Shown: positions 1-64,000 of the stretch, piece after piece
Position numbering within the stretch: the first letter of the stretch is position 1
Layout of the letters: every line of letters starts with the position of its first letter
From: an uncultured Muribaculaceae bacterium
GTDB taxonomy: Bacteria; Bacteroidota; Bacteroidia; Bacteroidales; UBA932
DNA length: 64,000 bases
Assembly: GCA_964642235.1 (NCBI GenBank)
Contig: CAZXOP010000001.1
Coordinates: 17,497 to 81,496 of the forward strand
Direction: 5' to 3'
Position numbers and translations under genes: made by a program
The notes under the pieces: generated by a model
The model's database searches: none
What the model saw: the letters and a program-made list of their open reading frames with translations, nothing else
Told to the model about the DNA's origin: nothing

Positions 1-92
1 TGTCTTTTACTCAGTTCATTGAATAGGGAAGCATTGAACTGTGAAATCCCACCTCTATAGGGATAGAAACAAGATAAAATCGCTATTCTCAA
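1..92 (-). CDS. possible 5' end of a glycosyltransferase-like gene (partial, runs off window start)
   Basis: Minus-strand reading from TTG at 92..90 gives (M)RIAILSCFYPYRGGISQFNASLFNELSKR, which resembles N-termini of GT4-type glycosyltransferases. Only about 30 codons are visible and the start is non-ATG. Confidence 0.3.
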   Translation of the reverse strand, partial: MRIAILSCFYPYRGGISQFNASLFNELSKR

Positions 93-97
93 TTTAT

Positions 98-715
98 TTA
101 TTTCTTACTGTTTCTTGTCTTAATATAATTTTCATTCAGACCTTTAAGGACATCTTGTGTAATATCCAAAGAGCTGTTGCCATTAATAACCACATTCGTG
201 GTGGCAGAGGAGGTTAGAATTAGAGCATACTGATGTTCAGCGTTGTAGGTGGCAATATAAGTTTTGATGGCATCCATCACTTTATTAACTAAAACGGCTT
301 CTTCTTCAGACATCTCCATCTGTTTTTCCTGAGAGAATTTTTGAAGCTGCTGTTGACGGCCAACAAGGGAGTTTTGCATACTCTCAGCCTGAGATCTTGT
401 CAATAGCCCTTTATTCATTTTATCTTCAAAATCCTTTGCATCATTTTCAAAAGCTCTACTTTTTTTGTTTAAGTCTGCCTGGATGGCAGTAAATTTCCCT
501 TCGAGTTCTGACCTAAGGTCGTTGAACATGTCATACTGATGAATCAGGGTGTCAATTTGAATATAGACAATATCCCCTTTTTGGGCTACTTCCCCTGCAA
601 ATTCAGAGTTGGTTTCCCTTGCTTTTGAGGATGATTTACCTGTGAAAAATAAGATAAAAAGAGCTACAACAGCGACTGCAAGAACGATGTTGGATATAAG
701 TGAAAATTTTTTCAT
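98..715 (-). CDS. OmpH/Skp-family periplasmic chaperone
   Basis: 205-aa ORF with an N-terminal hydrophobic signal/anchor followed by a K/E/Q-rich coiled-coil body typical of OmpH/Skp. Two further OmpH paralogs lie downstream of bamA in this window. Confidence 0.8.
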   Translation of the reverse strand: MKKFSLISNIVLAVAVVALFILFFTGKSSSKARETNSEFAGEVAQKGDIVYIQIDTLIHQYDMFNDLRSELEGKFTAIQADLNKKSRAFENDAKDFEDKMNKGLLTRSQAESMQNSLVGRQQQLQKFSQEKQMEMSEEEAVLVNKVMDAIKTYIATYNAEHQYALILTSSATTNVVINGNSSLDITQDVLKGLNENYIKTRNSKK

Positions 716-749
716 TACTGAATGATTAATTAATAATTAAATAAGTGTG

Positions 750-757
750 CAAATATA
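750..757 (-). promoter_or_regulatory. candidate Bacteroidetes -7 promoter box (TATATTTG on minus strand) for the OmpH-like gene
   Basis: Plus-strand caaatata is the reverse complement of TAnnTTTG. It lies about 35 nt upstream of the start codon at 715. Confidence 0.4.
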
Positions 758-758
758 G

Positions 759-1478
759 TTAAAAATTGTTTAGTTCACGTAGGTACAGACGAATTGTATT
801 TTCTAAACCGAGATATAATGAGTCGCAAACCAATGCGTGTCCTATCGAGACTTCGAGCAAATTTGGTACCATATCTTTAAAGTATTTCAGATTATCTAAA
901 TTCAAGTCGTGTCCTGCGTTAAGTTCAAGCCCGACCCTCTGAGCCTCCTCTGCTGCATTTAGATAAGGCTCTATTGCTTTCTCCCTGTTTATATGATATT
1001 CTGAGGCGTATGCCTCGGTATATAACTCCACCCTGTCACACCCTATATCCCCGGCATGTTTAATCATCTCTTTATTGGGGTCGATAAAGATAGAAGTTCT
1101 TATTCCGTGCTCTTTGAAAATCTTACAGGTATCAATAAGGAATTTTTTATTGGTCTTGGTGTCCCACCCTGCATTTGAAGTTACCACATCGTGTGCATCA
1201 GGGACGAGAGTTACTTGTGCCGGAAGAGTTTTAAGAACAAGCTCTATAAATGAAGGTATGGGGTTTCCTTCGATATTAAATTCGGTAGTTAAAATGGGTT
1301 TTAACAGAGTAACATCCGAGTATCTAATGTGTCTTTCATCAGGTCTTGGATGAACTGTAATACCTTGAGCTCCAAACCTCTCACAGTCAAGAGCAGCTTT
1401 TAATACATCTGGTAGATTTCCACCTCGCGAATTTCTGAGGGTGGCAAACTTATTTATATTGACGCTTAATCTGGTCAT
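759..1478 (-). CDS. pdxJ: pyridoxine 5'-phosphate synthase
   Basis: 239-aa ORF. The N-terminus [20 protein letters not shown] and the HPRPDERHI motif are characteristic of PdxJ TIM-barrel enzymes. Confidence 0.92.
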
Positions 1479-1496
1479 TGTTGTTTATTTTTTTTA

Positions 1497-1504
1497 CAAA
1501 AGTA
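1497..1504 (-). promoter_or_regulatory. candidate -7 promoter box (TACTTTTG on minus strand) for pdxJ
   Basis: Plus-strand caaaagta is the reverse complement of TAnnTTTG, about 20 nt upstream of the pdxJ ATG at 1478. Confidence 0.35.
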
Positions 1505-1544
1505 TAAATTATAAAAGAAATTTAGCTCATCTTTGTATTTAATT

Positions 1545-2429
1545 ATGTACATAGCTTTATTTGGAGGAGAGATAGACATAAAGTCTATTGATAAATTATT
1601 ACTACTGCTTGAAACCCTTTCATCAAAGGGTGGAAAGTTTTGTTATTATGCCCCTTTCTTAGCTTTTTTGAAGAAAAATGGGATTGCTGTCCCTTCAGGA
1701 GATCTTTTTGACTCGCGTGAGAATCTTCCTATGGGGGTAGAGATGCTTCTCTCTCTAGGTGGCGATGGTACATTCCTTAATTCTATCTCTTGTATTCGTG
1801 ATACGGGTATTCCTGTTGCCGGAATTAATTTTGGAAGACTTGGTTTCCTTACTTCTGCGCGTGTCTCTGAAAATGAAAATCAATGGATGAGTTCATTGAT
1901 AGAGAGGGACTATATACTTTCCCCCCGCTCCTTATTAAAACTCTCTATAGAAGGTCTCACTGATAAATTTTACCCTTACGCACTTAATGAGATCTCGGTT
2001 CAGAGAACCTCACCTTATATGTTGGGGGTGGAGATTAAAATAAATGGAGGGGTTATCCCCACTTTTTGGGCTGATGGTTTTCTTGTTTCGACCCCGACCG
2101 GATCTACCGCTTACTCTTTGAGTGTGGGTGGTCCTATAGTAGCTCCAGGGTCGAATGTTTTTATTATCGCCCCTATTGCTCCTCATAATTTGAATATTAG
2201 ACCCATAGTTATTTCGGATGATAGTCATATAGAAATTAACCTTATATCTAAATCTTCAAATGTCGTACTTTCAGTTGATAACCGTTCAGTGATGATAGAT
2301 TCATCAGAGAAGATGATGCTCTCCAAAGGGGATTACTCTGTGAATTGTATTCAGTTTTCGGACTTTGGCTTCTTTGCGGCTTTGAACGAAAAACTATTAT
2401 GGGGTGAAGATAAAAGAAACAATGCTTAG
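1545..2429 (+). CDS. nadK: NAD+ kinase
   Basis: GGDGTFL and TPTGSTAYSLSVGGPIV motifs of the NAD kinase family. The ORF track opens at TTG 1533, but the first ATG (1545, MYIALFGG) is the more plausible start. Confidence 0.9.
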   Translation: MYIALFGGEIDIKSIDKLLLLLETLSSKGGKFCYYAPFLAFLKKNGIAVPSGDLFDSRENLPMGVEMLLSLGGDGTFLNSISCIRDTGIPVAGINFGRLGFLTSARVSENENQWMSSLIERDYILSPRSLLKLSIEGLTDKFYPYALNEISVQRTSPYMLGVEIKINGGVIPTFWADGFLVSTPTGSTAYSLSVGGPIVAPGSNVFIIAPIAPHNLNIRPIVISDDSHIEINLISKSSNVVLSVDNRSVMIDSSEKMMLSKGDYSVNCIQFSDFGFFAALNEKLLWGEDKRNNA

Positions 2430-2432
2430 TAT

Positions 2433-3164
2433 ATGGAAGAATTAAAGATACCTACACATGTTACCATTATAATGGATGGAAATGGAAGATGGGCTCGTCA
2501 GAGGGGATTAGATAGGATAGAGGGACATAATATAGGGACTGAATCTGTTCGAGCCTGCTCTGAGTTTGCTGTTGAACATAAAATTAAATACCTCTCCCTC
2601 TTTGCCTTTTCTGAAGAGAACTGGAATCGCCCTAAGGAGGAGGTCTCTGCGCTTATGTCCTTGATGGTTAGATCTATTATAGATGAAAAGCCTACTTTTA
2701 GGAAGAACAATATTAAATTCTTAGTTATCGGAGACAGAAGCCGACTTTCAGAAGAGTTGTTAAATGAAGTTGATATTGCAATAGAGGAGACCAAAGAGAA
2801 TAACGGACTCTCTCTAATAGTCTTTTTAAGCTATAGTGGTAAGTGGGACATACTTCAAGCCGTTGAGAGATACACTCAAGAGAGAGTTAAGTCTGCTATT
2901 AAAGGGGAGGAGTTCCCACCCCTTACAATACCTCTATTTGAGCAATATCTTGCCACCTACGGCATTCCTGACCCCGATTTGTTAATTAGAACAAGTGGAG
3001 AGCAGAGAATCAGCAATTTTATGCTTTGGCAGACAGCTTATACTGAATTTTACTTTACCGATATCCTTTGGCCCGATTTTCGCAAAAATGACTTTCGTGC
3101 CGCTCTCGAGAGTTACAGTTCTCGCCAGAGACGATATGGAAAGACAAGTGACCAAATAATTTAG
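2433..3164 (+). CDS. uppS: undecaprenyl-diphosphate synthase (cis-prenyltransferase)
   Basis: HVTIIMDGNGRWA and IRTSGEQRISNFMLWQ signatures. It sits in the conserved position directly upstream of bamA. Confidence 0.93.
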   Translation: MEELKIPTHVTIIMDGNGRWARQRGLDRIEGHNIGTESVRACSEFAVEHKIKYLSLFAFSEENWNRPKEEVSALMSLMVRSIIDEKPTFRKNNIKFLVIGDRSRLSEELLNEVDIAIEETKENNGLSLIVFLSYSGKWDILQAVERYTQERVKSAIKGEEFPPLTIPLFEQYLATYGIPDPDLLIRTSGEQRISNFMLWQTAYTEFYFTDILWPDFRKNDFRAALESYSSRQRRYGKTSDQII

Positions 3165-3177
3165 AATCATTGTCCGA

Positions 3178-5703
3178 ATGAATATTAGAACGATATTACT
3201 TATTGCACTTCTACTTTTTCCTGTAATCTTAAAAGGACAGGAGACTAAAAAAGAGAGAGATAATGGAATAATTGTCGATTACGACAAACCTAAACAATAT
3301 ATTGTAGGGGGGTTGGAAGTAACCGGAATTAAGTATTTAGGGAAACAACAAGTTATTGCTTTGACCGGTATTCAAGAGGGGCAGACCATAACTATCCCGA
3401 GTGAGGAGATTTCGGATATTTTAAAGAGAATCTATCTTCAAAGATTTACTTCGAGTGTTGCCCTCTATATAGATTCACTATCAGCGGAAAAAGATACAGC
3501 TTTCCTAAGACTTGATCTTCAGGAGAGACCGAGAGTATCGCGCTGGAGTTTTAGAGGCATTAAAAATTCGGAGCAGACTGACTTAATGGAGAGGATGAGT
3601 CTTAAACGAGGGAGTGAACTTTCGGAGTATGTAATAAGGTCTTCCACAGGGATTATTAAAAATTATTTCAAAGAGAAGGGTTTTATAAATGCTAAGGTAA
3701 ATGTTATTCAGGAGAATGACACCCTTATTAAAAATGCCGTAAGGGTAACTTTTGATATCGATAAAGGGAAAAAAGTTAAAATTAAAAAGATAACCTTTGA
3801 AGGGAATAATAATGTCTCGGAGGGGAAACTTGCCCGTTCTATGGACAAGACCAGAGATATGCGTCTGACCAACTTCTTTAAGTCTAAAAAATTCAATGAT
3901 AAAGAGTACGAAAAAGACAAGAAGTCTCTTATAAGTGCTTTTAATGAAGCTGGTTACAGAGATGCCAAAATAGTCCGCGACTCCATTTATTATATTGAAG
4001 ATGGAAGGCTCGGTATTAAATTCGAATTAGATGAGGGGGAAAAATATCATTTCAGAAATATAAAATGGACAGGTAATTCCCTCTATACTGAAGAGGAGTT
4101 AAACTTAGTCTTGAAAATCTCCAAAGGTGATGTTTATGATGTGGTAACAATGGAGAAGAGGCTCTACGGTGATGGGAAAAAGACTCAGATGGATGTGGCC
4201 TCGTTATATAGAGACAGAGGGTACCTCTTTTTTAATGTTATCCCTGTTGAGGTCAATATAGATAAAGACTCTGTGGATATCGAAATGAGAATGGTCGAGG
4301 GGAAACCGGCCGTCTTTAACAATATTATAATAAATGGTAACACTATTACTAATGAGAGGGTTGTTCGGAGACAAGTCTTTACAAAGCCCGGTTATCTATA
4401 TAGTCAGTCAGTATTAGAGAGGTCTATCAGAGAAATCTCTTCTATGGGACATTTCGATCCTGAGTATGCGACAGATGCTGCACGTGGCTTCTCTATCATA
4501 CCAAACCAGTTAAATAACACAGTAGATGTTACTTATAATGTTCAAGAAAAACCTAATAGTCAACTTGAACTCTCCGGAGGATGGGGTGGTTATTCATTTG
4601 TGGGGACAGTAGGGGTTAGTTTTAATAACTTCTCTGCGAGAAAACTCTTTGACAAGGGGGCATGGAGACCAGTTCCACTTGGAGATGCACAGTCTCTATC
4701 TATTAGATTCCAAACGAATGGTTCTTATTATACTGCATTCTCTGCAAGTTTTATGGAGCCGTGGCTCTTTGGAAAAAAACCCACATCTCTTAATCTTTCC
4801 GCTTATTATACTAAACAGACAAACTCCTACTACTACTATCTAAATGCAAATCAGTATATGGAAGTTTACGGTTTAGCTGCCTCTCTCGGTAGTAGATTAA
4901 AATGGCCCGATAACTATTTCGTGCTTTATCATGAACTTAGTTGGCAGACATATAATTTAAAGGATTGGCAGTATAACTTTATCTTCTCTAATGGTAAATC
5001 CAATAATATAAGTTATAAGGTCACACTTAATAGAAATTCTACAGACCAGGCTATCTATCCCAGAGAAGGCTCTGACTTTACTCTCTCACTACAGTTAACT
5101 CCACCATACTCTGCATTCAGACCTGACGATACTGATTACAAGAATATGACAGACCAAAAGAAGTATAAATGGATTGAGTATCATAAATGGTCATTTAAAG
5201 GAGCCTTATACACTAAATTAGTAGGTGATTTAGTCTTAATGACTCGTGCACAGTTCGGTTATTTAGGTTATTATAATAGGAAATTAGGTTATTCACCTTT
5301 TGAAGGGTATCAGGTCGGAGGAGACGGTATGTCGGGTTATAACACTTATGGAGCTGAGATTATCTCTCAAAGGGGGTATGAAAATTACTCTTTGACCCCT
5401 ATTATTAATGGGGCTTATGCGGGGCATGTTTATGATAAGTTCACAGTCGAATTACGTTACCCTATCGTTCTTCAGCCACAGTCCACCATTTTCGCGCTTC
5501 TCTTCTTAGAGGGGGGTAATGCATGGTCAGATATAAGAGATTTTAATCCTTTCCAGATAAAACGTGCAGCCGGTGTGGGGGTTCGTGTAATGCTTCCTAT
5601 GGTTGGTCTGCTAGGTATAGACTGGGCGTGGGGATTTGACCCTGTGGGCACTAAAACAAGAGGTGGTTCTAACTTCCACTTCATTATGGGACAACAATTC
5701 TAA
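3178..5703 (+). CDS. bamA: outer membrane protein assembly factor BamA (Omp85 family)
   Basis: 841 aa with a signal peptide, repeated POTRA-like N-terminal modules, and an aromatic-rich beta-barrel C-terminus ending in F. The uppS-bamA-ompH-ompH synteny is typical of Bacteroidetes. Confidence 0.9.
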   Translation: MNIRTILLIALLLFPVILKGQETKKERDNGIIVDYDKPKQYIVGGLEVTGIKYLGKQQVIALTGIQEGQTITIPSEEISDILKRIYLQRFTSSVALYIDSLSAEKDTAFLRLDLQERPRVSRWSFRGIKNSEQTDLMERMSLKRGSELSEYVIRSSTGIIKNYFKEKGFINAKVNVIQENDTLIKNAVRVTFDIDKGKKVKIKKITFEGNNNVSEGKLARSMDKTRDMRLTNFFKSKKFNDKEYEKDKKSLISAFNEAGYRDAKIVRDSIYYIEDGRLGIKFELDEGEKYHFRNIKWTGNSLYTEEELNLVLKISKGDVYDVVTMEKRLYGDGKKTQMDVASLYRDRGYLFFNVIPVEVNIDKDSVDIEMRMVEGKPAVFNNIIINGNTITNERVVRRQVFTKPGYLYSQSVLERSIREISSMGHFDPEYATDAARGFSIIPNQLNNTVDVTYNVQEKPNSQLELSGGWGGYSFVGTVGVSFNNFSARKLFDKGAWRPVPLGDAQSLSIRFQTNGSYYTAFSASFMEPWLFGKKPTSLNLSAYYTKQTNSYYYYLNANQYMEVYGLAASLGSRLKWPDNYFVLYHELSWQTYNLKDWQYNFIFSNGKSNNISYKVTLNRNSTDQAIYPREGSDFTLSLQLTPPYSAFRPDDTDYKNMTDQKKYKWIEYHKWSFKGALYTKLVGDLVLMTRAQFGYLGYYNRKLGYSPFEGYQVGGDGMSGYNTYGAEIISQRGYENYSLTPIINGAYAGHVYDKFTVELRYPIVLQPQSTIFALLFLEGGNAWSDIRDFNPFQIKRAAGVGVRVMLPMVGLLGIDWAWGFDPVGTKTRGGSNFHFIMGQQF

Positions 5704-5714
5704 AAAATAATATT

Positions 5715-6218
5715 ATGAAGAGGACATTTTTATTACTTATTGGATTATTTTTATCTTTGCCTTTTGTTAGCGCTCAGAAGGTTGGATATGTTAACACCGA
5801 AACTATATTAAATCAAATCCCTCAATATGTTGCAGTCCAGAAGAACCTTGAGGAGTTAGGAAAAAAATATATGACTCTCATTGAAAGTGAGTCAGGTAAA
5901 GTAGATGTTGCATATAAAAGTTATCAGGCAGACAGGCCTAAACTTACCGAGCGTGAAAAACAGATGAGGGAGAGTGAAATAATCGAGTTGGAGAGGGGAG
6001 TTAAGGAGAAACAGAAAGTATATTTTGGGGAGGATGGAGTTATGTCCAAAAAATCATCAGAATTGCTCGATCCGATTAAGAAAAAAGTGGAACAGGCCAT
6101 AGAAAAAGTGGCAAAAGCGGGAGGTTATGTTATTATTATAGATTTAGCAGCCATACAAGGGGTTGTCTATAAAGATGCAGCAGCCGACCTTAGTCTTGAA
6201 GTAGTAAAAGAATTATAG
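5715..6218 (+). CDS. OmpH/Skp-family periplasmic chaperone
   Basis: 167 aa with a signal peptide and a coiled-coil K/E-rich body, immediately downstream of bamA. Confidence 0.85.
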   Translation: MKRTFLLLIGLFLSLPFVSAQKVGYVNTETILNQIPQYVAVQKNLEELGKKYMTLIESESGKVDVAYKSYQADRPKLTEREKQMRESEIIELERGVKEKQKVYFGEDGVMSKKSSELLDPIKKKVEQAIEKVAKAGGYVIIIDLAAIQGVVYKDAAADLSLEVVKEL

Positions 6219-6239
6219 AAAAATTATTAAGCAATATTT

Positions 6240-6797
6240 ATGATGAAAAAAATCGCAACAGTTTTAATCCTGTTTTTTGTCGGAGTGACGACTTCGATTA
6301 ACGCACAAAGTGCACAAGAGTTTAAGTTCGGACATATTAACCTTCAAGAGACTATTTATCTCATGTCTGAGATGGACTCTGCTTCATTAGTGCTTGAAAA
6401 ATATAGTGCTGAATTGCAGGAAACATTTACTTCGATGCAGAATGAGTTTTATACAAAGTACAACACCTATCAGCAGATGAGTGCTAATTGGACACCTGCA
6501 GTTCTCGAAACCAAAGGGAAGGAGTTACAAGAGATGGAGCAGAGGCTTCAAAACTTCCAGCAGTCTGCCCAGCAGGAGCTCCAGGAAAAACAGGCAGAAT
6601 TACTTAAACCCATTTACGTTAAGGCTAATGATGCTTTAAAGAAAGTTGGTAAGGAGAATAAATTCACCTATATTTTTGATATCTCTGCTTCCGGACTCCC
6701 TTATGTAAATGAAAGTGTGAGTGTGGATGTTACCGAGATGGTAAAGAAAGCACTTAATATCCCTCTTGATAAGAAGATTACTAATAAAGGGAAATAA
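6240..6797 (+). CDS. OmpH/Skp-family periplasmic chaperone
   Basis: 185 aa with a signal peptide and a Q/E/K-rich coiled-coil. It is the second OmpH paralog downstream of bamA. Confidence 0.85.
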   Translation: MMKKIATVLILFFVGVTTSINAQSAQEFKFGHINLQETIYLMSEMDSASLVLEKYSAELQETFTSMQNEFYTKYNTYQQMSANWTPAVLETKGKELQEMEQRLQNFQQSAQQELQEKQAELLKPIYVKANDALKKVGKENKFTYIFDISASGLPYVNESVSVDVTEMVKKALNIPLDKKITNKGK

Positions 6798-6847
6798 GGG
6801 ATTTTCACAACAACTATAGTTTTAGAATTAAACTAATATAGTGATTG

Positions 6848-6875
6848 TGGCATCAAATAATAATATTTGATGCCA
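6848..6875 (+). terminator. hairpin downstream of the bamA-ompH operon
   Basis: Perfect 12-bp inverted repeat tggcatcaaata / tatttgatgcca with a 4-nt loop. The following sequence is AT-rich but is not a clean T-tract. Confidence 0.45.
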
Positions 6876-6925
6876 TAATTGTTATAGATTGTTATTATTA
6901 TTTTTTTTCTTCAATAAATAAACAT

Positions 6926-6933
6926 TATATTTG
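6926..6933 (+). promoter_or_regulatory. candidate -7 promoter box TATATTTG for korAB
   Basis: Matches the Bacteroides TAnnTTTG consensus, 22 nt upstream of the korA ATG at 6955. Confidence 0.45.
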
Positions 6934-6954
6934 TACGATTAATTTATTCAAAAA

Positions 6955-8787
6955 ATGCAGCACAAAATTATTGATATTCAAAATGTTGTTATCCGTTTCT
7001 CCGGAGACTCCGGAGATGGAATGCAGTTAACAGGCACATTGTTAGCCGATTCTTCTGCAGTATTTGGAAATGAAATATCCACTTTCCCTGATTATCCCGC
7101 TGAAATTCGTGCTCCCCAAGGGACAGTTTCAGGGGTATCCGGCTATCAAGTGCATATTGGAAGCGTGGAGGTCAATACTCCCGGGGACTTTTGTGATGTT
7201 TTGGTAGCAATGAACCCGGCAGCTTTAAAAGCAAATGCCAAATGGACGAAGAGTACAGCCACTATTATTTTAGATGAAGATGCTTTTGATGAAAAAGGGA
7301 TTCAGAGAGCAGGTTTTAAGACTAATGATCCTATTACGGAACTTAAGATAGAGGATAGAAATATTATTTTCTCCCCTATTACCACCCTTACAAAAGAGAG
7401 TTTGAAAGAGAGTGGTCTCGATCCCAAGTCAATTGATAGAAGTAAAAATATGTTTACTCTTGGGATGTGTTATTATCTCTTTAATCGCTCCTTTGATTAT
7501 ACATTTGATTATCTTGAAGATAAGTTTAAGAAGAAACCTATCCTTATCGATGCTAATAAAAAAGTATTGAAAGATGGGTATAACTATGCAAGTAATATAC
7601 ATGCTATTCCTAATACATACACCATTCAGCCTGCAAAACAGGAGAAAGGTATGTATCGTAATATAAATGGTAATCAGGCTACGGCTTGGGGACTTTTAGC
7701 AGCTTCAGAAAAGTCCGGACGTCCTCTTTTCTGTGGTTCTTATCCCATTACCCCTGCCACCTCCATATTAGAAGAGTTGGCTCTTCATAAATACCTTGGT
7801 GCTAAAACACTTCAGTGTGAAGATGAAATTGCAGGTATTTGTACAGCAATAGGGGCAGCCTACACCGGCTCATTAGCAGTTACTACTACTTCAGGACCAG
7901 GTCTTTCTCTTAAATCAGAGGCTCTTGGTCTTGCTATGATAACAGAACTTCCGTTAGTGATTGTGGATGTTCAGAGGTCCGGTCCTTCGACAGGGATACC
8001 AACTAAAACAGAGCAGACAGACTTAAATCAGGCCCTTTATGGAAGAAACGGAGAGTGCCCTATTATGGTTATGGCAGCTCACTCCCCATCAGACTGTTTC
8101 GATAAAGCTTTCTATGCTGCTAAATATGCTTTAGAGCACATGATGCCTGTTATACTCCTTACTGAGGGGTTCCTTGGAAACGGATCTGAGCCATGGAAAA
8201 TTCCTTCAATGAGTGATTATCCTGAAATTACACCACGTATTATAACCTCTTGTGAGGGTAAATATAAACCATATATTAGAGACGAGGAGAAACTTGCAAG
8301 AATGTGGGCGTTACCGGGTACTCCCGGTCTTGAACATAGAGTAGGGGGGTTAGAGAAGACTCCGGAAGGGGTAATCTCCTCAGATCCTGTTAATCACGAA
8401 ATGATGGTTAAGGTTAGGGCTGAAAAAGTAGCAAGAGTTGCTAATTATATTCCAGATGTAGAGGTGATTGGTGAGAAGAAGGGGGATGTCTTGATAGTAG
8501 GATGGGGAGGAACATTTGGGCACCTCTATTCTGCCGTTAAAGAGTTTCATGCAGAGGGAAAGAGTGTCTCACTTGCACACTTTGACTATATTAATCCCCT
8601 CCCTAAGAATACAGAAAAGGTCTTCTCAAATTTCAAGAAGATTATAGTTTGTGAACTTAATAGCGGACAGTTTGCTAATTACCTTAGAGCGGAACATCAA
8701 AAGTTCCACTATTATCAGTTTAATAAAGTTCAAGGACAGCCCTTTATTGTTCAGGATATAAAGGATGCGATTAATGCTATATTGTAA
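6955..8787 (+). CDS. korA: 2-oxoglutarate (2-oxoacid):ferredoxin oxidoreductase, alpha subunit
   Basis: 610 aa. The N-terminal SGDSGDGMQLTG region is typical of fused gamma/alpha 2-oxoacid:acceptor oxidoreductases, and the gene is followed by the TPP-binding beta subunit. Confidence 0.88.
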   Translation: MQHKIIDIQNVVIRFSGDSGDGMQLTGTLLADSSAVFGNEISTFPDYPAEIRAPQGTVSGVSGYQVHIGSVEVNTPGDFCDVLVAMNPAALKANAKWTKSTATIILDEDAFDEKGIQRAGFKTNDPITELKIEDRNIIFSPITTLTKESLKESGLDPKSIDRSKNMFTLGMCYYLFNRSFDYTFDYLEDKFKKKPILIDANKKVLKDGYNYASNIHAIPNTYTIQPAKQEKGMYRNINGNQATAWGLLAASEKSGRPLFCGSYPITPATSILEELALHKYLGAKTLQCEDEIAGICTAIGAAYTGSLAVTTTSGPGLSLKSEALGLAMITELPLVIVDVQRSGPSTGIPTKTEQTDLNQALYGRNGECPIMVMAAHSPSDCFDKAFYAAKYALEHMMPVILLTEGFLGNGSEPWKIPSMSDYPEITPRIITSCEGKYKPYIRDEEKLARMWALPGTPGLEHRVGGLEKTPEGVISSDPVNHEMMVKVRAEKVARVANYIPDVEVIGEKKGDVLIVGWGGTFGHLYSAVKEFHAEGKSVSLAHFDYINPLPKNTEKVFSNFKKIIVCELNSGQFANYLRAEHQKFHYYQFNKVQGQPFIVQDIKDAINAIL

Positions 8788-8807
8788 TTTGTAAAATAGA
8801 AATTATT

Positions 8808-9824
8808 ATGAAATATACTCAACAAGATTTCAAAAGTAGTCAGGAGGTAAGATGGTGCCCCGGGTGTGGTGACCACGCAGTATTAGCTTCACTAACTCGA
8901 GCTATGCCTGAGGTGTCGGAAGAATTAGGCTACTCAAAAGAGAGATACGTTCTTGTATCCGGAATAGGTTGCTCCTCACGTGCCCCTTACTATGTTGATA
9001 CTTATGGTTTCCACTCTATTCACGGAAGGGCTACTGCTATCTCTACAGGGATAAAGGTGGCTAATCCTAAACTTAGCGTATGGCAAGCTACCGGTGATGG
9101 GGATGCACTTGCTATCGGAGGGAATCATTTTATCCATGCTATAAGAAGAAATATCGATATTAATATAATGCTCTTTAATAATCAAATCTATGGTTTGACC
9201 AAGGGGCAGTATTCTCCCACCTCCAAACTTGGAATGATTACTAAGACCTCCCCTTATGGGACTGTAGAGCATCCTTTTAATCCGGGGGCTTTGGTTATGG
9301 GGTCGAGAGGAACATTCTTCGCAAGGAGTTTAGATGTAGAGATTAACCTCACTAAAGATATTATGGTCGCAGCAGCTAAGCATGATGGTACCTCTGTAAT
9401 GGAGCTCCTTGTAAACTGTGTTATCTTTAATGATGGAACTCATAAAAATATTACAGATAGGGAGTTTAGAGCAGATAGAACCATTACTCTTCAACATGGT
9501 GAGAGGATGATTTTTGGAAAGGAGAGGAATAAAGGGCTCATTTTAGATGGGATGGTGCTAAAAGCTGTAACTATTGGGGAAAATGGGGTAAAGGAGAGTG
9601 ATATTCTCATTCACGATGCACACTCTCAGAGTGTTGGTATTCATAGTCTCCTAATAGATATGAAATATCCTGAACTCCCTGTGGCATTAGGTGTTATAAG
9701 GGATGTAAAAGATAAAACTTATGACGATAATGTTATGGATCAGATGGAAGAGGTCTATAAAAATTCGACAATTCGCTGTATGGATGACCTCCTTCACAGT
9801 GGTTCAACTTGGGAAGTAAAGTAG
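8808..9824 (+). CDS. korB: 2-oxoglutarate (2-oxoacid):ferredoxin oxidoreductase, beta subunit
   Basis: 338 aa with the RWCPGCGDH motif and a TPP-binding GDGD..GGNH region typical of KorB-type beta subunits. Confidence 0.88.
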   Translation: MKYTQQDFKSSQEVRWCPGCGDHAVLASLTRAMPEVSEELGYSKERYVLVSGIGCSSRAPYYVDTYGFHSIHGRATAISTGIKVANPKLSVWQATGDGDALAIGGNHFIHAIRRNIDINIMLFNNQIYGLTKGQYSPTSKLGMITKTSPYGTVEHPFNPGALVMGSRGTFFARSLDVEINLTKDIMVAAAKHDGTSVMELLVNCVIFNDGTHKNITDREFRADRTITLQHGERMIFGKERNKGLILDGMVLKAVTIGENGVKESDILIHDAHSQSVGIHSLLIDMKYPELPVALGVIRDVKDKTYDDNVMDQMEEVYKNSTIRCMDDLLHSGSTWEVK

Positions 9825-9865
9825 TTCAATTAACACATTAAATAACTAACAAATATTTTTTTATT

Positions 9866-11206
9866 ATGAAAGTATCAGAAGTAATGGCTAGGCTCGAAGC
9901 TAAGTATAGCCAGGAAAAAGAGTACTTGCAAGCAGTACACGAAGTTCTCGAATCTATCGAGGAAGTTTATAACCAGCGTCCTGATTTTCAGAAGGCAAAT
10001 ATCTTAGAGAGGATAGTTGAGCCTGATCGCGTTTTTACATTCCGCGTTACTTGGGTGGATGATAGTGGAAAGATTCAGACCAATATCGGTTACCGTGTTC
10101 AGTTTAACGGAGCAATAGGTCCTTATAAAGGGGGTCTTCGTTTCCACAAAGCTGTTAACCTCTCCATGCTTAAATTCTTAGGTTTCGAGCAGACATTTAA
10201 GAATGCTTTGACTACTCTCCCTATGGGTGGTGGTAAAGGGGGTTCTGACTTTGATCCTATTGGAAAATCTGATGGTGAAATGATGAGATTCTGCCAGGCA
10301 TATATGTGGGAACTTTGGAGATGCATAGGTCCTGATCAGGACGTTCCGGCAGGTGACGTAGGGGTAGGAGCACGTGAAATTGGTTATATGTACGGTATGT
10401 ATCAGAAACTTGCACGTCAGTATAATACAGGAGTTCTTACCGGTAAAGGTGCTACTTGGGGAGGTTCTATCCTTCGCCCTGAAGCTACAGGTTTCGGTGC
10501 CCTCTATTTTACTGAGCACATGCTTCATAAAGTAGGAAAAAATCTTAAAGATAAAACTATAGCTATCTCAGGTTTTGGTAACGTTGCATGGGGTGCAGCT
10601 ATTAAAGCTACCGAATTAGGGGCAAAAGTTGTTGCTGTTTCAGGTCCTGACGGAGTTTGTTATATACCCGGAGGTATTACTAAAGATATGATCGACTATA
10701 TGCTTGTTCTTCGTGCATCTAACAATAACGTTGTGGCACCTATGGCTGAGAAATTCCAGGGAGTTACATTTACAGCAGGTAAGAAGGCTTGGAGCATTAA
10801 GTGCGACATCGCTCTCCCTTGTGCATTCCAAAACGAACTTAACGGTGATGACGCCAATGAACTTCTAAAGAACGGTACTTGGTGTGTATGCGAAGTTTCA
10901 AACATGGGTTGTACTCCTGAAGCTATTAAAGCTTTCCAGGATGCTAAGATCCTCTTCGGTCCCGGAAAAGCTGTTAATGCAGGTGGTGTGGCTACTTCAG
11001 GTCTTGAAATGACTCAGAATGCTGCTCATATTTCTTGGTCAGCAAAAGAAGTTGATGAGAAACTCCACTATATAATGGAGAGCATCCACAGTGCTTGTGT
11101 TAAATATGGTACCCTTGCCGATGGTAGAGTTGACTATGTTAAAGGTGCAAATATTGCAGGCTTTATGAAGGTTGCTCAGGCTATGATGGAACAGGGCGTA
11201 GTATAA
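9866..11206 (+). CDS. gdhA: NAD(P)-dependent glutamate dehydrogenase
   Basis: 446 aa with the LPMGGGKGGSDFDP catalytic-lysine motif and the GFGNVAWG dinucleotide-binding motif of hexameric GDHs. Confidence 0.95.
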   Translation: MKVSEVMARLEAKYSQEKEYLQAVHEVLESIEEVYNQRPDFQKANILERIVEPDRVFTFRVTWVDDSGKIQTNIGYRVQFNGAIGPYKGGLRFHKAVNLSMLKFLGFEQTFKNALTTLPMGGGKGGSDFDPIGKSDGEMMRFCQAYMWELWRCIGPDQDVPAGDVGVGAREIGYMYGMYQKLARQYNTGVLTGKGATWGGSILRPEATGFGALYFTEHMLHKVGKNLKDKTIAISGFGNVAWGAAIKATELGAKVVAVSGPDGVCYIPGGITKDMIDYMLVLRASNNNVVAPMAEKFQGVTFTAGKKAWSIKCDIALPCAFQNELNGDDANELLKNGTWCVCEVSNMGCTPEAIKAFQDAKILFGPGKAVNAGGVATSGLEMTQNAAHISWSAKEVDEKLHYIMESIHSACVKYGTLADGRVDYVKGANIAGFMKVAQAMMEQGVV

Positions 11207-11229
11207 ACGTTAATAATCTTTGAAAAAAA

Positions 11230-11261
11230 GGGGTGTTGTATATACAACGCCTCTTTTTTTT
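11230..11261 (+). terminator. rho-independent terminator after gdhA
   Basis: Stem ggggtgttgta / tacaacgcctc (two G-U pairs) followed by a run of 8 T. Confidence 0.7.
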
Positions 11262-11263
11262 AT

Positions 11264-11271
11264 TATCTTTG
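11264..11271 (+). promoter_or_regulatory. candidate -7 promoter box TATCTTTG
   Basis: TAnnTTTG match 32 nt upstream of the ATG at 11303. Confidence 0.4.
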
Positions 11272-11302
11272 TTGATTGTTTAGCAAATATATCATTGTAC
11301 CT

Positions 11303-11821
11303 ATGGCAATTATCAAAACTCTTAATGGTATTACCCCAAAAATAGGAAATAATTGTTTCCTTGCAGAGACTGCAGTTATTATAGGAGATGTGGTTATAGG
11401 AGACGATTGCTCTATTTGGTATGGAGCAGTTTTAAGAGGTGATGTCAATCCAATAATAATAGGGGATAGGGTAAATATTCAAGACGGAGCAGTTCTCCAT
11501 ACGCTCCATAAAAAATCAGTTGTGGAGATAGGAGACGATGTCTCTGTGGGGCATAATGCTATTATTCATGGTGCTAAAGTTGGGAGTAACGTTCTTGTGG
11601 GAATGGGGGCAATACTGATGGACAATGCTGTCGTTGCTGATAATTCTATTATTGCAGCAGGTGCAATAGTGCTGAGTGATAAGGTTTTAGAACCAGGTGT
11701 ATATGCCGGTATTCCCGCTAAAATGGTAAAAGAGGGGTCTAAGGAGATAGGAGAGGCAGCTAAAAAGAATGCCACCGGGTATATGGAGTACAAAGAGTGG
11801 TTTTTAAGCGAGGATTTTTAA
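11303..11821 (+). CDS. gamma-class carbonic anhydrase-like / hexapeptide-repeat (LbH) protein
   Basis: Left-handed beta-helix hexapeptide repeats (IGDVVIGDDCSIWYGAVLRGDV, IGDRVNIQDGAVLH) typical of the YrdA/PaaY gamma-CA family. The start is moved to the first ATG because the ORF-track start at 11276 overlaps the terminator/promoter region. Confidence 0.8.
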   Translation: MAIIKTLNGITPKIGNNCFLAETAVIIGDVVIGDDCSIWYGAVLRGDVNPIIIGDRVNIQDGAVLHTLHKKSVVEIGDDVSVGHNAIIHGAKVGSNVLVGMGAILMDNAVVADNSIIAAGAIVLSDKVLEPGVYAGIPAKMVKEGSKEIGEAAKKNATGYMEYKEWFLSEDF

Positions 11822-11839
11822 CACATTAATACCATATTT

Positions 11840-12949
11840 ATGAAAAAATTATTTTTATTTGTTGGGCTACTTGCAATAGTAGCTTGTAACGCTCCAAAAG
11901 GTTATGTTATCCAAGGTACTATTTCCGGAGATAGCACAGCTTTCAAAACCGGAAAGGTTTATCTCTCTAATTTTGATAAGGAAAACCCTATCAAAGATAC
12001 TACTGATGCTGTTGATGGAAAATTTACTTTTAAAGGTGAGGTTCTATCTCCTGAACAATATGGGTTAACATTTGAAGGTGTTGATGGTAGAATTGCTCTA
12101 TTTTTGGAAAATGCTAAATATAAAGTGGAGGTTAAAGATGGAGACTTCTCCAAAGCAGTTATTGTAGGTGGGGCTACCCAGACTCTCTATAACCAACAAA
12201 ATACAAAACGAGATGAGCTTTATAAAGTAAGCAATCTTGAGGAGGCTTTAGCTGAATATAGATTACCCGAAACCACAACTGAAAGAAGAGCTGAGATCGT
12301 TAAGCTATACAACGAAATGGATAGTGTAATGACTAAATTCCAAGATTCGCTAATCGCAGCTAATCCTCTTTCACATTATGCTTTACAGAATCTAAAATCA
12401 AAAGTTAATGATTTATCAATAGAAGAGGCTGAAACTATGTTAGCCCCTTTTAAAGCTGATGTTAAGTTTGCAGAGAATAAAGTGATAGCTTCTATTGAGA
12501 AGACCATTAATCTTGAGAAATCTCTTCAAGTTGGGATGCCGGCTATTGATTTCACGATGAAGGATCCTAAAGGAAATGATATTACCCTTTCTGAAATTTA
12601 TAAGAAGAATAAAGTTACCATGATAGATTTCTGGGCAGGATGGTGTGGACCATGCCGCCGCTTTAACCCTACATTGGTTAAAATCTATGCAGCATATCAT
12701 AAGAAAGGGTTTGAAATTCTTGGAGTTTCCCTCGATAAAGAGGCTGATTCATGGCATAATGCCATTAAGACTGATAAACTGACTTGGCCTCAAGTTTCAG
12801 ATCTTAACTATTGGGATACTCAAGTAGCAAAGAGCTATAATGTAAGGTATATACCTCAGAATATATTTGTTGACCAAAGTGGTAATATTATTGCTCGCAA
12901 ACTTGCTGAGGATCAGATCACTTCGTTTTTGGATGAACATTTGAAATAA
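11840..12949 (+). CDS. TlpA-like thiol:disulfide oxidoreductase lipoprotein (thioredoxin fold)
   Basis: 369 aa with a lipoprotein signal (LLAIVAC) and a C-terminal thioredoxin domain carrying the WAGWCGPC CxxC motif. The architecture is common in Bacteroidetes. Confidence 0.85.
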   Translation: MKKLFLFVGLLAIVACNAPKGYVIQGTISGDSTAFKTGKVYLSNFDKENPIKDTTDAVDGKFTFKGEVLSPEQYGLTFEGVDGRIALFLENAKYKVEVKDGDFSKAVIVGGATQTLYNQQNTKRDELYKVSNLEEALAEYRLPETTTERRAEIVKLYNEMDSVMTKFQDSLIAANPLSHYALQNLKSKVNDLSIEEAETMLAPFKADVKFAENKVIASIEKTINLEKSLQVGMPAIDFTMKDPKGNDITLSEIYKKNKVTMIDFWAGWCGPCRRFNPTLVKIYAAYHKKGFEILGVSLDKEADSWHNAIKTDKLTWPQVSDLNYWDTQVAKSYNVRYIPQNIFVDQSGNIIARKLAEDQITSFLDEHLK

Positions 12950-12952
12950 TAA

Positions 12953-13732
12953 ATGATTGGGATACTCGATTCCGGAGTTGGAGGGTTATCGGTATGGCGC
13001 GAATTATATCGTATTATGCCGAAACAGGAGTATATCTATGTCTCAGATGCAGCACATTGCCCATACGGAACCAAGCCTGTCGAATATATAGTTGATAGGG
13101 CAGAAAAGATAACCGAGTTTCTTATTGGTGAGGGGGCAGAGATCGTGGTGGTTGCATGTAATACGGCTACTGCTGCTGCAATAGGAGACCTTCGTTCCAA
13201 ATATCCTATCCCTTTCGTGGGTATCGAACCCGCAATAAAACCTGCCGCCACCACGTCCTCTTCAGGAGTGGTGGGGGTTTTGGCTACTGCCAATACATTA
13301 AAAGGGTCATTATATCATAATACTCTTGAAAAGTTTGCTTCTAATGTAAAAGTTATAGAACGGGTAGGAACCGGTTTGGTTGAACTTATAGAGCAGGGAA
13401 TTACCTCCGGAGAGGAGATTGACTCCCTGCTCTCTCTTTATATAGGCGATATGATTAATGCCCGAGCCGATACTATTGTGCTTGGGTGTACTCACTACCC
13501 TTTCATAGAGGAGTCCATTAGAAAAATTACCGGTCCCTCTGTTCAAATAATCAATCCCGCCCCGGCAGTTGCAGCCCAAACTAAAAGGATAGCAGATTCT
13601 CTACCTGAGAAGCACCTAAGTTCAGAAAAACTCTCTTTTTACTCCACAGGAGAGTTGGAGACTCTTAAATATCTCGCCAAAACCATAGAACCGAAACTAA
13701 CAAACAAAAATTTTTACAACCTATACAAATAA
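12953..13732 (+). CDS. murI: glutamate racemase
   Basis: ILDSGVGGLSV, VVACNTA and GCTHYP motifs, which contain the two catalytic cysteines. Confidence 0.93.
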   Translation: MIGILDSGVGGLSVWRELYRIMPKQEYIYVSDAAHCPYGTKPVEYIVDRAEKITEFLIGEGAEIVVVACNTATAAAIGDLRSKYPIPFVGIEPAIKPAATTSSSGVVGVLATANTLKGSLYHNTLEKFASNVKVIERVGTGLVELIEQGITSGEEIDSLLSLYIGDMINARADTIVLGCTHYPFIEESIRKITGPSVQIINPAPAVAAQTKRIADSLPEKHLSSEKLSFYSTGELETLKYLAKTIEPKLTNKNFYNLYK

Positions 13733-13738
13733 CTAATT

Positions 13739-15946
13739 ATGTCAACCGAACTATTATTCTTTTTTGTGCCGTTTGCCTCTATCATCGCACTAATCTTCGC
13801 CTATATATTTTATAGGCAGATGATGAAGGAGAGTGAAGGGACCCCTACTATGAAAGAGATTGCCTCGCATGTCCGGAAAGGTGCAATGGCATATCTGAAA
13901 CAGCAATACAAAGTAGTGATCATTGTATTCTTAATCCTCTCAGCATTTTTTGCTTTCCTCGCTTATGGTTTACATATCCAAAATCCTTGGGTCCCATTTG
14001 CGTTTTTAACCGGGGGGTTCTTCTCAGGACTTGCCGGTTTTATCGGGATGAAAACTGCTACTTATGCCTCTGCAAGGACTGCAAATGCTGCAAGAAGGTC
14101 ATTAAATGCAGGGCTTAAACTTGCTTTCCGCTCCGGTGCCGTAATGGGATTAGTGGTTGTAGGGCTTGGGCTCCTCGATATCTCTTTATGGTATCTTATT
14201 TTAGATCATTTTATTGATGCTACAGGGCCTCAAAAGCTTGTTGTTATAACTACCACAATGTTAACTTTCGGTATGGGAGCCTCCACACAGGCACTTTTTG
14301 CGAGAGTGGGTGGTGGAATTTACACCAAGGCTGCCGATGTGGGTGCTGACCTTGTTGGAAAGGTGGAGGCAGGTATTCCGGAGGATGACCCTCGAAATCC
14401 TGCTACCATTGCAGATAATGTTGGAGACAATGTTGGGGACGTTGCAGGGATGGGGGCAGACCTTTATGAGTCATACTGCGGTTCAATCCTTGCCACTACT
14501 GCTCTTGGAGCCTCTGCATTTTATTTTAACCCTGAGATTCAGTTGAAAGCTGTCTTTGCCCCGATGCTAATAGCAGCAGTGGGGATTTTATTGTCCATTC
14601 TCGGTATCTACTTGGTTAAGACCAAAGAGGGTGCAGGGATGAAACAATTGCTTCGCTCTTTGGGACTTGGAGTTAATTCGAGTTCCGTACTTATTGCCAT
14701 ATTTACATTTGGGATATTGTATATATTGCAGCTTCCTAACTGGGTGGGTATCTCTTGCTCTGTGATAGTGGGACTTTTTGCAGGGATTATTATAGGGCAA
14801 TCCACTGAGTACTATACCTCACACTCATATAAGCCTACTAAAAGGCTTGCAGAAAGTTCTAATACAGGACCTGCTACCGTAATTATTTCGGGGGTGGGAC
14901 TTGGAATGATTTCTACTGCTATCCCTGTTATAACTATTGCGACAGCAGTAGTTTTAGCCTATTTATGTGCTATTGGTTTTGATATAGAAAATATGCTTCT
15001 AGCACACAATATGGGGATAGGTCTATATGGTATCGGTATTGCTGCTGTAGGGATGCTCTCTACACTCGGTATTACTTTGGCAACTGACTCTTATGGTCCT
15101 ATTGCAGATAATGCAGGGGGAAATGCGGAGATGAGTAAGTTAGAGCCGGAAGTAAGGAAGAGGACTGATATTCTCGATGCTCTTGGAAATACTACTGCTG
15201 CTACGGGTAAAGGGTTTGCAATTGGTTCTGCTGCCCTTACAGCATTGGCACTTATTGCCTCATTTATAGAGGAGATAAAAGTGGGATTACAAAATATCGG
15301 ACAGCATGTTATAGAAGTAGGTGGTAGGTCTGTGGAGGTAGCGACTGCCACTATCCCCGATTTCCTTGAGTATTATCAGCTTAATGCAATGAATCCCAAA
15401 CTTATAGCAGGGGTCTTTATCGGCTCGATGATGTCTTTCCTCTTCTGCGGACTTACTATGAATGCAGTGGGAAGGGCAGCTCAAAAGATGGTTGAAGAGG
15501 TTCGCCGTCAGTTTAGAGAGATTAAAGGAATTTTAACAGGAGAGGCAACTCCTGACTATGCTCGTTGCGTGGCTATCTCCACTAAGGGAGCACAGAGAGA
15601 GATGCTTTTCCCATCATTACTTGCCATTATAGTTCCGATAGTCGTAGGGCTTGTTATCGGAGTACCCGGAACAGTTGGACTTCTCGTAGGTGGTCTCGGT
15701 TCAGGATTCGTCCTTGCTATCTTTATGGCAAACTCAGGTGGAGCTTGGGACAATGCTAAGAAGTATGTTGAGGAGGGGAACCTCGGTGGTAAAGGCTCAG
15801 AGTGTCATAAAGCGACCATAGTAGGCGATACAGTAGGTGATCCTTTTAAAGATACTTCAGGACCATCTCTGAACATCCTTATAAAGCTGATGAGTATGGT
15901 CTCTATAGTAACTGCAGGACTTAATGTGGCATTTACTCTGATATAA
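13739..15946 (+). CDS. hppA: membrane-bound ion-translocating pyrophosphatase (K+-dependent type)
   Basis: 735 aa, polytopic, with [17 protein letters not shown] and DNVGDNVGD motifs. [10 protein letters not shown] has Ala rather than Lys, a position associated with K+-dependent (often Na+-pumping) enzymes. Confidence 0.93.
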
Positions 15947-15953
15947 TAGCACA

Positions 15954-16040
15954 ATGGAGAACACGGAAAAGAGCCACCACCGGCTTTCGCCGGCGGTCCC
16001 CCACGTCCGCGTGGACCGAGACTTTTCCTAAGTTCTCCAT
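15954..16040. other. GC-rich, highly structured 87-nt element (candidate ncRNA or REP/MITE-like repeat)
   Basis: Outer stems ATGGAGAAC/GTTCTCCAT and GGAAAAG/CTTTTCC enclose two GC hairpins, CCGGC-TTTC-GCCGG and GGTCC(CCC)ACG-TCCG-CGTGGACC. It stands out against the AT-rich surroundings. Confidence 0.4.
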
Positions 16041-16081
16041 ATGAGCAAACCTGTTTACTCTCTGCGTATAGTAAATTAAAA

Positions 16082-16108
16082 AGAGGCTGTCTATTTAGGA
16101 CAGCCTCT
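16082..16108. terminator. bidirectional rho-independent terminator between convergent hppA and susD-like genes
   Basis: 10-bp stem agaggctgtc / gacagcctct with a 7-nt loop, flanked by an A-run upstream and T-rich sequence downstream. Confidence 0.7.
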
Positions 16109-16131
16109 CTTTAATTTAGATAGGAGTAAGA

Positions 16132-17592
16132 TTAGTTTACACCGGTACGTTTATCCCACCACATCTGTTTTCCCCAGAAGTCATCTTTAACATCTGCTTT
16201 AAACTTAGCAAGATTAACTCCATTGAGAGCACCTTCGTTTACAGGGTAAGGGTAACGGAAAGGAGGAGTATTATGTGCAGCATATTTTGCAGCACGACCC
16301 GGAGCGATATAATGGGTTGTAGGGATACCTGTCCTTCTGTAAAGAGACCATACCTCCATACCTTGTTTGAATAGTGCTATCCACTCTTGAGTATAGATTT
16401 TGGTTAAGGTATTATCGAAAGCTCCTGCCCCTGCTAAGTAAGCTGTTGCATCTGCTGCCGAAACACCATTCTCTTCAAGAGAGGCCTTTACCCCATTATT
16501 ATAAGCTACCACTGCTGTGGTACCACCTGTGTTATATCCCAATTTGGCTGCTTCTGCTATATGGAACCAAGTCTCAGCAGCTCTGAAATAAGGGGTGAAC
16601 CCTTTAGCATCGTTGCGGAATCTGGTACCAATACGTGAAAGTGTACCAATATCAGATACAAGGGCTTTAGCACCAATAATAAATCCTTGATATACACCTG
16701 CTTTATTAGGACGAGCATATACAGGGAGACGAGGGTCCCCAAGACTTGTAAGTAGATTAACTAATACATCAGAAACTCCATGGTCATCTCTTGTTCTCGA
16801 GTCGTTCATCCAAGGCTCATAATAAGGGTCAGAGCCGGGCCATTTAAAGAAAGCATTATCAGCATTACTGGTTATAATAGGGTACTTTGCAGGGTTTCCA
16901 AGGATCTCTTCCACAGTACTCTTAGCCAAAGCGGGAGATGCAACGGAAATTCTTATAGCCATTCTTAAACGGAGTGAGTTACAGAATTTTTTCCATTTGG
17001 TAATATTGGCATTAAATAGAATATCCCCTGTTCCAATATTATCTCCACCTTCATTAAGATCATCAGCAGCCTGTTTTAATAGAGCTAAAAGGGCAGGATA
17101 GATATCCTCTTGTTTATCATACTGAGGATATAGATAACCCTCTTCGAGTCTTGCAGCTTCAGAGTAAGGGCAGTCTCTCCATGTATCTGTAGCTATTTGC
17201 ATGAGAACAGCTTCCCATATCTTTGCCACGGATACTAAGTTTTTACCACCGCTCTCTTTACCTTGTCTCTGTATCTCTCTACAGTTATTGAGAGTTATAT
17301 AGATGTAATGCCATTTATTCTCCACAACAGTGTTACGGAATTTATATTTAGCCTCATCTATGTATTGAATCTTAGCAATTTGTCCACCATAAGTGCTTGG
17401 TTCGTTAAGGTCATTCCATGCATCGAAAAGGGAACTTGAAGTATAGCAAATAGTGTATGCTAAAATATTGGTCGCCGGACCGGTTTTAGAGCGGTCAGGG
17501 TCAGTGTTAATTTCTTGAAAATTCTTCGTACATCCTACTGTTAGTAATACAAGCAGGGTGAAGAGAGTAATTTTTATATATTTCTTTTTCAT
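16132..17592 (-). CDS. SusD/RagB-family outer-membrane lipoprotein
   Basis: 486 aa with a lipoprotein signal (LLTVGC). It lies immediately downstream of a SusC-like gene on the same strand (18-nt gap), and its length and composition are typical of SusD-like proteins. Confidence 0.8.
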   Translation of the reverse strand: MKKKYIKITLFTLLVLLTVGCTKNFQEINTDPDRSKTGPATNILAYTICYTSSSLFDAWNDLNEPSTYGGQIAKIQYIDEAKYKFRNTVVENKWHYIYITLNNCREIQRQGKESGGKNLVSVAKIWEAVLMQIATDTWRDCPYSEAARLEEGYLYPQYDKQEDIYPALLALLKQAADDLNEGGDNIGTGDILFNANITKWKKFCNSLRLRMAIRISVASPALAKSTVEEILGNPAKYPIITSNADNAFFKWPGSDPYYEPWMNDSRTRDDHGVSDVLVNLLTSLGDPRLPVYARPNKAGVYQGFIIGAKALVSDIGTLSRIGTRFRNDAKGFTPYFRAAETWFHIAEAAKLGYNTGGTTAVVAYNNGVKASLEENGVSAADATAYLAGAGAFDNTLTKIYTQEWIALFKQGMEVWSLYRRTGIPTTHYIAPGRAAKYAAHNTPPFRYPYPVNEGALNGVNLAKFKADVKDDFWGKQMWWDKRTGVN

Positions 17593-17610
17593 TTTAGTAG
17601 TAATTAAAAA

Positions 17611-20600
17611 TTAGAATGTTAATCCCACTTTAAGACCCACACTGCGAGATGGCATATATGAGCCGGACTCCAAGCCTACCCCTGAGTTTCCACTGCTTGT
17701 TCCGGATTCAGGGTCGATCTTAGCATAGTTAGAGGGATGTAGCCATAATATAGCGACATTATTAGCTATTAAGGAGACATTAAATCCTTTAACAAAACCA
17801 TTTTTAGGGAGTTTTGAAGCGGGTAATTGATATGTCAAGTGAAGTTCTCTTAGTTTTAAGAAAGAACCATCTGCTACTGCAAATGACCTATCTGAATAGA
17901 CATAAGGGAATGCATCTCTTGCTGTTACTTTAATGTCATTAGGAGATCCGTCTTCTTTGACGAATTTAAGGTCTTTGAAAATATCAACACCATAAACTAT
18001 CTCTCTTTCACGAATATCCCCCTCAGCAGTCATCTTTAAGATACCTGTATATTGTCCCCACATAGATGTAACAGAGAAGAATTTACCACCATGTCTATAG
18101 TCAAACATAAATCCGAATGAGAAATCTTTATATCTCAATTCAGAGCTTAAACTTGCTAACCAGTTTGGTGTAACCTCTCCTAAATCTTTGGTTTCAGCTT
18201 TTGGAAATCCTGAAGCATCAACGATTATATTTCCTTTATCGTCAGTAGCATGACCATATCCATATAGAGTTCCCCAAGAATACTGTTTGGTTATCTTTCC
18301 ATTCTCATCTTTTATAGGGGCTTTGGCATATAGATAGGTTGACCATTGATTACCTATTTGATAATTGAGTAGTCTCTGTCCTGTCTTAGGGTCAGTATAA
18401 AGTTCATTTACAGTGCTATAGTCTTTTGACCAGTTGACAATTACATCCCATGTTACATCTCTAGTCTGAACTGCGGTACCCCTTAACTGTACTTCTATCC
18501 CTTTATTACTAAATTCACCGGCATTTACCATCATTGTGCTATATCCGGTAGGTCTTGCTACAGCCATAGACAAAATTTGGTCAGAGGTTACTTTTGAATA
18601 GAGAGAGAGGTCGAGTCCTATACGATTCTTTAATAGATGTGCCTCTAATCCTAACTCAGCGGTTACTACAGATTCAGGACGCAAACCTGCCGGAGGGAGT
18701 GTTGTCGGCATATAGAACTGCCCTTGACCAAGTATAGGAGTTGCTACAGCAGAGTAATATTTGTCAGTTTGATAAGCAGAAGTAGCAGAACCGATTTTTG
18801 CCCAACCTCCGCGAATCTTCAAGTACTCTAAAAATTCTCCTTTTAGACCTTCGAATGTAGCTGTAGGAATCCAGCTTAGAGAGACTCCGGGATAGAAGAA
18901 AGGATCTTTAATGGTAGAACTCCAGTCATTACGAACTGAGACATCTAAATAAACCATACTCTTAAATCCTATAGAAGCATTGGCATATAATGAATTAGAT
19001 CTAATATGAGAGTGACCGTAAGCTGTATAAGGGGCACCACTTGCGTTAGATACTGTATAAAGTTCAGGGACTATCAGTGCATTAGCACCCAATCCTAATG
19101 AACTAAACTGTGCATCACGGAAGTTGGCTCCAAGTACTGCCGATACATTAAACATCTCATCAGCGAAGCTCTTATTAATATATGCTATAGCATCGGCATT
19201 CATCTCAATATTCTTCATATTGTAATCATAAAATCCTCCGGAGGGTTGATCTGTGTTATATGCTATTCTTTGCAAGTTCTTTGAACCATAGTAGTCATAT
19301 CCGAGACGTGCTTCAAATTTTAACCAATCTGTAGCATTTAGCCAAAGAGAGGCTTTTCCGAAGAGACGATTCCTATCATAGGTGTTAGTGTTTTTATAGA
19401 CCGTATAATATGGGTTCTGATGATAATCAGGGTTCCAAGAGTAGGGTTTGCCTGTACTTTCATCAATTTTTTCCCAATTAGCTTTCTGGTCTTTCATGTC
19501 CACCTGACGTCCAAACCACTCTAACATAGACTGTAATGGGTTCCCTGCATTATAAGCAGTCATAGGGAGATTGTCACTATGAGTATGTGCATAGTTCATG
19601 GTAAGGTCGAAGGAGATAAGTTTGTTGATATCATAACGAGCGTTAATCTGTGCTGAATAACGTTTTTGATCAGTATTAGGAATAGCCCCTTTCTGATCCC
19701 TTACTCCAAGTGAAGCTCGTACATTAAATTTATCACTTTTCCCTAATACAGAGACATTATGATTCATAGAATAACCTAATTCTAAAAAGTCATTAATGTT
19801 ATTAGGTTGTGAAATCCAAGGGGTTTTCTGTCTGACACCCCCTACTATAGGGCTGTTTATTTGAGGAATTAATAGTCCTACATCCAATCTTGGTCCCCAA
19901 GATTCGTCAGCGTTACTATCTATACCACCCCAAGCATAGCAGTTTGCATCCACATACTGTTGGTATGTTCCTGTAAATCCACCGGCTTTAGCAACATTAT
20001 AGTCATACTCACTTCCTTGGTACCCTTGACCATATTTGTTCTGCATTTCAGGAATGTTAAACATCTGATCGACAGTGAAGCTACCATCATAAGAGATAGA
20101 GACTCCACCTCTGTTGTTTTTTCCTGATTTGGTTGTAATCAAGATAACTCCATTCCCTGCTCTCATACCATATAGAGCACCTGCTCCCCCTTTAAGTACT
20201 GAGATAGACTCAATATCATCAGGGTTTATATCCATAATACCTGAACCGTTATTAACTGATCCGTAAACGGTTTGGTCATTAGTGATAGGAATACCATCGA
20301 CTACGAATAGAGGTTCATTGTTTCCAAGAGAAGAGTTACCGCGGATTACAAAACGGGATCCTGCTCCGACCTGTCCCCCTGCAGCAGATACCTGAAGACC
20401 GGCTACTTTACCTGCGATGGCTCCTGCCATATTAAGGTGTCCTGCTTTTGTAAGCTGATCCCCCTTTACCTCTTGTATGGCATGCCCTAACGATTTTTTA
20501 TCGCGGGTAATACCGAGGGCTGTTACAACCACCTCTTCAAGGATGTTTTGTGAAGCCATAGAGGCGTTGATTATAGATCTGCCGTTTACTGCAACTTCCA

Positions 20601-20841
20601 GATCCTGATACCCTACAAAGGTGAATACAAGAGTGGCATCTTTAGCACAGTTGATAGCAAACTTTCCATTTGCATCAGCAACTTGACCGTTAGATGTCCC
20701 TTTTATCACGATGTAAGCACCTGGTAACGGTTGTCCATCTTGGGAATCCGTTACCGTCCCTGTTACTTGGATGTTCTGTCCCCAAGATAGGGTACAAAAC
20801 ATTAGCATCAAGGAAGAAAGAAAAAATTTAATTTTTTTCAT
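17611..20841 (-). CDS. SusC/RagA-family TonB-dependent outer-membrane transporter
   Basis: 1076 aa with a signal peptide, a carboxypeptidase-regulatory-like domain ([24 protein letters not shown]), a plug domain, and a beta-barrel ending in F. There is no N-terminal STN signalling extension. Confidence 0.93.
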   Translation of the reverse strand: MKKIKFFLSSLMLMFCTLSWGQNIQVTGTVTDSQDGQPLPGAYIVIKGTSNGQVADANGKFAINCAKDATLVFTFVGYQDLEVAVNGRSIINASMASQNILEEVVVTALGITRDKKSLGHAIQEVKGDQLTKAGHLNMAGAIAGKVAGLQVSAAGGQVGAGSRFVIRGNSSLGNNEPLFVVDGIPITNDQTVYGSVNNGSGIMDINPDDIESISVLKGGAGALYGMRAGNGVILITTKSGKNNRGGVSISYDGSFTVDQMFNIPEMQNKYGQGYQGSEYDYNVAKAGGFTGTYQQYVDANCYAWGGIDSNADESWGPRLDVGLLIPQINSPIVGGVRQKTPWISQPNNINDFLELGYSMNHNVSVLGKSDKFNVRASLGVRDQKGAIPNTDQKRYSAQINARYDINKLISFDLTMNYAHTHSDNLPMTAYNAGNPLQSMLEWFGRQVDMKDQKANWEKIDESTGKPYSWNPDYHQNPYYTVYKNTNTYDRNRLFGKASLWLNATDWLKFEARLGYDYYGSKNLQRIAYNTDQPSGGFYDYNMKNIEMNADAIAYINKSFADEMFNVSAVLGANFRDAQFSSLGLGANALIVPELYTVSNASGAPYTAYGHSHIRSNSLYANASIGFKSMVYLDVSVRNDWSSTIKDPFFYPGVSLSWIPTATFEGLKGEFLEYLKIRGGWAKIGSATSAYQTDKYYSAVATPILGQGQFYMPTTLPPAGLRPESVVTAELGLEAHLLKNRIGLDLSLYSKVTSDQILSMAVARPTGYSTMMVNAGEFSNKGIEVQLRGTAVQTRDVTWDVIVNWSKDYSTVNELYTDPKTGQRLLNYQIGNQWSTYLYAKAPIKDENGKITKQYSWGTLYGYGHATDDKGNIIVDASGFPKAETKDLGEVTPNWLASLSSELRYKDFSFGFMFDYRHGGKFFSVTSMWGQYTGILKMTAEGDIREREIVYGVDIFKDLKFVKEDGSPNDIKVTARDAFPYVYSDRSFAVADGSFLKLRELHLTYQLPASKLPKNGFVKGFNVSLIANNVAILWLHPSNYAKIDPESGTSSGNSGVGLESGSYMPSRSVGLKVGLTF

Positions 20842-21108
20842 CTAATGATAATTTTTGGTTAATAAATTAGGTTAATAAAATAAGTAAAATTGGTTTGGAT
20901 AGTTAGTTCTAAGTAATTCTAATGTAAAATAGTACAATGGACTATTTCCTATAAGGAAGCAGAGAAATGCCTTACAAGAAAGAAATAAGCCGAAGTCAAT
21001 AATAGACCAGAGATCGATTATAAGAATAAGTTGTATTAGGTTTCATAATAGCTAAATAATTAATTCCGTTAATTAGTCTTAGCATCATGTTTAGGTGCTT
21101 TGGCTACG

Positions 21109-21116
21109 CAAATATA
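21109..21116 (-). promoter_or_regulatory. candidate -7 promoter box (TATATTTG on minus strand) for the minus-strand susC/susD pair
   Basis: Plus-strand caaatata lies in the 448-bp divergent intergenic region and would give a leader of about 260 nt. Confidence 0.35.
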
Positions 21117-21212
21117 GTTTTTAATTCTTTAATGTCAAATTTTTTTTATCACCCTGTTTTATTTTGGATATAGCTTCTATAGCGTTTTGGTTTGGATTAT
21201 CAATATTTTGAC

Positions 21213-21220
21213 TATATTTG
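21213..21220 (+). promoter_or_regulatory. candidate -7 promoter box TATATTTG with upstream TTTG (-33-like) for the plus-strand susC
   Basis: TAnnTTTG match with a TTTG at 21191..21194 (18-nt spacer), about 70 nt upstream of the ATG at 21290. Confidence 0.5.
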
Positions 21221-21289
21221 CACAAGGATTACGCTAAAATAGCATTATACTTTAACATTAAACATATTACTAACCAACAAATTAATTTC

Positions 21290-24200
21290 ATGAAAAGAAT
21301 CAAATTTATTTTCACGGCGTTACTGTTATTGTTTTCTTTAAATTCTTTCGCTCAGAATGTAACTATTAAAGGAAAAGTAACGGACGCAAGCAGTGGAGAG
21401 CCAATTCCATTTGCCTCTATCCAAATTAAAGGTACTATGACCGGCACTGCCACTCATGATCTTGGGGAGTATTCTATCTCCGCTCCAACTAACGGAGTCT
21501 TAGTTTTTAGCTCTATAGGGTATAAAAACTTAGAAATACCCATCAATGGACGTACTTCTATAAGCGCCTCATTGGAACCCGAAGCCCTTGCACTCGAAGA
21601 TGTTATAGTAGTTGCATACGGCTCTGTCACTAAAAAAGATTTTACCGGTTCTGTAGCCTCATTTGATGGTAAAAAACTCGAAAAACGTCCTTTGACTAAC
21701 GTTGCTAACGCTTTGGAGGGTGTCTCCACAGGTATTCAGTTTACTTCCGCTTCAGGTCAGCCAGGTTCTTCAGGCTCGATTCGTATTCGCGGTATCGGTT
21801 CAATTAATGCGTCAAGCGATCCATTATATATAGTGGATGGTGTTCCCTATTCAGATGGGATGTCAAACCTTAATTCCGATGACATTGAGTCTATTTCCGT
21901 TCTTAAAGATGCCTCCTCTTCTGCTCTTTATGGGAGCCGTGCAGCTAACGGAGTCGTGATTATAACCACTAAAAAAGGGCGTTCAGAGAAGATCCAGTTT
22001 GTTGCTAAAGTTAACTACGGAGTCTCTGTCAGGGGTATTCCTGAGTACGATAGAGTAAATGCTTATGATTATTACCCTCTTCTTTGGGAAGCTTATCGTA
22101 ACTCTGTACTCACTACTACTACTCCGGCTATCACCCTCGATGCAGCAAATTTGAAAGCTACAAATGATATAAAAGGGTTACTTGTTAATAACCCCTTTAA
22201 TGTAGCGGATAATGCGATTGTTGGTACAGACGGAAAACTAAATCCTGCTGCTAAACTCCTTTATACTGAGGATTTAGACTGGGCTAAAGCTATAGCAAGA
22301 GTAGGTCATAAACAAGACTATTCAGTCTCTGCAAGTGGTGCCACCAATAAAGCTGATTATTATTTTTCAATTGGCTACATGAAAGAACAAGGATATAGTA
22401 TCAAGTCTGATATGAATAGGGCTACTGCTCGTATTAATATGAACGTTCAGCCTACAAAATGGTTAAAGGCAGGTGTAAACCTCTCAGGAACCTCTTCAAA
22501 GTCTAGCATAACCAATGATGATTCTTCTACAGGTTATGTAAATCCTTTCTTCTTCTCAAGAGATATTGGTCCTATTTACCCTATTTATCAGCATAATGCA
22601 GATGGTAGTTATCTGTTGGATGAGCAGGGTCAAAAACTATATGAGTGGGATAAGAGGGGTGCTTCAGGTTCTCCCGGAAGACACGTAATAGCTGAGACAC
22701 TATGGAATGATAATATGAATAGAAGGAATGTTATCAATAGTAGAACTAATGCCGAAATTACATTTATAAAAGGATTGAAATTTAGCGTAAACTTAGGGTA
22801 TGACCTAAGAAATCAGCTTGACTCCAGATATGATAATACCAAAGTGGGAGATGGTGCTCCTGCCGGTCGTTCAAATGCCACTGTCTATTTTTATGAGACT
22901 ATCAACTTTAACCAGCTCCTCTCTTATCAGAATAGTATAGGTAATCATAATTTTAATCTTCTTGCAGGTCATGAGACTTATGATAGAAGTTATGAGTATG
23001 TTTATGGTATGAAACAAGGAATTATCGCTGAAGGAAATACCAAGCTTGTTAACTTTACCACTATCAACTCATTCACCGGGTATTCGGGCAACTATAGAAC
23101 AGAGGGTTATTTTGCAAGAGCTGACTATAATTATTATAACAAATATTATGTTTCTGCCTCTTTCAGAAGGGATGGTACATCTAAATTTGCCCCCCAATCT
23201 CGTTGGGGTAATTTCTGGTCTCTCGGAGGTTCTTGGAGATTGGATCAAGAGAATTTCCTAAAATCTTCACCGGCTATCGACTTGTTAAAACTACGTCTCT
23301 CTTATGGGCTTGTAGGTAATGACGGAACAGATTCGTGGTATCCTTGGCAGTCTGTTTATGATATTAACAGATATGGAAATGCCCCTGGATTCATTCAAAG
23401 TACTTCAGCCGGGAATGATAAACTACAGTGGGAGGTAAATAAGTCTTTCGACGTGGCAATAGATTATGGTTTCTTTAAAAATAGAATTACCGGCTCTATT
23501 GAGTTCTTCCATAGAATTTCAGACAACCTTCTCTTCTCTGTTCCACTTCCTGAGTCCTCCGGTGTGCTTGCACAATGGCAGAATGTGGGATGTATGTATA
23601 ACCAGGGTATCGAGTTCCAATTGGGTGCGGATATTATAAGGAGTAGAGACTTTGTATGGAATACTCTTCTAAACGCATCTCATGTGGAAAATAAAATTAC
23701 CAGACTTCCTGAAGGACAGCCTGAAATTATTTCCGGGACCAAAAAGCTATCAGTAGGTCATTCTATTTATGATTTCTGGTTATATGATTTTGCCGAAGTA
23801 AATCCTGAAACGGGTGATGCTATGTATTATAAGGATATTAAGGATGCAGAGGGCAATGTAACCACACAAAGGGGAGATAAGACCAATGACTATGCTTTGG
23901 CAGATGAATATTATGTTGGAACTTCCATTCCTATGGTATATGGGAGCTGGAGTAATACCTTCTCTTACAAAGGTCTTGAATTATCAGTTCTTCTAACTTA
24001 CCAACTTGGCGGTAAAATTTATGATAGTGCATATATAAGACTAATGACTCCAACTTATGGTGGTTCATTACATGCTGATGCACATAAGAGATGGAAAGTC
24101 AGTGGTGATGTTACTGATGTACCAAGGCTTGATAACTCAAGAAATGCTTACCAATATGCAGCTTCATCAAGATGGTTAACTGATGCTTCATATTTAGGGG

Positions 24201-24409
24201 TAAGAAATGCTACCCTCTCATATAGTTTTCCCAAGAAAGTTTGTGAGAAGTTAACACTTAGTGGACTATCAATTTTCGTGAATGGTGAGAATCTCTACTC
24301 TTTCACGGCAAGAAAGGGGATGAACCCTCAGTATAATTTCGCAGGGACTCAGTCCAACGTTTACGGATATGCCCGCGCTATTACTTTTGGCTTAAATGTT
24401 AAATTTTAA
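21290..24409 (+). CDS. SusC/RagA-family TonB-dependent outer-membrane transporter
   Basis: The signal peptide MKRIKFIFTALLLLFSLNSFAQ starts at the internal ATG; the ORF-track TTG at 21218 overlaps the promoter box. It has a CarboxypepD_reg-like domain, a plug, and a barrel ending VKF. Confidence 0.93.
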   Translation: MKRIKFIFTALLLLFSLNSFAQNVTIKGKVTDASSGEPIPFASIQIKGTMTGTATHDLGEYSISAPTNGVLVFSSIGYKNLEIPINGRTSISASLEPEALALEDVIVVAYGSVTKKDFTGSVASFDGKKLEKRPLTNVANALEGVSTGIQFTSASGQPGSSGSIRIRGIGSINASSDPLYIVDGVPYSDGMSNLNSDDIESISVLKDASSSALYGSRAANGVVIITTKKGRSEKIQFVAKVNYGVSVRGIPEYDRVNAYDYYPLLWEAYRNSVLTTTTPAITLDAANLKATNDIKGLLVNNPFNVADNAIVGTDGKLNPAAKLLYTEDLDWAKAIARVGHKQDYSVSASGATNKADYYFSIGYMKEQGYSIKSDMNRATARINMNVQPTKWLKAGVNLSGTSSKSSITNDDSSTGYVNPFFFSRDIGPIYPIYQHNADGSYLLDEQGQKLYEWDKRGASGSPGRHVIAETLWNDNMNRRNVINSRTNAEITFIKGLKFSVNLGYDLRNQLDSRYDNTKVGDGAPAGRSNATVYFYETINFNQLLSYQNSIGNHNFNLLAGHETYDRSYEYVYGMKQGIIAEGNTKLVNFTTINSFTGYSGNYRTEGYFARADYNYYNKYYVSASFRRDGTSKFAPQSRWGNFWSLGGSWRLDQENFLKSSPAIDLLKLRLSYGLVGNDGTDSWYPWQSVYDINRYGNAPGFIQSTSAGNDKLQWEVNKSFDVAIDYGFFKNRITGSIEFFHRISDNLLFSVPLPESSGVLAQWQNVGCMYNQGIEFQLGADIIRSRDFVWNTLLNASHVENKITRLPEGQPEIISGTKKLSVGHSIYDFWLYDFAEVNPETGDAMYYKDIKDAEGNVTTQRGDKTNDYALADEYYVGTSIPMVYGSWSNTFSYKGLELSVLLTYQLGGKIYDSAYIRLMTPTYGGSLHADAHKRWKVSGDVTDVPRLDNSRNAYQYAASSRWLTDASYLGVRNATLSYSFPKKVCEKLTLSGLSIFVNGENLYSFTARKGMNPQYNFAGTQSNVYGYARAITFGLNVKF

Positions 24410-24422
24410 TTAAAAGAAGAAT

Positions 24423-25916
24423 ATGAAAAGAATATATATATTATTAGCCCTAATGGCAATATTGGTGGGTGTTACTTCTTGTAGTAAAGACTTCTTAAAT
24501 ACTGCTCCAACTTCTTCTTACGATGCGGGGATGATATTTACGACTACCGATAATGCAAAATATGCCATAAATGGGATGCATAAAGCAATGGTGGCTCAGT
24601 ATAACAGCAGACAAAACCAGAGCGGTTATACAGGGATGCAAATTTTAATGGATGTGCTTGGAGAGGACGTTGTTTTCCCTACTAGAGGGAATGGATGGTG
24701 GGTAAACGAGCTACAATGGCTTGGTCACACCGATGAAAACAACTGGCCTACTCTTTATCCTTATAGATTCTTCTATAAGTTAATAGCTAACGCCAATATG
24801 ATTCTCGATAATGTGGATAATACAGTAGGACCAGAGGGGGATAAAATAATGATTAAAGGTCAGGCTCTTGCATATCGTGGATTATCATATTTTTGGCTTG
24901 TTCAACTTTATGGAAAGAGGTATGTAGCAGGAGGAGATAACACAAGTTTAGCTGTTCCTTTGGTTATAGATTCTAAGGAGGTTGAAAAACCTCTTGAAAC
25001 TGTGGATAAAATATATGCACAAGTTATCACAGATTTGGAAACCTCTATTACCCTCTTGCAAGATCCTAAAAACACATTTAAGTCCCCAAGCAAGGCTGAT
25101 TTCACAGTTCCTATCGTTCAGGGACTTAGGGCGCGTGTTGCTCTTGTAATGCAGGATTGGGTAAAGGCTGAACAATATGCTGTTGCCTCTTTGACTAAAT
25201 CAACCTCCACGCTGATGAGTCAGGCTGATTATACAGCCGGTTTTAATAATGCGACAAATCCTGAGTGGATGTGGGGATTCGAAATGATCTCTGACCAGAC
25301 TCTCTATTTCTATGGCTACATGGCATATATGTCTTGGAACTTTAACTCAACCAATATTCGTACATGCCCTAAATGTATTAATAGTAAATTATATGCTGAA
25401 ATTTCAGGAACTGATATTCGTAAAACTCTTTGGGACCCCACAGGCAAAGCATGGACAATGCCTAGAACTACATACACCAAGAAACCTTATATGAATAGGA
25501 AGTTCCAAGTTTTGGATCCGGCGAGCTCTGTTGCAGATGCTGTTTATATGAGGAGAGCAGAAATGCTTCTTATAGCTGCTGAAGCACAGGCTATGCAGAA
25601 TAAGGCCGCAGATGCACAGAATAATCTATTTACTTTGCTCAAAGCAAGAGATAATAGTTATGTTAAATCTTCTTCCACCGGAGCAACCCTTCTTAAAGAG
25701 ATACATACTCAAAGAAGAATTGAACTTTGGGGGGAAGGTCATCGTTGGCTTGACCTAAAGAGATTAAACCTATCTCTTGATAGAAATGGTGCAAATCATG
25801 ATGCTGCCGTCTCCTTAACAATGTCTGTTCCTGCAGGGGATGCAAGGTGGAAATTCAAGATTCCTAAGAATGAAATTGATGCTAACAAACAAATACCAAA
25901 AAACATCAATCAGTAA
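24423..25916 (+). CDS. SusD/RagB-family outer-membrane lipoprotein
   Basis: 497 aa with a lipoprotein signal (GVTSC) and the C-terminal RRIELWGEGHRWLDLKR motif typical of SusD-like TPR proteins, 13 nt downstream of susC. Confidence 0.92.
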   Translation: MKRIYILLALMAILVGVTSCSKDFLNTAPTSSYDAGMIFTTTDNAKYAINGMHKAMVAQYNSRQNQSGYTGMQILMDVLGEDVVFPTRGNGWWVNELQWLGHTDENNWPTLYPYRFFYKLIANANMILDNVDNTVGPEGDKIMIKGQALAYRGLSYFWLVQLYGKRYVAGGDNTSLAVPLVIDSKEVEKPLETVDKIYAQVITDLETSITLLQDPKNTFKSPSKADFTVPIVQGLRARVALVMQDWVKAEQYAVASLTKSTSTLMSQADYTAGFNNATNPEWMWGFEMISDQTLYFYGYMAYMSWNFNSTNIRTCPKCINSKLYAEISGTDIRKTLWDPTGKAWTMPRTTYTKKPYMNRKFQVLDPASSVADAVYMRRAEMLLIAAEAQAMQNKAADAQNNLFTLLKARDNSYVKSSSTGATLLKEIHTQRRIELWGEGHRWLDLKRLNLSLDRNGANHDAAVSLTMSVPAGDARWKFKIPKNEIDANKQIPKNINQ

Positions 25917-25942
25917 TTTATTTTATCAAAAATTATCTATTA

Positions 25943-25975
25943 AAAGCCGATTAATTACATTAGTCGGCTTTTTTA
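25943..25975 (+). terminator. rho-independent terminator after the first plus-strand SusCD pair
   Basis: Stem aaagccga / tcggcttt followed by a T-run. Confidence 0.6.
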
Positions 25976-26075
25976 TTTCATTTTTTTACTTATATTTGCA
26001 TTTAGTTATGATGTGAAATGTTCGTAAACTAATTAAAGTTCTTTATTTTACACTATATTTTATACTATTTGTATA

Positions 26076-26083
26076 TACTTTTG
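26076..26083 (+). promoter_or_regulatory. candidate -7 promoter box TACTTTTG for the second plus-strand susC (alternative TATATTTG at 25991..25998)
   Basis: There are two TAnnTTTG matches in the 234-bp spacer. The nearer one is 68 nt upstream of the ATG at 26151. Confidence 0.35.
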
Positions 26084-26150
26084 GGATATTACTATTCTAT
26101 TTATATATCACTAACTAATTACTTAATTTATTAACCAAAAAATTATTTAC

Positions 26151-29100
26151 ATGAAAAGAATCAGACTTTTTTTAACGGGTCTATTGCTTGTAATGACTGC
26201 AAACTTATTTGCACAGAATCTACAAGTTACAGGAACTGTTACTGATGCATCTACAGGAGACCCAATTCCCTTCGCTTCCGTTCAAGTAAAGGGAACCATG
26301 GTTGGTACTGCAACAGACGACAATGGTAAGTATTCCATTTCTGTCTCAGCTAATGGTGTTCTAATTTTCAGCTCAGTAGGTTACACAAATGTTGAAACCC
26401 AAGTGATGAATCGCACTGTCATCAATGCAGCTCTGCCTGTTGATGCTATTGCTTTGGAGGATGTTATCTTAGTTGCGTATGGAACAGCTAAGAAATCTTC
26501 TTTTACAGGGTCAGCAGTTTCTGTTTCCGGAGACAAAATTAAAAAGACACAAGTTTCTAACATCTCTAAAGCATTAGAGGGAGCTGTCCCTGGTCTTCAA
26601 ACTGCAAGTAGCAGTGGTACTCCCGGTTCAGGTGCGAGTATTATTATTCGTGGACTCGGTTCTATCTCTGCTTCTCAGTCTCCTCTTATAGTGGTTGACG
26701 GTGTTCCTTATGAAGGTTCATTGAACTCAATCCCTACTCAGGATATTGAGAACCTTACAGTATTAAAGGATGCTGCCGCTAACTCTATGTACGGAGCCAG
26801 AGGTTCTAACGGAGTTATCCTAATTCAGACAAGACAGGCTAAAACTGATGTTATTCAGGTCTCTTTTGAGGCTCGCGCCGGTGTTAACACAAGGGGAGTC
26901 CCTGCCTATAATATTATTACCAACCCTGCCGAATATTATGAGATGATGTATGAATCTATCAGAAATTCACTCACAGAAGGTGGTGGAATGTCCCTTATGC
27001 AGGCTAATCTTTTTACTGCTGATAAACTTATAAGCAATTATCTTAAATATAACATCTATAAAGGTGTTGCGGACAATGCTCTTATCGACCCTTATACAGG
27101 GAAGATTAATCCTAATGCTAAAACCTTAAAATGGACAGACAACTGGAGCACAGACCCTTTCCATAATGGTATTCGTCAGGAGTATAACCTTAATATACTC
27201 GGAGGTACTGAGAAGACTAAGGCTTATGCCTCTGTCTCATATCTTGGAGATGATGGTTATGTTTCTAACTCAGGTTTTAATAGAATAGCTGCCCGTGTTA
27301 AAATCGATCAGACTGTTAACAAATTCATTAAAGCAGGGGTAAACCTCGCATACTCTAATACAGAGCAACAGACATTTGGTTCTGCAAGTTCTAACTATTC
27401 TAATATCTTTATGTTCTCCCAGAGCATTGGTCCTATCTATCCTATCTATTTATATGATGCAGATGGACTTCCTCTTAAAGATGTAAATGGTAAAACTCGT
27501 TATGACTATGGTACTGAATATAATCGTCCTTATGCACAGGAGCAGAATCCACTCTCATCTTTAATAAATGGAGAGAGAAAGTATGTAAGGGATAATATCT
27601 CCTCAAGAGCTTATGTTGATTTTAATATAATGAAAGATCTTAAATTCACAGTCAACATGGCTTATGACGTCTTCTTGGATACCAATACCGAGTTTACCAC
27701 CCCTGTTGGAGGTGATGCAAAAGGTGTAGGTGGTAGAGGGTATAAGACTTCAAGTAGATATGCAGCTCTTAACGCTAACCAGCTCCTTAGTTACTCTCCT
27801 ACATTTGGCGACCATTCGATTAGTCTCCTTTTAGGACATGAGAACAAACGTGATAACTCCAACTACTTAATGGGACACATGACCAATTTCGTAGATATTT
27901 ATAACCCCGAATTTGCAAATGCTACTCTTTATCAGGATCTTACTTCAAACACCTCAGAGTATGCGTTGGAGGGTTATTTCGGAAGAGCGGAGTATTCTTA
28001 TAAAGACAGATATTATCTATCCGGTTCTTATCGTATGGATGCTTCGTCACGCTTTGCTCCGGATGTACGTTGGGGTAGTTTCTGGTCAGTGGGAGCTTCA
28101 TGGAGAGTTACAGGAGAGGATTTCTTAAAAGGCTCAAATATCATTAATAACTTAAAACTTAAAGCCAGTTATGGTACCCAAGGTAACGATAACATCGGTA
28201 TGTCCAAAGTTTATCTTGACCTATATACCATCTCAAGAGTTAACGGTAAAGCCGGTGTAAGTAAATCTTTCCGCGGAAACCCTGCTGTTACTTGGGAAAA
28301 GAGTACCAATATGAACGTCGGAATCGAAGCCGGTTTCTGGAACAGAGTTAATATAGCTGCTGACTTCTTTATTAAGAAGACCACAGATATGATCTATTAT
28401 CGTCCTCTTCCACCATCCGAAGGGAGTCCTTCTTCTAAGATAGTAAACGATATCGATATGAAGAATACCGGAGTTGAGTTTGAAATTTCAGTTGACGCTG
28501 TTAAGACAAGAGATATCAGATGGAATATCTCATTCAATGGTACCACATATAAGAACGAACTTACCAAACTTCCTTCCGATAAAGACCCTAAGGGGTATCA
28601 GGCAGGTTCTTATTGGAGAAAATTAGGCGGTTCACTTTATGATTATTATACATACCAGTGGGCAGGGGTTAACGAAGAGAATGGAAAACCTCAGTACAAG
28701 AAATATGTTAAAGATGCTGAAGGTAAAGAGACCGGAGAGATAGAACTTGTTAATAAGACCTCAGATGCCACTCTTAAGGAGGTAGGTAAATCCTCTATTC
28801 CTAAACTTTATGGAGGTATTACCACCACCCTTGATGCTTTTGGAGTTGATTTATCTATTTCAGGTGCATATCAGTATGGTGGGTATGTTTGGGATTCATT
28901 CTACTCTTCATTGATGAACCCAGGAGATGCCGGTAATAATATGCATACCGATATGTTCAACCGCTGGACAGTAAATAATAAAAAGACTGATGTTCCAAGA
29001 CTTCTCTATCAAGATAGGGATGCTAATGCAAGTTGTGACAAATGGTTAGTTACTGCTTCGTATTTCTCTTTAAGAAATGTTACCTTAGGATATACTATAC

Positions 29101-29279
29101 CAAGTAAACTTACTAATAAAGTGGATATCCAAAGAGTAAGAATATATCTATCGGGAGACAATCTATGGCTCAAATCAGCTAGAAAAGGTCTTGACCCTCG
29201 TCAGTCATTTGATGGTGGTACAGGATATGTTTATTCTGCTTTAAGTACTTACTCAGTAGGTCTTAATATCGTATTCTAA
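26151..29279 (+). CDS. SusC/RagA-family TonB-dependent outer-membrane transporter
   Basis: 1042 aa with a signal peptide, a CarboxypepD_reg-like domain, a plug and a barrel. It is clearly paralogous to the 21290 susC: compare VTDASTGDPIPFASVQVKGTMVGTATDDNGKYSIS with VTDASSGEPIPFASIQIKGTMTGTATHDLGEYSIS. Confidence 0.93.
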   Translation: MKRIRLFLTGLLLVMTANLFAQNLQVTGTVTDASTGDPIPFASVQVKGTMVGTATDDNGKYSISVSANGVLIFSSVGYTNVETQVMNRTVINAALPVDAIALEDVILVAYGTAKKSSFTGSAVSVSGDKIKKTQVSNISKALEGAVPGLQTASSSGTPGSGASIIIRGLGSISASQSPLIVVDGVPYEGSLNSIPTQDIENLTVLKDAAANSMYGARGSNGVILIQTRQAKTDVIQVSFEARAGVNTRGVPAYNIITNPAEYYEMMYESIRNSLTEGGGMSLMQANLFTADKLISNYLKYNIYKGVADNALIDPYTGKINPNAKTLKWTDNWSTDPFHNGIRQEYNLNILGGTEKTKAYASVSYLGDDGYVSNSGFNRIAARVKIDQTVNKFIKAGVNLAYSNTEQQTFGSASSNYSNIFMFSQSIGPIYPIYLYDADGLPLKDVNGKTRYDYGTEYNRPYAQEQNPLSSLINGERKYVRDNISSRAYVDFNIMKDLKFTVNMAYDVFLDTNTEFTTPVGGDAKGVGGRGYKTSSRYAALNANQLLSYSPTFGDHSISLLLGHENKRDNSNYLMGHMTNFVDIYNPEFANATLYQDLTSNTSEYALEGYFGRAEYSYKDRYYLSGSYRMDASSRFAPDVRWGSFWSVGASWRVTGEDFLKGSNIINNLKLKASYGTQGNDNIGMSKVYLDLYTISRVNGKAGVSKSFRGNPAVTWEKSTNMNVGIEAGFWNRVNIAADFFIKKTTDMIYYRPLPPSEGSPSSKIVNDIDMKNTGVEFEISVDAVKTRDIRWNISFNGTTYKNELTKLPSDKDPKGYQAGSYWRKLGGSLYDYYTYQWAGVNEENGKPQYKKYVKDAEGKETGEIELVNKTSDATLKEVGKSSIPKLYGGITTTLDAFGVDLSISGAYQYGGYVWDSFYSSLMNPGDAGNNMHTDMFNRWTVNNKKTDVPRLLYQDRDANASCDKWLVTASYFSLRNVTLGYTIPSKLTNKVDIQRVRIYLSGDNLWLKSARKGLDPRQSFDGGTGYVYSALSTYSVGLNIVF

Positions 29280-29307
29280 CTATTAACACTATAATTATAC
29301 ATAGAAA

Positions 29308-30804
29308 ATGAAAATAGTAAAATATATTTTATCGATACTAATAGGGATATCTATTCTATCATCTTGTACAAAAGATTATTTTGATACTAAGATAACGTCA
29401 TATCTCGATAGTAACACAGCGGCGAGAATTGCCGCCTCAGATCCTAAAGCACTTGATGCTTATCTGCTTGGTTCTTTCTCCTTTTTAGTTAAGTTTAGTG
29501 TTTATGGCACAGGTGGTCATGATGACTTCGCTCACATGTCAGTAATGCACTCAACAGATTTAATGGGACAGGATATTGCTCTTTCTGCAGCTCACTGGTT
29601 TAACGGGGATTATAAACATGATAATCATGAGTTTAACTATCGTAGGACAGGGGTTAACTGGCTTACATATTATACCACTATTGCTAAAGCAAACGAGATT
29701 ATAAGCTTTTTCCCTCAAGTTCCTGAACTTCCAGAGAGTAAAGGTGTTTTAGCTCATGGCTATGCACTAAGAGGTTTTGCATATTATTATCTTATCCAGC
29801 TTTATCAGCATACAACTGACGCATCAGGGAAACTTATTCTCAACAAACCTGGTATTCCTATGATTTATAACCCTGTTGATGGTCTTACAGAAGATGAGAT
29901 GAAGACAAGAAAGGGAAGGAATACTGTTAAGATGGTATTAGATCAGATAGAGTCTGACTTGACTAAAGCTGTGGAGTTATTTGAAGCAGGTTATACCCGT
30001 CCTTCAAAGAACTATATTGACAAGTATGTTGCCAATGGTCTTTTAGCACGTTATTACCTCCTTACTCAGCAGTGGGCAAAAGCTGCCGCTGCAGCTAAGA
30101 AAGCTTATGCAGGTTCTACATTAGTTACTAATCAAAATGCTGATTTCAATAACATTGAGGATAAGGAGTGGATGTGGGGTTATGATCATAATACTGAGTC
30201 TCAGACTACTTATGCCTCTTTCTTCTCTCATATCTCTAATAGAACAAATGGATATGCAGGTCTTGGATATTCAGCACGTCTAATTGATAAAGCTCTTTAT
30301 GATGCTATTCCCGATACAGATATCCGTAAAGCATGGTTTAACGGACCTGCAGGAAATCCTGCACAGGCTAGAACCGGAGCAAAACTCCCTTATGCTAACT
30401 TGAAATTTGGCTGGATAGATGGTTGGGTTATGGACTATATGTATATGAGAGCCCCTGAGATGTATCTTATCGAAGCTGAAGCTCTTGTAAGACAGGGTAA
30501 AAATGCTGAAGCAGCTACTGCCATGACTCCTTTAATGAAAGTTCGCCAGCCGGGCTGGGCACTTGCATCAGTAACTTTAGATGATGTTCTTCTCCAGAGA
30601 AGGATAGAGTTATGGGGAGAAGGGTTCTGTATGTTTGATCTTAAACGCCTTGGAAAAGGAATTGATAGAAATTATGCCGGATCAAATCACCTAGCTGGTT
30701 TTAAAATCGCAGTGGCTCCCATGGCTAAGACTTGGATTTACCAGATTCCTCGTCAGGAAATGCAGGAGAATAAGGAGTTAAAAGATACGGATCAAAATGA
30801 ATAA
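29308..30804 (+). CDS. SusD/RagB-family outer-membrane lipoprotein
   Basis: 498 aa with a lipoprotein signal (ILSSC) and the RRIELWGEGFCMFDLKR motif. Confidence 0.92.
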   Translation: MKIVKYILSILIGISILSSCTKDYFDTKITSYLDSNTAARIAASDPKALDAYLLGSFSFLVKFSVYGTGGHDDFAHMSVMHSTDLMGQDIALSAAHWFNGDYKHDNHEFNYRRTGVNWLTYYTTIAKANEIISFFPQVPELPESKGVLAHGYALRGFAYYYLIQLYQHTTDASGKLILNKPGIPMIYNPVDGLTEDEMKTRKGRNTVKMVLDQIESDLTKAVELFEAGYTRPSKNYIDKYVANGLLARYYLLTQQWAKAAAAAKKAYAGSTLVTNQNADFNNIEDKEWMWGYDHNTESQTTYASFFSHISNRTNGYAGLGYSARLIDKALYDAIPDTDIRKAWFNGPAGNPAQARTGAKLPYANLKFGWIDGWVMDYMYMRAPEMYLIEAEALVRQGKNAEAATAMTPLMKVRQPGWALASVTLDDVLLQRRIELWGEGFCMFDLKRLGKGIDRNYAGSNHLAGFKIAVAPMAKTWIYQIPRQEMQENKELKDTDQNE

Positions 30805-31669
30805 TTTTAAAAAAAAGATGGTTATGAAAAATATATCTAAAATTCTCTATTTAGGACTCATTTCGCTCTTTCTCTTCTCATCATGTGCCGAAAAGCCACT
30901 TGTTAAGGGTGAGGTCGAAAAGGGATTTTCCGGATCAGTTGCGAATATGCCTACATTATCCATTACAGGAGCTACCTTAGAGCCTGTTAAAGGTCAGATA
31001 GTTACTTGTACAGGTACTATTACCACCACAGGTGAGATTCGTGAAGTAGGTTTTGCTTATGCCAAAAAAGCCGATTTTTCAGATAAGAAAACTGCTACAG
31101 GGAAATTGACAGGGACTACTTTCACTGCTAATATTACTTTAGAGCCTCTAACTCAGTACTATATAAAAGCTTATGGTATTGTTAATGAAGGAGCCGCAGA
31201 AAGTGAAGGACAGAAGAGTGTAACTACTCCCGATCTTCCATTCTATGATAAAGTACTTGGTAACTTTAAAGGAAACATGAAGTCTGCTGCTTATGGAACT
31301 GCATACAATGGCTATACTATTTCTCTATTACCCTATAGTGCAGACCTTGTAAATAAAGTTATAGTAGCTCATACAGATCCTTATTATTTCGGTAAAGGAT
31401 ATAAATATCCTAAGAATAACTTTGTTATAGGGACTATTGATGCTACTAATAAGACTGTTACTGTGACTGCTGGAGCACAAATGACTCTTGGAACTTTCGG
31501 AGTAGTAGCTGTTAATTCAGACAAATGGGCAGGAGCAACTAGAATTTCAAACTGGGTTTTAACCTTTATCGATAATGTTACTTTTAAGGCTAATGCTTGG
31601 GGTACTTACGATTTAGACTCCAATGAATGGGATGATCAATATGAACTTGTAACTAATTTTAAGAAATAA
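30797..31669 (+). CDS. PUL-associated surface lipoprotein of unknown function
   Basis: 290 aa overlapping the susD stop by 8 nt. It has a lipoprotein signal (LFLFSSC; possible later starts at 30818 or 30824) and T/G-rich beta-strand sequence consistent with Ig-like domains. I recognise no family. Confidence 0.6.
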   Translation: MNNFKKKMVMKNISKILYLGLISLFLFSSCAEKPLVKGEVEKGFSGSVANMPTLSITGATLEPVKGQIVTCTGTITTTGEIREVGFAYAKKADFSDKKTATGKLTGTTFTANITLEPLTQYYIKAYGIVNEGAAESEGQKSVTTPDLPFYDKVLGNFKGNMKSAAYGTAYNGYTISLLPYSADLVNKVIVAHTDPYYFGKGYKYPKNNFVIGTIDATNKTVTVTAGAQMTLGTFGVVAVNSDKWAGATRISNWVLTFIDNVTFKANAWGTYDLDSNEWDDQYELVTNFKK

Positions 31670-31693
31670 TTAGTTTAGGTTCTAATAATATTT

Positions 31694-31729
31694 GTGGGTG
31701 GTCAGTGTAAATTGACCACCCACTTTTTT
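31694..31729. terminator. bidirectional rho-independent terminator between the PUL lipoprotein gene and the convergent hypothetical gene
   Basis: 11-bp stem gtgggtggtca / tgaccacccac with an 8-nt loop followed by a T6 run. Confidence 0.7.
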
Positions 31730-32465
31730 ATAATGAATATAAAATTAAACTAAATAGAGTCTGTTTGATTTCATATTTATTGAAGCCGTTCCAGCTTGCG
31801 TCTCGCATCTTAGGTGTCTGCTGTTGTATGAGAGCCCCCTTAATAATTACCCTCCCTCTCTCTCTAAGTGAATACTCTTTTTTTCTCCCATTTTTATATA
31901 TAAGAGTAAATTCCGAATAGGTCCCTATCACCTCTCTTTCAGGGAGCATAAGAGAGAGATTCTCCTCCAATCCTAAAAGAGTGGGAGTACAGATAACGCT
32001 TTCACTTCCAACCCATCCCCTTACAGTAATATTTTTACTCTTATTGACTGCGGTAACTTCACAGGCAACAGCCCCCCCTAAAAAATCAAAAGGAGAATAA
32101 TAAAAAGTCTCTTTGGTTCTTATTAATACAGCATTTGGTAAAAATTGCTCTACCTTAATATCCCAGTCCAATATTCTCCCTGTTACCCCATCTCCGGTAA
32201 CCTCTACTTTCTCCGCATTATTTATCGGAAGTGCCCTCTTTTTAGTATTATCAATAATATAGAGTGAAGGGGGATTCTTATCTATAGTTAGAGTTGTTAA
32301 CTTAATAACATAAGGAAGGAACACCTCTTTTCCACTTTTTGTTTTAGCTAAATAGACCCCTTCATCTAATGGAGAAGAGAGTGTTAATTTCCTGACAGGA
32401 AGGAAAAAGAAGATTATTAGAGAAGTGACTGCAATGAGCACTATAGTTAGTTTTCTGGTTTTCAT
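31728..32465 (-). CDS. hypothetical membrane-anchored protein
   Basis: The ORF is trimmed to the ATG at 32465 (MKTRKLTIVLIAVTSLIIFFF gives a single N-terminal TM helix), because the ORF-track extension overlaps the rpoC terminator hairpin. I recognise no family. Confidence 0.55.
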   Translation of the reverse strand: MKTRKLTIVLIAVTSLIIFFFLPVRKLTLSSPLDEGVYLAKTKSGKEVFLPYVIKLTTLTIDKNPPSLYIIDNTKKRALPINNAEKVEVTGDGVTGRILDWDIKVEQFLPNAVLIRTKETFYYSPFDFLGGAVACEVTAVNKSKNITVRGWVGSESVICTPTLLGLEENLSLMLPEREVIGTYSEFTLIYKNGRKKEYSLRERGRVIIKGALIQQQTPKMRDASWNGFNKYEIKQTLFSLILYSL

Positions 32466-32489
32466 GATTTTATAAATTATGTTAAAACA

Positions 32490-32521
32490 AACACCCCCCA
32501 AAAGTTATTTTGAGGGGTGTT
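32490..32521 (-). terminator. hairpin terminator downstream of rpoC
   Basis: Stem aacacccc / ggggtgtt, followed on the minus strand by T-rich tgtttt. Confidence 0.5.
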
Positions 32522-32536
32522 AATTAATTTAAGAAA

Positions 32537-35500
32537 TTACTCATCTCTCTTTCGAGAAACCATTCTTTCGTAATCCTCTTTAGAGGCTACTATTAGACGG
32601 TCGTACTCCCTTAGTCCTGTACCTGCAGGGATAAGGTGACCACAGATTACATTCTCTTTCAGACCTTCCAATGTGTCAACTTTTGCATGTATTGCTGCAT
32701 CGCTTAATACTTTGGTGGTCTCCTGGAATGAGGCGGCTGACATAAAGCTGTTAGTTCTAAGCGCTGCACGGGTTATCCCTTGCAGAACCTGATTTGAGGT
32801 AGCAGGAATGGCATCCCTTGCCTCAACAAGCTTCTTGTCCTGTCTCTTAAGGATAGAGTTTTCATCTCTGAGTTTCCTTAGAGTTACTATCTGTCCCGGT
32901 CTAAGCTCCTGAGAATCTCCTGCATCGAGGACAACTTTCTTATCGAATACATTGTCGTTCTCTTGTGTAAATTCCCATTTATCGACTAACTGTTCAGGGA
33001 GGAAACGAGTGTCACCCGGATCTACGATTTCCACTTTTCTCATCATTTGACGAACAATGATTTCAAAGTGTTTATCATTGATTTTCACCCCTTGCATACG
33101 GTAAACTTCTTGAATTTCGTTTACAATATACTCTTGAACTTTTATAGGACCTTGAATAAGTAGGATATCAGTAGGGGAGATAGCTCCATCAGAGAGGGAC
33201 ATACCGGCTCTGATATAGTCGTTCTCCTGAACTAAAATCTGTTTTGATAGAGGAACGAGATATCTCTTTTCTTCTCCGGTTTTGGATTGGACGATAATCT
33301 CTCTGTTACCTCTTTTGATTTTACCCATTTGAACCTCACCATTAATTTCTGATACTACGGCAGGGTTTGAAGGATTTCTTGCTTCGAAAAGTTCGGTAAC
33401 TCGAGGAAGACCTCCTGTGATATCACCGGATTTACCAATAGCTCTTGGAATCTTTACTATCACCTCGCCTGCTTTAACGGTTTGACCTATGTCCACCATA
33501 ATGTGTGCACCTACGGGTAGGTTATAGGTTCTAAGCGCCGTATTTCCACTCATAATTTTTAGAGTAGGGTTCTTAGACTTATCCCTCGACTCAATTATAA
33601 CTTTTTCACGATGGAGAGAGAACTCATCAGTGGCCTCTTCTCTATATGTAACTCCCTCAATAAAGCTATCGAATGCTACTTCTCCGGTTGTCTCTGTAAT
33701 GGTAACTGCATTATAAGCATCCCATTCACATATTTTATCCCCCTTAGCAACAATAACCCCATTTTTCTGATAGAGCTTCGCCCCATAAGGGATATTATTG
33801 TGTGAGAGAACTATTCCGGTGTTTACATCCACGATGTTCATCTCGGCTGTACGTCCGATAACTATTTCGTGTTCTCCTTCATCATCAGTTTTGGTTACAG
33901 TCCTAAGTTCGTCGAACTCAAGACGACCATCGTAACGTGCTATAATCTCACTCTCTGAAGCAATACTTGAAGCAGTACCCCCAACGTGGAAAGTTCTAAG
34001 TGTCAACTGTGTACCAGGCTCTCCGATGGATTGTGCTGCAATAACTCCCACGACTTCTCCCTTCTCCACCATTCTTCCTGTGGCAAGATTTCTTCCGTAG
34101 CATTTTGCGCAAACACCCTTTTTGGACTCGCAAGTTAAAACCGAGCGAATTTCTACTTGTTCAATAGGTAAAGAGCTGATTAGAGAGGCGATATCCTCTG
34201 TTATCTCATCTCCTGCTTTAATTATAGAGGCCCCTGTAAGAGGGTTGTAGATATCATGCACAGATGTTCTACCTAAAATTCTCTCGTAAAGAGTCTCTAC
34301 TATTTCATCTTTGTTTTTGATAGCAGTTGCCACCAATCCTCTTAATGTTCCGCAATCCTCTTCATTTATGATGACATCGTGAGATACATCGACTAAACGA
34401 CGAGTTAAGTATCCGGCATCAGCAGTCTTTAAAGCTGTATCTGCAAGACCTTTACGGGCACCGTGAGTAGAAATAAAGTACTCAAGAACTGAAAGCCCTT
34501 CTTTAAAGTTGGAAAGGATAGGGTTCTCGATAATCTCAGATCCAACAGCACCTGATTTTTGAGGCTTTGCCATAAGACCACGCATACCGCAGAGCTGACG
34601 AATCTGCTCTTTGGAACCACGGGCTCCTGAGTCAAGCATCATATATATAGGATTGAAACCTTGCTGGTCTTGCTCGATATTCTTGGTAACCATATTCGTA
34701 AGTCTCGAATTGGTGGTAGTCCAAATATCGATAATTTGATTGTATCTTTCATTATTGGTTATCAAACCGAAGTTATAACTCTGCTGAATGGTTTCAACCT
34801 CTTTATAACCTGCTTCGATAAGGTCTGTTTTCTCCTTAGGAACAATAACGTCTGCAAGATTGAAAGAGAGTCCCCCCTTGAAAGCCATCTTATATCCAAT
34901 GTCTTTAATATCATCGAGGAACTGTGCGGTACGGGCTACTCCCGAAACTTTTACCACTGTTCCGATAATATCCCTAAGGGATTTTTTGGTAAGAATCTCA
35001 TCTATATAACCAACCTCTTTTGGTACTACCTGATTAAAGATTATCCTCCCTGTAGTGGTCTTATCTTTAGTTATATACCCTTTTGAGAGGTCATCTGCAT
35101 CTTTAGGAACCCTTACAGATACTAATGCGTGGAGATCCACTTTCCCTTCATTATAAGCTATTATCGCCTCTTCAGCTCCATAGAATTTCATCCCTTCCCC
35201 TTTAACCCCCTTACGAGGTTTAGTTATATAGTAGAGACCAAGTACCATGTCTTGTGAAGGAACGGTAATAGGTGCTCCGTTTGCAGGGTTAAGGATGTTA
35301 TGTGAGCCTAACATTAATAATTGTGCTTCGAGTATAGCAGCATTCCCAAGTGGGAGATGCACTGCCATCTGGTCACCGTCAAAGTCAGCGTTAAATGCAG
35401 TACAAGAGAGAGGATGTAGCTGTATAGCTTTTCCCTCTATCAACTTAGGCTGGAAGGCTTGAATCCCGAGGCGGTGTAGGGTAGGGGCACGGTTGAGTAG

Positions 35501-36799
35501 AACCGGATGTCCTTTCATTACATTCTCAAGAATATCCCATATTACAGGGTCTTTACGGTCAACAATCTTCTTGGCAGATTTTACTGTCTTTACAATCCCT
35601 CTTTCAATAAGTTTCCTGATAATAAAGGGTTTATAAAGCTCTGCAGCCATTAATTTTGGAAGTCCACATTCATGCATTTTAAGCTCAGGACCTACCACAA
35701 TTACTGAACGGGCAGAGTAGTCAACCCTCTTTCCAAGAAGGTTTTGACGGAAACGACCTTGTTTCCCTTTAAGACTGTCAGATAGAGATTTAAGTGTTCT
35801 GTTAGCTTCTGTTTTGACTGCATTTGATTTGCGTGAGTTGTCAAAAAGTGAGTCAACAGCCTCCTGAAGCATACGTTTCTCATTACGGAGAATTACCTCG
35901 GGTGCTTTAATCTCTATGAGTCTTTTCAGACGATTGTTTCTTATAATAACCCTACGATAGAGGTCATTTAAATCCGATGTTGCAAACCTTCCACCATCTA
36001 AAGGAACTAATGGTCTTAAGTCGGGAGGTGTTACAGGAACGACCTTCATTATCATCCATTCGGGTTTGTTGAACTCTCCGGCTTCACGGAAGGCTTCGAT
36101 GACACTTAATCTTTTAAGAGCATCAGCCTTACGTTGCTGTGAGGTCTCATTTTCGGTTTTGTGGCGAAGGTCATATGAAAGCTCATCTAAATTAATATTT
36201 TTAAGCATTGCATATATAGCCTCAGCACCCATTCCTGCTACAAACTTATTAGGGTCTGTATCCTCTAACATTTGGTTCTCCCTTGGAAGATTATCGAGTA
36301 CGGTAAGATACTCATCTTCAGTAAGTAGAGCCAATGCTTCTATCCCTTGTTCTGCTGCGAGTCCGGGCTGTATTACGACATATCTTTCGTAATAAATAAT
36401 AGACTCAAGTTTTTTTGATGGGATTCCGAGAAGGTATCCTATTTTATTTGGGGTTGAGCGGAAATACCAAATATGGGCTACGGGTACAGTAAGGGTTATA
36501 TGCCCCATTCTCTCCCTGCGGACCTTCTTCTCTGTTACTTCCACACCGCATCTGTCGCAGATGATTCCGCGATAGCGAATTCTTTTGTATTTTCCGCAGT
36601 GGCACTCATAGTCTTTGGAGGGTCCAAAAATCCTCTCGCAGAAGAGCCCGTCTCTTTCAGGTTTATATGTGCGGTAGTTAACCGTTTCAGGCTTAAGAAC
36701 TTCCCCGGAGGATCTTTCGAGGATCTCTTCGGGAGAGGCTAACCCAATGGTTATCCTATTGAAATTACTTTTAACCTTGATCTCTTTTTTAAAAGACAT
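32537..36799 (-). CDS. rpoC: DNA-directed RNA polymerase subunit beta'
   Basis: 1420 aa with the [12 protein letters not shown] catalytic motif and the N-terminal zinc-binding CHCGKY..CDRCG region. Confidence 0.99.
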
Positions 36800-36832
36800 A
36801 TTATTGATTTTTCAAATTATCAAAAACTCCAA

Positions 36833-39800
36833 TTAATCTAAGTGTATGCTTAGTCCAAGTCCACGAAGTTCGTGGAGAAGTACATTAAGGGATTCAGGAA
36901 TACCGGGTGTCGGCATAGGGTCTCCTTTAACAATGGCTTCGTAAGCGCGTGAGCGTCCCACAACGTCATCAGATTTTATGGTAAGGATCTCCTGAAGAAT
37001 ATTTGATGCTCCGAATGCTTCAAGAGCCCAAACCTCCATTTCTCCGAATCTTTGTCCTCCGAATTGTGCTTTACCTCCAAGAGGTTGTTGGGTGATAAGA
37101 GAGTAAGGACCTATTGAACGGGCGTGCATCTTGTCGTCCACCATGTGTCCAAGTTTAATCATATAGATTACCCCCACAGTAGCTGGCTGGTCAAATTGCT
37201 CTCCTGTTCCACCATCTCTCAAGAAAGTTCTTCCGTATTGTGGAATCCCTGCTTTTTCGGTATATTGTGTGATCTCGGTAAGAGTTGCTCCGTCAAAAAT
37301 AGGGGTAGAGAACTTGATACCAAGCTCTTTACCTGCCCATCCAAGAACGGTCTCGTAAATCTGTCCAAGGTTCATACGGGAAGGAACACCAAGAGGATTT
37401 AATACTATATCCACAATGGTTCCATCTTCAAGGAATGGCATATCTTCATCTCTAACGACTTTAGCTACTATCCCTTTATTACCATGGCGACCTGCCATTT
37501 TATCTCCAACTTTAACCTTTCTCTTTTTCGCAACATAAACTTTTGCAAGCTGCATAATACCGCTTGGAAGTTCATCTCCGATAGTAAGGTTATATTTTAG
37601 TCTTTTTAATTCGGCATCATACTCTTTATATGCTATCATATAATTGTTTATGAGCTTTTTAATCTGACTGTTAGCATTCTTATCGGATGTCCATTTAGTA
37701 GGATTGATATTTTCGTAATCTATCCTTGAAAGAACATCAGGAGTGAAAGCGTCACCTTTAGGAACTATTTCAGCTCCATAGAGATCGCTAACTCCGCTAC
37801 TCTTCTTATCAAAAGTCAGAATAGTAAGTTTATCGATAAATCTCCCTTTTAAGTCAGATGTCTTTTTATTAAAGTCATCTTCTACATGCTGGATTTGATT
37901 CTTAGCAGAGGATTTTCCACGCTTACTTCCCTCTTTTCCTACTCTTGCAAACAATCTCTTTCCGATAATAGTTCCTGAGAGAGAAGGAGTTGCTTTTAAT
38001 GAAGCATCTTTAACATCTCCTGCTTTGTCTCCAAAGATCGCTCTAAGAAGTTTCTCTTCAGGGGAAGGATCGCTCTCTCCCTTAGGGGTAATTTTACCAA
38101 TCAAAATATCTCCGGGCTCGATATTGGCACCAATACGGATAATACCGTTTTCGTCCAAATCTTTTGTAGCCTCTTCGCTAACATTAGGGATATCTGCAGT
38201 TAACTCCTCCATTCCGCGTTTAGTATCACGTACTTCCATGGCATACTCGTCAACATGGATGGATGTGAAGATATCATCTCTTATTATTTTTTCAGATAAG
38301 ACAATAGCATCCTCAAAGTTATACCCTTTCCAAGGCATAAATGCCACTTTCAGGTTCCTTCCAAGTGCAAGTTCTCCATTCTGGGTAGCGTAACCTTCGG
38401 TTAAGATCTGCCCTGCCTCTACCTTATCCCCTTTTCTTACAATAGGTTTAAGGTGAATAGAGGTTGACTGGTTAGTTTTTCTATAAAGAGGAAGTTTATA
38501 TACAGTAATATCTGAATTAAAGCTTACAAATTTCTCAGCATCGGTCTGCTCATATTTAATATGAATCTCTCTCCCATCAACAAAAACTACTTCTCCTTTC
38601 CTTTCAGCTACTATCTGTGTTCTTGAGTCACGAACAACCACTCCTTCAAGTCCTGTTCCCACGATAGGAGCTTCAGGTCTAATCAAAGGAACTGCTTGAC
38701 GCATCATGTTAGATCCCATCAAGGCACGGTTTGCGTCGTCGTGTTCGAGGAAAGGGATAAGTGAAGCTGCAATGGAAGCTATCTGGTTAGGAGCAACGTC
38801 CATAAAGTGGACTTCCTCCTTAGTTACCACAGGGTAGTCTGCTTCGTAACGACATTTAATCCTTTCGTCAAGAATGTCACCTGTTTCGGCAAGATTAACG
38901 TTTGCCTGAGCAACCATCTTGTCCTCTTCAGCCTCAGCACTCATATATTCATATCCGCTCGGAGTCATATCTACGATACCATCTTTAACTTTCCTATAAG
39001 GGGTTTCGATGAATCCAAGATCATTGATTTTAGCGTAAACACAGAGTGAAGAGATAAGACCGATATTAGGTCCTTCAGGGGTCTCAATAGGGCAGAGACG
39101 TCCGTAATGAGTATAATGCACGTCTCTAACTTCGAAACCTGCGCGATCTCTTGAAAGACCTCCCGGGCCTAATGCAGATAGACGACGTTTATGTGTCATC
39201 TCAGCTAAAGGATTTGTTTGGTCCATAAACTGAGAAAGCTGACTTGTCCCAAAGAATGAATTAATTACAGAAGAGAGGGATTTGGCATTTATAAGGTCTG
39301 TAGGAACAAACACTTCATTATCCCTAACGTTCATTCTCTCTCTTATAGTACGTGCCATACGGGTGAGTCCTACGCTAAACTGGTTAGCAAGTTGCTCTCC
39401 CACAGTTCTGATTCTTCTATTACTTAGGTGGTCGATATCATCAACACTTGCCTTAGAATTAATTAATTGAATCAGATATCTGATAATTTCTATAATGTCA
39501 TCCTTAGTTAAAACTCTTACATCAGAAGAGGTGTTTAATTCCAATTTCTGATTAAGACGATATCTTCCAACTTCTCCAAGGTCATACCTTTTATCTGAGA
39601 AGAAGAGTTTGTCTATGACATCTCTTGCAGTAGCTTCGTCTGGTGGTTCAGAGTTTCTTAACTGTCTGTAAGTGTAAAATACAGCCTCTTTTTCTGAGTT
39701 GCAGACATCCTTCTGCAATGTATTGTGAATTATAGCATAATCACTTACGTTAGCGTCATCTTTTCTTAAGAGGATGGTATTTACACCTGATTCGAGAATG

Positions 39801-40651
39801 TCATCAATATGATGCTCTTCGAGGAGAGTATCTCTATCGACCACTATCTCGTTTCTTTCAATATATACAACTTCTCCTGTATCTTCATCCACAAAGTCCT
39901 CATTCCAAGTCTTAAGAACTCTCGCGGCAAGTTTAACTCCGAGGTTCTTAGATAAATCTTCCCTTGTGGCTTGAATCTCATCAGCCAATCCAAAGATATC
40001 GAGGATATCCTTGTCACTTTCATAACCGATGGCTCTAAGCAGAGTGGTAACAGGCAATTTCTTTTTACGGTCGATATAGGCATACATGACGTTATTTATG
40101 TCAGTAGCAAATTCGATCCATGAGCCTTTAAACGGAATAATTCGAGCTGAATAGAGCTTGGTTCCGTTTGCATGGAGGCTCTGTCCAAAAAACACCCCGG
40201 GAGAACGATGTAGCTGTGATACAACTATTCTCTCTGATCCATTAATGACAAATGTACCTCTTGGAGTCATATATGGTATGGTTCCAAGATAAACGTCTTG
40301 AATAGAGGTGTCAAAATCTTCGTGTTCCGGATCTGTACAATAAAGCTTTAATTTAGCTTTTAGTGGAACACTGTATGTAAGACCGATGTCCAAGCACTCT
40401 TCGATGGTGTAGCGTGGCGGGTCTATATAGTAGTCGATAAATTCGAGTACGAAATTATTGCGAGTATCAGAGATGGGAAAAATCTCTTGAAACACTTTAA
40501 ACAACCCTTCATTTCTGCGATTTTCGGCAGTGGTGTCGAGCTGAAAAAAATCTTTAAAAGATTTCAGTTGGACTTCCAAGAAATCCGGATACTCAAGAAG
40601 AGATTTTGATGTGGCGAATGTAATTCGCTGATTAATACTTTTTTGAGACAT
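36833..40651 (-). CDS. rpoB: DNA-directed RNA polymerase subunit beta
   Basis: 1272 aa with conserved RpoB blocks ([14 protein letters not shown]-type rifampicin region as [22 protein letters not shown], and GRHGNKG), directly upstream of rpoC. Confidence 0.99.
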
Positions 40652-40680
40652 TTAGATATGGCTTGGTTGAAAAAACTTAA

Positions 40681-40723
40681 AAAAACGACAAAAAGGTTTA
40701 GAGCCTTTTTCAGACTCTAAACC
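40681..40723 (-). terminator. intrinsic attenuator/terminator in the rplL-rpoB spacer
   Basis: On the minus strand, stem ggtttagag / ctctaaacc is followed by tttttgtcgttttt. A second palindrome, ccctcgaggg, lies at 40735..40744. Confidence 0.55.
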
Positions 40724-40754
40724 TGTGAGTATTTCCCTCGAGGGGAGAGATAGT

Positions 40755-41132
40755 TTATTTAATTTCAACTTCTCCGCCTGCCTCTTCAAGGGCTGCTTTC
40801 AGTTGCTCAGCGTCTGCTTTGGAAACTTTTTCCTTTATAGCAACAGGTGCCTTGTCAACTAAGTCTTTAGCCTCTTTCAAACCAAGACCTGTAAGTTCTT
40901 TAACAGCTTTAACGATTTGTAATTTTGCCTGTCCCGGAGAAACAAGCATAACATCGAACTGTGTCTGTTCTGCTTCAACAGCAGCGCCAGCAGCAGCAGG
41001 AGCTGCAATTGCAACTGCTGCTGCTGCTGCAGGTTCGATTCCGTATTTTTCTTTAAGAACTTGAGCTAACTCTTGAACTTCTTTAACAGTAAGATTAACT
41101 AATTCTTCTGCAAATTTATTAATATCTGCCAT
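40755..41132 (-). CDS. rplL: 50S ribosomal protein L7/L12
   Basis: 125 aa with an Ala-rich hinge and a conserved C-terminal domain ([24 protein letters not shown]). Confidence 0.98.
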
Positions 41133-41167
41133 GATTGTTTAATTTATTAATTTGTTTCTAATTTTTT

Positions 41168-41692
41168 TTATTCTTTTTCTGATAATGTCTTTACAAGGCC
41201 TGCAATTTTACCCCCTCCGGATGATTGGAGTGCTGAGATAACATTTCTTGCAGGAGACTGTAATAGACCGATAATATCGCCGATAAGCTCGTCATGAGAC
41301 TTAATGAAGATAAGTGATTCAAGCTGGTTCTCACCAACATAAGCACAATCTTGAACTAACGCACTTTTCAGCACAGGCCTACCTAGTTTAGCTCCAAACT
41401 CTTTTATAAGTTTAGCAGGAGCATTAGGAACTGTGGTAAACATAATTGCTGAAGAGCCTTTTAACGTAGGGATAATATTGACTGCCTCTTTAGAAGTACT
41501 CTGTTCAAGTACCTTTGTGAAGAGGGTATTTTTTACAACGATTAGTTTAATCTCTTTCTCAAAACACTCACGGCGAAGAGCTGCTGTTTTTTCAGCATTC
41601 AAGCCGGAGATGTCAGTGACATAGAAATTAGGGGTCTGAGCCAGTATGGCTGCCAGATTTTCAATAATTTGTCCTTTTTCCTCTTTTCTCAT
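41168..41692 (-). CDS. rplJ: 50S ribosomal protein L10
   Basis: 174 aa in the position between rplA and rplL, with typical L10 sequence. Confidence 0.95.
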   Translation of the reverse strand: MRKEEKGQIIENLAAILAQTPNFYVTDISGLNAEKTAALRRECFEKEIKLIVVKNTLFTKVLEQSTSKEAVNIIPTLKGSSAIMFTTVPNAPAKLIKEFGAKLGRPVLKSALVQDCAYVGENQLESLIFIKSHDELIGDIIGLLQSPARNVISALQSSGGGKIAGLVKTLSEKE

Positions 41693-41704
41693 AATGTAAA
41701 TTAT

Positions 41705-42406
41705 TTATTCGGCAACACTAAAAGTTTTACTGTCAATATTGATACCCGGACTCATAGTAGAGGAGATATATATACTTTTTATATATGTCCCTTTTAATGA
41801 CTGAGGTTTCAGTTTTACTATCGTATTGAGTAATTCAATAGCATTTTCAGCCAACATCTGGGCGTTAAAGGAGACTTTCCCAACTGTTGAGTGAATAATA
41901 CCGGTTTTATCAACCTTAAAATCAATCTTACCTGCTTTTACCTCTTTAACAGCCTTACCTATCTCCATAGTAACAGTACCTGTTTTAGGATTAGGCATAA
42001 GACCTCTTGGACCAAGGATACGTCCGATAGGACCGATTTTTGCCATAACTGAAGGGGTGCAGACAATTACATCAATGTCTGTCCATCCTCCCTTGATTTT
42101 CTCAATAAAATCATCTAACCCTACAAAGTCAGCGCCTGCTTCACGAGCTTCAGCCTCTTTATCGGGTGTACATAGAGCCAATACGCGGGTCTGTTTTCCT
42201 GTACCGTGGGGAAGAGTCACAACGCCACGAACCATTTGATTAGCTTTTCGAGGGTCAACTCCAAGTCTTACAGCTATATCAACTGATGCATCAAATTTAG
42301 TAAAAGTAATCTCTTTCACTAAGTTACAAGCATCACTTAATTTATACTGTTTGGTAAAGTCAACCTTTGCTTCAGCTATTTTTTGATTTTTTGTCAATTT
42401 ACTCAT
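41705..42406 (-). CDS. rplA: 50S ribosomal protein L1
   Basis: 233 aa with conserved L1 blocks ([28 protein letters not shown]). Confidence 0.98.
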
Positions 42407-42415
42407 AGCGTGTGA

Positions 42416-42862
42416 TTATTTAACATCGGCAGGGAATTCCCCGGTTACTTTTATACCCATACTTCTTGCGGTTCCTGCAACCATACTCATAGCAGATTTC
42501 AGGGTGAACGCATTCATGTCCGGCATCTTATCCTGTGCGATAGCTTTTACTTGTTCCCAAGTAACAGATCCCACTTTACTACGATTCGGTTCAGCAGAAC
42601 CTGTGGAAATTTTTGCAGCTTCTTTAAGCTGTACAGCCACAGGAGGCTGCTTAACAACGAACGTAAAAGACTTATCACTGAAAACAGTAATAATCACGGG
42701 TAATACTTTACCGGCTTTATCCTGGGTACGAGCATTAAATTGTTTGCAGAAATCCATAATATTCACACCCTTCGAACCTAATGCAGGTCCTACCGGGGGA
42801 GAAGGATTGGCAGCACCGCCTTTAATCTGCAATTTAATAAATGCTGCAATTTCTTTAGCCAT
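42416..42862 (-). CDS. rplK: 50S ribosomal protein L11
   Basis: 148 aa with the [20 protein letters not shown] signature. Confidence 0.98.
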
Positions 42863-42876
42863 AGTTGTTAATTTGT

Positions 42877-43431
42877 TTATTCTTTAACTACTTGAACAAA
42901 ATTTAACTCTAAAAGAGTCTTTCTTCCAAATATCTTGACCATAACTTTGAGTTTTTTCTTGTCTTGAAGAATTTCCTCAATGGTACCATCAAATCCGTTG
43001 AAAGGTCCGTCTATAATTTTCACAGCTTCGCCGATGATAAAAGGAGTTACATTTTCCTCCTCCTGATCAAGCAGTTCATCAACTTTGCCGAGAATACGGT
43101 TAACTTCAGAAGTTCTAAGGGGGACAGGTTGTTTATCCTTATCCATTCTCTCCGTTAGAAAGCCTGAAACATGTGGGACATTACGGATAATATGCTGCAG
43201 TTCTCCGGTAAGATGGGCTTCAATAAGTATGTATCCGGGAAAAAATATCCTCTCCATACTTACTTTCTTTCCGTTTCTTACCTGATATATCTTTTCAGTA
43301 GGGATAAGTAACTGCGTAACGTAATCAGAGAGGTTTAACCTCTTGATTTCGTTTTCCAGATACTCTTTGGCTTTCTTCTCCTTACCGCCGGCAGCGCGGA
43401 TAACATACCATTTTTTGGTAATTTCACTCAT
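42877..43431 (-). CDS. nusG: transcription termination/antitermination factor NusG
   Basis: 184 aa with an NGN domain ([14 protein letters not shown]) and a C-terminal KOW motif, in secE-nusG-rplK synteny. Confidence 0.96.
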
Positions 43432-43435
43432 AAAC

Positions 43436-43639
43436 TTAGTACAACAAGTTATAAATAAATGTCATCATATTCCTGAAACCCAAGTCAATAACAAAGACAA
43501 CACCAGCTAAAATCAGAGAGGCTATCATAACTACGATAGCTGAATTCTGAAGCTGTGACCATGTAGGCCAGCTCACCTTTTTTGTCAACTCGGTGTAGGA
43601 CTCTCTAAGATACAAAGTTATTTTGTTCATTTTGTTCAT
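43436..43639 (-). CDS. secE: preprotein translocase subunit SecE
   Basis: 67 aa with a single C-terminal TM helix and the KVSWPT motif. Two tandem ATG-AAC-AAA triplets (43639 or 43630) could each serve as the start. Confidence 0.9.
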   Translation of the reverse strand: MNKMNKITLYLRESYTELTKKVSWPTWSQLQNSAIVVMIASLILAGVVFVIDLGFRNMMTFIYNLLY

Positions 43640-43716
43640 TATTAATTTTGGCTTTATTGCAAATGGAAGCTTTGCATTCAGCCAGTTAAAAAACCGCAGC
43701 GTAACCAGCGGAATTT

Positions 43717-43790
43717 TGGCAGGGGCAGAGCGATTCGAACGCCCATCAACGGTTTTGGAGACCGCTATTCTACCCTTGAACTATGCCCCT
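43717..43790 (-). tRNA. tRNA-Trp (anticodon CCA)
   Basis: The minus strand reads AGGGGCATAGTTCAAGGGTAGAATAGCGGTCTCCAAAACCGTTGATGGGCGTTCGAATCGCTCTGCCCCTGCCA. It folds as a cloverleaf with a 7-bp acceptor stem, anticodon loop CTCCAAA, a GTTCGAATC T-loop and an encoded CCA. It sits in the conserved position between tuf and secE. Confidence 0.95.
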
Positions 43791-43860
43791 ATATTAGCAC
43801 AACTAATCCCATAAGCTACCTTTAGGGGAACTTATGGGCTTAGTTAGCTAAAGTATAGTA

Positions 43861-44530
43861 TTACTCAAGTAACTTAGTTACCTGTCCTGACCCAACTGTT
43901 CTACCACCTTCACGGATAGCGAAACGAAGTCCTTCGTTGATAGCTACGGGATAGATAAGGTTTACTGTAATAGAAACGTTATCACCAGGCATAACCATTT
44001 CAACTCCTGCAGGAAGTTCGATCTCCCCTGTAATATCGAGGGTACGGATAAAGAACTGAGGACGATATTTGTTATGGAAAGGAGTATGACGACCACCTTC
44101 ATCTTTCTTCAATACGTAGATAGAAGCTTGGAATGCGTGGTGAGGGGTAATGGTGTTAGGGTGAGCTATAACCTGACCTCTCTTAATCTCTTTCTTGTCA
44201 ATACCGCGAAGAAGAAGACCTACGTTATCACCAGCTTCACCTCTGTCAAGAATCTTACGGAACATCTCAACTCCTGTAACAACTGATTTTTTAGGCTCTT
44301 CACCAAGTCCAACGATCTGAACCTCATCACCGGTTTTAACAACTCCTGTCTCAATACGACCTGTAGCAACTGTACCACGACCTGTAATAGAGAAGATATC
44401 TTCAACAGGCATAAGGAAAGGTTTTTCGTTGTCACGTTTTGGAATAGGAATGTAAGTGTCAACAGCTTCCATAAGCTCCATAATTTTTTCTGTCCACTTA
44501 GGGTCTCCGTTAAGAGCACCAAGAGCAGAA
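43861..44530 (-). pseudogene. tuf: 5'-truncated elongation factor Tu (C-terminal ~223 codons, domains II-III only)
   Basis: The translation [33 protein letters not shown]...[15 protein letters not shown] is unmistakably EF-Tu, but the whole GTPase domain is missing. Identity to tuf stops at 44530, where the duplicated susC sequence begins. Confidence 0.9.
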
Positions 44531-44698
44531 ATCAGCAACTTGACCGTTAGATGTCCCTTTTATCACGATGTAAGCACCTGGTAACGGTTGTCCATCTTGG
44601 GAATCCGTTACCGTCCCTGTTACTTGGATGTTCTGTCCCCAAGATAGGGTACAAAACATTAGCATCAAGGAAGAAAGAAAAAATTTAATTTTTTTCAT
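44531..44698 (-). pseudogene. 5' fragment (56 codons) of the SusC-like gene, duplicate of 20674..20841
   Basis: It encodes [56 protein letters not shown], identical to the N-terminus of the 17611..20841 product. It then runs out of frame into tuf sequence and stops at 44510 (chimeric 62-aa ORF). Confidence 0.9.
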
Positions 44699-44965
44699 CT
44701 AATGATAATTTTTGGTTAATAAATTAGGTTAATAAAATAAGTAAAATTGGTTTGGATAGTTAGTTCTAAGTAATTCTAATGTAAAATAGTACAATGGACT
44801 ATTTCCTATAAGGAAGCAGAGAAATGCCTTACAAGAAAGAAATAAGCCGAAGTCAATAATAGACCAGAGATCGATTATAAGAATAAGTTGTATTAGGTTT
44901 CATAATAGCTAAATAATTAATTCCGTTAATTAGTCTTAGCATCATGTTTAGGTGCTTTGGCTACG

Positions 44966-44973
44966 CAAATATA
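44966..44973 (-). promoter_or_regulatory. duplicate of the candidate minus-strand susC -7 box, now facing the truncated susC/tuf junction
   Basis: caaatata at 21109..21116 plus 23,857. Confidence 0.35.
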
Positions 44974-45069
44974 GTTTTTAATTCTTTAATGTCAAATTTT
45001 TTTTATCACCCTGTTTTATTTTGGATATAGCTTCTATAGCGTTTTGGTTTGGATTATCAATATTTTGAC

Positions 45070-45077
45070 TATATTTG
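45070..45077 (+). promoter_or_regulatory. duplicate of the candidate plus-strand susC -7 box TATATTTG
   Basis: Copy of 21213..21220 at a +23,857 offset. Confidence 0.5.
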
Positions 45078-45146
45078 CACAAGGATTACGCTAAAATAGC
45101 ATTATACTTTAACATTAAACATATTACTAACCAACAAATTAATTTC

Positions 45147-48100
45147 ATGAAAAGAATCAAATTTATTTTCACGGCGTTACTGTTATTGTTTTCTTTAAAT
45201 TCTTTCGCTCAGAATGTAACTATTAAAGGAAAAGTAACGGACGCAAGCAGTGGAGAGCCAATTCCATTTGCCTCTATCCAAATTAAAGGTACTATGACCG
45301 GCACTGCCACTCATGATCTTGGGGAGTATTCTATCTCCGCTCCAACTAACGGAGTCTTAGTTTTTAGCTCTATAGGGTATAAAAACTTAGAAATACCCAT
45401 CAATGGACGTACTTCTATAAGCGCCTCATTGGAACCCGAAGCCCTTGCACTCGAAGATGTTATAGTAGTTGCATACGGCTCTGTCACTAAAAAAGATTTT
45501 ACCGGTTCTGTAGCCTCATTTGATGGTAAAAAACTCGAAAAACGTCCTTTGACTAACGTTGCTAACGCTTTGGAGGGTGTCTCCACAGGTATTCAGTTTA
45601 CTTCCGCTTCAGGTCAGCCAGGTTCTTCAGGCTCGATTCGTATTCGCGGTATCGGTTCAATTAATGCGTCAAGCGATCCATTATATATAGTGGATGGTGT
45701 TCCCTATTCAGATGGGATGTCAAACCTTAATTCCGATGACATTGAGTCTATTTCCGTTCTTAAAGATGCCTCCTCTTCTGCTCTTTATGGGAGCCGTGCA
45801 GCTAACGGAGTCGTGATTATAACCACTAAAAAAGGGCGTTCAGAGAAGATCCAGTTTGTTGCTAAAGTTAACTACGGAGTCTCTGTCAGGGGTATTCCTG
45901 AGTACGATAGAGTAAATGCTTATGATTATTACCCTCTTCTTTGGGAAGCTTATCGTAACTCTGTACTCACTACTACTACTCCGGCTATCACCCTCGATGC
46001 AGCAAATTTGAAAGCTACAAATGATATAAAAGGGTTACTTGTTAATAACCCCTTTAATGTAGCGGATAATGCGATTGTTGGTACAGACGGAAAACTAAAT
46101 CCTGCTGCTAAACTCCTTTATACTGAGGATTTAGACTGGGCTAAAGCTATAGCAAGAGTAGGTCATAAACAAGACTATTCAGTCTCTGCAAGTGGTGCCA
46201 CCAATAAAGCTGATTATTATTTTTCAATTGGCTACATGAAAGAACAAGGATATAGTATCAAGTCTGATATGAATAGGGCTACTGCTCGTATTAATATGAA
46301 CGTTCAGCCTACAAAATGGTTAAAGGCAGGTGTAAACCTCTCAGGAACCTCTTCAAAGTCTAGCATAACCAATGATGATTCTTCTACAGGTTATGTAAAT
46401 CCTTTCTTCTTCTCAAGAGATATTGGTCCTATTTACCCTATTTATCAGCATAATGCAGATGGTAGTTATCTGTTGGATGAGCAGGGTCAAAAACTATATG
46501 AGTGGGATAAGAGGGGTGCTTCAGGTTCTCCCGGAAGACACGTAATAGCTGAGACACTATGGAATGATAATATGAATAGAAGGAATGTTATCAATAGTAG
46601 AACTAATGCCGAAATTACATTTATAAAAGGATTGAAATTTAGCGTAAACTTAGGGTATGACCTAAGAAATCAGCTTGACTCCAGATATGATAATACCAAA
46701 GTGGGAGATGGTGCTCCTGCCGGTCGTTCAAATGCCACTGTCTATTTTTATGAGACTATCAACTTTAACCAGCTCCTCTCTTATCAGAATAGTATAGGTA
46801 ATCATAATTTTAATCTTCTTGCAGGTCATGAGACTTATGATAGAAGTTATGAGTATGTTTATGGTATGAAACAAGGAATTATCGCTGAAGGAAATACCAA
46901 GCTTGTTAACTTTACCACTATCAACTCATTCACCGGGTATTCGGGCAACTATAGAACAGAGGGTTATTTTGCAAGAGCTGACTATAATTATTATAACAAA
47001 TATTATGTTTCTGCCTCTTTCAGAAGGGATGGTACATCTAAATTTGCCCCCCAATCTCGTTGGGGTAATTTCTGGTCTCTCGGAGGTTCTTGGAGATTGG
47101 ATCAAGAGAATTTCCTAAAATCTTCACCGGCTATCGACTTGTTAAAACTACGTCTCTCTTATGGGCTTGTAGGTAATGACGGAACAGATTCGTGGTATCC
47201 TTGGCAGTCTGTTTATGATATTAACAGATATGGAAATGCCCCTGGATTCATTCAAAGTACTTCAGCCGGGAATGATAAACTACAGTGGGAGGTAAATAAG
47301 TCTTTCGACGTGGCAATAGATTATGGTTTCTTTAAAAATAGAATTACCGGCTCTATTGAGTTCTTCCATAGAATTTCAGACAACCTTCTCTTCTCTGTTC
47401 CACTTCCTGAGTCCTCCGGTGTGCTTGCACAATGGCAGAATGTGGGATGTATGTATAACCAGGGTATCGAGTTCCAATTGGGTGCGGATATTATAAGGAG
47501 TAGAGACTTTGTATGGAATACTCTTCTAAACGCATCTCATGTGGAAAATAAAATTACCAGACTTCCTGAAGGACAGCCTGAAATTATTTCCGGGACCAAA
47601 AAGCTATCAGTAGGTCATTCTATTTATGATTTCTGGTTATATGATTTTGCCGAAGTAAATCCTGAAACGGGTGATGCTATGTATTATAAGGATATTAAGG
47701 ATGCAGAGGGCAATGTAACCACACAAAGGGGAGATAAGACCAATGACTATGCTTTGGCAGATGAATATTATGTTGGAACTTCCATTCCTATGGTATATGG
47801 GAGCTGGAGTAATACCTTCTCTTACAAAGGTCTTGAATTATCAGTTCTTCTAACTTACCAACTTGGCGGTAAAATTTATGATAGTGCATATATAAGACTA
47901 ATGACTCCAACTTATGGTGGTTCATTACATGCTGATGCACATAAGAGATGGAAAGTCAGTGGTGATGTTACTGATGTACCAAGGCTTGATAACTCAAGAA
48001 ATGCTTACCAATATGCAGCTTCATCAAGATGGTTAACTGATGCTTCATATTTAGGGGTAAGAAATGCTACCCTCTCATATAGTTTTCCCAAGAAAGTTTG

Positions 48101-48266
48101 TGAGAAGTTAACACTTAGTGGACTATCAATTTTCGTGAATGGTGAGAATCTCTACTCTTTCACGGCAAGAAAGGGGATGAACCCTCAGTATAATTTCGCA
48201 GGGACTCAGTCCAACGTTTACGGATATGCCCGCGCTATTACTTTTGGCTTAAATGTTAAATTTTAA
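45147..48266 (+). CDS. SusC/RagA-family TonB-dependent transporter (duplicate of 21290..24409)
   Basis: Translation identical to copy 1. Confidence 0.93.
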   Translation: MKRIKFIFTALLLLFSLNSFAQNVTIKGKVTDASSGEPIPFASIQIKGTMTGTATHDLGEYSISAPTNGVLVFSSIGYKNLEIPINGRTSISASLEPEALALEDVIVVAYGSVTKKDFTGSVASFDGKKLEKRPLTNVANALEGVSTGIQFTSASGQPGSSGSIRIRGIGSINASSDPLYIVDGVPYSDGMSNLNSDDIESISVLKDASSSALYGSRAANGVVIITTKKGRSEKIQFVAKVNYGVSVRGIPEYDRVNAYDYYPLLWEAYRNSVLTTTTPAITLDAANLKATNDIKGLLVNNPFNVADNAIVGTDGKLNPAAKLLYTEDLDWAKAIARVGHKQDYSVSASGATNKADYYFSIGYMKEQGYSIKSDMNRATARINMNVQPTKWLKAGVNLSGTSSKSSITNDDSSTGYVNPFFFSRDIGPIYPIYQHNADGSYLLDEQGQKLYEWDKRGASGSPGRHVIAETLWNDNMNRRNVINSRTNAEITFIKGLKFSVNLGYDLRNQLDSRYDNTKVGDGAPAGRSNATVYFYETINFNQLLSYQNSIGNHNFNLLAGHETYDRSYEYVYGMKQGIIAEGNTKLVNFTTINSFTGYSGNYRTEGYFARADYNYYNKYYVSASFRRDGTSKFAPQSRWGNFWSLGGSWRLDQENFLKSSPAIDLLKLRLSYGLVGNDGTDSWYPWQSVYDINRYGNAPGFIQSTSAGNDKLQWEVNKSFDVAIDYGFFKNRITGSIEFFHRISDNLLFSVPLPESSGVLAQWQNVGCMYNQGIEFQLGADIIRSRDFVWNTLLNASHVENKITRLPEGQPEIISGTKKLSVGHSIYDFWLYDFAEVNPETGDAMYYKDIKDAEGNVTTQRGDKTNDYALADEYYVGTSIPMVYGSWSNTFSYKGLELSVLLTYQLGGKIYDSAYIRLMTPTYGGSLHADAHKRWKVSGDVTDVPRLDNSRNAYQYAASSRWLTDASYLGVRNATLSYSFPKKVCEKLTLSGLSIFVNGENLYSFTARKGMNPQYNFAGTQSNVYGYARAITFGLNVKF

Positions 48267-48279
48267 TTAAAAGAAGAAT

Positions 48280-49773
48280 ATGAAAAGAATATATATATTA
48301 TTAGCCCTAATGGCAATATTGGTGGGTGTTACTTCTTGTAGTAAAGACTTCTTAAATACTGCTCCAACTTCTTCTTACGATGCGGGGATGATATTTACGA
48401 CTACCGATAATGCAAAATATGCCATAAATGGGATGCATAAAGCAATGGTGGCTCAGTATAACAGCAGACAAAACCAGAGCGGTTATACAGGGATGCAAAT
48501 TTTAATGGATGTGCTTGGAGAGGACGTTGTTTTCCCTACTAGAGGGAATGGATGGTGGGTAAACGAGCTACAATGGCTTGGTCACACCGATGAAAACAAC
48601 TGGCCTACTCTTTATCCTTATAGATTCTTCTATAAGTTAATAGCTAACGCCAATATGATTCTCGATAATGTGGATAATACAGTAGGACCAGAGGGGGATA
48701 AAATAATGATTAAAGGTCAGGCTCTTGCATATCGTGGATTATCATATTTTTGGCTTGTTCAACTTTATGGAAAGAGGTATGTAGCAGGAGGAGATAACAC
48801 AAGTTTAGCTGTTCCTTTGGTTATAGATTCTAAGGAGGTTGAAAAACCTCTTGAAACTGTGGATAAAATATATGCACAAGTTATCACAGATTTGGAAACC
48901 TCTATTACCCTCTTGCAAGATCCTAAAAACACATTTAAGTCCCCAAGCAAGGCTGATTTCACAGTTCCTATCGTTCAGGGACTTAGGGCGCGTGTTGCTC
49001 TTGTAATGCAGGATTGGGTAAAGGCTGAACAATATGCTGTTGCCTCTTTGACTAAATCAACCTCCACGCTGATGAGTCAGGCTGATTATACAGCCGGTTT
49101 TAATAATGCGACAAATCCTGAGTGGATGTGGGGATTCGAAATGATCTCTGACCAGACTCTCTATTTCTATGGCTACATGGCATATATGTCTTGGAACTTT
49201 AACTCAACCAATATTCGTACATGCCCTAAATGTATTAATAGTAAATTATATGCTGAAATTTCAGGAACTGATATTCGTAAAACTCTTTGGGACCCCACAG
49301 GCAAAGCATGGACAATGCCTAGAACTACATACACCAAGAAACCTTATATGAATAGGAAGTTCCAAGTTTTGGATCCGGCGAGCTCTGTTGCAGATGCTGT
49401 TTATATGAGGAGAGCAGAAATGCTTCTTATAGCTGCTGAAGCACAGGCTATGCAGAATAAGGCCGCAGATGCACAGAATAATCTATTTACTTTGCTCAAA
49501 GCAAGAGATAATAGTTATGTTAAATCTTCTTCCACCGGAGCAACCCTTCTTAAAGAGATACATACTCAAAGAAGAATTGAACTTTGGGGGGAAGGTCATC
49601 GTTGGCTTGACCTAAAGAGATTAAACCTATCTCTTGATAGAAATGGTGCAAATCATGATGCTGCCGTCTCCTTAACAATGTCTGTTCCTGCAGGGGATGC
49701 AAGGTGGAAATTCAAGATTCCTAAGAATGAAATTGATGCTAACAAACAAATACCAAAAAACATCAATCAGTAA
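48280..49773 (+). CDS. SusD/RagB-family lipoprotein (duplicate of 24423..25916)
   Basis: Translation identical to copy 1. Confidence 0.92.
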   Translation: MKRIYILLALMAILVGVTSCSKDFLNTAPTSSYDAGMIFTTTDNAKYAINGMHKAMVAQYNSRQNQSGYTGMQILMDVLGEDVVFPTRGNGWWVNELQWLGHTDENNWPTLYPYRFFYKLIANANMILDNVDNTVGPEGDKIMIKGQALAYRGLSYFWLVQLYGKRYVAGGDNTSLAVPLVIDSKEVEKPLETVDKIYAQVITDLETSITLLQDPKNTFKSPSKADFTVPIVQGLRARVALVMQDWVKAEQYAVASLTKSTSTLMSQADYTAGFNNATNPEWMWGFEMISDQTLYFYGYMAYMSWNFNSTNIRTCPKCINSKLYAEISGTDIRKTLWDPTGKAWTMPRTTYTKKPYMNRKFQVLDPASSVADAVYMRRAEMLLIAAEAQAMQNKAADAQNNLFTLLKARDNSYVKSSSTGATLLKEIHTQRRIELWGEGHRWLDLKRLNLSLDRNGANHDAAVSLTMSVPAGDARWKFKIPKNEIDANKQIPKNINQ

Positions 49774-50007
49774 TTTATTTTATCAAAAATTATCTATTAA
49801 AAGCCGATTAATTACATTAGTCGGCTTTTTTATTTCATTTTTTTACTTATATTTGCATTTAGTTATGATGTGAAATGTTCGTAAACTAATTAAAGTTCTT
49901 TATTTTACACTATATTTTATACTATTTGTATATACTTTTGGGATATTACTATTCTATTTATATATCACTAACTAATTACTTAATTTATTAACCAAAAAAT
50001 TATTTAC

Positions 50008-53000
50008 ATGAAAAGAATCAGACTTTTTTTAACGGGTCTATTGCTTGTAATGACTGCAAACTTATTTGCACAGAATCTACAAGTTACAGGAACTGTTACT
50101 GATGCATCTACAGGAGACCCAATTCCCTTCGCTTCCGTTCAAGTAAAGGGAACCATGGTTGGTACTGCAACAGACGACAATGGTAAGTATTCCATTTCTG
50201 TCTCAGCTAATGGTGTTCTAATTTTCAGCTCAGTAGGTTACACAAATGTTGAAACCCAAGTGATGAATCGCACTGTCATCAATGCAGCTCTGCCTGTTGA
50301 TGCTATTGCTTTGGAGGATGTTATCTTAGTTGCGTATGGAACAGCTAAGAAATCTTCTTTTACAGGGTCAGCAGTTTCTGTTTCCGGAGACAAAATTAAA
50401 AAGACACAAGTTTCTAACATCTCTAAAGCATTAGAGGGAGCTGTCCCTGGTCTTCAAACTGCAAGTAGCAGTGGTACTCCCGGTTCAGGTGCGAGTATTA
50501 TTATTCGTGGACTCGGTTCTATCTCTGCTTCTCAGTCTCCTCTTATAGTGGTTGACGGTGTTCCTTATGAAGGTTCATTGAACTCAATCCCTACTCAGGA
50601 TATTGAGAACCTTACAGTATTAAAGGATGCTGCCGCTAACTCTATGTACGGAGCCAGAGGTTCTAACGGAGTTATCCTAATTCAGACAAGACAGGCTAAA
50701 ACTGATGTTATTCAGGTCTCTTTTGAGGCTCGCGCCGGTGTTAACACAAGGGGAGTCCCTGCCTATAATATTATTACCAACCCTGCCGAATATTATGAGA
50801 TGATGTATGAATCTATCAGAAATTCACTCACAGAAGGTGGTGGAATGTCCCTTATGCAGGCTAATCTTTTTACTGCTGATAAACTTATAAGCAATTATCT
50901 TAAATATAACATCTATAAAGGTGTTGCGGACAATGCTCTTATCGACCCTTATACAGGGAAGATTAATCCTAATGCTAAAACCTTAAAATGGACAGACAAC
51001 TGGAGCACAGACCCTTTCCATAATGGTATTCGTCAGGAGTATAACCTTAATATACTCGGAGGTACTGAGAAGACTAAGGCTTATGCCTCTGTCTCATATC
51101 TTGGAGATGATGGTTATGTTTCTAACTCAGGTTTTAATAGAATAGCTGCCCGTGTTAAAATCGATCAGACTGTTAACAAATTCATTAAAGCAGGGGTAAA
51201 CCTCGCATACTCTAATACAGAGCAACAGACATTTGGTTCTGCAAGTTCTAACTATTCTAATATCTTTATGTTCTCCCAGAGCATTGGTCCTATCTATCCT
51301 ATCTATTTATATGATGCAGATGGACTTCCTCTTAAAGATGTAAATGGTAAAACTCGTTATGACTATGGTACTGAATATAATCGTCCTTATGCACAGGAGC
51401 AGAATCCACTCTCATCTTTAATAAATGGAGAGAGAAAGTATGTAAGGGATAATATCTCCTCAAGAGCTTATGTTGATTTTAATATAATGAAAGATCTTAA
51501 ATTCACAGTCAACATGGCTTATGACGTCTTCTTGGATACCAATACCGAGTTTACCACCCCTGTTGGAGGTGATGCAAAAGGTGTAGGTGGTAGAGGGTAT
51601 AAGACTTCAAGTAGATATGCAGCTCTTAACGCTAACCAGCTCCTTAGTTACTCTCCTACATTTGGCGACCATTCGATTAGTCTCCTTTTAGGACATGAGA
51701 ACAAACGTGATAACTCCAACTACTTAATGGGACACATGACCAATTTCGTAGATATTTATAACCCCGAATTTGCAAATGCTACTCTTTATCAGGATCTTAC
51801 TTCAAACACCTCAGAGTATGCGTTGGAGGGTTATTTCGGAAGAGCGGAGTATTCTTATAAAGACAGATATTATCTATCCGGTTCTTATCGTATGGATGCT
51901 TCGTCACGCTTTGCTCCGGATGTACGTTGGGGTAGTTTCTGGTCAGTGGGAGCTTCATGGAGAGTTACAGGAGAGGATTTCTTAAAAGGCTCAAATATCA
52001 TTAATAACTTAAAACTTAAAGCCAGTTATGGTACCCAAGGTAACGATAACATCGGTATGTCCAAAGTTTATCTTGACCTATATACCATCTCAAGAGTTAA
52101 CGGTAAAGCCGGTGTAAGTAAATCTTTCCGCGGAAACCCTGCTGTTACTTGGGAAAAGAGTACCAATATGAACGTCGGAATCGAAGCCGGTTTCTGGAAC
52201 AGAGTTAATATAGCTGCTGACTTCTTTATTAAGAAGACCACAGATATGATCTATTATCGTCCTCTTCCACCATCCGAAGGGAGTCCTTCTTCTAAGATAG
52301 TAAACGATATCGATATGAAGAATACCGGAGTTGAGTTTGAAATTTCAGTTGACGCTGTTAAGACAAGAGATATCAGATGGAATATCTCATTCAATGGTAC
52401 CACATATAAGAACGAACTTACCAAACTTCCTTCCGATAAAGACCCTAAGGGGTATCAGGCAGGTTCTTATTGGAGAAAATTAGGCGGTTCACTTTATGAT
52501 TATTATACATACCAGTGGGCAGGGGTTAACGAAGAGAATGGAAAACCTCAGTACAAGAAATATGTTAAAGATGCTGAAGGTAAAGAGACCGGAGAGATAG
52601 AACTTGTTAATAAGACCTCAGATGCCACTCTTAAGGAGGTAGGTAAATCCTCTATTCCTAAACTTTATGGAGGTATTACCACCACCCTTGATGCTTTTGG
52701 AGTTGATTTATCTATTTCAGGTGCATATCAGTATGGTGGGTATGTTTGGGATTCATTCTACTCTTCATTGATGAACCCAGGAGATGCCGGTAATAATATG
52801 CATACCGATATGTTCAACCGCTGGACAGTAAATAATAAAAAGACTGATGTTCCAAGACTTCTCTATCAAGATAGGGATGCTAATGCAAGTTGTGACAAAT
52901 GGTTAGTTACTGCTTCGTATTTCTCTTTAAGAAATGTTACCTTAGGATATACTATACCAAGTAAACTTACTAATAAAGTGGATATCCAAAGAGTAAGAAT

Positions 53001-53136
53001 ATATCTATCGGGAGACAATCTATGGCTCAAATCAGCTAGAAAAGGTCTTGACCCTCGTCAGTCATTTGATGGTGGTACAGGATATGTTTATTCTGCTTTA
53101 AGTACTTACTCAGTAGGTCTTAATATCGTATTCTAA
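50008..53136 (+). CDS. SusC/RagA-family TonB-dependent transporter (duplicate of 26151..29279)
   Basis: Translation identical to copy 1. Confidence 0.93.
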   Translation: MKRIRLFLTGLLLVMTANLFAQNLQVTGTVTDASTGDPIPFASVQVKGTMVGTATDDNGKYSISVSANGVLIFSSVGYTNVETQVMNRTVINAALPVDAIALEDVILVAYGTAKKSSFTGSAVSVSGDKIKKTQVSNISKALEGAVPGLQTASSSGTPGSGASIIIRGLGSISASQSPLIVVDGVPYEGSLNSIPTQDIENLTVLKDAAANSMYGARGSNGVILIQTRQAKTDVIQVSFEARAGVNTRGVPAYNIITNPAEYYEMMYESIRNSLTEGGGMSLMQANLFTADKLISNYLKYNIYKGVADNALIDPYTGKINPNAKTLKWTDNWSTDPFHNGIRQEYNLNILGGTEKTKAYASVSYLGDDGYVSNSGFNRIAARVKIDQTVNKFIKAGVNLAYSNTEQQTFGSASSNYSNIFMFSQSIGPIYPIYLYDADGLPLKDVNGKTRYDYGTEYNRPYAQEQNPLSSLINGERKYVRDNISSRAYVDFNIMKDLKFTVNMAYDVFLDTNTEFTTPVGGDAKGVGGRGYKTSSRYAALNANQLLSYSPTFGDHSISLLLGHENKRDNSNYLMGHMTNFVDIYNPEFANATLYQDLTSNTSEYALEGYFGRAEYSYKDRYYLSGSYRMDASSRFAPDVRWGSFWSVGASWRVTGEDFLKGSNIINNLKLKASYGTQGNDNIGMSKVYLDLYTISRVNGKAGVSKSFRGNPAVTWEKSTNMNVGIEAGFWNRVNIAADFFIKKTTDMIYYRPLPPSEGSPSSKIVNDIDMKNTGVEFEISVDAVKTRDIRWNISFNGTTYKNELTKLPSDKDPKGYQAGSYWRKLGGSLYDYYTYQWAGVNEENGKPQYKKYVKDAEGKETGEIELVNKTSDATLKEVGKSSIPKLYGGITTTLDAFGVDLSISGAYQYGGYVWDSFYSSLMNPGDAGNNMHTDMFNRWTVNNKKTDVPRLLYQDRDANASCDKWLVTASYFSLRNVTLGYTIPSKLTNKVDIQRVRIYLSGDNLWLKSARKGLDPRQSFDGGTGYVYSALSTYSVGLNIVF

Positions 53137-53164
53137 CTATTAACACTATAATTATACATAGAAA

Positions 53165-54661
53165 ATGAAAATAGTAAAATATATTTTATCGATACTAATA
53201 GGGATATCTATTCTATCATCTTGTACAAAAGATTATTTTGATACTAAGATAACGTCATATCTCGATAGTAACACAGCGGCGAGAATTGCCGCCTCAGATC
53301 CTAAAGCACTTGATGCTTATCTGCTTGGTTCTTTCTCCTTTTTAGTTAAGTTTAGTGTTTATGGCACAGGTGGTCATGATGACTTCGCTCACATGTCAGT
53401 AATGCACTCAACAGATTTAATGGGACAGGATATTGCTCTTTCTGCAGCTCACTGGTTTAACGGGGATTATAAACATGATAATCATGAGTTTAACTATCGT
53501 AGGACAGGGGTTAACTGGCTTACATATTATACCACTATTGCTAAAGCAAACGAGATTATAAGCTTTTTCCCTCAAGTTCCTGAACTTCCAGAGAGTAAAG
53601 GTGTTTTAGCTCATGGCTATGCACTAAGAGGTTTTGCATATTATTATCTTATCCAGCTTTATCAGCATACAACTGACGCATCAGGGAAACTTATTCTCAA
53701 CAAACCTGGTATTCCTATGATTTATAACCCTGTTGATGGTCTTACAGAAGATGAGATGAAGACAAGAAAGGGAAGGAATACTGTTAAGATGGTATTAGAT
53801 CAGATAGAGTCTGACTTGACTAAAGCTGTGGAGTTATTTGAAGCAGGTTATACCCGTCCTTCAAAGAACTATATTGACAAGTATGTTGCCAATGGTCTTT
53901 TAGCACGTTATTACCTCCTTACTCAGCAGTGGGCAAAAGCTGCCGCTGCAGCTAAGAAAGCTTATGCAGGTTCTACATTAGTTACTAATCAAAATGCTGA
54001 TTTCAATAACATTGAGGATAAGGAGTGGATGTGGGGTTATGATCATAATACTGAGTCTCAGACTACTTATGCCTCTTTCTTCTCTCATATCTCTAATAGA
54101 ACAAATGGATATGCAGGTCTTGGATATTCAGCACGTCTAATTGATAAAGCTCTTTATGATGCTATTCCCGATACAGATATCCGTAAAGCATGGTTTAACG
54201 GACCTGCAGGAAATCCTGCACAGGCTAGAACCGGAGCAAAACTCCCTTATGCTAACTTGAAATTTGGCTGGATAGATGGTTGGGTTATGGACTATATGTA
54301 TATGAGAGCCCCTGAGATGTATCTTATCGAAGCTGAAGCTCTTGTAAGACAGGGTAAAAATGCTGAAGCAGCTACTGCCATGACTCCTTTAATGAAAGTT
54401 CGCCAGCCGGGCTGGGCACTTGCATCAGTAACTTTAGATGATGTTCTTCTCCAGAGAAGGATAGAGTTATGGGGAGAAGGGTTCTGTATGTTTGATCTTA
54501 AACGCCTTGGAAAAGGAATTGATAGAAATTATGCCGGATCAAATCACCTAGCTGGTTTTAAAATCGCAGTGGCTCCCATGGCTAAGACTTGGATTTACCA
54601 GATTCCTCGTCAGGAAATGCAGGAGAATAAGGAGTTAAAAGATACGGATCAAAATGAATAA
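53165..54661 (+). CDS. SusD/RagB-family lipoprotein (duplicate of 29308..30804)
   Basis: Translation identical to copy 1. Confidence 0.92.
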   Translation: MKIVKYILSILIGISILSSCTKDYFDTKITSYLDSNTAARIAASDPKALDAYLLGSFSFLVKFSVYGTGGHDDFAHMSVMHSTDLMGQDIALSAAHWFNGDYKHDNHEFNYRRTGVNWLTYYTTIAKANEIISFFPQVPELPESKGVLAHGYALRGFAYYYLIQLYQHTTDASGKLILNKPGIPMIYNPVDGLTEDEMKTRKGRNTVKMVLDQIESDLTKAVELFEAGYTRPSKNYIDKYVANGLLARYYLLTQQWAKAAAAAKKAYAGSTLVTNQNADFNNIEDKEWMWGYDHNTESQTTYASFFSHISNRTNGYAGLGYSARLIDKALYDAIPDTDIRKAWFNGPAGNPAQARTGAKLPYANLKFGWIDGWVMDYMYMRAPEMYLIEAEALVRQGKNAEAATAMTPLMKVRQPGWALASVTLDDVLLQRRIELWGEGFCMFDLKRLGKGIDRNYAGSNHLAGFKIAVAPMAKTWIYQIPRQEMQENKELKDTDQNE

Positions 54662-55526
54662 TTTTAAAAAAAAGATGGTTATGAAAAATATATCTAAAAT
54701 TCTCTATTTAGGACTCATTTCGCTCTTTCTCTTCTCATCATGTGCCGAAAAGCCACTTGTTAAGGGTGAGGTCGAAAAGGGATTTTCCGGATCAGTTGCG
54801 AATATGCCTACATTATCCATTACAGGAGCTACCTTAGAGCCTGTTAAAGGTCAGATAGTTACTTGTACAGGTACTATTACCACCACAGGTGAGATTCGTG
54901 AAGTAGGTTTTGCTTATGCCAAAAAAGCCGATTTTTCAGATAAGAAAACTGCTACAGGGAAATTGACAGGGACTACTTTCACTGCTAATATTACTTTAGA
55001 GCCTCTAACTCAGTACTATATAAAAGCTTATGGTATTGTTAATGAAGGAGCCGCAGAAAGTGAAGGACAGAAGAGTGTAACTACTCCCGATCTTCCATTC
55101 TATGATAAAGTACTTGGTAACTTTAAAGGAAACATGAAGTCTGCTGCTTATGGAACTGCATACAATGGCTATACTATTTCTCTATTACCCTATAGTGCAG
55201 ACCTTGTAAATAAAGTTATAGTAGCTCATACAGATCCTTATTATTTCGGTAAAGGATATAAATATCCTAAGAATAACTTTGTTATAGGGACTATTGATGC
55301 TACTAATAAGACTGTTACTGTGACTGCTGGAGCACAAATGACTCTTGGAACTTTCGGAGTAGTAGCTGTTAATTCAGACAAATGGGCAGGAGCAACTAGA
55401 ATTTCAAACTGGGTTTTAACCTTTATCGATAATGTTACTTTTAAGGCTAATGCTTGGGGTACTTACGATTTAGACTCCAATGAATGGGATGATCAATATG
55501 AACTTGTAACTAATTTTAAGAAATAA
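54654..55526 (+). CDS. PUL-associated surface lipoprotein (duplicate of 30797..31669)
   Basis: Translation identical to copy 1. Confidence 0.6.
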   Translation: MNNFKKKMVMKNISKILYLGLISLFLFSSCAEKPLVKGEVEKGFSGSVANMPTLSITGATLEPVKGQIVTCTGTITTTGEIREVGFAYAKKADFSDKKTATGKLTGTTFTANITLEPLTQYYIKAYGIVNEGAAESEGQKSVTTPDLPFYDKVLGNFKGNMKSAAYGTAYNGYTISLLPYSADLVNKVIVAHTDPYYFGKGYKYPKNNFVIGTIDATNKTVTVTAGAQMTLGTFGVVAVNSDKWAGATRISNWVLTFIDNVTFKANAWGTYDLDSNEWDDQYELVTNFKK

Positions 55527-55584
55527 TTAGTTTAGGTTCTAATAATATTTGTGGGTGGTCAGTGTAAATTGACCACCCACTTTT

Positions 55585-56322
55585 TTATAATGAATATAAA
55601 ATTAAACTAAATAGAGTCTGTTTGATTTCATATTTATTGAAGCCGTTCCAGCTTGCGTCTCGCATCTTAGGTGTCTGCTGTTGTATGAGAGCCCCCTTAA
55701 TAATTACCCTCCCTCTCTCTCTAAGTGAATACTCTTTTTTTCTCCCATTTTTATATATAAGAGTAAATTCCGAATAGGTCCCTATCACCTCTCTTTCAGG
55801 GAGCATAAGAGAGAGATTCTCCTCCAATCCTAAAAGAGTGGGAGTACAGATAACGCTTTCACTTCCAACCCATCCCCTTACAGTAATATTTTTACTCTTA
55901 TTGACTGCGGTAACTTCACAGGCAACAGCCCCCCCTAAAAAATCAAAAGGAGAATAATAAAAAGTCTCTTTGGTTCTTATTAATACAGCATTTGGTAAAA
56001 ATTGCTCTACCTTAATATCCCAGTCCAATATTCTCCCTGTTACCCCATCTCCGGTAACCTCTACTTTCTCCGCATTATTTATCGGAAGTGCCCTCTTTTT
56101 AGTATTATCAATAATATAGAGTGAAGGGGGATTCTTATCTATAGTTAGAGTTGTTAACTTAATAACATAAGGAAGGAACACCTCTTTTCCACTTTTTGTT
56201 TTAGCTAAATAGACCCCTTCATCTAATGGAGAAGAGAGTGTTAATTTCCTGACAGGAAGGAAAAAGAAGATTATTAGAGAAGTGACTGCAATGAGCACTA
56301 TAGTTAGTTTTCTGGTTTTCAT
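55585..56322 (-). CDS. hypothetical membrane-anchored protein (duplicate of 31728..32465)
   Basis: Translation identical to copy 1. Confidence 0.55.
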   Translation of the reverse strand: MKTRKLTIVLIAVTSLIIFFFLPVRKLTLSSPLDEGVYLAKTKSGKEVFLPYVIKLTTLTIDKNPPSLYIIDNTKKRALPINNAEKVEVTGDGVTGRILDWDIKVEQFLPNAVLIRTKETFYYSPFDFLGGAVACEVTAVNKSKNITVRGWVGSESVICTPTLLGLEENLSLMLPEREVIGTYSEFTLIYKNGRKKEYSLRERGRVIIKGALIQQQTPKMRDASWNGFNKYEIKQTLFSLILYSL

Positions 56323-56393
56323 GATTTTATAAATTATGTTAAAACAAACACCCCCCAAAAGTTATTTTGAGGGGTGTTAATTAATTTAAGAAA

Positions 56394-59300
56394 TTACTCA
56401 TCTCTCTTTCGAGAAACCATTCTTTCGTAATCCTCTTTAGAGGCTACTATTAGACGGTCGTACTCCCTTAGTCCTGTACCTGCAGGGATAAGGTGACCAC
56501 AGATTACATTCTCTTTCAGACCTTCCAATGTGTCAACTTTTGCATGTATTGCTGCATCGCTTAATACTTTGGTGGTCTCCTGGAATGAGGCGGCTGACAT
56601 AAAGCTGTTAGTTCTAAGCGCTGCACGGGTTATCCCTTGCAGAACCTGATTTGAGGTAGCAGGAATGGCATCCCTTGCCTCAACAAGCTTCTTGTCCTGT
56701 CTCTTAAGGATAGAGTTTTCATCTCTGAGTTTCCTTAGAGTTACTATCTGTCCCGGTCTAAGCTCCTGAGAATCTCCTGCATCGAGGACAACTTTCTTAT
56801 CGAATACATTGTCGTTCTCTTGTGTAAATTCCCATTTATCGACTAACTGTTCAGGGAGGAAACGAGTGTCACCCGGATCTACGATTTCCACTTTTCTCAT
56901 CATTTGACGAACAATGATTTCAAAGTGTTTATCATTGATTTTCACCCCTTGCATACGGTAAACTTCTTGAATTTCGTTTACAATATACTCTTGAACTTTT
57001 ATAGGACCTTGAATAAGTAGGATATCAGTAGGGGAGATAGCTCCATCAGAGAGGGACATACCGGCTCTGATATAGTCGTTCTCCTGAACTAAAATCTGTT
57101 TTGATAGAGGAACGAGATATCTCTTTTCTTCTCCGGTTTTGGATTGGACGATAATCTCTCTGTTACCTCTTTTGATTTTACCCATTTGAACCTCACCATT
57201 AATTTCTGATACTACGGCAGGGTTTGAAGGATTTCTTGCTTCGAAAAGTTCGGTAACTCGAGGAAGACCTCCTGTGATATCACCGGATTTACCAATAGCT
57301 CTTGGAATCTTTACTATCACCTCGCCTGCTTTAACGGTTTGACCTATGTCCACCATAATGTGTGCACCTACGGGTAGGTTATAGGTTCTAAGCGCCGTAT
57401 TTCCACTCATAATTTTTAGAGTAGGGTTCTTAGACTTATCCCTCGACTCAATTATAACTTTTTCACGATGGAGAGAGAACTCATCAGTGGCCTCTTCTCT
57501 ATATGTAACTCCCTCAATAAAGCTATCGAATGCTACTTCTCCGGTTGTCTCTGTAATGGTAACTGCATTATAAGCATCCCATTCACATATTTTATCCCCC
57601 TTAGCAACAATAACCCCATTTTTCTGATAGAGCTTCGCCCCATAAGGGATATTATTGTGTGAGAGAACTATTCCGGTGTTTACATCCACGATGTTCATCT
57701 CGGCTGTACGTCCGATAACTATTTCGTGTTCTCCTTCATCATCAGTTTTGGTTACAGTCCTAAGTTCGTCGAACTCAAGACGACCATCGTAACGTGCTAT
57801 AATCTCACTCTCTGAAGCAATACTTGAAGCAGTACCCCCAACGTGGAAAGTTCTAAGTGTCAACTGTGTACCAGGCTCTCCGATGGATTGTGCTGCAATA
57901 ACTCCCACGACTTCTCCCTTCTCCACCATTCTTCCTGTGGCAAGATTTCTTCCGTAGCATTTTGCGCAAACACCCTTTTTGGACTCGCAAGTTAAAACCG
58001 AGCGAATTTCTACTTGTTCAATAGGTAAAGAGCTGATTAGAGAGGCGATATCCTCTGTTATCTCATCTCCTGCTTTAATTATAGAGGCCCCTGTAAGAGG
58101 GTTGTAGATATCATGCACAGATGTTCTACCTAAAATTCTCTCGTAAAGAGTCTCTACTATTTCATCTTTGTTTTTGATAGCAGTTGCCACCAATCCTCTT
58201 AATGTTCCGCAATCCTCTTCATTTATGATGACATCGTGAGATACATCGACTAAACGACGAGTTAAGTATCCGGCATCAGCAGTCTTTAAAGCTGTATCTG
58301 CAAGACCTTTACGGGCACCGTGAGTAGAAATAAAGTACTCAAGAACTGAAAGCCCTTCTTTAAAGTTGGAAAGGATAGGGTTCTCGATAATCTCAGATCC
58401 AACAGCACCTGATTTTTGAGGCTTTGCCATAAGACCACGCATACCGCAGAGCTGACGAATCTGCTCTTTGGAACCACGGGCTCCTGAGTCAAGCATCATA
58501 TATATAGGATTGAAACCTTGCTGGTCTTGCTCGATATTCTTGGTAACCATATTCGTAAGTCTCGAATTGGTGGTAGTCCAAATATCGATAATTTGATTGT
58601 ATCTTTCATTATTGGTTATCAAACCGAAGTTATAACTCTGCTGAATGGTTTCAACCTCTTTATAACCTGCTTCGATAAGGTCTGTTTTCTCCTTAGGAAC
58701 AATAACGTCTGCAAGATTGAAAGAGAGTCCCCCCTTGAAAGCCATCTTATATCCAATGTCTTTAATATCATCGAGGAACTGTGCGGTACGGGCTACTCCC
58801 GAAACTTTTACCACTGTTCCGATAATATCCCTAAGGGATTTTTTGGTAAGAATCTCATCTATATAACCAACCTCTTTTGGTACTACCTGATTAAAGATTA
58901 TCCTCCCTGTAGTGGTCTTATCTTTAGTTATATACCCTTTTGAGAGGTCATCTGCATCTTTAGGAACCCTTACAGATACTAATGCGTGGAGATCCACTTT
59001 CCCTTCATTATAAGCTATTATCGCCTCTTCAGCTCCATAGAATTTCATCCCTTCCCCTTTAACCCCCTTACGAGGTTTAGTTATATAGTAGAGACCAAGT
59101 ACCATGTCTTGTGAAGGAACGGTAATAGGTGCTCCGTTTGCAGGGTTAAGGATGTTATGTGAGCCTAACATTAATAATTGTGCTTCGAGTATAGCAGCAT
59201 TCCCAAGTGGGAGATGCACTGCCATCTGGTCACCGTCAAAGTCAGCGTTAAATGCAGTACAAGAGAGAGGATGTAGCTGTATAGCTTTTCCCTCTATCAA

Positions 59301-60656
59301 CTTAGGCTGGAAGGCTTGAATCCCGAGGCGGTGTAGGGTAGGGGCACGGTTGAGTAGAACCGGATGTCCTTTCATTACATTCTCAAGAATATCCCATATT
59401 ACAGGGTCTTTACGGTCAACAATCTTCTTGGCAGATTTTACTGTCTTTACAATCCCTCTTTCAATAAGTTTCCTGATAATAAAGGGTTTATAAAGCTCTG
59501 CAGCCATTAATTTTGGAAGTCCACATTCATGCATTTTAAGCTCAGGACCTACCACAATTACTGAACGGGCAGAGTAGTCAACCCTCTTTCCAAGAAGGTT
59601 TTGACGGAAACGACCTTGTTTCCCTTTAAGACTGTCAGATAGAGATTTAAGTGTTCTGTTAGCTTCTGTTTTGACTGCATTTGATTTGCGTGAGTTGTCA
59701 AAAAGTGAGTCAACAGCCTCCTGAAGCATACGTTTCTCATTACGGAGAATTACCTCGGGTGCTTTAATCTCTATGAGTCTTTTCAGACGATTGTTTCTTA
59801 TAATAACCCTACGATAGAGGTCATTTAAATCCGATGTTGCAAACCTTCCACCATCTAAAGGAACTAATGGTCTTAAGTCGGGAGGTGTTACAGGAACGAC
59901 CTTCATTATCATCCATTCGGGTTTGTTGAACTCTCCGGCTTCACGGAAGGCTTCGATGACACTTAATCTTTTAAGAGCATCAGCCTTACGTTGCTGTGAG
60001 GTCTCATTTTCGGTTTTGTGGCGAAGGTCATATGAAAGCTCATCTAAATTAATATTTTTAAGCATTGCATATATAGCCTCAGCACCCATTCCTGCTACAA
60101 ACTTATTAGGGTCTGTATCCTCTAACATTTGGTTCTCCCTTGGAAGATTATCGAGTACGGTAAGATACTCATCTTCAGTAAGTAGAGCCAATGCTTCTAT
60201 CCCTTGTTCTGCTGCGAGTCCGGGCTGTATTACGACATATCTTTCGTAATAAATAATAGACTCAAGTTTTTTTGATGGGATTCCGAGAAGGTATCCTATT
60301 TTATTTGGGGTTGAGCGGAAATACCAAATATGGGCTACGGGTACAGTAAGGGTTATATGCCCCATTCTCTCCCTGCGGACCTTCTTCTCTGTTACTTCCA
60401 CACCGCATCTGTCGCAGATGATTCCGCGATAGCGAATTCTTTTGTATTTTCCGCAGTGGCACTCATAGTCTTTGGAGGGTCCAAAAATCCTCTCGCAGAA
60501 GAGCCCGTCTCTTTCAGGTTTATATGTGCGGTAGTTAACCGTTTCAGGCTTAAGAACTTCCCCGGAGGATCTTTCGAGGATCTCTTCGGGAGAGGCTAAC
60601 CCAATGGTTATCCTATTGAAATTACTTTTAACCTTGATCTCTTTTTTAAAAGACAT
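56394..60656 (-). CDS. rpoC: DNA-directed RNA polymerase subunit beta' (second copy)
   Basis: 1420-aa translation identical to 32537..36799. Confidence 0.98.
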
Positions 60657-60689
60657 ATTATTGATTTTTCAAATTATCAAAAACTCCAA

Positions 60690-63600
60690 TTAATCTAAGT
60701 GTATGCTTAGTCCAAGTCCACGAAGTTCGTGGAGAAGTACATTAAGGGATTCAGGAATACCGGGTGTCGGCATAGGGTCTCCTTTAACAATGGCTTCGTA
60801 AGCGCGTGAGCGTCCCACAACGTCATCAGATTTTATGGTAAGGATCTCCTGAAGAATATTTGATGCTCCGAATGCTTCAAGAGCCCAAACCTCCATTTCT
60901 CCGAATCTTTGTCCTCCGAATTGTGCTTTACCTCCAAGAGGTTGTTGGGTGATAAGAGAGTAAGGACCTATTGAACGGGCGTGCATCTTGTCGTCCACCA
61001 TGTGTCCAAGTTTAATCATATAGATTACCCCCACAGTAGCTGGCTGGTCAAATTGCTCTCCTGTTCCACCATCTCTCAAGAAAGTTCTTCCGTATTGTGG
61101 AATCCCTGCTTTTTCGGTATATTGTGTGATCTCGGTAAGAGTTGCTCCGTCAAAAATAGGGGTAGAGAACTTGATACCAAGCTCTTTACCTGCCCATCCA
61201 AGAACGGTCTCGTAAATCTGTCCAAGGTTCATACGGGAAGGAACACCAAGAGGATTTAATACTATATCCACAATGGTTCCATCTTCAAGGAATGGCATAT
61301 CTTCATCTCTAACGACTTTAGCTACTATCCCTTTATTACCATGGCGACCTGCCATTTTATCTCCAACTTTAACCTTTCTCTTTTTCGCAACATAAACTTT
61401 TGCAAGCTGCATAATACCGCTTGGAAGTTCATCTCCGATAGTAAGGTTATATTTTAGTCTTTTTAATTCGGCATCATACTCTTTATATGCTATCATATAA
61501 TTGTTTATGAGCTTTTTAATCTGACTGTTAGCATTCTTATCGGATGTCCATTTAGTAGGATTGATATTTTCGTAATCTATCCTTGAAAGAACATCAGGAG
61601 TGAAAGCGTCACCTTTAGGAACTATTTCAGCTCCATAGAGATCGCTAACTCCGCTACTCTTCTTATCAAAAGTCAGAATAGTAAGTTTATCGATAAATCT
61701 CCCTTTTAAGTCAGATGTCTTTTTATTAAAGTCATCTTCTACATGCTGGATTTGATTCTTAGCAGAGGATTTTCCACGCTTACTTCCCTCTTTTCCTACT
61801 CTTGCAAACAATCTCTTTCCGATAATAGTTCCTGAGAGAGAAGGAGTTGCTTTTAATGAAGCATCTTTAACATCTCCTGCTTTGTCTCCAAAGATCGCTC
61901 TAAGAAGTTTCTCTTCAGGGGAAGGATCGCTCTCTCCCTTAGGGGTAATTTTACCAATCAAAATATCTCCGGGCTCGATATTGGCACCAATACGGATAAT
62001 ACCGTTTTCGTCCAAATCTTTTGTAGCCTCTTCGCTAACATTAGGGATATCTGCAGTTAACTCCTCCATTCCGCGTTTAGTATCACGTACTTCCATGGCA
62101 TACTCGTCAACATGGATGGATGTGAAGATATCATCTCTTATTATTTTTTCAGATAAGACAATAGCATCCTCAAAGTTATACCCTTTCCAAGGCATAAATG
62201 CCACTTTCAGGTTCCTTCCAAGTGCAAGTTCTCCATTCTGGGTAGCGTAACCTTCGGTTAAGATCTGCCCTGCCTCTACCTTATCCCCTTTTCTTACAAT
62301 AGGTTTAAGGTGAATAGAGGTTGACTGGTTAGTTTTTCTATAAAGAGGAAGTTTATATACAGTAATATCTGAATTAAAGCTTACAAATTTCTCAGCATCG
62401 GTCTGCTCATATTTAATATGAATCTCTCTCCCATCAACAAAAACTACTTCTCCTTTCCTTTCAGCTACTATCTGTGTTCTTGAGTCACGAACAACCACTC
62501 CTTCAAGTCCTGTTCCCACGATAGGAGCTTCAGGTCTAATCAAAGGAACTGCTTGACGCATCATGTTAGATCCCATCAAGGCACGGTTTGCGTCGTCGTG
62601 TTCGAGGAAAGGGATAAGTGAAGCTGCAATGGAAGCTATCTGGTTAGGAGCAACGTCCATAAAGTGGACTTCCTCCTTAGTTACCACAGGGTAGTCTGCT
62701 TCGTAACGACATTTAATCCTTTCGTCAAGAATGTCACCTGTTTCGGCAAGATTAACGTTTGCCTGAGCAACCATCTTGTCCTCTTCAGCCTCAGCACTCA
62801 TATATTCATATCCGCTCGGAGTCATATCTACGATACCATCTTTAACTTTCCTATAAGGGGTTTCGATGAATCCAAGATCATTGATTTTAGCGTAAACACA
62901 GAGTGAAGAGATAAGACCGATATTAGGTCCTTCAGGGGTCTCAATAGGGCAGAGACGTCCGTAATGAGTATAATGCACGTCTCTAACTTCGAAACCTGCG
63001 CGATCTCTTGAAAGACCTCCCGGGCCTAATGCAGATAGACGACGTTTATGTGTCATCTCAGCTAAAGGATTTGTTTGGTCCATAAACTGAGAAAGCTGAC
63101 TTGTCCCAAAGAATGAATTAATTACAGAAGAGAGGGATTTGGCATTTATAAGGTCTGTAGGAACAAACACTTCATTATCCCTAACGTTCATTCTCTCTCT
63201 TATAGTACGTGCCATACGGGTGAGTCCTACGCTAAACTGGTTAGCAAGTTGCTCTCCCACAGTTCTGATTCTTCTATTACTTAGGTGGTCGATATCATCA
63301 ACACTTGCCTTAGAATTAATTAATTGAATCAGATATCTGATAATTTCTATAATGTCATCCTTAGTTAAAACTCTTACATCAGAAGAGGTGTTTAATTCCA
63401 ATTTCTGATTAAGACGATATCTTCCAACTTCTCCAAGGTCATACCTTTTATCTGAGAAGAAGAGTTTGTCTATGACATCTCTTGCAGTAGCTTCGTCTGG
63501 TGGTTCAGAGTTTCTTAACTGTCTGTAAGTGTAAAATACAGCCTCTTTTTCTGAGTTGCAGACATCCTTCTGCAATGTATTGTGAATTATAGCATAATCA

Positions 63601-64000
63601 CTTACGTTAGCGTCATCTTTTCTTAAGAGGATGGTATTTACACCTGATTCGAGAATGTCATCAATATGATGCTCTTCGAGGAGAGTATCTCTATCGACCA
63701 CTATCTCGTTTCTTTCAATATATACAACTTCTCCTGTATCTTCATCCACAAAGTCCTCATTCCAAGTCTTAAGAACTCTCGCGGCAAGTTTAACTCCGAG
63801 GTTCTTAGATAAATCTTCCCTTGTGGCTTGAATCTCATCAGCCAATCCAAAGATATCGAGGATATCCTTGTCACTTTCATAACCGATGGCTCTAAGCAGA
63901 GTGGTAACAGGCAATTTCTTTTTACGGTCGATATAGGCATACATGACGTTATTTATGTCAGTAGCAAATTCGATCCATGAGCCTTTAAACGGAATAATTC
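60690..64000 (-). CDS. rpoB: DNA-directed RNA polymerase subunit beta (second copy, 5' end beyond window)
   Basis: The visible C-terminal ~1100 codons are identical to 36833..40143. The ORF-track start at 63944 is only an internal Met. Confidence 0.97.

Follow-up and report, generated by a model that had tools for sequence, protein, structure and literature searches.

The 64,000-nt window, the whole stretch of DNA analysed here, contains a letter-perfect head-to-tail repeat of a 23,857-nt unit that carries two SusC/SusD loci and a block of RNA polymerase and ribosomal protein genes. The contig is a draft, probably assembled from a metagenome, and the repeat in it is most likely an artefact of assembly. 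The initial annotation had left open whether it reflects a very recent event or an artefact, and the evidence leans to the latter. An artefact is favoured because the junction between the copies has 0 nt of microhomology, same-strain contigs show no branch at position 20674, no junction product was found in the other assemblies searched, and the right breakpoint falls in a tuf island at which short-read contigs of the species break off.

Extent and gene content of the repeat

Base-by-base comparison at an offset of 23,857, a check that the initial annotation had proposed, gave one identical run in which 20674..40143 equals 44531..64000 (19,470 of 19,470 nt, 0 mismatches, no N). The perfect repeat described from inspection by eye is thus confirmed over its whole visible length. 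Identity begins exactly at 20674/44531 (20673 is c, 44530 is a), and only the window end cuts it, so that copy 2 is in view for 82% of the unit and the remaining 4,387 nt lie past the window. The second-best identical run at this offset is 10 nt. Chance cannot account for a match of such size. In a repeat search of positions 1..44700 this pair came up again, spaced by 23,857, and was the only repeat above 40 nt in that span. The copies are adjacent and in direct orientation, with a constant period and a single novel end-to-start junction, which is the form of a head-to-tail tandem duplication. The features discussed below are as follows.

17611..20841, minus strand: intact susC-like TonB-dependent transporter gene, 1076 aa (Pfam CarboxypepD_reg and Plug), spanning the left boundary of the unit
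20674..44530: unit copy 1, 23,857 nt
20674..20841, minus strand: susC 5' part in the unit, 168 nt, first 56 codons
21218..25916: SusC/SusD pair 1 (Pfam)
26151..30804: SusC/SusD pair 2 (Pfam)
43717..43790, minus strand: tRNA-Trp (CCA), at which short-read Logan contigs of the strain stop
43861..44530, minus strand: truncated tuf, 3' 670 nt, EF-Tu residues about 174-395
44501..44560: novel junction 44530/44531, ...GAGCACCAAGAGCAGAA joined to ATCAGCAACTTGACCG...
44510..44698, minus strand: chimeric ORF, 62 aa, with 56 susC codons (signal-peptide end) running out of frame into the truncated tuf and a stop after 6 codons
44531..64000: visible part of unit copy 2, 19,470 nt, equal to 20674..40143, stopping within rpoB at the window end

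The unit opens with the 168 nt of the susC 5' end, followed by a divergent intergenic region, the two SusC/SusD pairs, a 290-aa ORF and a 257-aa ORF. It continues through rpoC, rpoB, rplL, rplJ, rplA, rplK, nusG, secE and tRNA-Trp to the 670 nt of the tuf 3' end. RpoC and RpoB have Pfam matches, SecE, L7/L12, L10 and L11 have NCBIfam matches, and NusG and L1 take the Pfam labels carried by identical proteins. Together with the tRNA call, these assignments bear out the gene list first drawn up from the sequence, including the partial genes at both ends. The 290-aa and 257-aa ORFs matched no Pfam or NCBIfam family. The same two libraries revealed no transposase, integrase or replication gene in the unit, and its remaining families belong to PUL, transcription and translation functions only.

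The junction between tuf and susC

At 44530/44531, tuf is cut past the second base of a Gly codon and fused to codon 56 of susC; the 32-mer that spans the join is GAGCACCAAGAGCAGAAATCAGCAACTTGACCG. The initial annotation was right about this geometry, a direct repeat with one novel junction inside two unrelated genes. Microhomology is 0 nt on either side and there are 0 filler bases: native tuf reads ...CAGGG/TTCTGC and native susC reads ...GCTGAT/GCAAAT, with 0 nt of overlap. Likewise, ...AGCAGAA is followed by CC in all 61 other Bacteroidota tuf loci and in a sister species that is 91% identical, whereas the unit starts with A. The endpoints therefore lack the shared base pairs that define a microhomology-mediated (short-junction) duplication. 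No shared k-mer of at least 14 nt occurs within 60 nt to either side of the two breakpoints, and the repeat search identified no repeat family and no terminal or att-like repeats at the unit boundaries. Direct repeats at both boundaries (IS, rrn, REP or paralogues), as in homologous recombination (R-D-R-D-R), are absent, as are the marks of a mobile element or site-specific recombinase. A homology-mediated mechanism is ruled out by the absence of boundary repeats or shared k-mers.

A free circular copy of the unit, arising as an excision by-product, or its rolling-circle or MDA amplification, would give the same end-to-start junction in place of a chromosomal array, and amplification chemistry can create such joins. 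We consider this extremely unlikely for a unit with the gene content given above and no att-like repeats, and a circle unable to replicate would stay below the depth needed for assembly.

The truncated tuf lacks the GTPase domain, and its gene call is a 203-aa protein with a Met start (P0124) on an 86,649-bp NCBI draft contig, which appears to be the source of the window. Judged by orientation only, transcription from the susC promoter region in its second copy (44699..45074) would pass via the chimeric ORF toward the truncated tuf, tRNA-Trp, secE and nusG, and on to the copy-1 rpoC.

Because the junction has no flanking homology, the event, if biological, would be an illegitimate recombination, as the initial annotation had supposed. 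A real and very recent homology-independent tandem duplication of 23,857 bp, or one step of an amplification, in the sequenced population is possible but doubtful. RecA-independent joining of a tuf break to a susC break on the sister chromosome would double two SusCD loci, rpoBC, rplKAJL, nusG, secE and tRNA-Trp. One susC and presumably one tuf would stay intact, and the copy-1 block from secE to rpoC would come to lie downstream of the second susC promoter. Duplications are frequent in bacterial populations, and homology-independent duplication junctions have been reported in bacteria (Acinetobacter amplicons). The geometry is exactly the one expected of such an event, with one end-to-start junction, copies in direct orientation and the left flank intact, and zero divergence fits an event that is young and unstable.

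With its head-to-tail layout over tens of kb, endpoints in unrelated genes, identical copies and expected instability, the repeat resembles the RecA-independent 'short-junction' duplications and amplifications of Salmonella, E. coli and Acinetobacter (PMC3411829, PMC1428787). However, when spontaneous rearrangements were surveyed across the Salmonella genome, junction homology was at least 11 bp in every verified duplication, and junctions of low homology agreed with what ligation chimeras would give (PMC3411829). The junction described here has 0 nt and no flanking repeats, and it has been observed once only, which argues against a real duplication. The tandem layout is also that of duplications formed by homologous recombination between rrn, IS or REP copies (R-D-R-D-R; bioRxiv 10.64898/2026.05.22.727201), but the present unit has no boundary repeat of at least 35 bp, nor even of 14 nt.

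Same-strain contigs, sister species and the right flank

In three other runs, short-read contigs of the same strain extend 2.6-4.7 kb to each side of 20674 with no break or graph branch, and the 1076-aa susC is uninterrupted in all three. Their identities are given below.

L067, SRR11845623: 100% over 10,132 nt
L070, SRR11845624: 100% over 8,683 nt
L068, SRR10769912: 99.99% over 7,994 nt

If a duplication junction had good coverage, a branch would be expected at 20674, so these unbroken contigs speak against a real duplication, with the proviso that the three runs may differ from the sample behind the contig with the repeat. The identical strain occurs in SRR11845619, SRR11845623, SRR11845624, SRR11845633, SRR11845634, SRR10769912, SRR16642441, SRR16642449, SRR27197510, SRR8925722 and ERR7015389. 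A literature search for the SRA runs returned no publication. The start of the window was also considered as a possible contig start, but the L077 contig from Logan extends to the left of window base 1 by more than 10 kb; thus, no universal graph landmark lies at that position.

The sister species carries the block once, with tuf intact and followed by tRNAs and dxs, so the comparison of synteny with a relative that had been suggested at the outset points to a single copy. In this lineage tuf forms an island of 1.3 kb, bordered by tRNA-Trp on one side and by a Thr-Tyr-Gly-Thr tRNA cluster on the other. Contigs of the same species end at these borders, three in tRNA-Trp (L001, L004 and L005) and one in tRNA-Thr (L076). 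A tuf island between tRNA clusters is a classic graph tangle.

The initial annotation described a layout of left flank, unit, unit and right flank (A-U-U-B), with an intact gene at each outer edge. This holds for A, where susC is intact, and is demonstrated for A only; flank B is expected from about 68,388 and an intact right tuf at about 68.4-68.9 kb, both beyond the window. Adding the 17,928-nt right flank of the sister species to 68,905 gives 86,833, compared with the 86,649 observed. A contig of 86,649 bp thus fits A-U-U-B with a sister-like right flank, which favours a real duplication, as does a junction internal to the deposited contig, with P0124 and RpoC on that single contig. Weak evidence in the other direction comes from the protein collection, in which neither an intact EF-Tu nor a Dxs of this strain was seen from NCBI; the evidence is weak because the clustering there is leaky (L1 proteins 94% identical were left unmerged). 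A guessed full-length EF-Tu, built from the sister N-terminus and the window C-terminus, is also absent from this collection, and the sister EF-Tu cluster is a singleton. In MFS and Dxs searches the Dxs of the species came from Logan only (P0289), again with clustering that sometimes leaves pairs of more than 90% identity unmerged.

An exact-protein look-up in the ENA/JGI/Logan/NCBI gene index returned no record of the 62-aa chimera or of the truncated EF-Tu as 203, 206 or 225 aa; P0124 is known from the protein cluster table, from one NCBI contig only. Exact 22- to 34-mers taken from the tuf end and from the unit start had no match in the metagenome and viral contigs searched. The same k-mer search in genome contigs matched 61 other species, whose genomes share the last 22 nt of the unit as an exact 22-mer, so that the breakpoint on the tuf side does lie at a conserved k-mer. 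The susC-side breakpoint lies at no conserved or repeated k-mer in a later k-mer profile, which is circular on the tuf side because its loci had been picked by that 22-mer. The lack of a second observation of the junction in the searched collections counts against a real duplication.

The repeat could also have arisen while the record or window was built, by concatenation of overlapping contigs or from untrimmed ends of a circular contig, so that 44530/44531 would be a sequence end. A blunt junction, arbitrary breakpoints and perfect identity would suit this origin, and tuf is a typical contig end (many entries read 'elongation factor Tu, partial'). We nevertheless regard it as very unlikely. 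P0124 starts at an internal Met, whereas edge-cut NCBI EF-Tu proteins start with non-Met residues, and the RpoC and RpoB encoded by the unit were located on a single NCBI contig instead of two; judged from these proteins, the junction does not coincide with a record end. In addition, if 23.9 kb of an 86.6-kb record were terminal overlap, the remainder would be a 62.8-kb circle carrying rpoBC, which is absurd.

Origin of the repeat and its consequences

We think it rather probable that the assembler ran through a loop created by a spurious or minor junction. On the chromosome the block is probably single-copy, and the order there would be susD-susC, two PULs, rpoC to secE, tRNA-Trp, tuf, the tRNA cluster and dxs. 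A chimeric library fragment or a very minor variant could have provided a junction path that leads from about position 518 of tuf back to codon 56 of susC. With such a path the assembly graph would contain a loop, from which a path-based assembler would write out the 23.9-kb unit twice. Letter-perfect identity of the copies and a blunt join within two genes would follow automatically. With short reads, a perfect repeat of 24 kb can be resolved only if a graph loop is traversed. We infer that the bulk of the population does not carry the junction, and that the double writing was done by the assembler.

The repeat shares its letter-perfect copies and its blunt, homology-free junction inside genes with assembler loop or concatemer artefacts and with misjoins from chimeric reads. 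One end at a tRNA/tuf graph tangle and occurrence in one contig only are further points of likeness. Unlike the usual concatemer artefacts, which affect small circular genomes, it involves a chromosomal segment with a unique left flank, and a specific junction path must therefore have existed in the reads. As the susC-side breakpoint has no conserved or repeated k-mer, simple mis-traversal of the graph via a shared k-mer cannot explain the join. A junction path in the source reads is also the counterpoint to an artefact, because a real duplication supplies one as well as a chimera does.

Artefact or duplication, either is a known kind of thing and opens no new question. If it is an artefact, the repeat is a data-quality flag only: the contig carries a fake truncated tuf and overstates the copy number of rpoB, rpoC, ribosomal proteins and two PULs, a set that includes marker genes for contamination, copy-number and growth-rate inference. 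If it is real, it would be one more case of the well-known unstable tandem duplication, here caught in a wild uncultured gut Bacteroidales and giving a momentary view of how copy number varies within a gut population in nature. Two polysaccharide-uptake loci would then be doubled together with rpoBC and the L11-L7/L12 operons, and one secE-nusG-rpl-rpoBC block would be rewired behind a susC promoter. Such a duplication would have formed without junction homology and would include PULs whose dosage diet can select.

The repeated unit and its junction

In a base-by-base self-comparison of the window at an offset of 23,857, positions 20674..40143 and 44531..64000 form a single unbroken run of 19,470 identical bases. 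The second-longest identical run at this offset is 10 nt, and N is absent from the window. The tandem repeat that the initial annotation had traced by eye is thus real in the record, and its start at 20674/44531 is exact (20673 is c, 44530 is a). To the right, identity is limited by the window end; 82% of the second copy is visible, and its right end is expected at 68,387. A repeat search of 1..44700 returned no repeats >40 nt other than the 23,857-spaced pair. The unit (20674..44530) has the contents first described for it:

Features in and around the unit
17611..20841, minus strand: full copy of a susC-like gene (1076 aa), spanning the unit's left boundary
start of the unit: susC 5' end, 168 nt
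beyond the susC 5' end: divergent intergenic region, 376 nt
within the unit: two SusC/SusD pairs
30797..31669, plus strand: ORF of 290 aa without a family match
31728..32501, minus strand: ORF of 257 aa without a family match
within the unit, in this order: rpoC, rpoB, rplL, rplJ, rplA, rplK, nusG, secE
43717..43790: tRNA-Trp, between secE and the tuf remnant
right end of the unit: tuf 3' end, 670 nt

The 290-aa and 257-aa ORFs had zero Pfam or NCBIfam matches; gene calls on the NCBI contig start both later (283 and 245 aa). The 257-aa ORF lies directly downstream of rpoC, a position at which the sister species has no counterpart.

On the plus strand the junction (44530|44531) reads ...GAGCACCAAGAGCAGAA|ATCAGCAACTTGACCG... 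On the minus (coding) strand, susC codon 56 (...GTT GCT GAT) runs straight into T TCT GCT CTT... of tuf, which is broken two bases into a Gly codon.

Junction products
44510..44698: chimeric ORF, 62 aa
at the junction: EF-Tu fragment without the GTPase domain

The unit's last 22 nt match exactly in 61 other species, and tuf continues natively with CC in 61 of the 61 Bacteroidota genomes that carry them. In the sister species (91% nucleotide identity over rpoC..tuf), native tuf reads ...ATTCAGGG|TTCTGCTC, and homology to the window ends exactly at 44530; native susC at the breakpoint reads ...GTTGCTGAT|GCAAATGG. Comparison of the two native sequences therefore leaves 0 nt common to both endpoints, on either side, and no bases are inserted. 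No k-mers of at least 14 nt near either breakpoint recur elsewhere in the window, and no boundary repeats were found at the unit ends.

The layout is that of a tandem duplication, as proposed, with head-to-tail copies and one end-to-start junction; at the population level, such a duplication is defined by 2x depth, independent junction reads and an intact right flank. It differs from duplications by homologous recombination (no boundary repeats), by microhomology (0 nt shared) and by mobile elements (no transposase, integrase or replication genes within the unit). If the event is biological, these junction sequences would make it illegitimate recombination, as originally suggested, of a homology-independent kind. 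The phenomenon is already well known, whichever explanation holds.

The deposited contig

The protein cluster table places the window's RpoC, RpoB, H+-PPase, SusC, SusD, NusG and L1 on an 86,649-bp NCBI contig, RpoC being recorded on one NCBI contig only. The same contig carries the truncated tuf, whose 203-aa product (P0124, MEAVDTYIP...) has an internal Met start and is 100% identical to the window; EF-Tu fragments cut by contig ends begin with non-Met residues under NCBI annotation. Therefore, the junction is internal to the deposited contig, which disfavours a window stitched from two records or read across the untrimmed ends of a circular one. Record-building explanations, together with that of a circular by-product, receive only the residual probability.

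An intact tuf and dxs may follow the second copy. Assuming that the window start is contig base 1, the predicted copy-2 tuf start (68,905) plus the sister's right flank (17,928 nt) gives 86,833, versus 86,649 observed. Against this, the sister's EF-Tu is alone in its cluster, and Dxs of the source species (P0289) comes from Logan only, but clustering is leaky: 90% clusters leave some 94%-identical pairs, such as L1, unmerged. Moreover, a 222-aa EF-Tu fragment query returned only partial EF-Tu and missed the sister's 98.6%-identical full-length protein (P0157). Absence from homology or cluster lists is therefore weak evidence. A Logan contig (L077) extends leftward past the first base of the window by >10 kb, so the deposited contig is not forced to begin there.

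The coordinates of copy-2 rpoC (56394..60656) and of the predicted tuf differ by just 4-6 nt from those on the sister contig (rpoC 56388..60650), which is 86,829 bp against 86,649 bp, extends ~21.7 kb further leftward and lacks the duplication. This coincidence may reflect a window start at contig base 1 with a common right-hand landmark, or chance.

Assembly artefact or recent duplication

Perfect copies with one end-to-start junction are predicted alike by a real duplication and by an assembler loop. Between the very recent event and the artefact that the initial annotation had left side by side, we lean towards the artefact, which is the probable explanation: a chimeric or very minor junction would have supplied a path in the reads, and an assembler loop would then have written the unit twice. 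Short reads are not known to resolve a perfect 24-kb repeat except via graph-loop traversal.

The blunt junction favours this reading. In a genome-wide survey (PMC3411829), every verified spontaneous duplication shared 11 bp or more at its junction, and junctions with little homology behaved as ligation chimeras do. Random joins show 0-nt junction homology ~56% of the time.

The artefact is also favoured because the left breakpoint is unbranched in other runs. The source species occurs in several Logan-assembled SRA runs at 99.96-100% identity, and three contigs of the same strain cross 20674 unbroken with 2.6-4.7 kb on each side, where a well-covered duplication junction in a k=31 graph should give a branch:

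Logan contigs crossing 20674
L067 (SRR11845623): 10,132 nt, 100% identical to the window
L070 (SRR11845624): 8,683 nt, 100% identical to the window
L068 (SRR10769912): 7,994 nt, 99.99% identical to the window

Nor does the junction have a second sighting anywhere, its specific products of 62, 203, 206 and 225 aa having no record in the ENA/JGI/Logan/NCBI contig index. Further grounds are the draft status of the 86.6-kb contig and the position of the right breakpoint, in a locus where the species' short-read assemblies fail. Three Logan contigs (L001, L004, L005) end in tRNA-Trp, and the species' RecJ...dxs block (L076, 91.5% identical to the sister) stops 27 nt into tRNA-Thr, which makes tuf a 1.3-kb island with a tRNA tangle on each side. 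In the lineage, tRNA Thr-Tyr-Gly-Thr lies upstream of tuf (9604..9957 of the sister piece L075) and tRNA-Trp downstream of it (11263..11336 there; 43717..43790 in the window). Many MAG entries read 'elongation factor Tu, partial', which shows that contigs habitually break at tuf and makes truncated copies of it in MAGs suspect in general.

A real, recent tandem duplication is possible but less likely, given the absence of homology, of a branch at 20674 in three runs and of the junction elsewhere. Against the artefact, the junction path must have been present in the reads, and the susC breakpoint lies at no shared k-mer, so simple mis-traversal fails to explain the join. The three clean runs are perhaps other than the source sample, and homology-free duplication junctions are on record in bacteria. 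Pending a check of the reads, the finding is best taken as a warning about the quality of the contig.

Sister species and flanking genes

The sister (ERZ15185023 NODE_194; pieces L071 and L075) has one copy of the block, in the order dxs, tRNA Thr-Tyr-Gly-Thr, intact tuf (395 aa), tRNA-Trp and secE...rpoC. To the left of the island, the window holds ordinary housekeeping genes in synteny with those of the sister and of Logan contigs, and no unusual features were seen there.

Left-flank genes
1..15946: OmpH-like, PdxJ, NAD kinase, BamA, two OmpH genes, 2-oxoacid:ferredoxin oxidoreductase (two subunits), glutamate dehydrogenase, hexapeptide transferase, thioredoxin-family protein, Asp/Glu racemase, H+-PPase

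From H+-PPase to rpoC extends a variable PUL island (window 15947..32536; L071 14264..24263; 12209..22208 in the compared contig L072). The sister's island encodes SusC1050/SusD522, SusC1067/SusD539, an S9 peptidase and SusC1042/SusD494, and shares no nucleotide homology with the three SusCD pairs of the window, while flanking housekeeping genes are 91% identical. Both L067 and L070, from the source strain, begin precisely at window 16000, at the edge of the island.

Follow-up and report, generated by a model that had tools for sequence, protein, structure and literature searches.

A probable population-polymorphic tandem duplication that joins tuf to a susC-like gene and doubles rpoB and rpoC in an uncultured wastewater Bacteroidota bacterium

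In the 64,000-nucleotide stretch of DNA analysed here (the window, C1:17497-81496), the 3' part of a tuf gene is joined at 44530|44531 to the 5' end of a gene for a SusC-like protein. This joint is probably that of a real and recent chromosomal tandem duplication of 23,857 bp, which is polymorphic in the population and carried by part of the wastewater population of a small-genome member of the Bacteroidota, possibly as a low-order amplification of the same segment. It would then belong to the spontaneous tandem duplications (gene duplication-amplification), in the repeat-independent class with a homology-free junction. The contig belongs to a bin of 2.12 Mb in 218 contigs that stems from a fragmented, low-coverage metagenome assembly and represents a 95.5%-complete genome.

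The two copies of the unit are arranged head-to-tail. Copy 1 spans 20674-44530, as defined by 23,857 bp at 100% identity and by gene content, while copy 2, delimited by sequence comparison, starts at 44531, fills the remainder of the window up to 64000 and continues beyond it to the window-equivalent position 68387 (C1 85883). Comparison over the full contig of 20674-44530 with 44531-68387 gave 0 mismatches in the 23,857-bp unit; within the window alone, the sequence from 20674 onward and that from 44531 onward show 0 mismatches over 19,470 bases. The identity breaks off sharply at both outer edges, with flanks that are unrelated from the first base outside the unit. The layout of the contig is a left flank with the intact susC-like gene, the unit, the joint, the unit again and the rest of an intact tuf gene. 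The contig runs 766 bases past the end of the identity and these bases complete a tuf gene of 395 codons. A tandem duplication had been proposed in the preliminary description, which also named beforehand the lack of an intact tuf where copy 2 ends (near 68387) as an observation that would speak against it. Copy 2 indeed stops exactly 23,857 bases after its start, and the intact 395-aa tuf is found at the expected place. Exactly one novel joint is present, from unit end to unit start, and the parental sequence is restored at both outer edges.

When the whole bin was compared, the 23.9-kb repeat proved to be its sole large perfect repeat. Contig C27 of the same bin carries a repeat of approximately 365 bp in three places (12631-12993, 16296-16663 and 19719-20086), the copies being 98.6-99.7% identical and spaced 3.4-3.7 kb apart. 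The end of the duplicated contig, upstream of the intact tuf (L001 6425-6620, corresponding to C1 86424-86619), contains tRNA-like sequence with a summed depth of up to 400x contributed by many organisms, and the contig probably stops there in a graph tangle in conserved tRNA genes.

The unit (20674-44530) contains the 5' end of the susC-like gene with a divergent intergenic region, two SusC/SusD pairs, two ORFs without a Pfam match, rpoC, rpoB, rplL, rplJ, rplA, rplK, nusG, secE, a tRNA-Trp gene and the 3' part of tuf. The two ORFs lacking a Pfam match lie between the second susD and rpoC, at 30797-31669 (plus strand, 290 aa) and 31728-32501 (minus strand, 257 aa). The tRNA-Trp gene (CCA; 43717-43790, minus strand) is located between the truncated tuf and secE; it is the gene reached first when the minus strand is followed downstream from the joint. 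In relatives of the organism, rpoB is single-copy in every genome that gave a match, two apparent doubles being complementary fragments at contig ends.

The parent gene at the left edge encodes an intact SusC-like TonB-dependent transporter of 1076 aa (17611-20841, minus strand) with matches to CarboxypepD_reg and Plug, and the left breakpoint falls between 20673 and 20674, after codon 56 of this gene. Matches of this protein in its own genus and family are 33-37% identical, and the best matches, at 44-46%, are from Sphingobacterium and Olivibacter. A search for orthologues among relatives and in a species collection returned only proteins of 33-46% identity and no close orthologue. This pattern hints that the gene was acquired from outside the lineage.

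Set against the intact 395-aa gene, the truncated tuf (43861-44530, minus strand) on the other side of the joint retains residues 174-395 and a single base of codon 173, and lacks its own start codon. Its profile matches are restricted to GTP_EFTU_D2 (PF03144) and GTP_EFTU_D3 (PF03143), which correspond to domains 2 and 3 of EF-Tu. The intact protein reads MAKETFKRDKPH...PVIQG|SALGALNG... across the break. The preliminary description placed the cut at the codon boundary before SALGALNG; its position at 44530/44531 is correct, but the cut lies within the Gly173 codon (GG|T), of which one base is kept. Similarly, the claim that the start codon and the whole GTPase domain had been lost holds for the start and for motifs G1-G4, but not for the G5 motif SAL (174-176), which is retained together with approximately the last 30 residues of domain I. 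Translation of this EF-Tu 174-395 fragment would be possible in principle at most.

The truncated susC-like gene (44531-44698, minus strand) consists of the first 56 codons, which according to sequence comparison and a partial domain match specify the signal peptide and the first 31 residues of the CarboxypepD_reg-like domain. Translation of the ORF across the joint (44510-44698, minus strand) yields the chimeric product of 62 aa that had been described earlier, in which the 56 susC codons are followed by six out-of-frame tuf codons (FCSWCS) and a stop. Its residues 1-56 are identical to the first 56 of the 1076-aa SusC-like protein, and the match to CarboxypepD_reg is partial. As read from the sequence, the product would be a signal peptide with a 34-residue fragment and six further residues, and it would contain no complete domain.

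At the nucleotide level, the susC edge reads ...ccatttgc|ATCAGCAAC and the tuf edge ...GAGCAGAA|ccttggata, whereas the joint reads ...GAGCAGAA|ATCAGCAAC. The joint at 44530|44531 is blunt, with 0 nt common to both edges (ttgc|ATCA versus agaa|CCTT), in agreement with the earlier observation that the 4 nt left of the two breakpoints (ttgc and agaa) share no homology. No common k-mer of at least 7 nt was found within 40 nt on either side of the edges in either orientation, and a local repeat search revealed no direct or inverted repeat and no att-like common core at either edge. Furthermore, the edge sequences have no other occurrence in the bin.

The evidence for the joint is provided by k-mer contigs (Logan) of public sequencing runs, which were built from reads independently of the deposited assembly. 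When public runs were searched for the joint region, the flanking words were found in many wastewater, bioreactor and sludge runs, while the share of matching words exceeded 0.88, the value expected without the joint words, only in X1 (1.00) and X2 (0.92). A 90-base query centred on the joint matched three runs only, X1, X2 and X25, which belong to one study; X25 contains the intact tuf side only. In X1, a wastewater run, a contig of 849 nt with a depth of 6.06 spans the joint without a difference; in X2, likewise from wastewater, the joint is spanned by a 60-nt unitig with a depth of 2.7. The same nodes in X2 branch into the intact tuf (depth 6.2) and are entered from the intact susC-like gene (depth 5.7), the first contig of the unit having a depth of 9.46. 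The preliminary description had regarded absence of the joint from raw reads as refuting its interpretation, and the joint is present in the read-derived contigs of both X1 and X2.

The joint is found in two of the 12 DNA runs that hold the organism, in X2 as a minor branch. The ten others (X3, X4, X5, X6, X7, X8, X9, X10, X11 and X25), drawn from six or more studies, display only the intact continuations at either edge, as in the single-copy parental form, and in X5 and X6 contigs pass uninterrupted through 20673/20674. In samples of the other studies, the joint is thus either absent or below detection. No X1 contig covers the intact susC edge (20626-20673). Absence of an intact tuf from X1 and X2 was considered, given zero depth over the tuf G domain, and was rejected: X2 displays the intact edge, and the depth data omit contigs resembling human or highly conserved genes, so that zero depth over this domain is uninformative in both runs.

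One of the joint-bearing runs may be the sample from which the bin was assembled. At 17265, 23492-23493, 28557, 28593-28594, 36530 and 36553, the contigs of X1 differ from the window, mostly by G>A and with two adjacent doublets, while those of X2 match it at these sites. These differences imply either that the joint occurs on two slightly different backgrounds or that X1 contains systematic errors, and also that the deposited consensus does not derive from X1 alone.

The depth of the unit relative to the left flank was also considered. Binned contig depth over the complete unit was set against that over 10 kb of the left flank; these depths are low (3-9x), censored and flat within contigs, and the bins are not independent. 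The ratio of unit to left flank is 1.53 in X1 and 1.54 in X2, both of which have a joint contig. Among runs without a joint contig, it is 0.95 in X6 and 1.44 in X5 (window 20706-44530). X5 may therefore carry the duplication with joint words that fall below the contig threshold. In X2, the excess over the unit (approximately 2.8) is close to the depth of the joint (2.7), both figures being low, censored contig depths taken against the left flank only. If two copies are assumed, the graph of X2 fits a duplication carried by roughly 45% of the genomes.

The deposited pair of copies has to be read in the light of how such contigs are made. A loop-resolving assembler of the SPAdes type that is given the edges L->U, U->R and U->J->U, where L and R are the flanks, U the unit and J the joint, outputs L-U-J-U-R and walks edge U twice; this output requires real joint k-mers. 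The two deposited copies are probably one assembly-graph edge traversed in this way, and accordingly the 100% identity and the count of exactly two copies do not rank as independent evidence. The same graph would result from a two-copy array, a higher amplification or a circle, and letter-perfect copies are the expectation for any single edge walked twice. A real joint in another topology, be it at least three copies in fewer cells or a 23.9-kb circle beside a single-copy chromosome, would thus also fit, and the X2 values (joint depth 2.7, unit excess approximately 2.8) agree with any mix in which the sum of (copies - 1) is approximately 0.45 per genome. Such a topology is nevertheless unlikely. 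No replication or partition gene was detected among the unit proteins scanned, and a circle without an origin would dilute out and could not reach approximately 45% of the genome depth, while a higher-order amplification would be a further step of the same process rather than a different explanation. Still less probable is a technical artefact, in which a chimeric library molecule, carry-over between samples or an assembler error would have created the joint and the organism would have one copy. A library chimera would likewise give a blunt joint without homology, the joint is confined to two runs of one study, and the bin is fragmented and of low coverage. However, the identical joint occurs with multi-read depth in independent k-mer assemblies of two different samples, the bin contains no other large perfect duplication, and the contig depth appears raised approximately 1.5-fold over the entire 23.9 kb in X1 and X2 but not in X6 (X5 being at 1.44), which a chimeric molecule cannot produce.

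If the joint is real, the manner of its formation can be considered from its edges. A mobile element or a site-specific recombinase (a composite transposon, an integrative element or recombination at att sites) is highly improbable as its source. The two unit ORFs at 30797-31669 and 31728-32501 have no Pfam match, and annotation alone leaves room for such a function in them. Against this, the two breakpoints have neither terminal inverted or direct repeats nor a common core, each of them falls within the coding region of a housekeeping or transport gene, and the edge sequences lack a second copy elsewhere in the genome. The unit proteins scanned are all SusC/SusD, RNA polymerase, NusG, SecE or EF-Tu, and no recombinase-, transposase- or integrase-type domain was found among them. 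The preliminary description likewise saw no mobile-element signature at the edges and favoured non-homologous or microhomology joining over a mobile element; the blunt joint, the lack of repeats and the failure to find an element gene among the unit proteins scanned support such joining in its homology-free form. Two other routes were rejected on the breakpoint sequences, namely a repeat-mediated (RecA-dependent) duplication, as there is no direct repeat at the breakpoints, and a microhomology-mediated duplication, as 0 nt are common to them.

For the tandem duplication, the proposed origin is a single illegitimate, homology-free joining of tuf codon 173 to susC codon 57, which probably took place in the course of replication and involved sister chromosomes. 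Candidate routes are a switch of template at a stalled fork, an exchange of the topoisomerase type and ligase-A-dependent end joining. Neither Ku (PF02735) nor an ATP-dependent ligase (PF01068) gave a match in the 95.5%-complete genome, in which control profiles did match, although the bin is incomplete; Ku/LigD end joining is therefore unlikely. As is general for tandem duplications, both cut genes are present intact at the outer edges, the susC-like gene on the left and tuf on the right, and the joint sets the susC promoter region with 56 codons, out of frame, before the 3' part of tuf. The 62-aa ORF and the start-less tuf fragment would be passive by-products. The array is expected to be unstable and would be lost by homologous recombination between the copies unless its dosage is selected.

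The joint may also alter the transcriptional context of one copy of the unit. A candidate promoter of the intact and the truncated susC-like gene, of the Bacteroidetes type (TTTG, 19 nt, TATATTTG), was recognised by consensus match at 44966-44995 (minus strand), with its copy at 21109-21138. The region also fits TTGACA-16-TATATT, which is its best sigma-70-like match. The candidate promoter lies within the unit and is therefore duplicated, and its position 268 nt upstream of the ATG implies a long 5' leader. No terminator-like site was found between it and secE, so transcripts would cross the 62-aa ORF and the truncated tuf into the tRNA-Trp-secE-nusG-rplKAJL-rpoBC genes of copy 1. In this arrangement, one copy of these genes would now be positioned downstream of the susC promoter instead of tuf, and the dosage of the same genes and of the two SusC/SusD pairs would be raised. 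In the RNA runs X14 and X17, tuf transcripts continue into the intact tuf, and none were found over the truncated susC-like gene.

It is conceivable, though doubtful, that the duplication is kept at an intermediate frequency (about 35-50%) by selection on dosage, acting either on the SusC/SusD pairs or on secE-nusG-rplKAJL-rpoBC, and that the joint in addition rewires one RNA polymerase and ribosomal-protein copy to a nutrient-regulated susC promoter. If true, this would be a natural environmental counterpart of laboratory adaptation by gene amplification, in genes that are usually held strictly single-copy.

Few bacterial mutations are as frequent as tandem duplications with a single chimeric joint, which are usually transient. 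Spontaneous RecA-independent duplications in Salmonella, E. coli and Pseudomonas fluorescens SBW25 resemble the present one in being head-to-tail, tens of kilobases in length and bounded by one joint with 0-1 nt of homology, and also in that both parent genes remain intact, the population is heterogeneous and the depth of the unit appears raised. Those systems are selected laboratory cultures, however, whereas the organism studied here is an uncultured wastewater member of the Bacteroidota. For SBW25, large duplications with a junction microhomology of 0-1 bp and without flanking repeats have been described (bioRxiv 10.64898/2026.05.22.727201). Repeat-mediated duplications, as between rrn operons, IS elements or REP sequences, share the architecture of a tandem array, but their unit is bounded by the recombining sites, while the edges here are without any repeat and the defining substrate is absent. 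With loop over-traversal or concatemer artefacts of short-read metagenome assemblies, the present case shares letter-perfect copies in a fragmented bin; it differs from them in that the joint also occurs in a second sample and the unit depth appears raised. Finally, fusion genes born at tandem-duplication joints likewise combine a promoter and 5' coding part with the 3' part of another gene without loss of a parent, but the fusion described here is out of frame and ends after six codons.

Taken together, the duplication reveals no new mechanism and is, as an event, ordinary and scientifically of little weight; its one point of note is that a duplication polymorphic in nature doubles rpoB, rpoC and other markers in an uncultured bacterium. 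The presence of eight 'single-copy marker' genes, rpoB and rpoC among them, in two identical copies inflates contamination estimates of the bin and could mislead marker-based estimates of abundance. Independent k-mer contigs offer a means of checking a perfect duplication found in a metagenome bin, and in the present case the joint withstands this check and turns out to be polymorphic. If the frequency of approximately 45% persists over time, the organism would offer a rare case from the field of a dosage polymorphism extending to the RNA polymerase genes.
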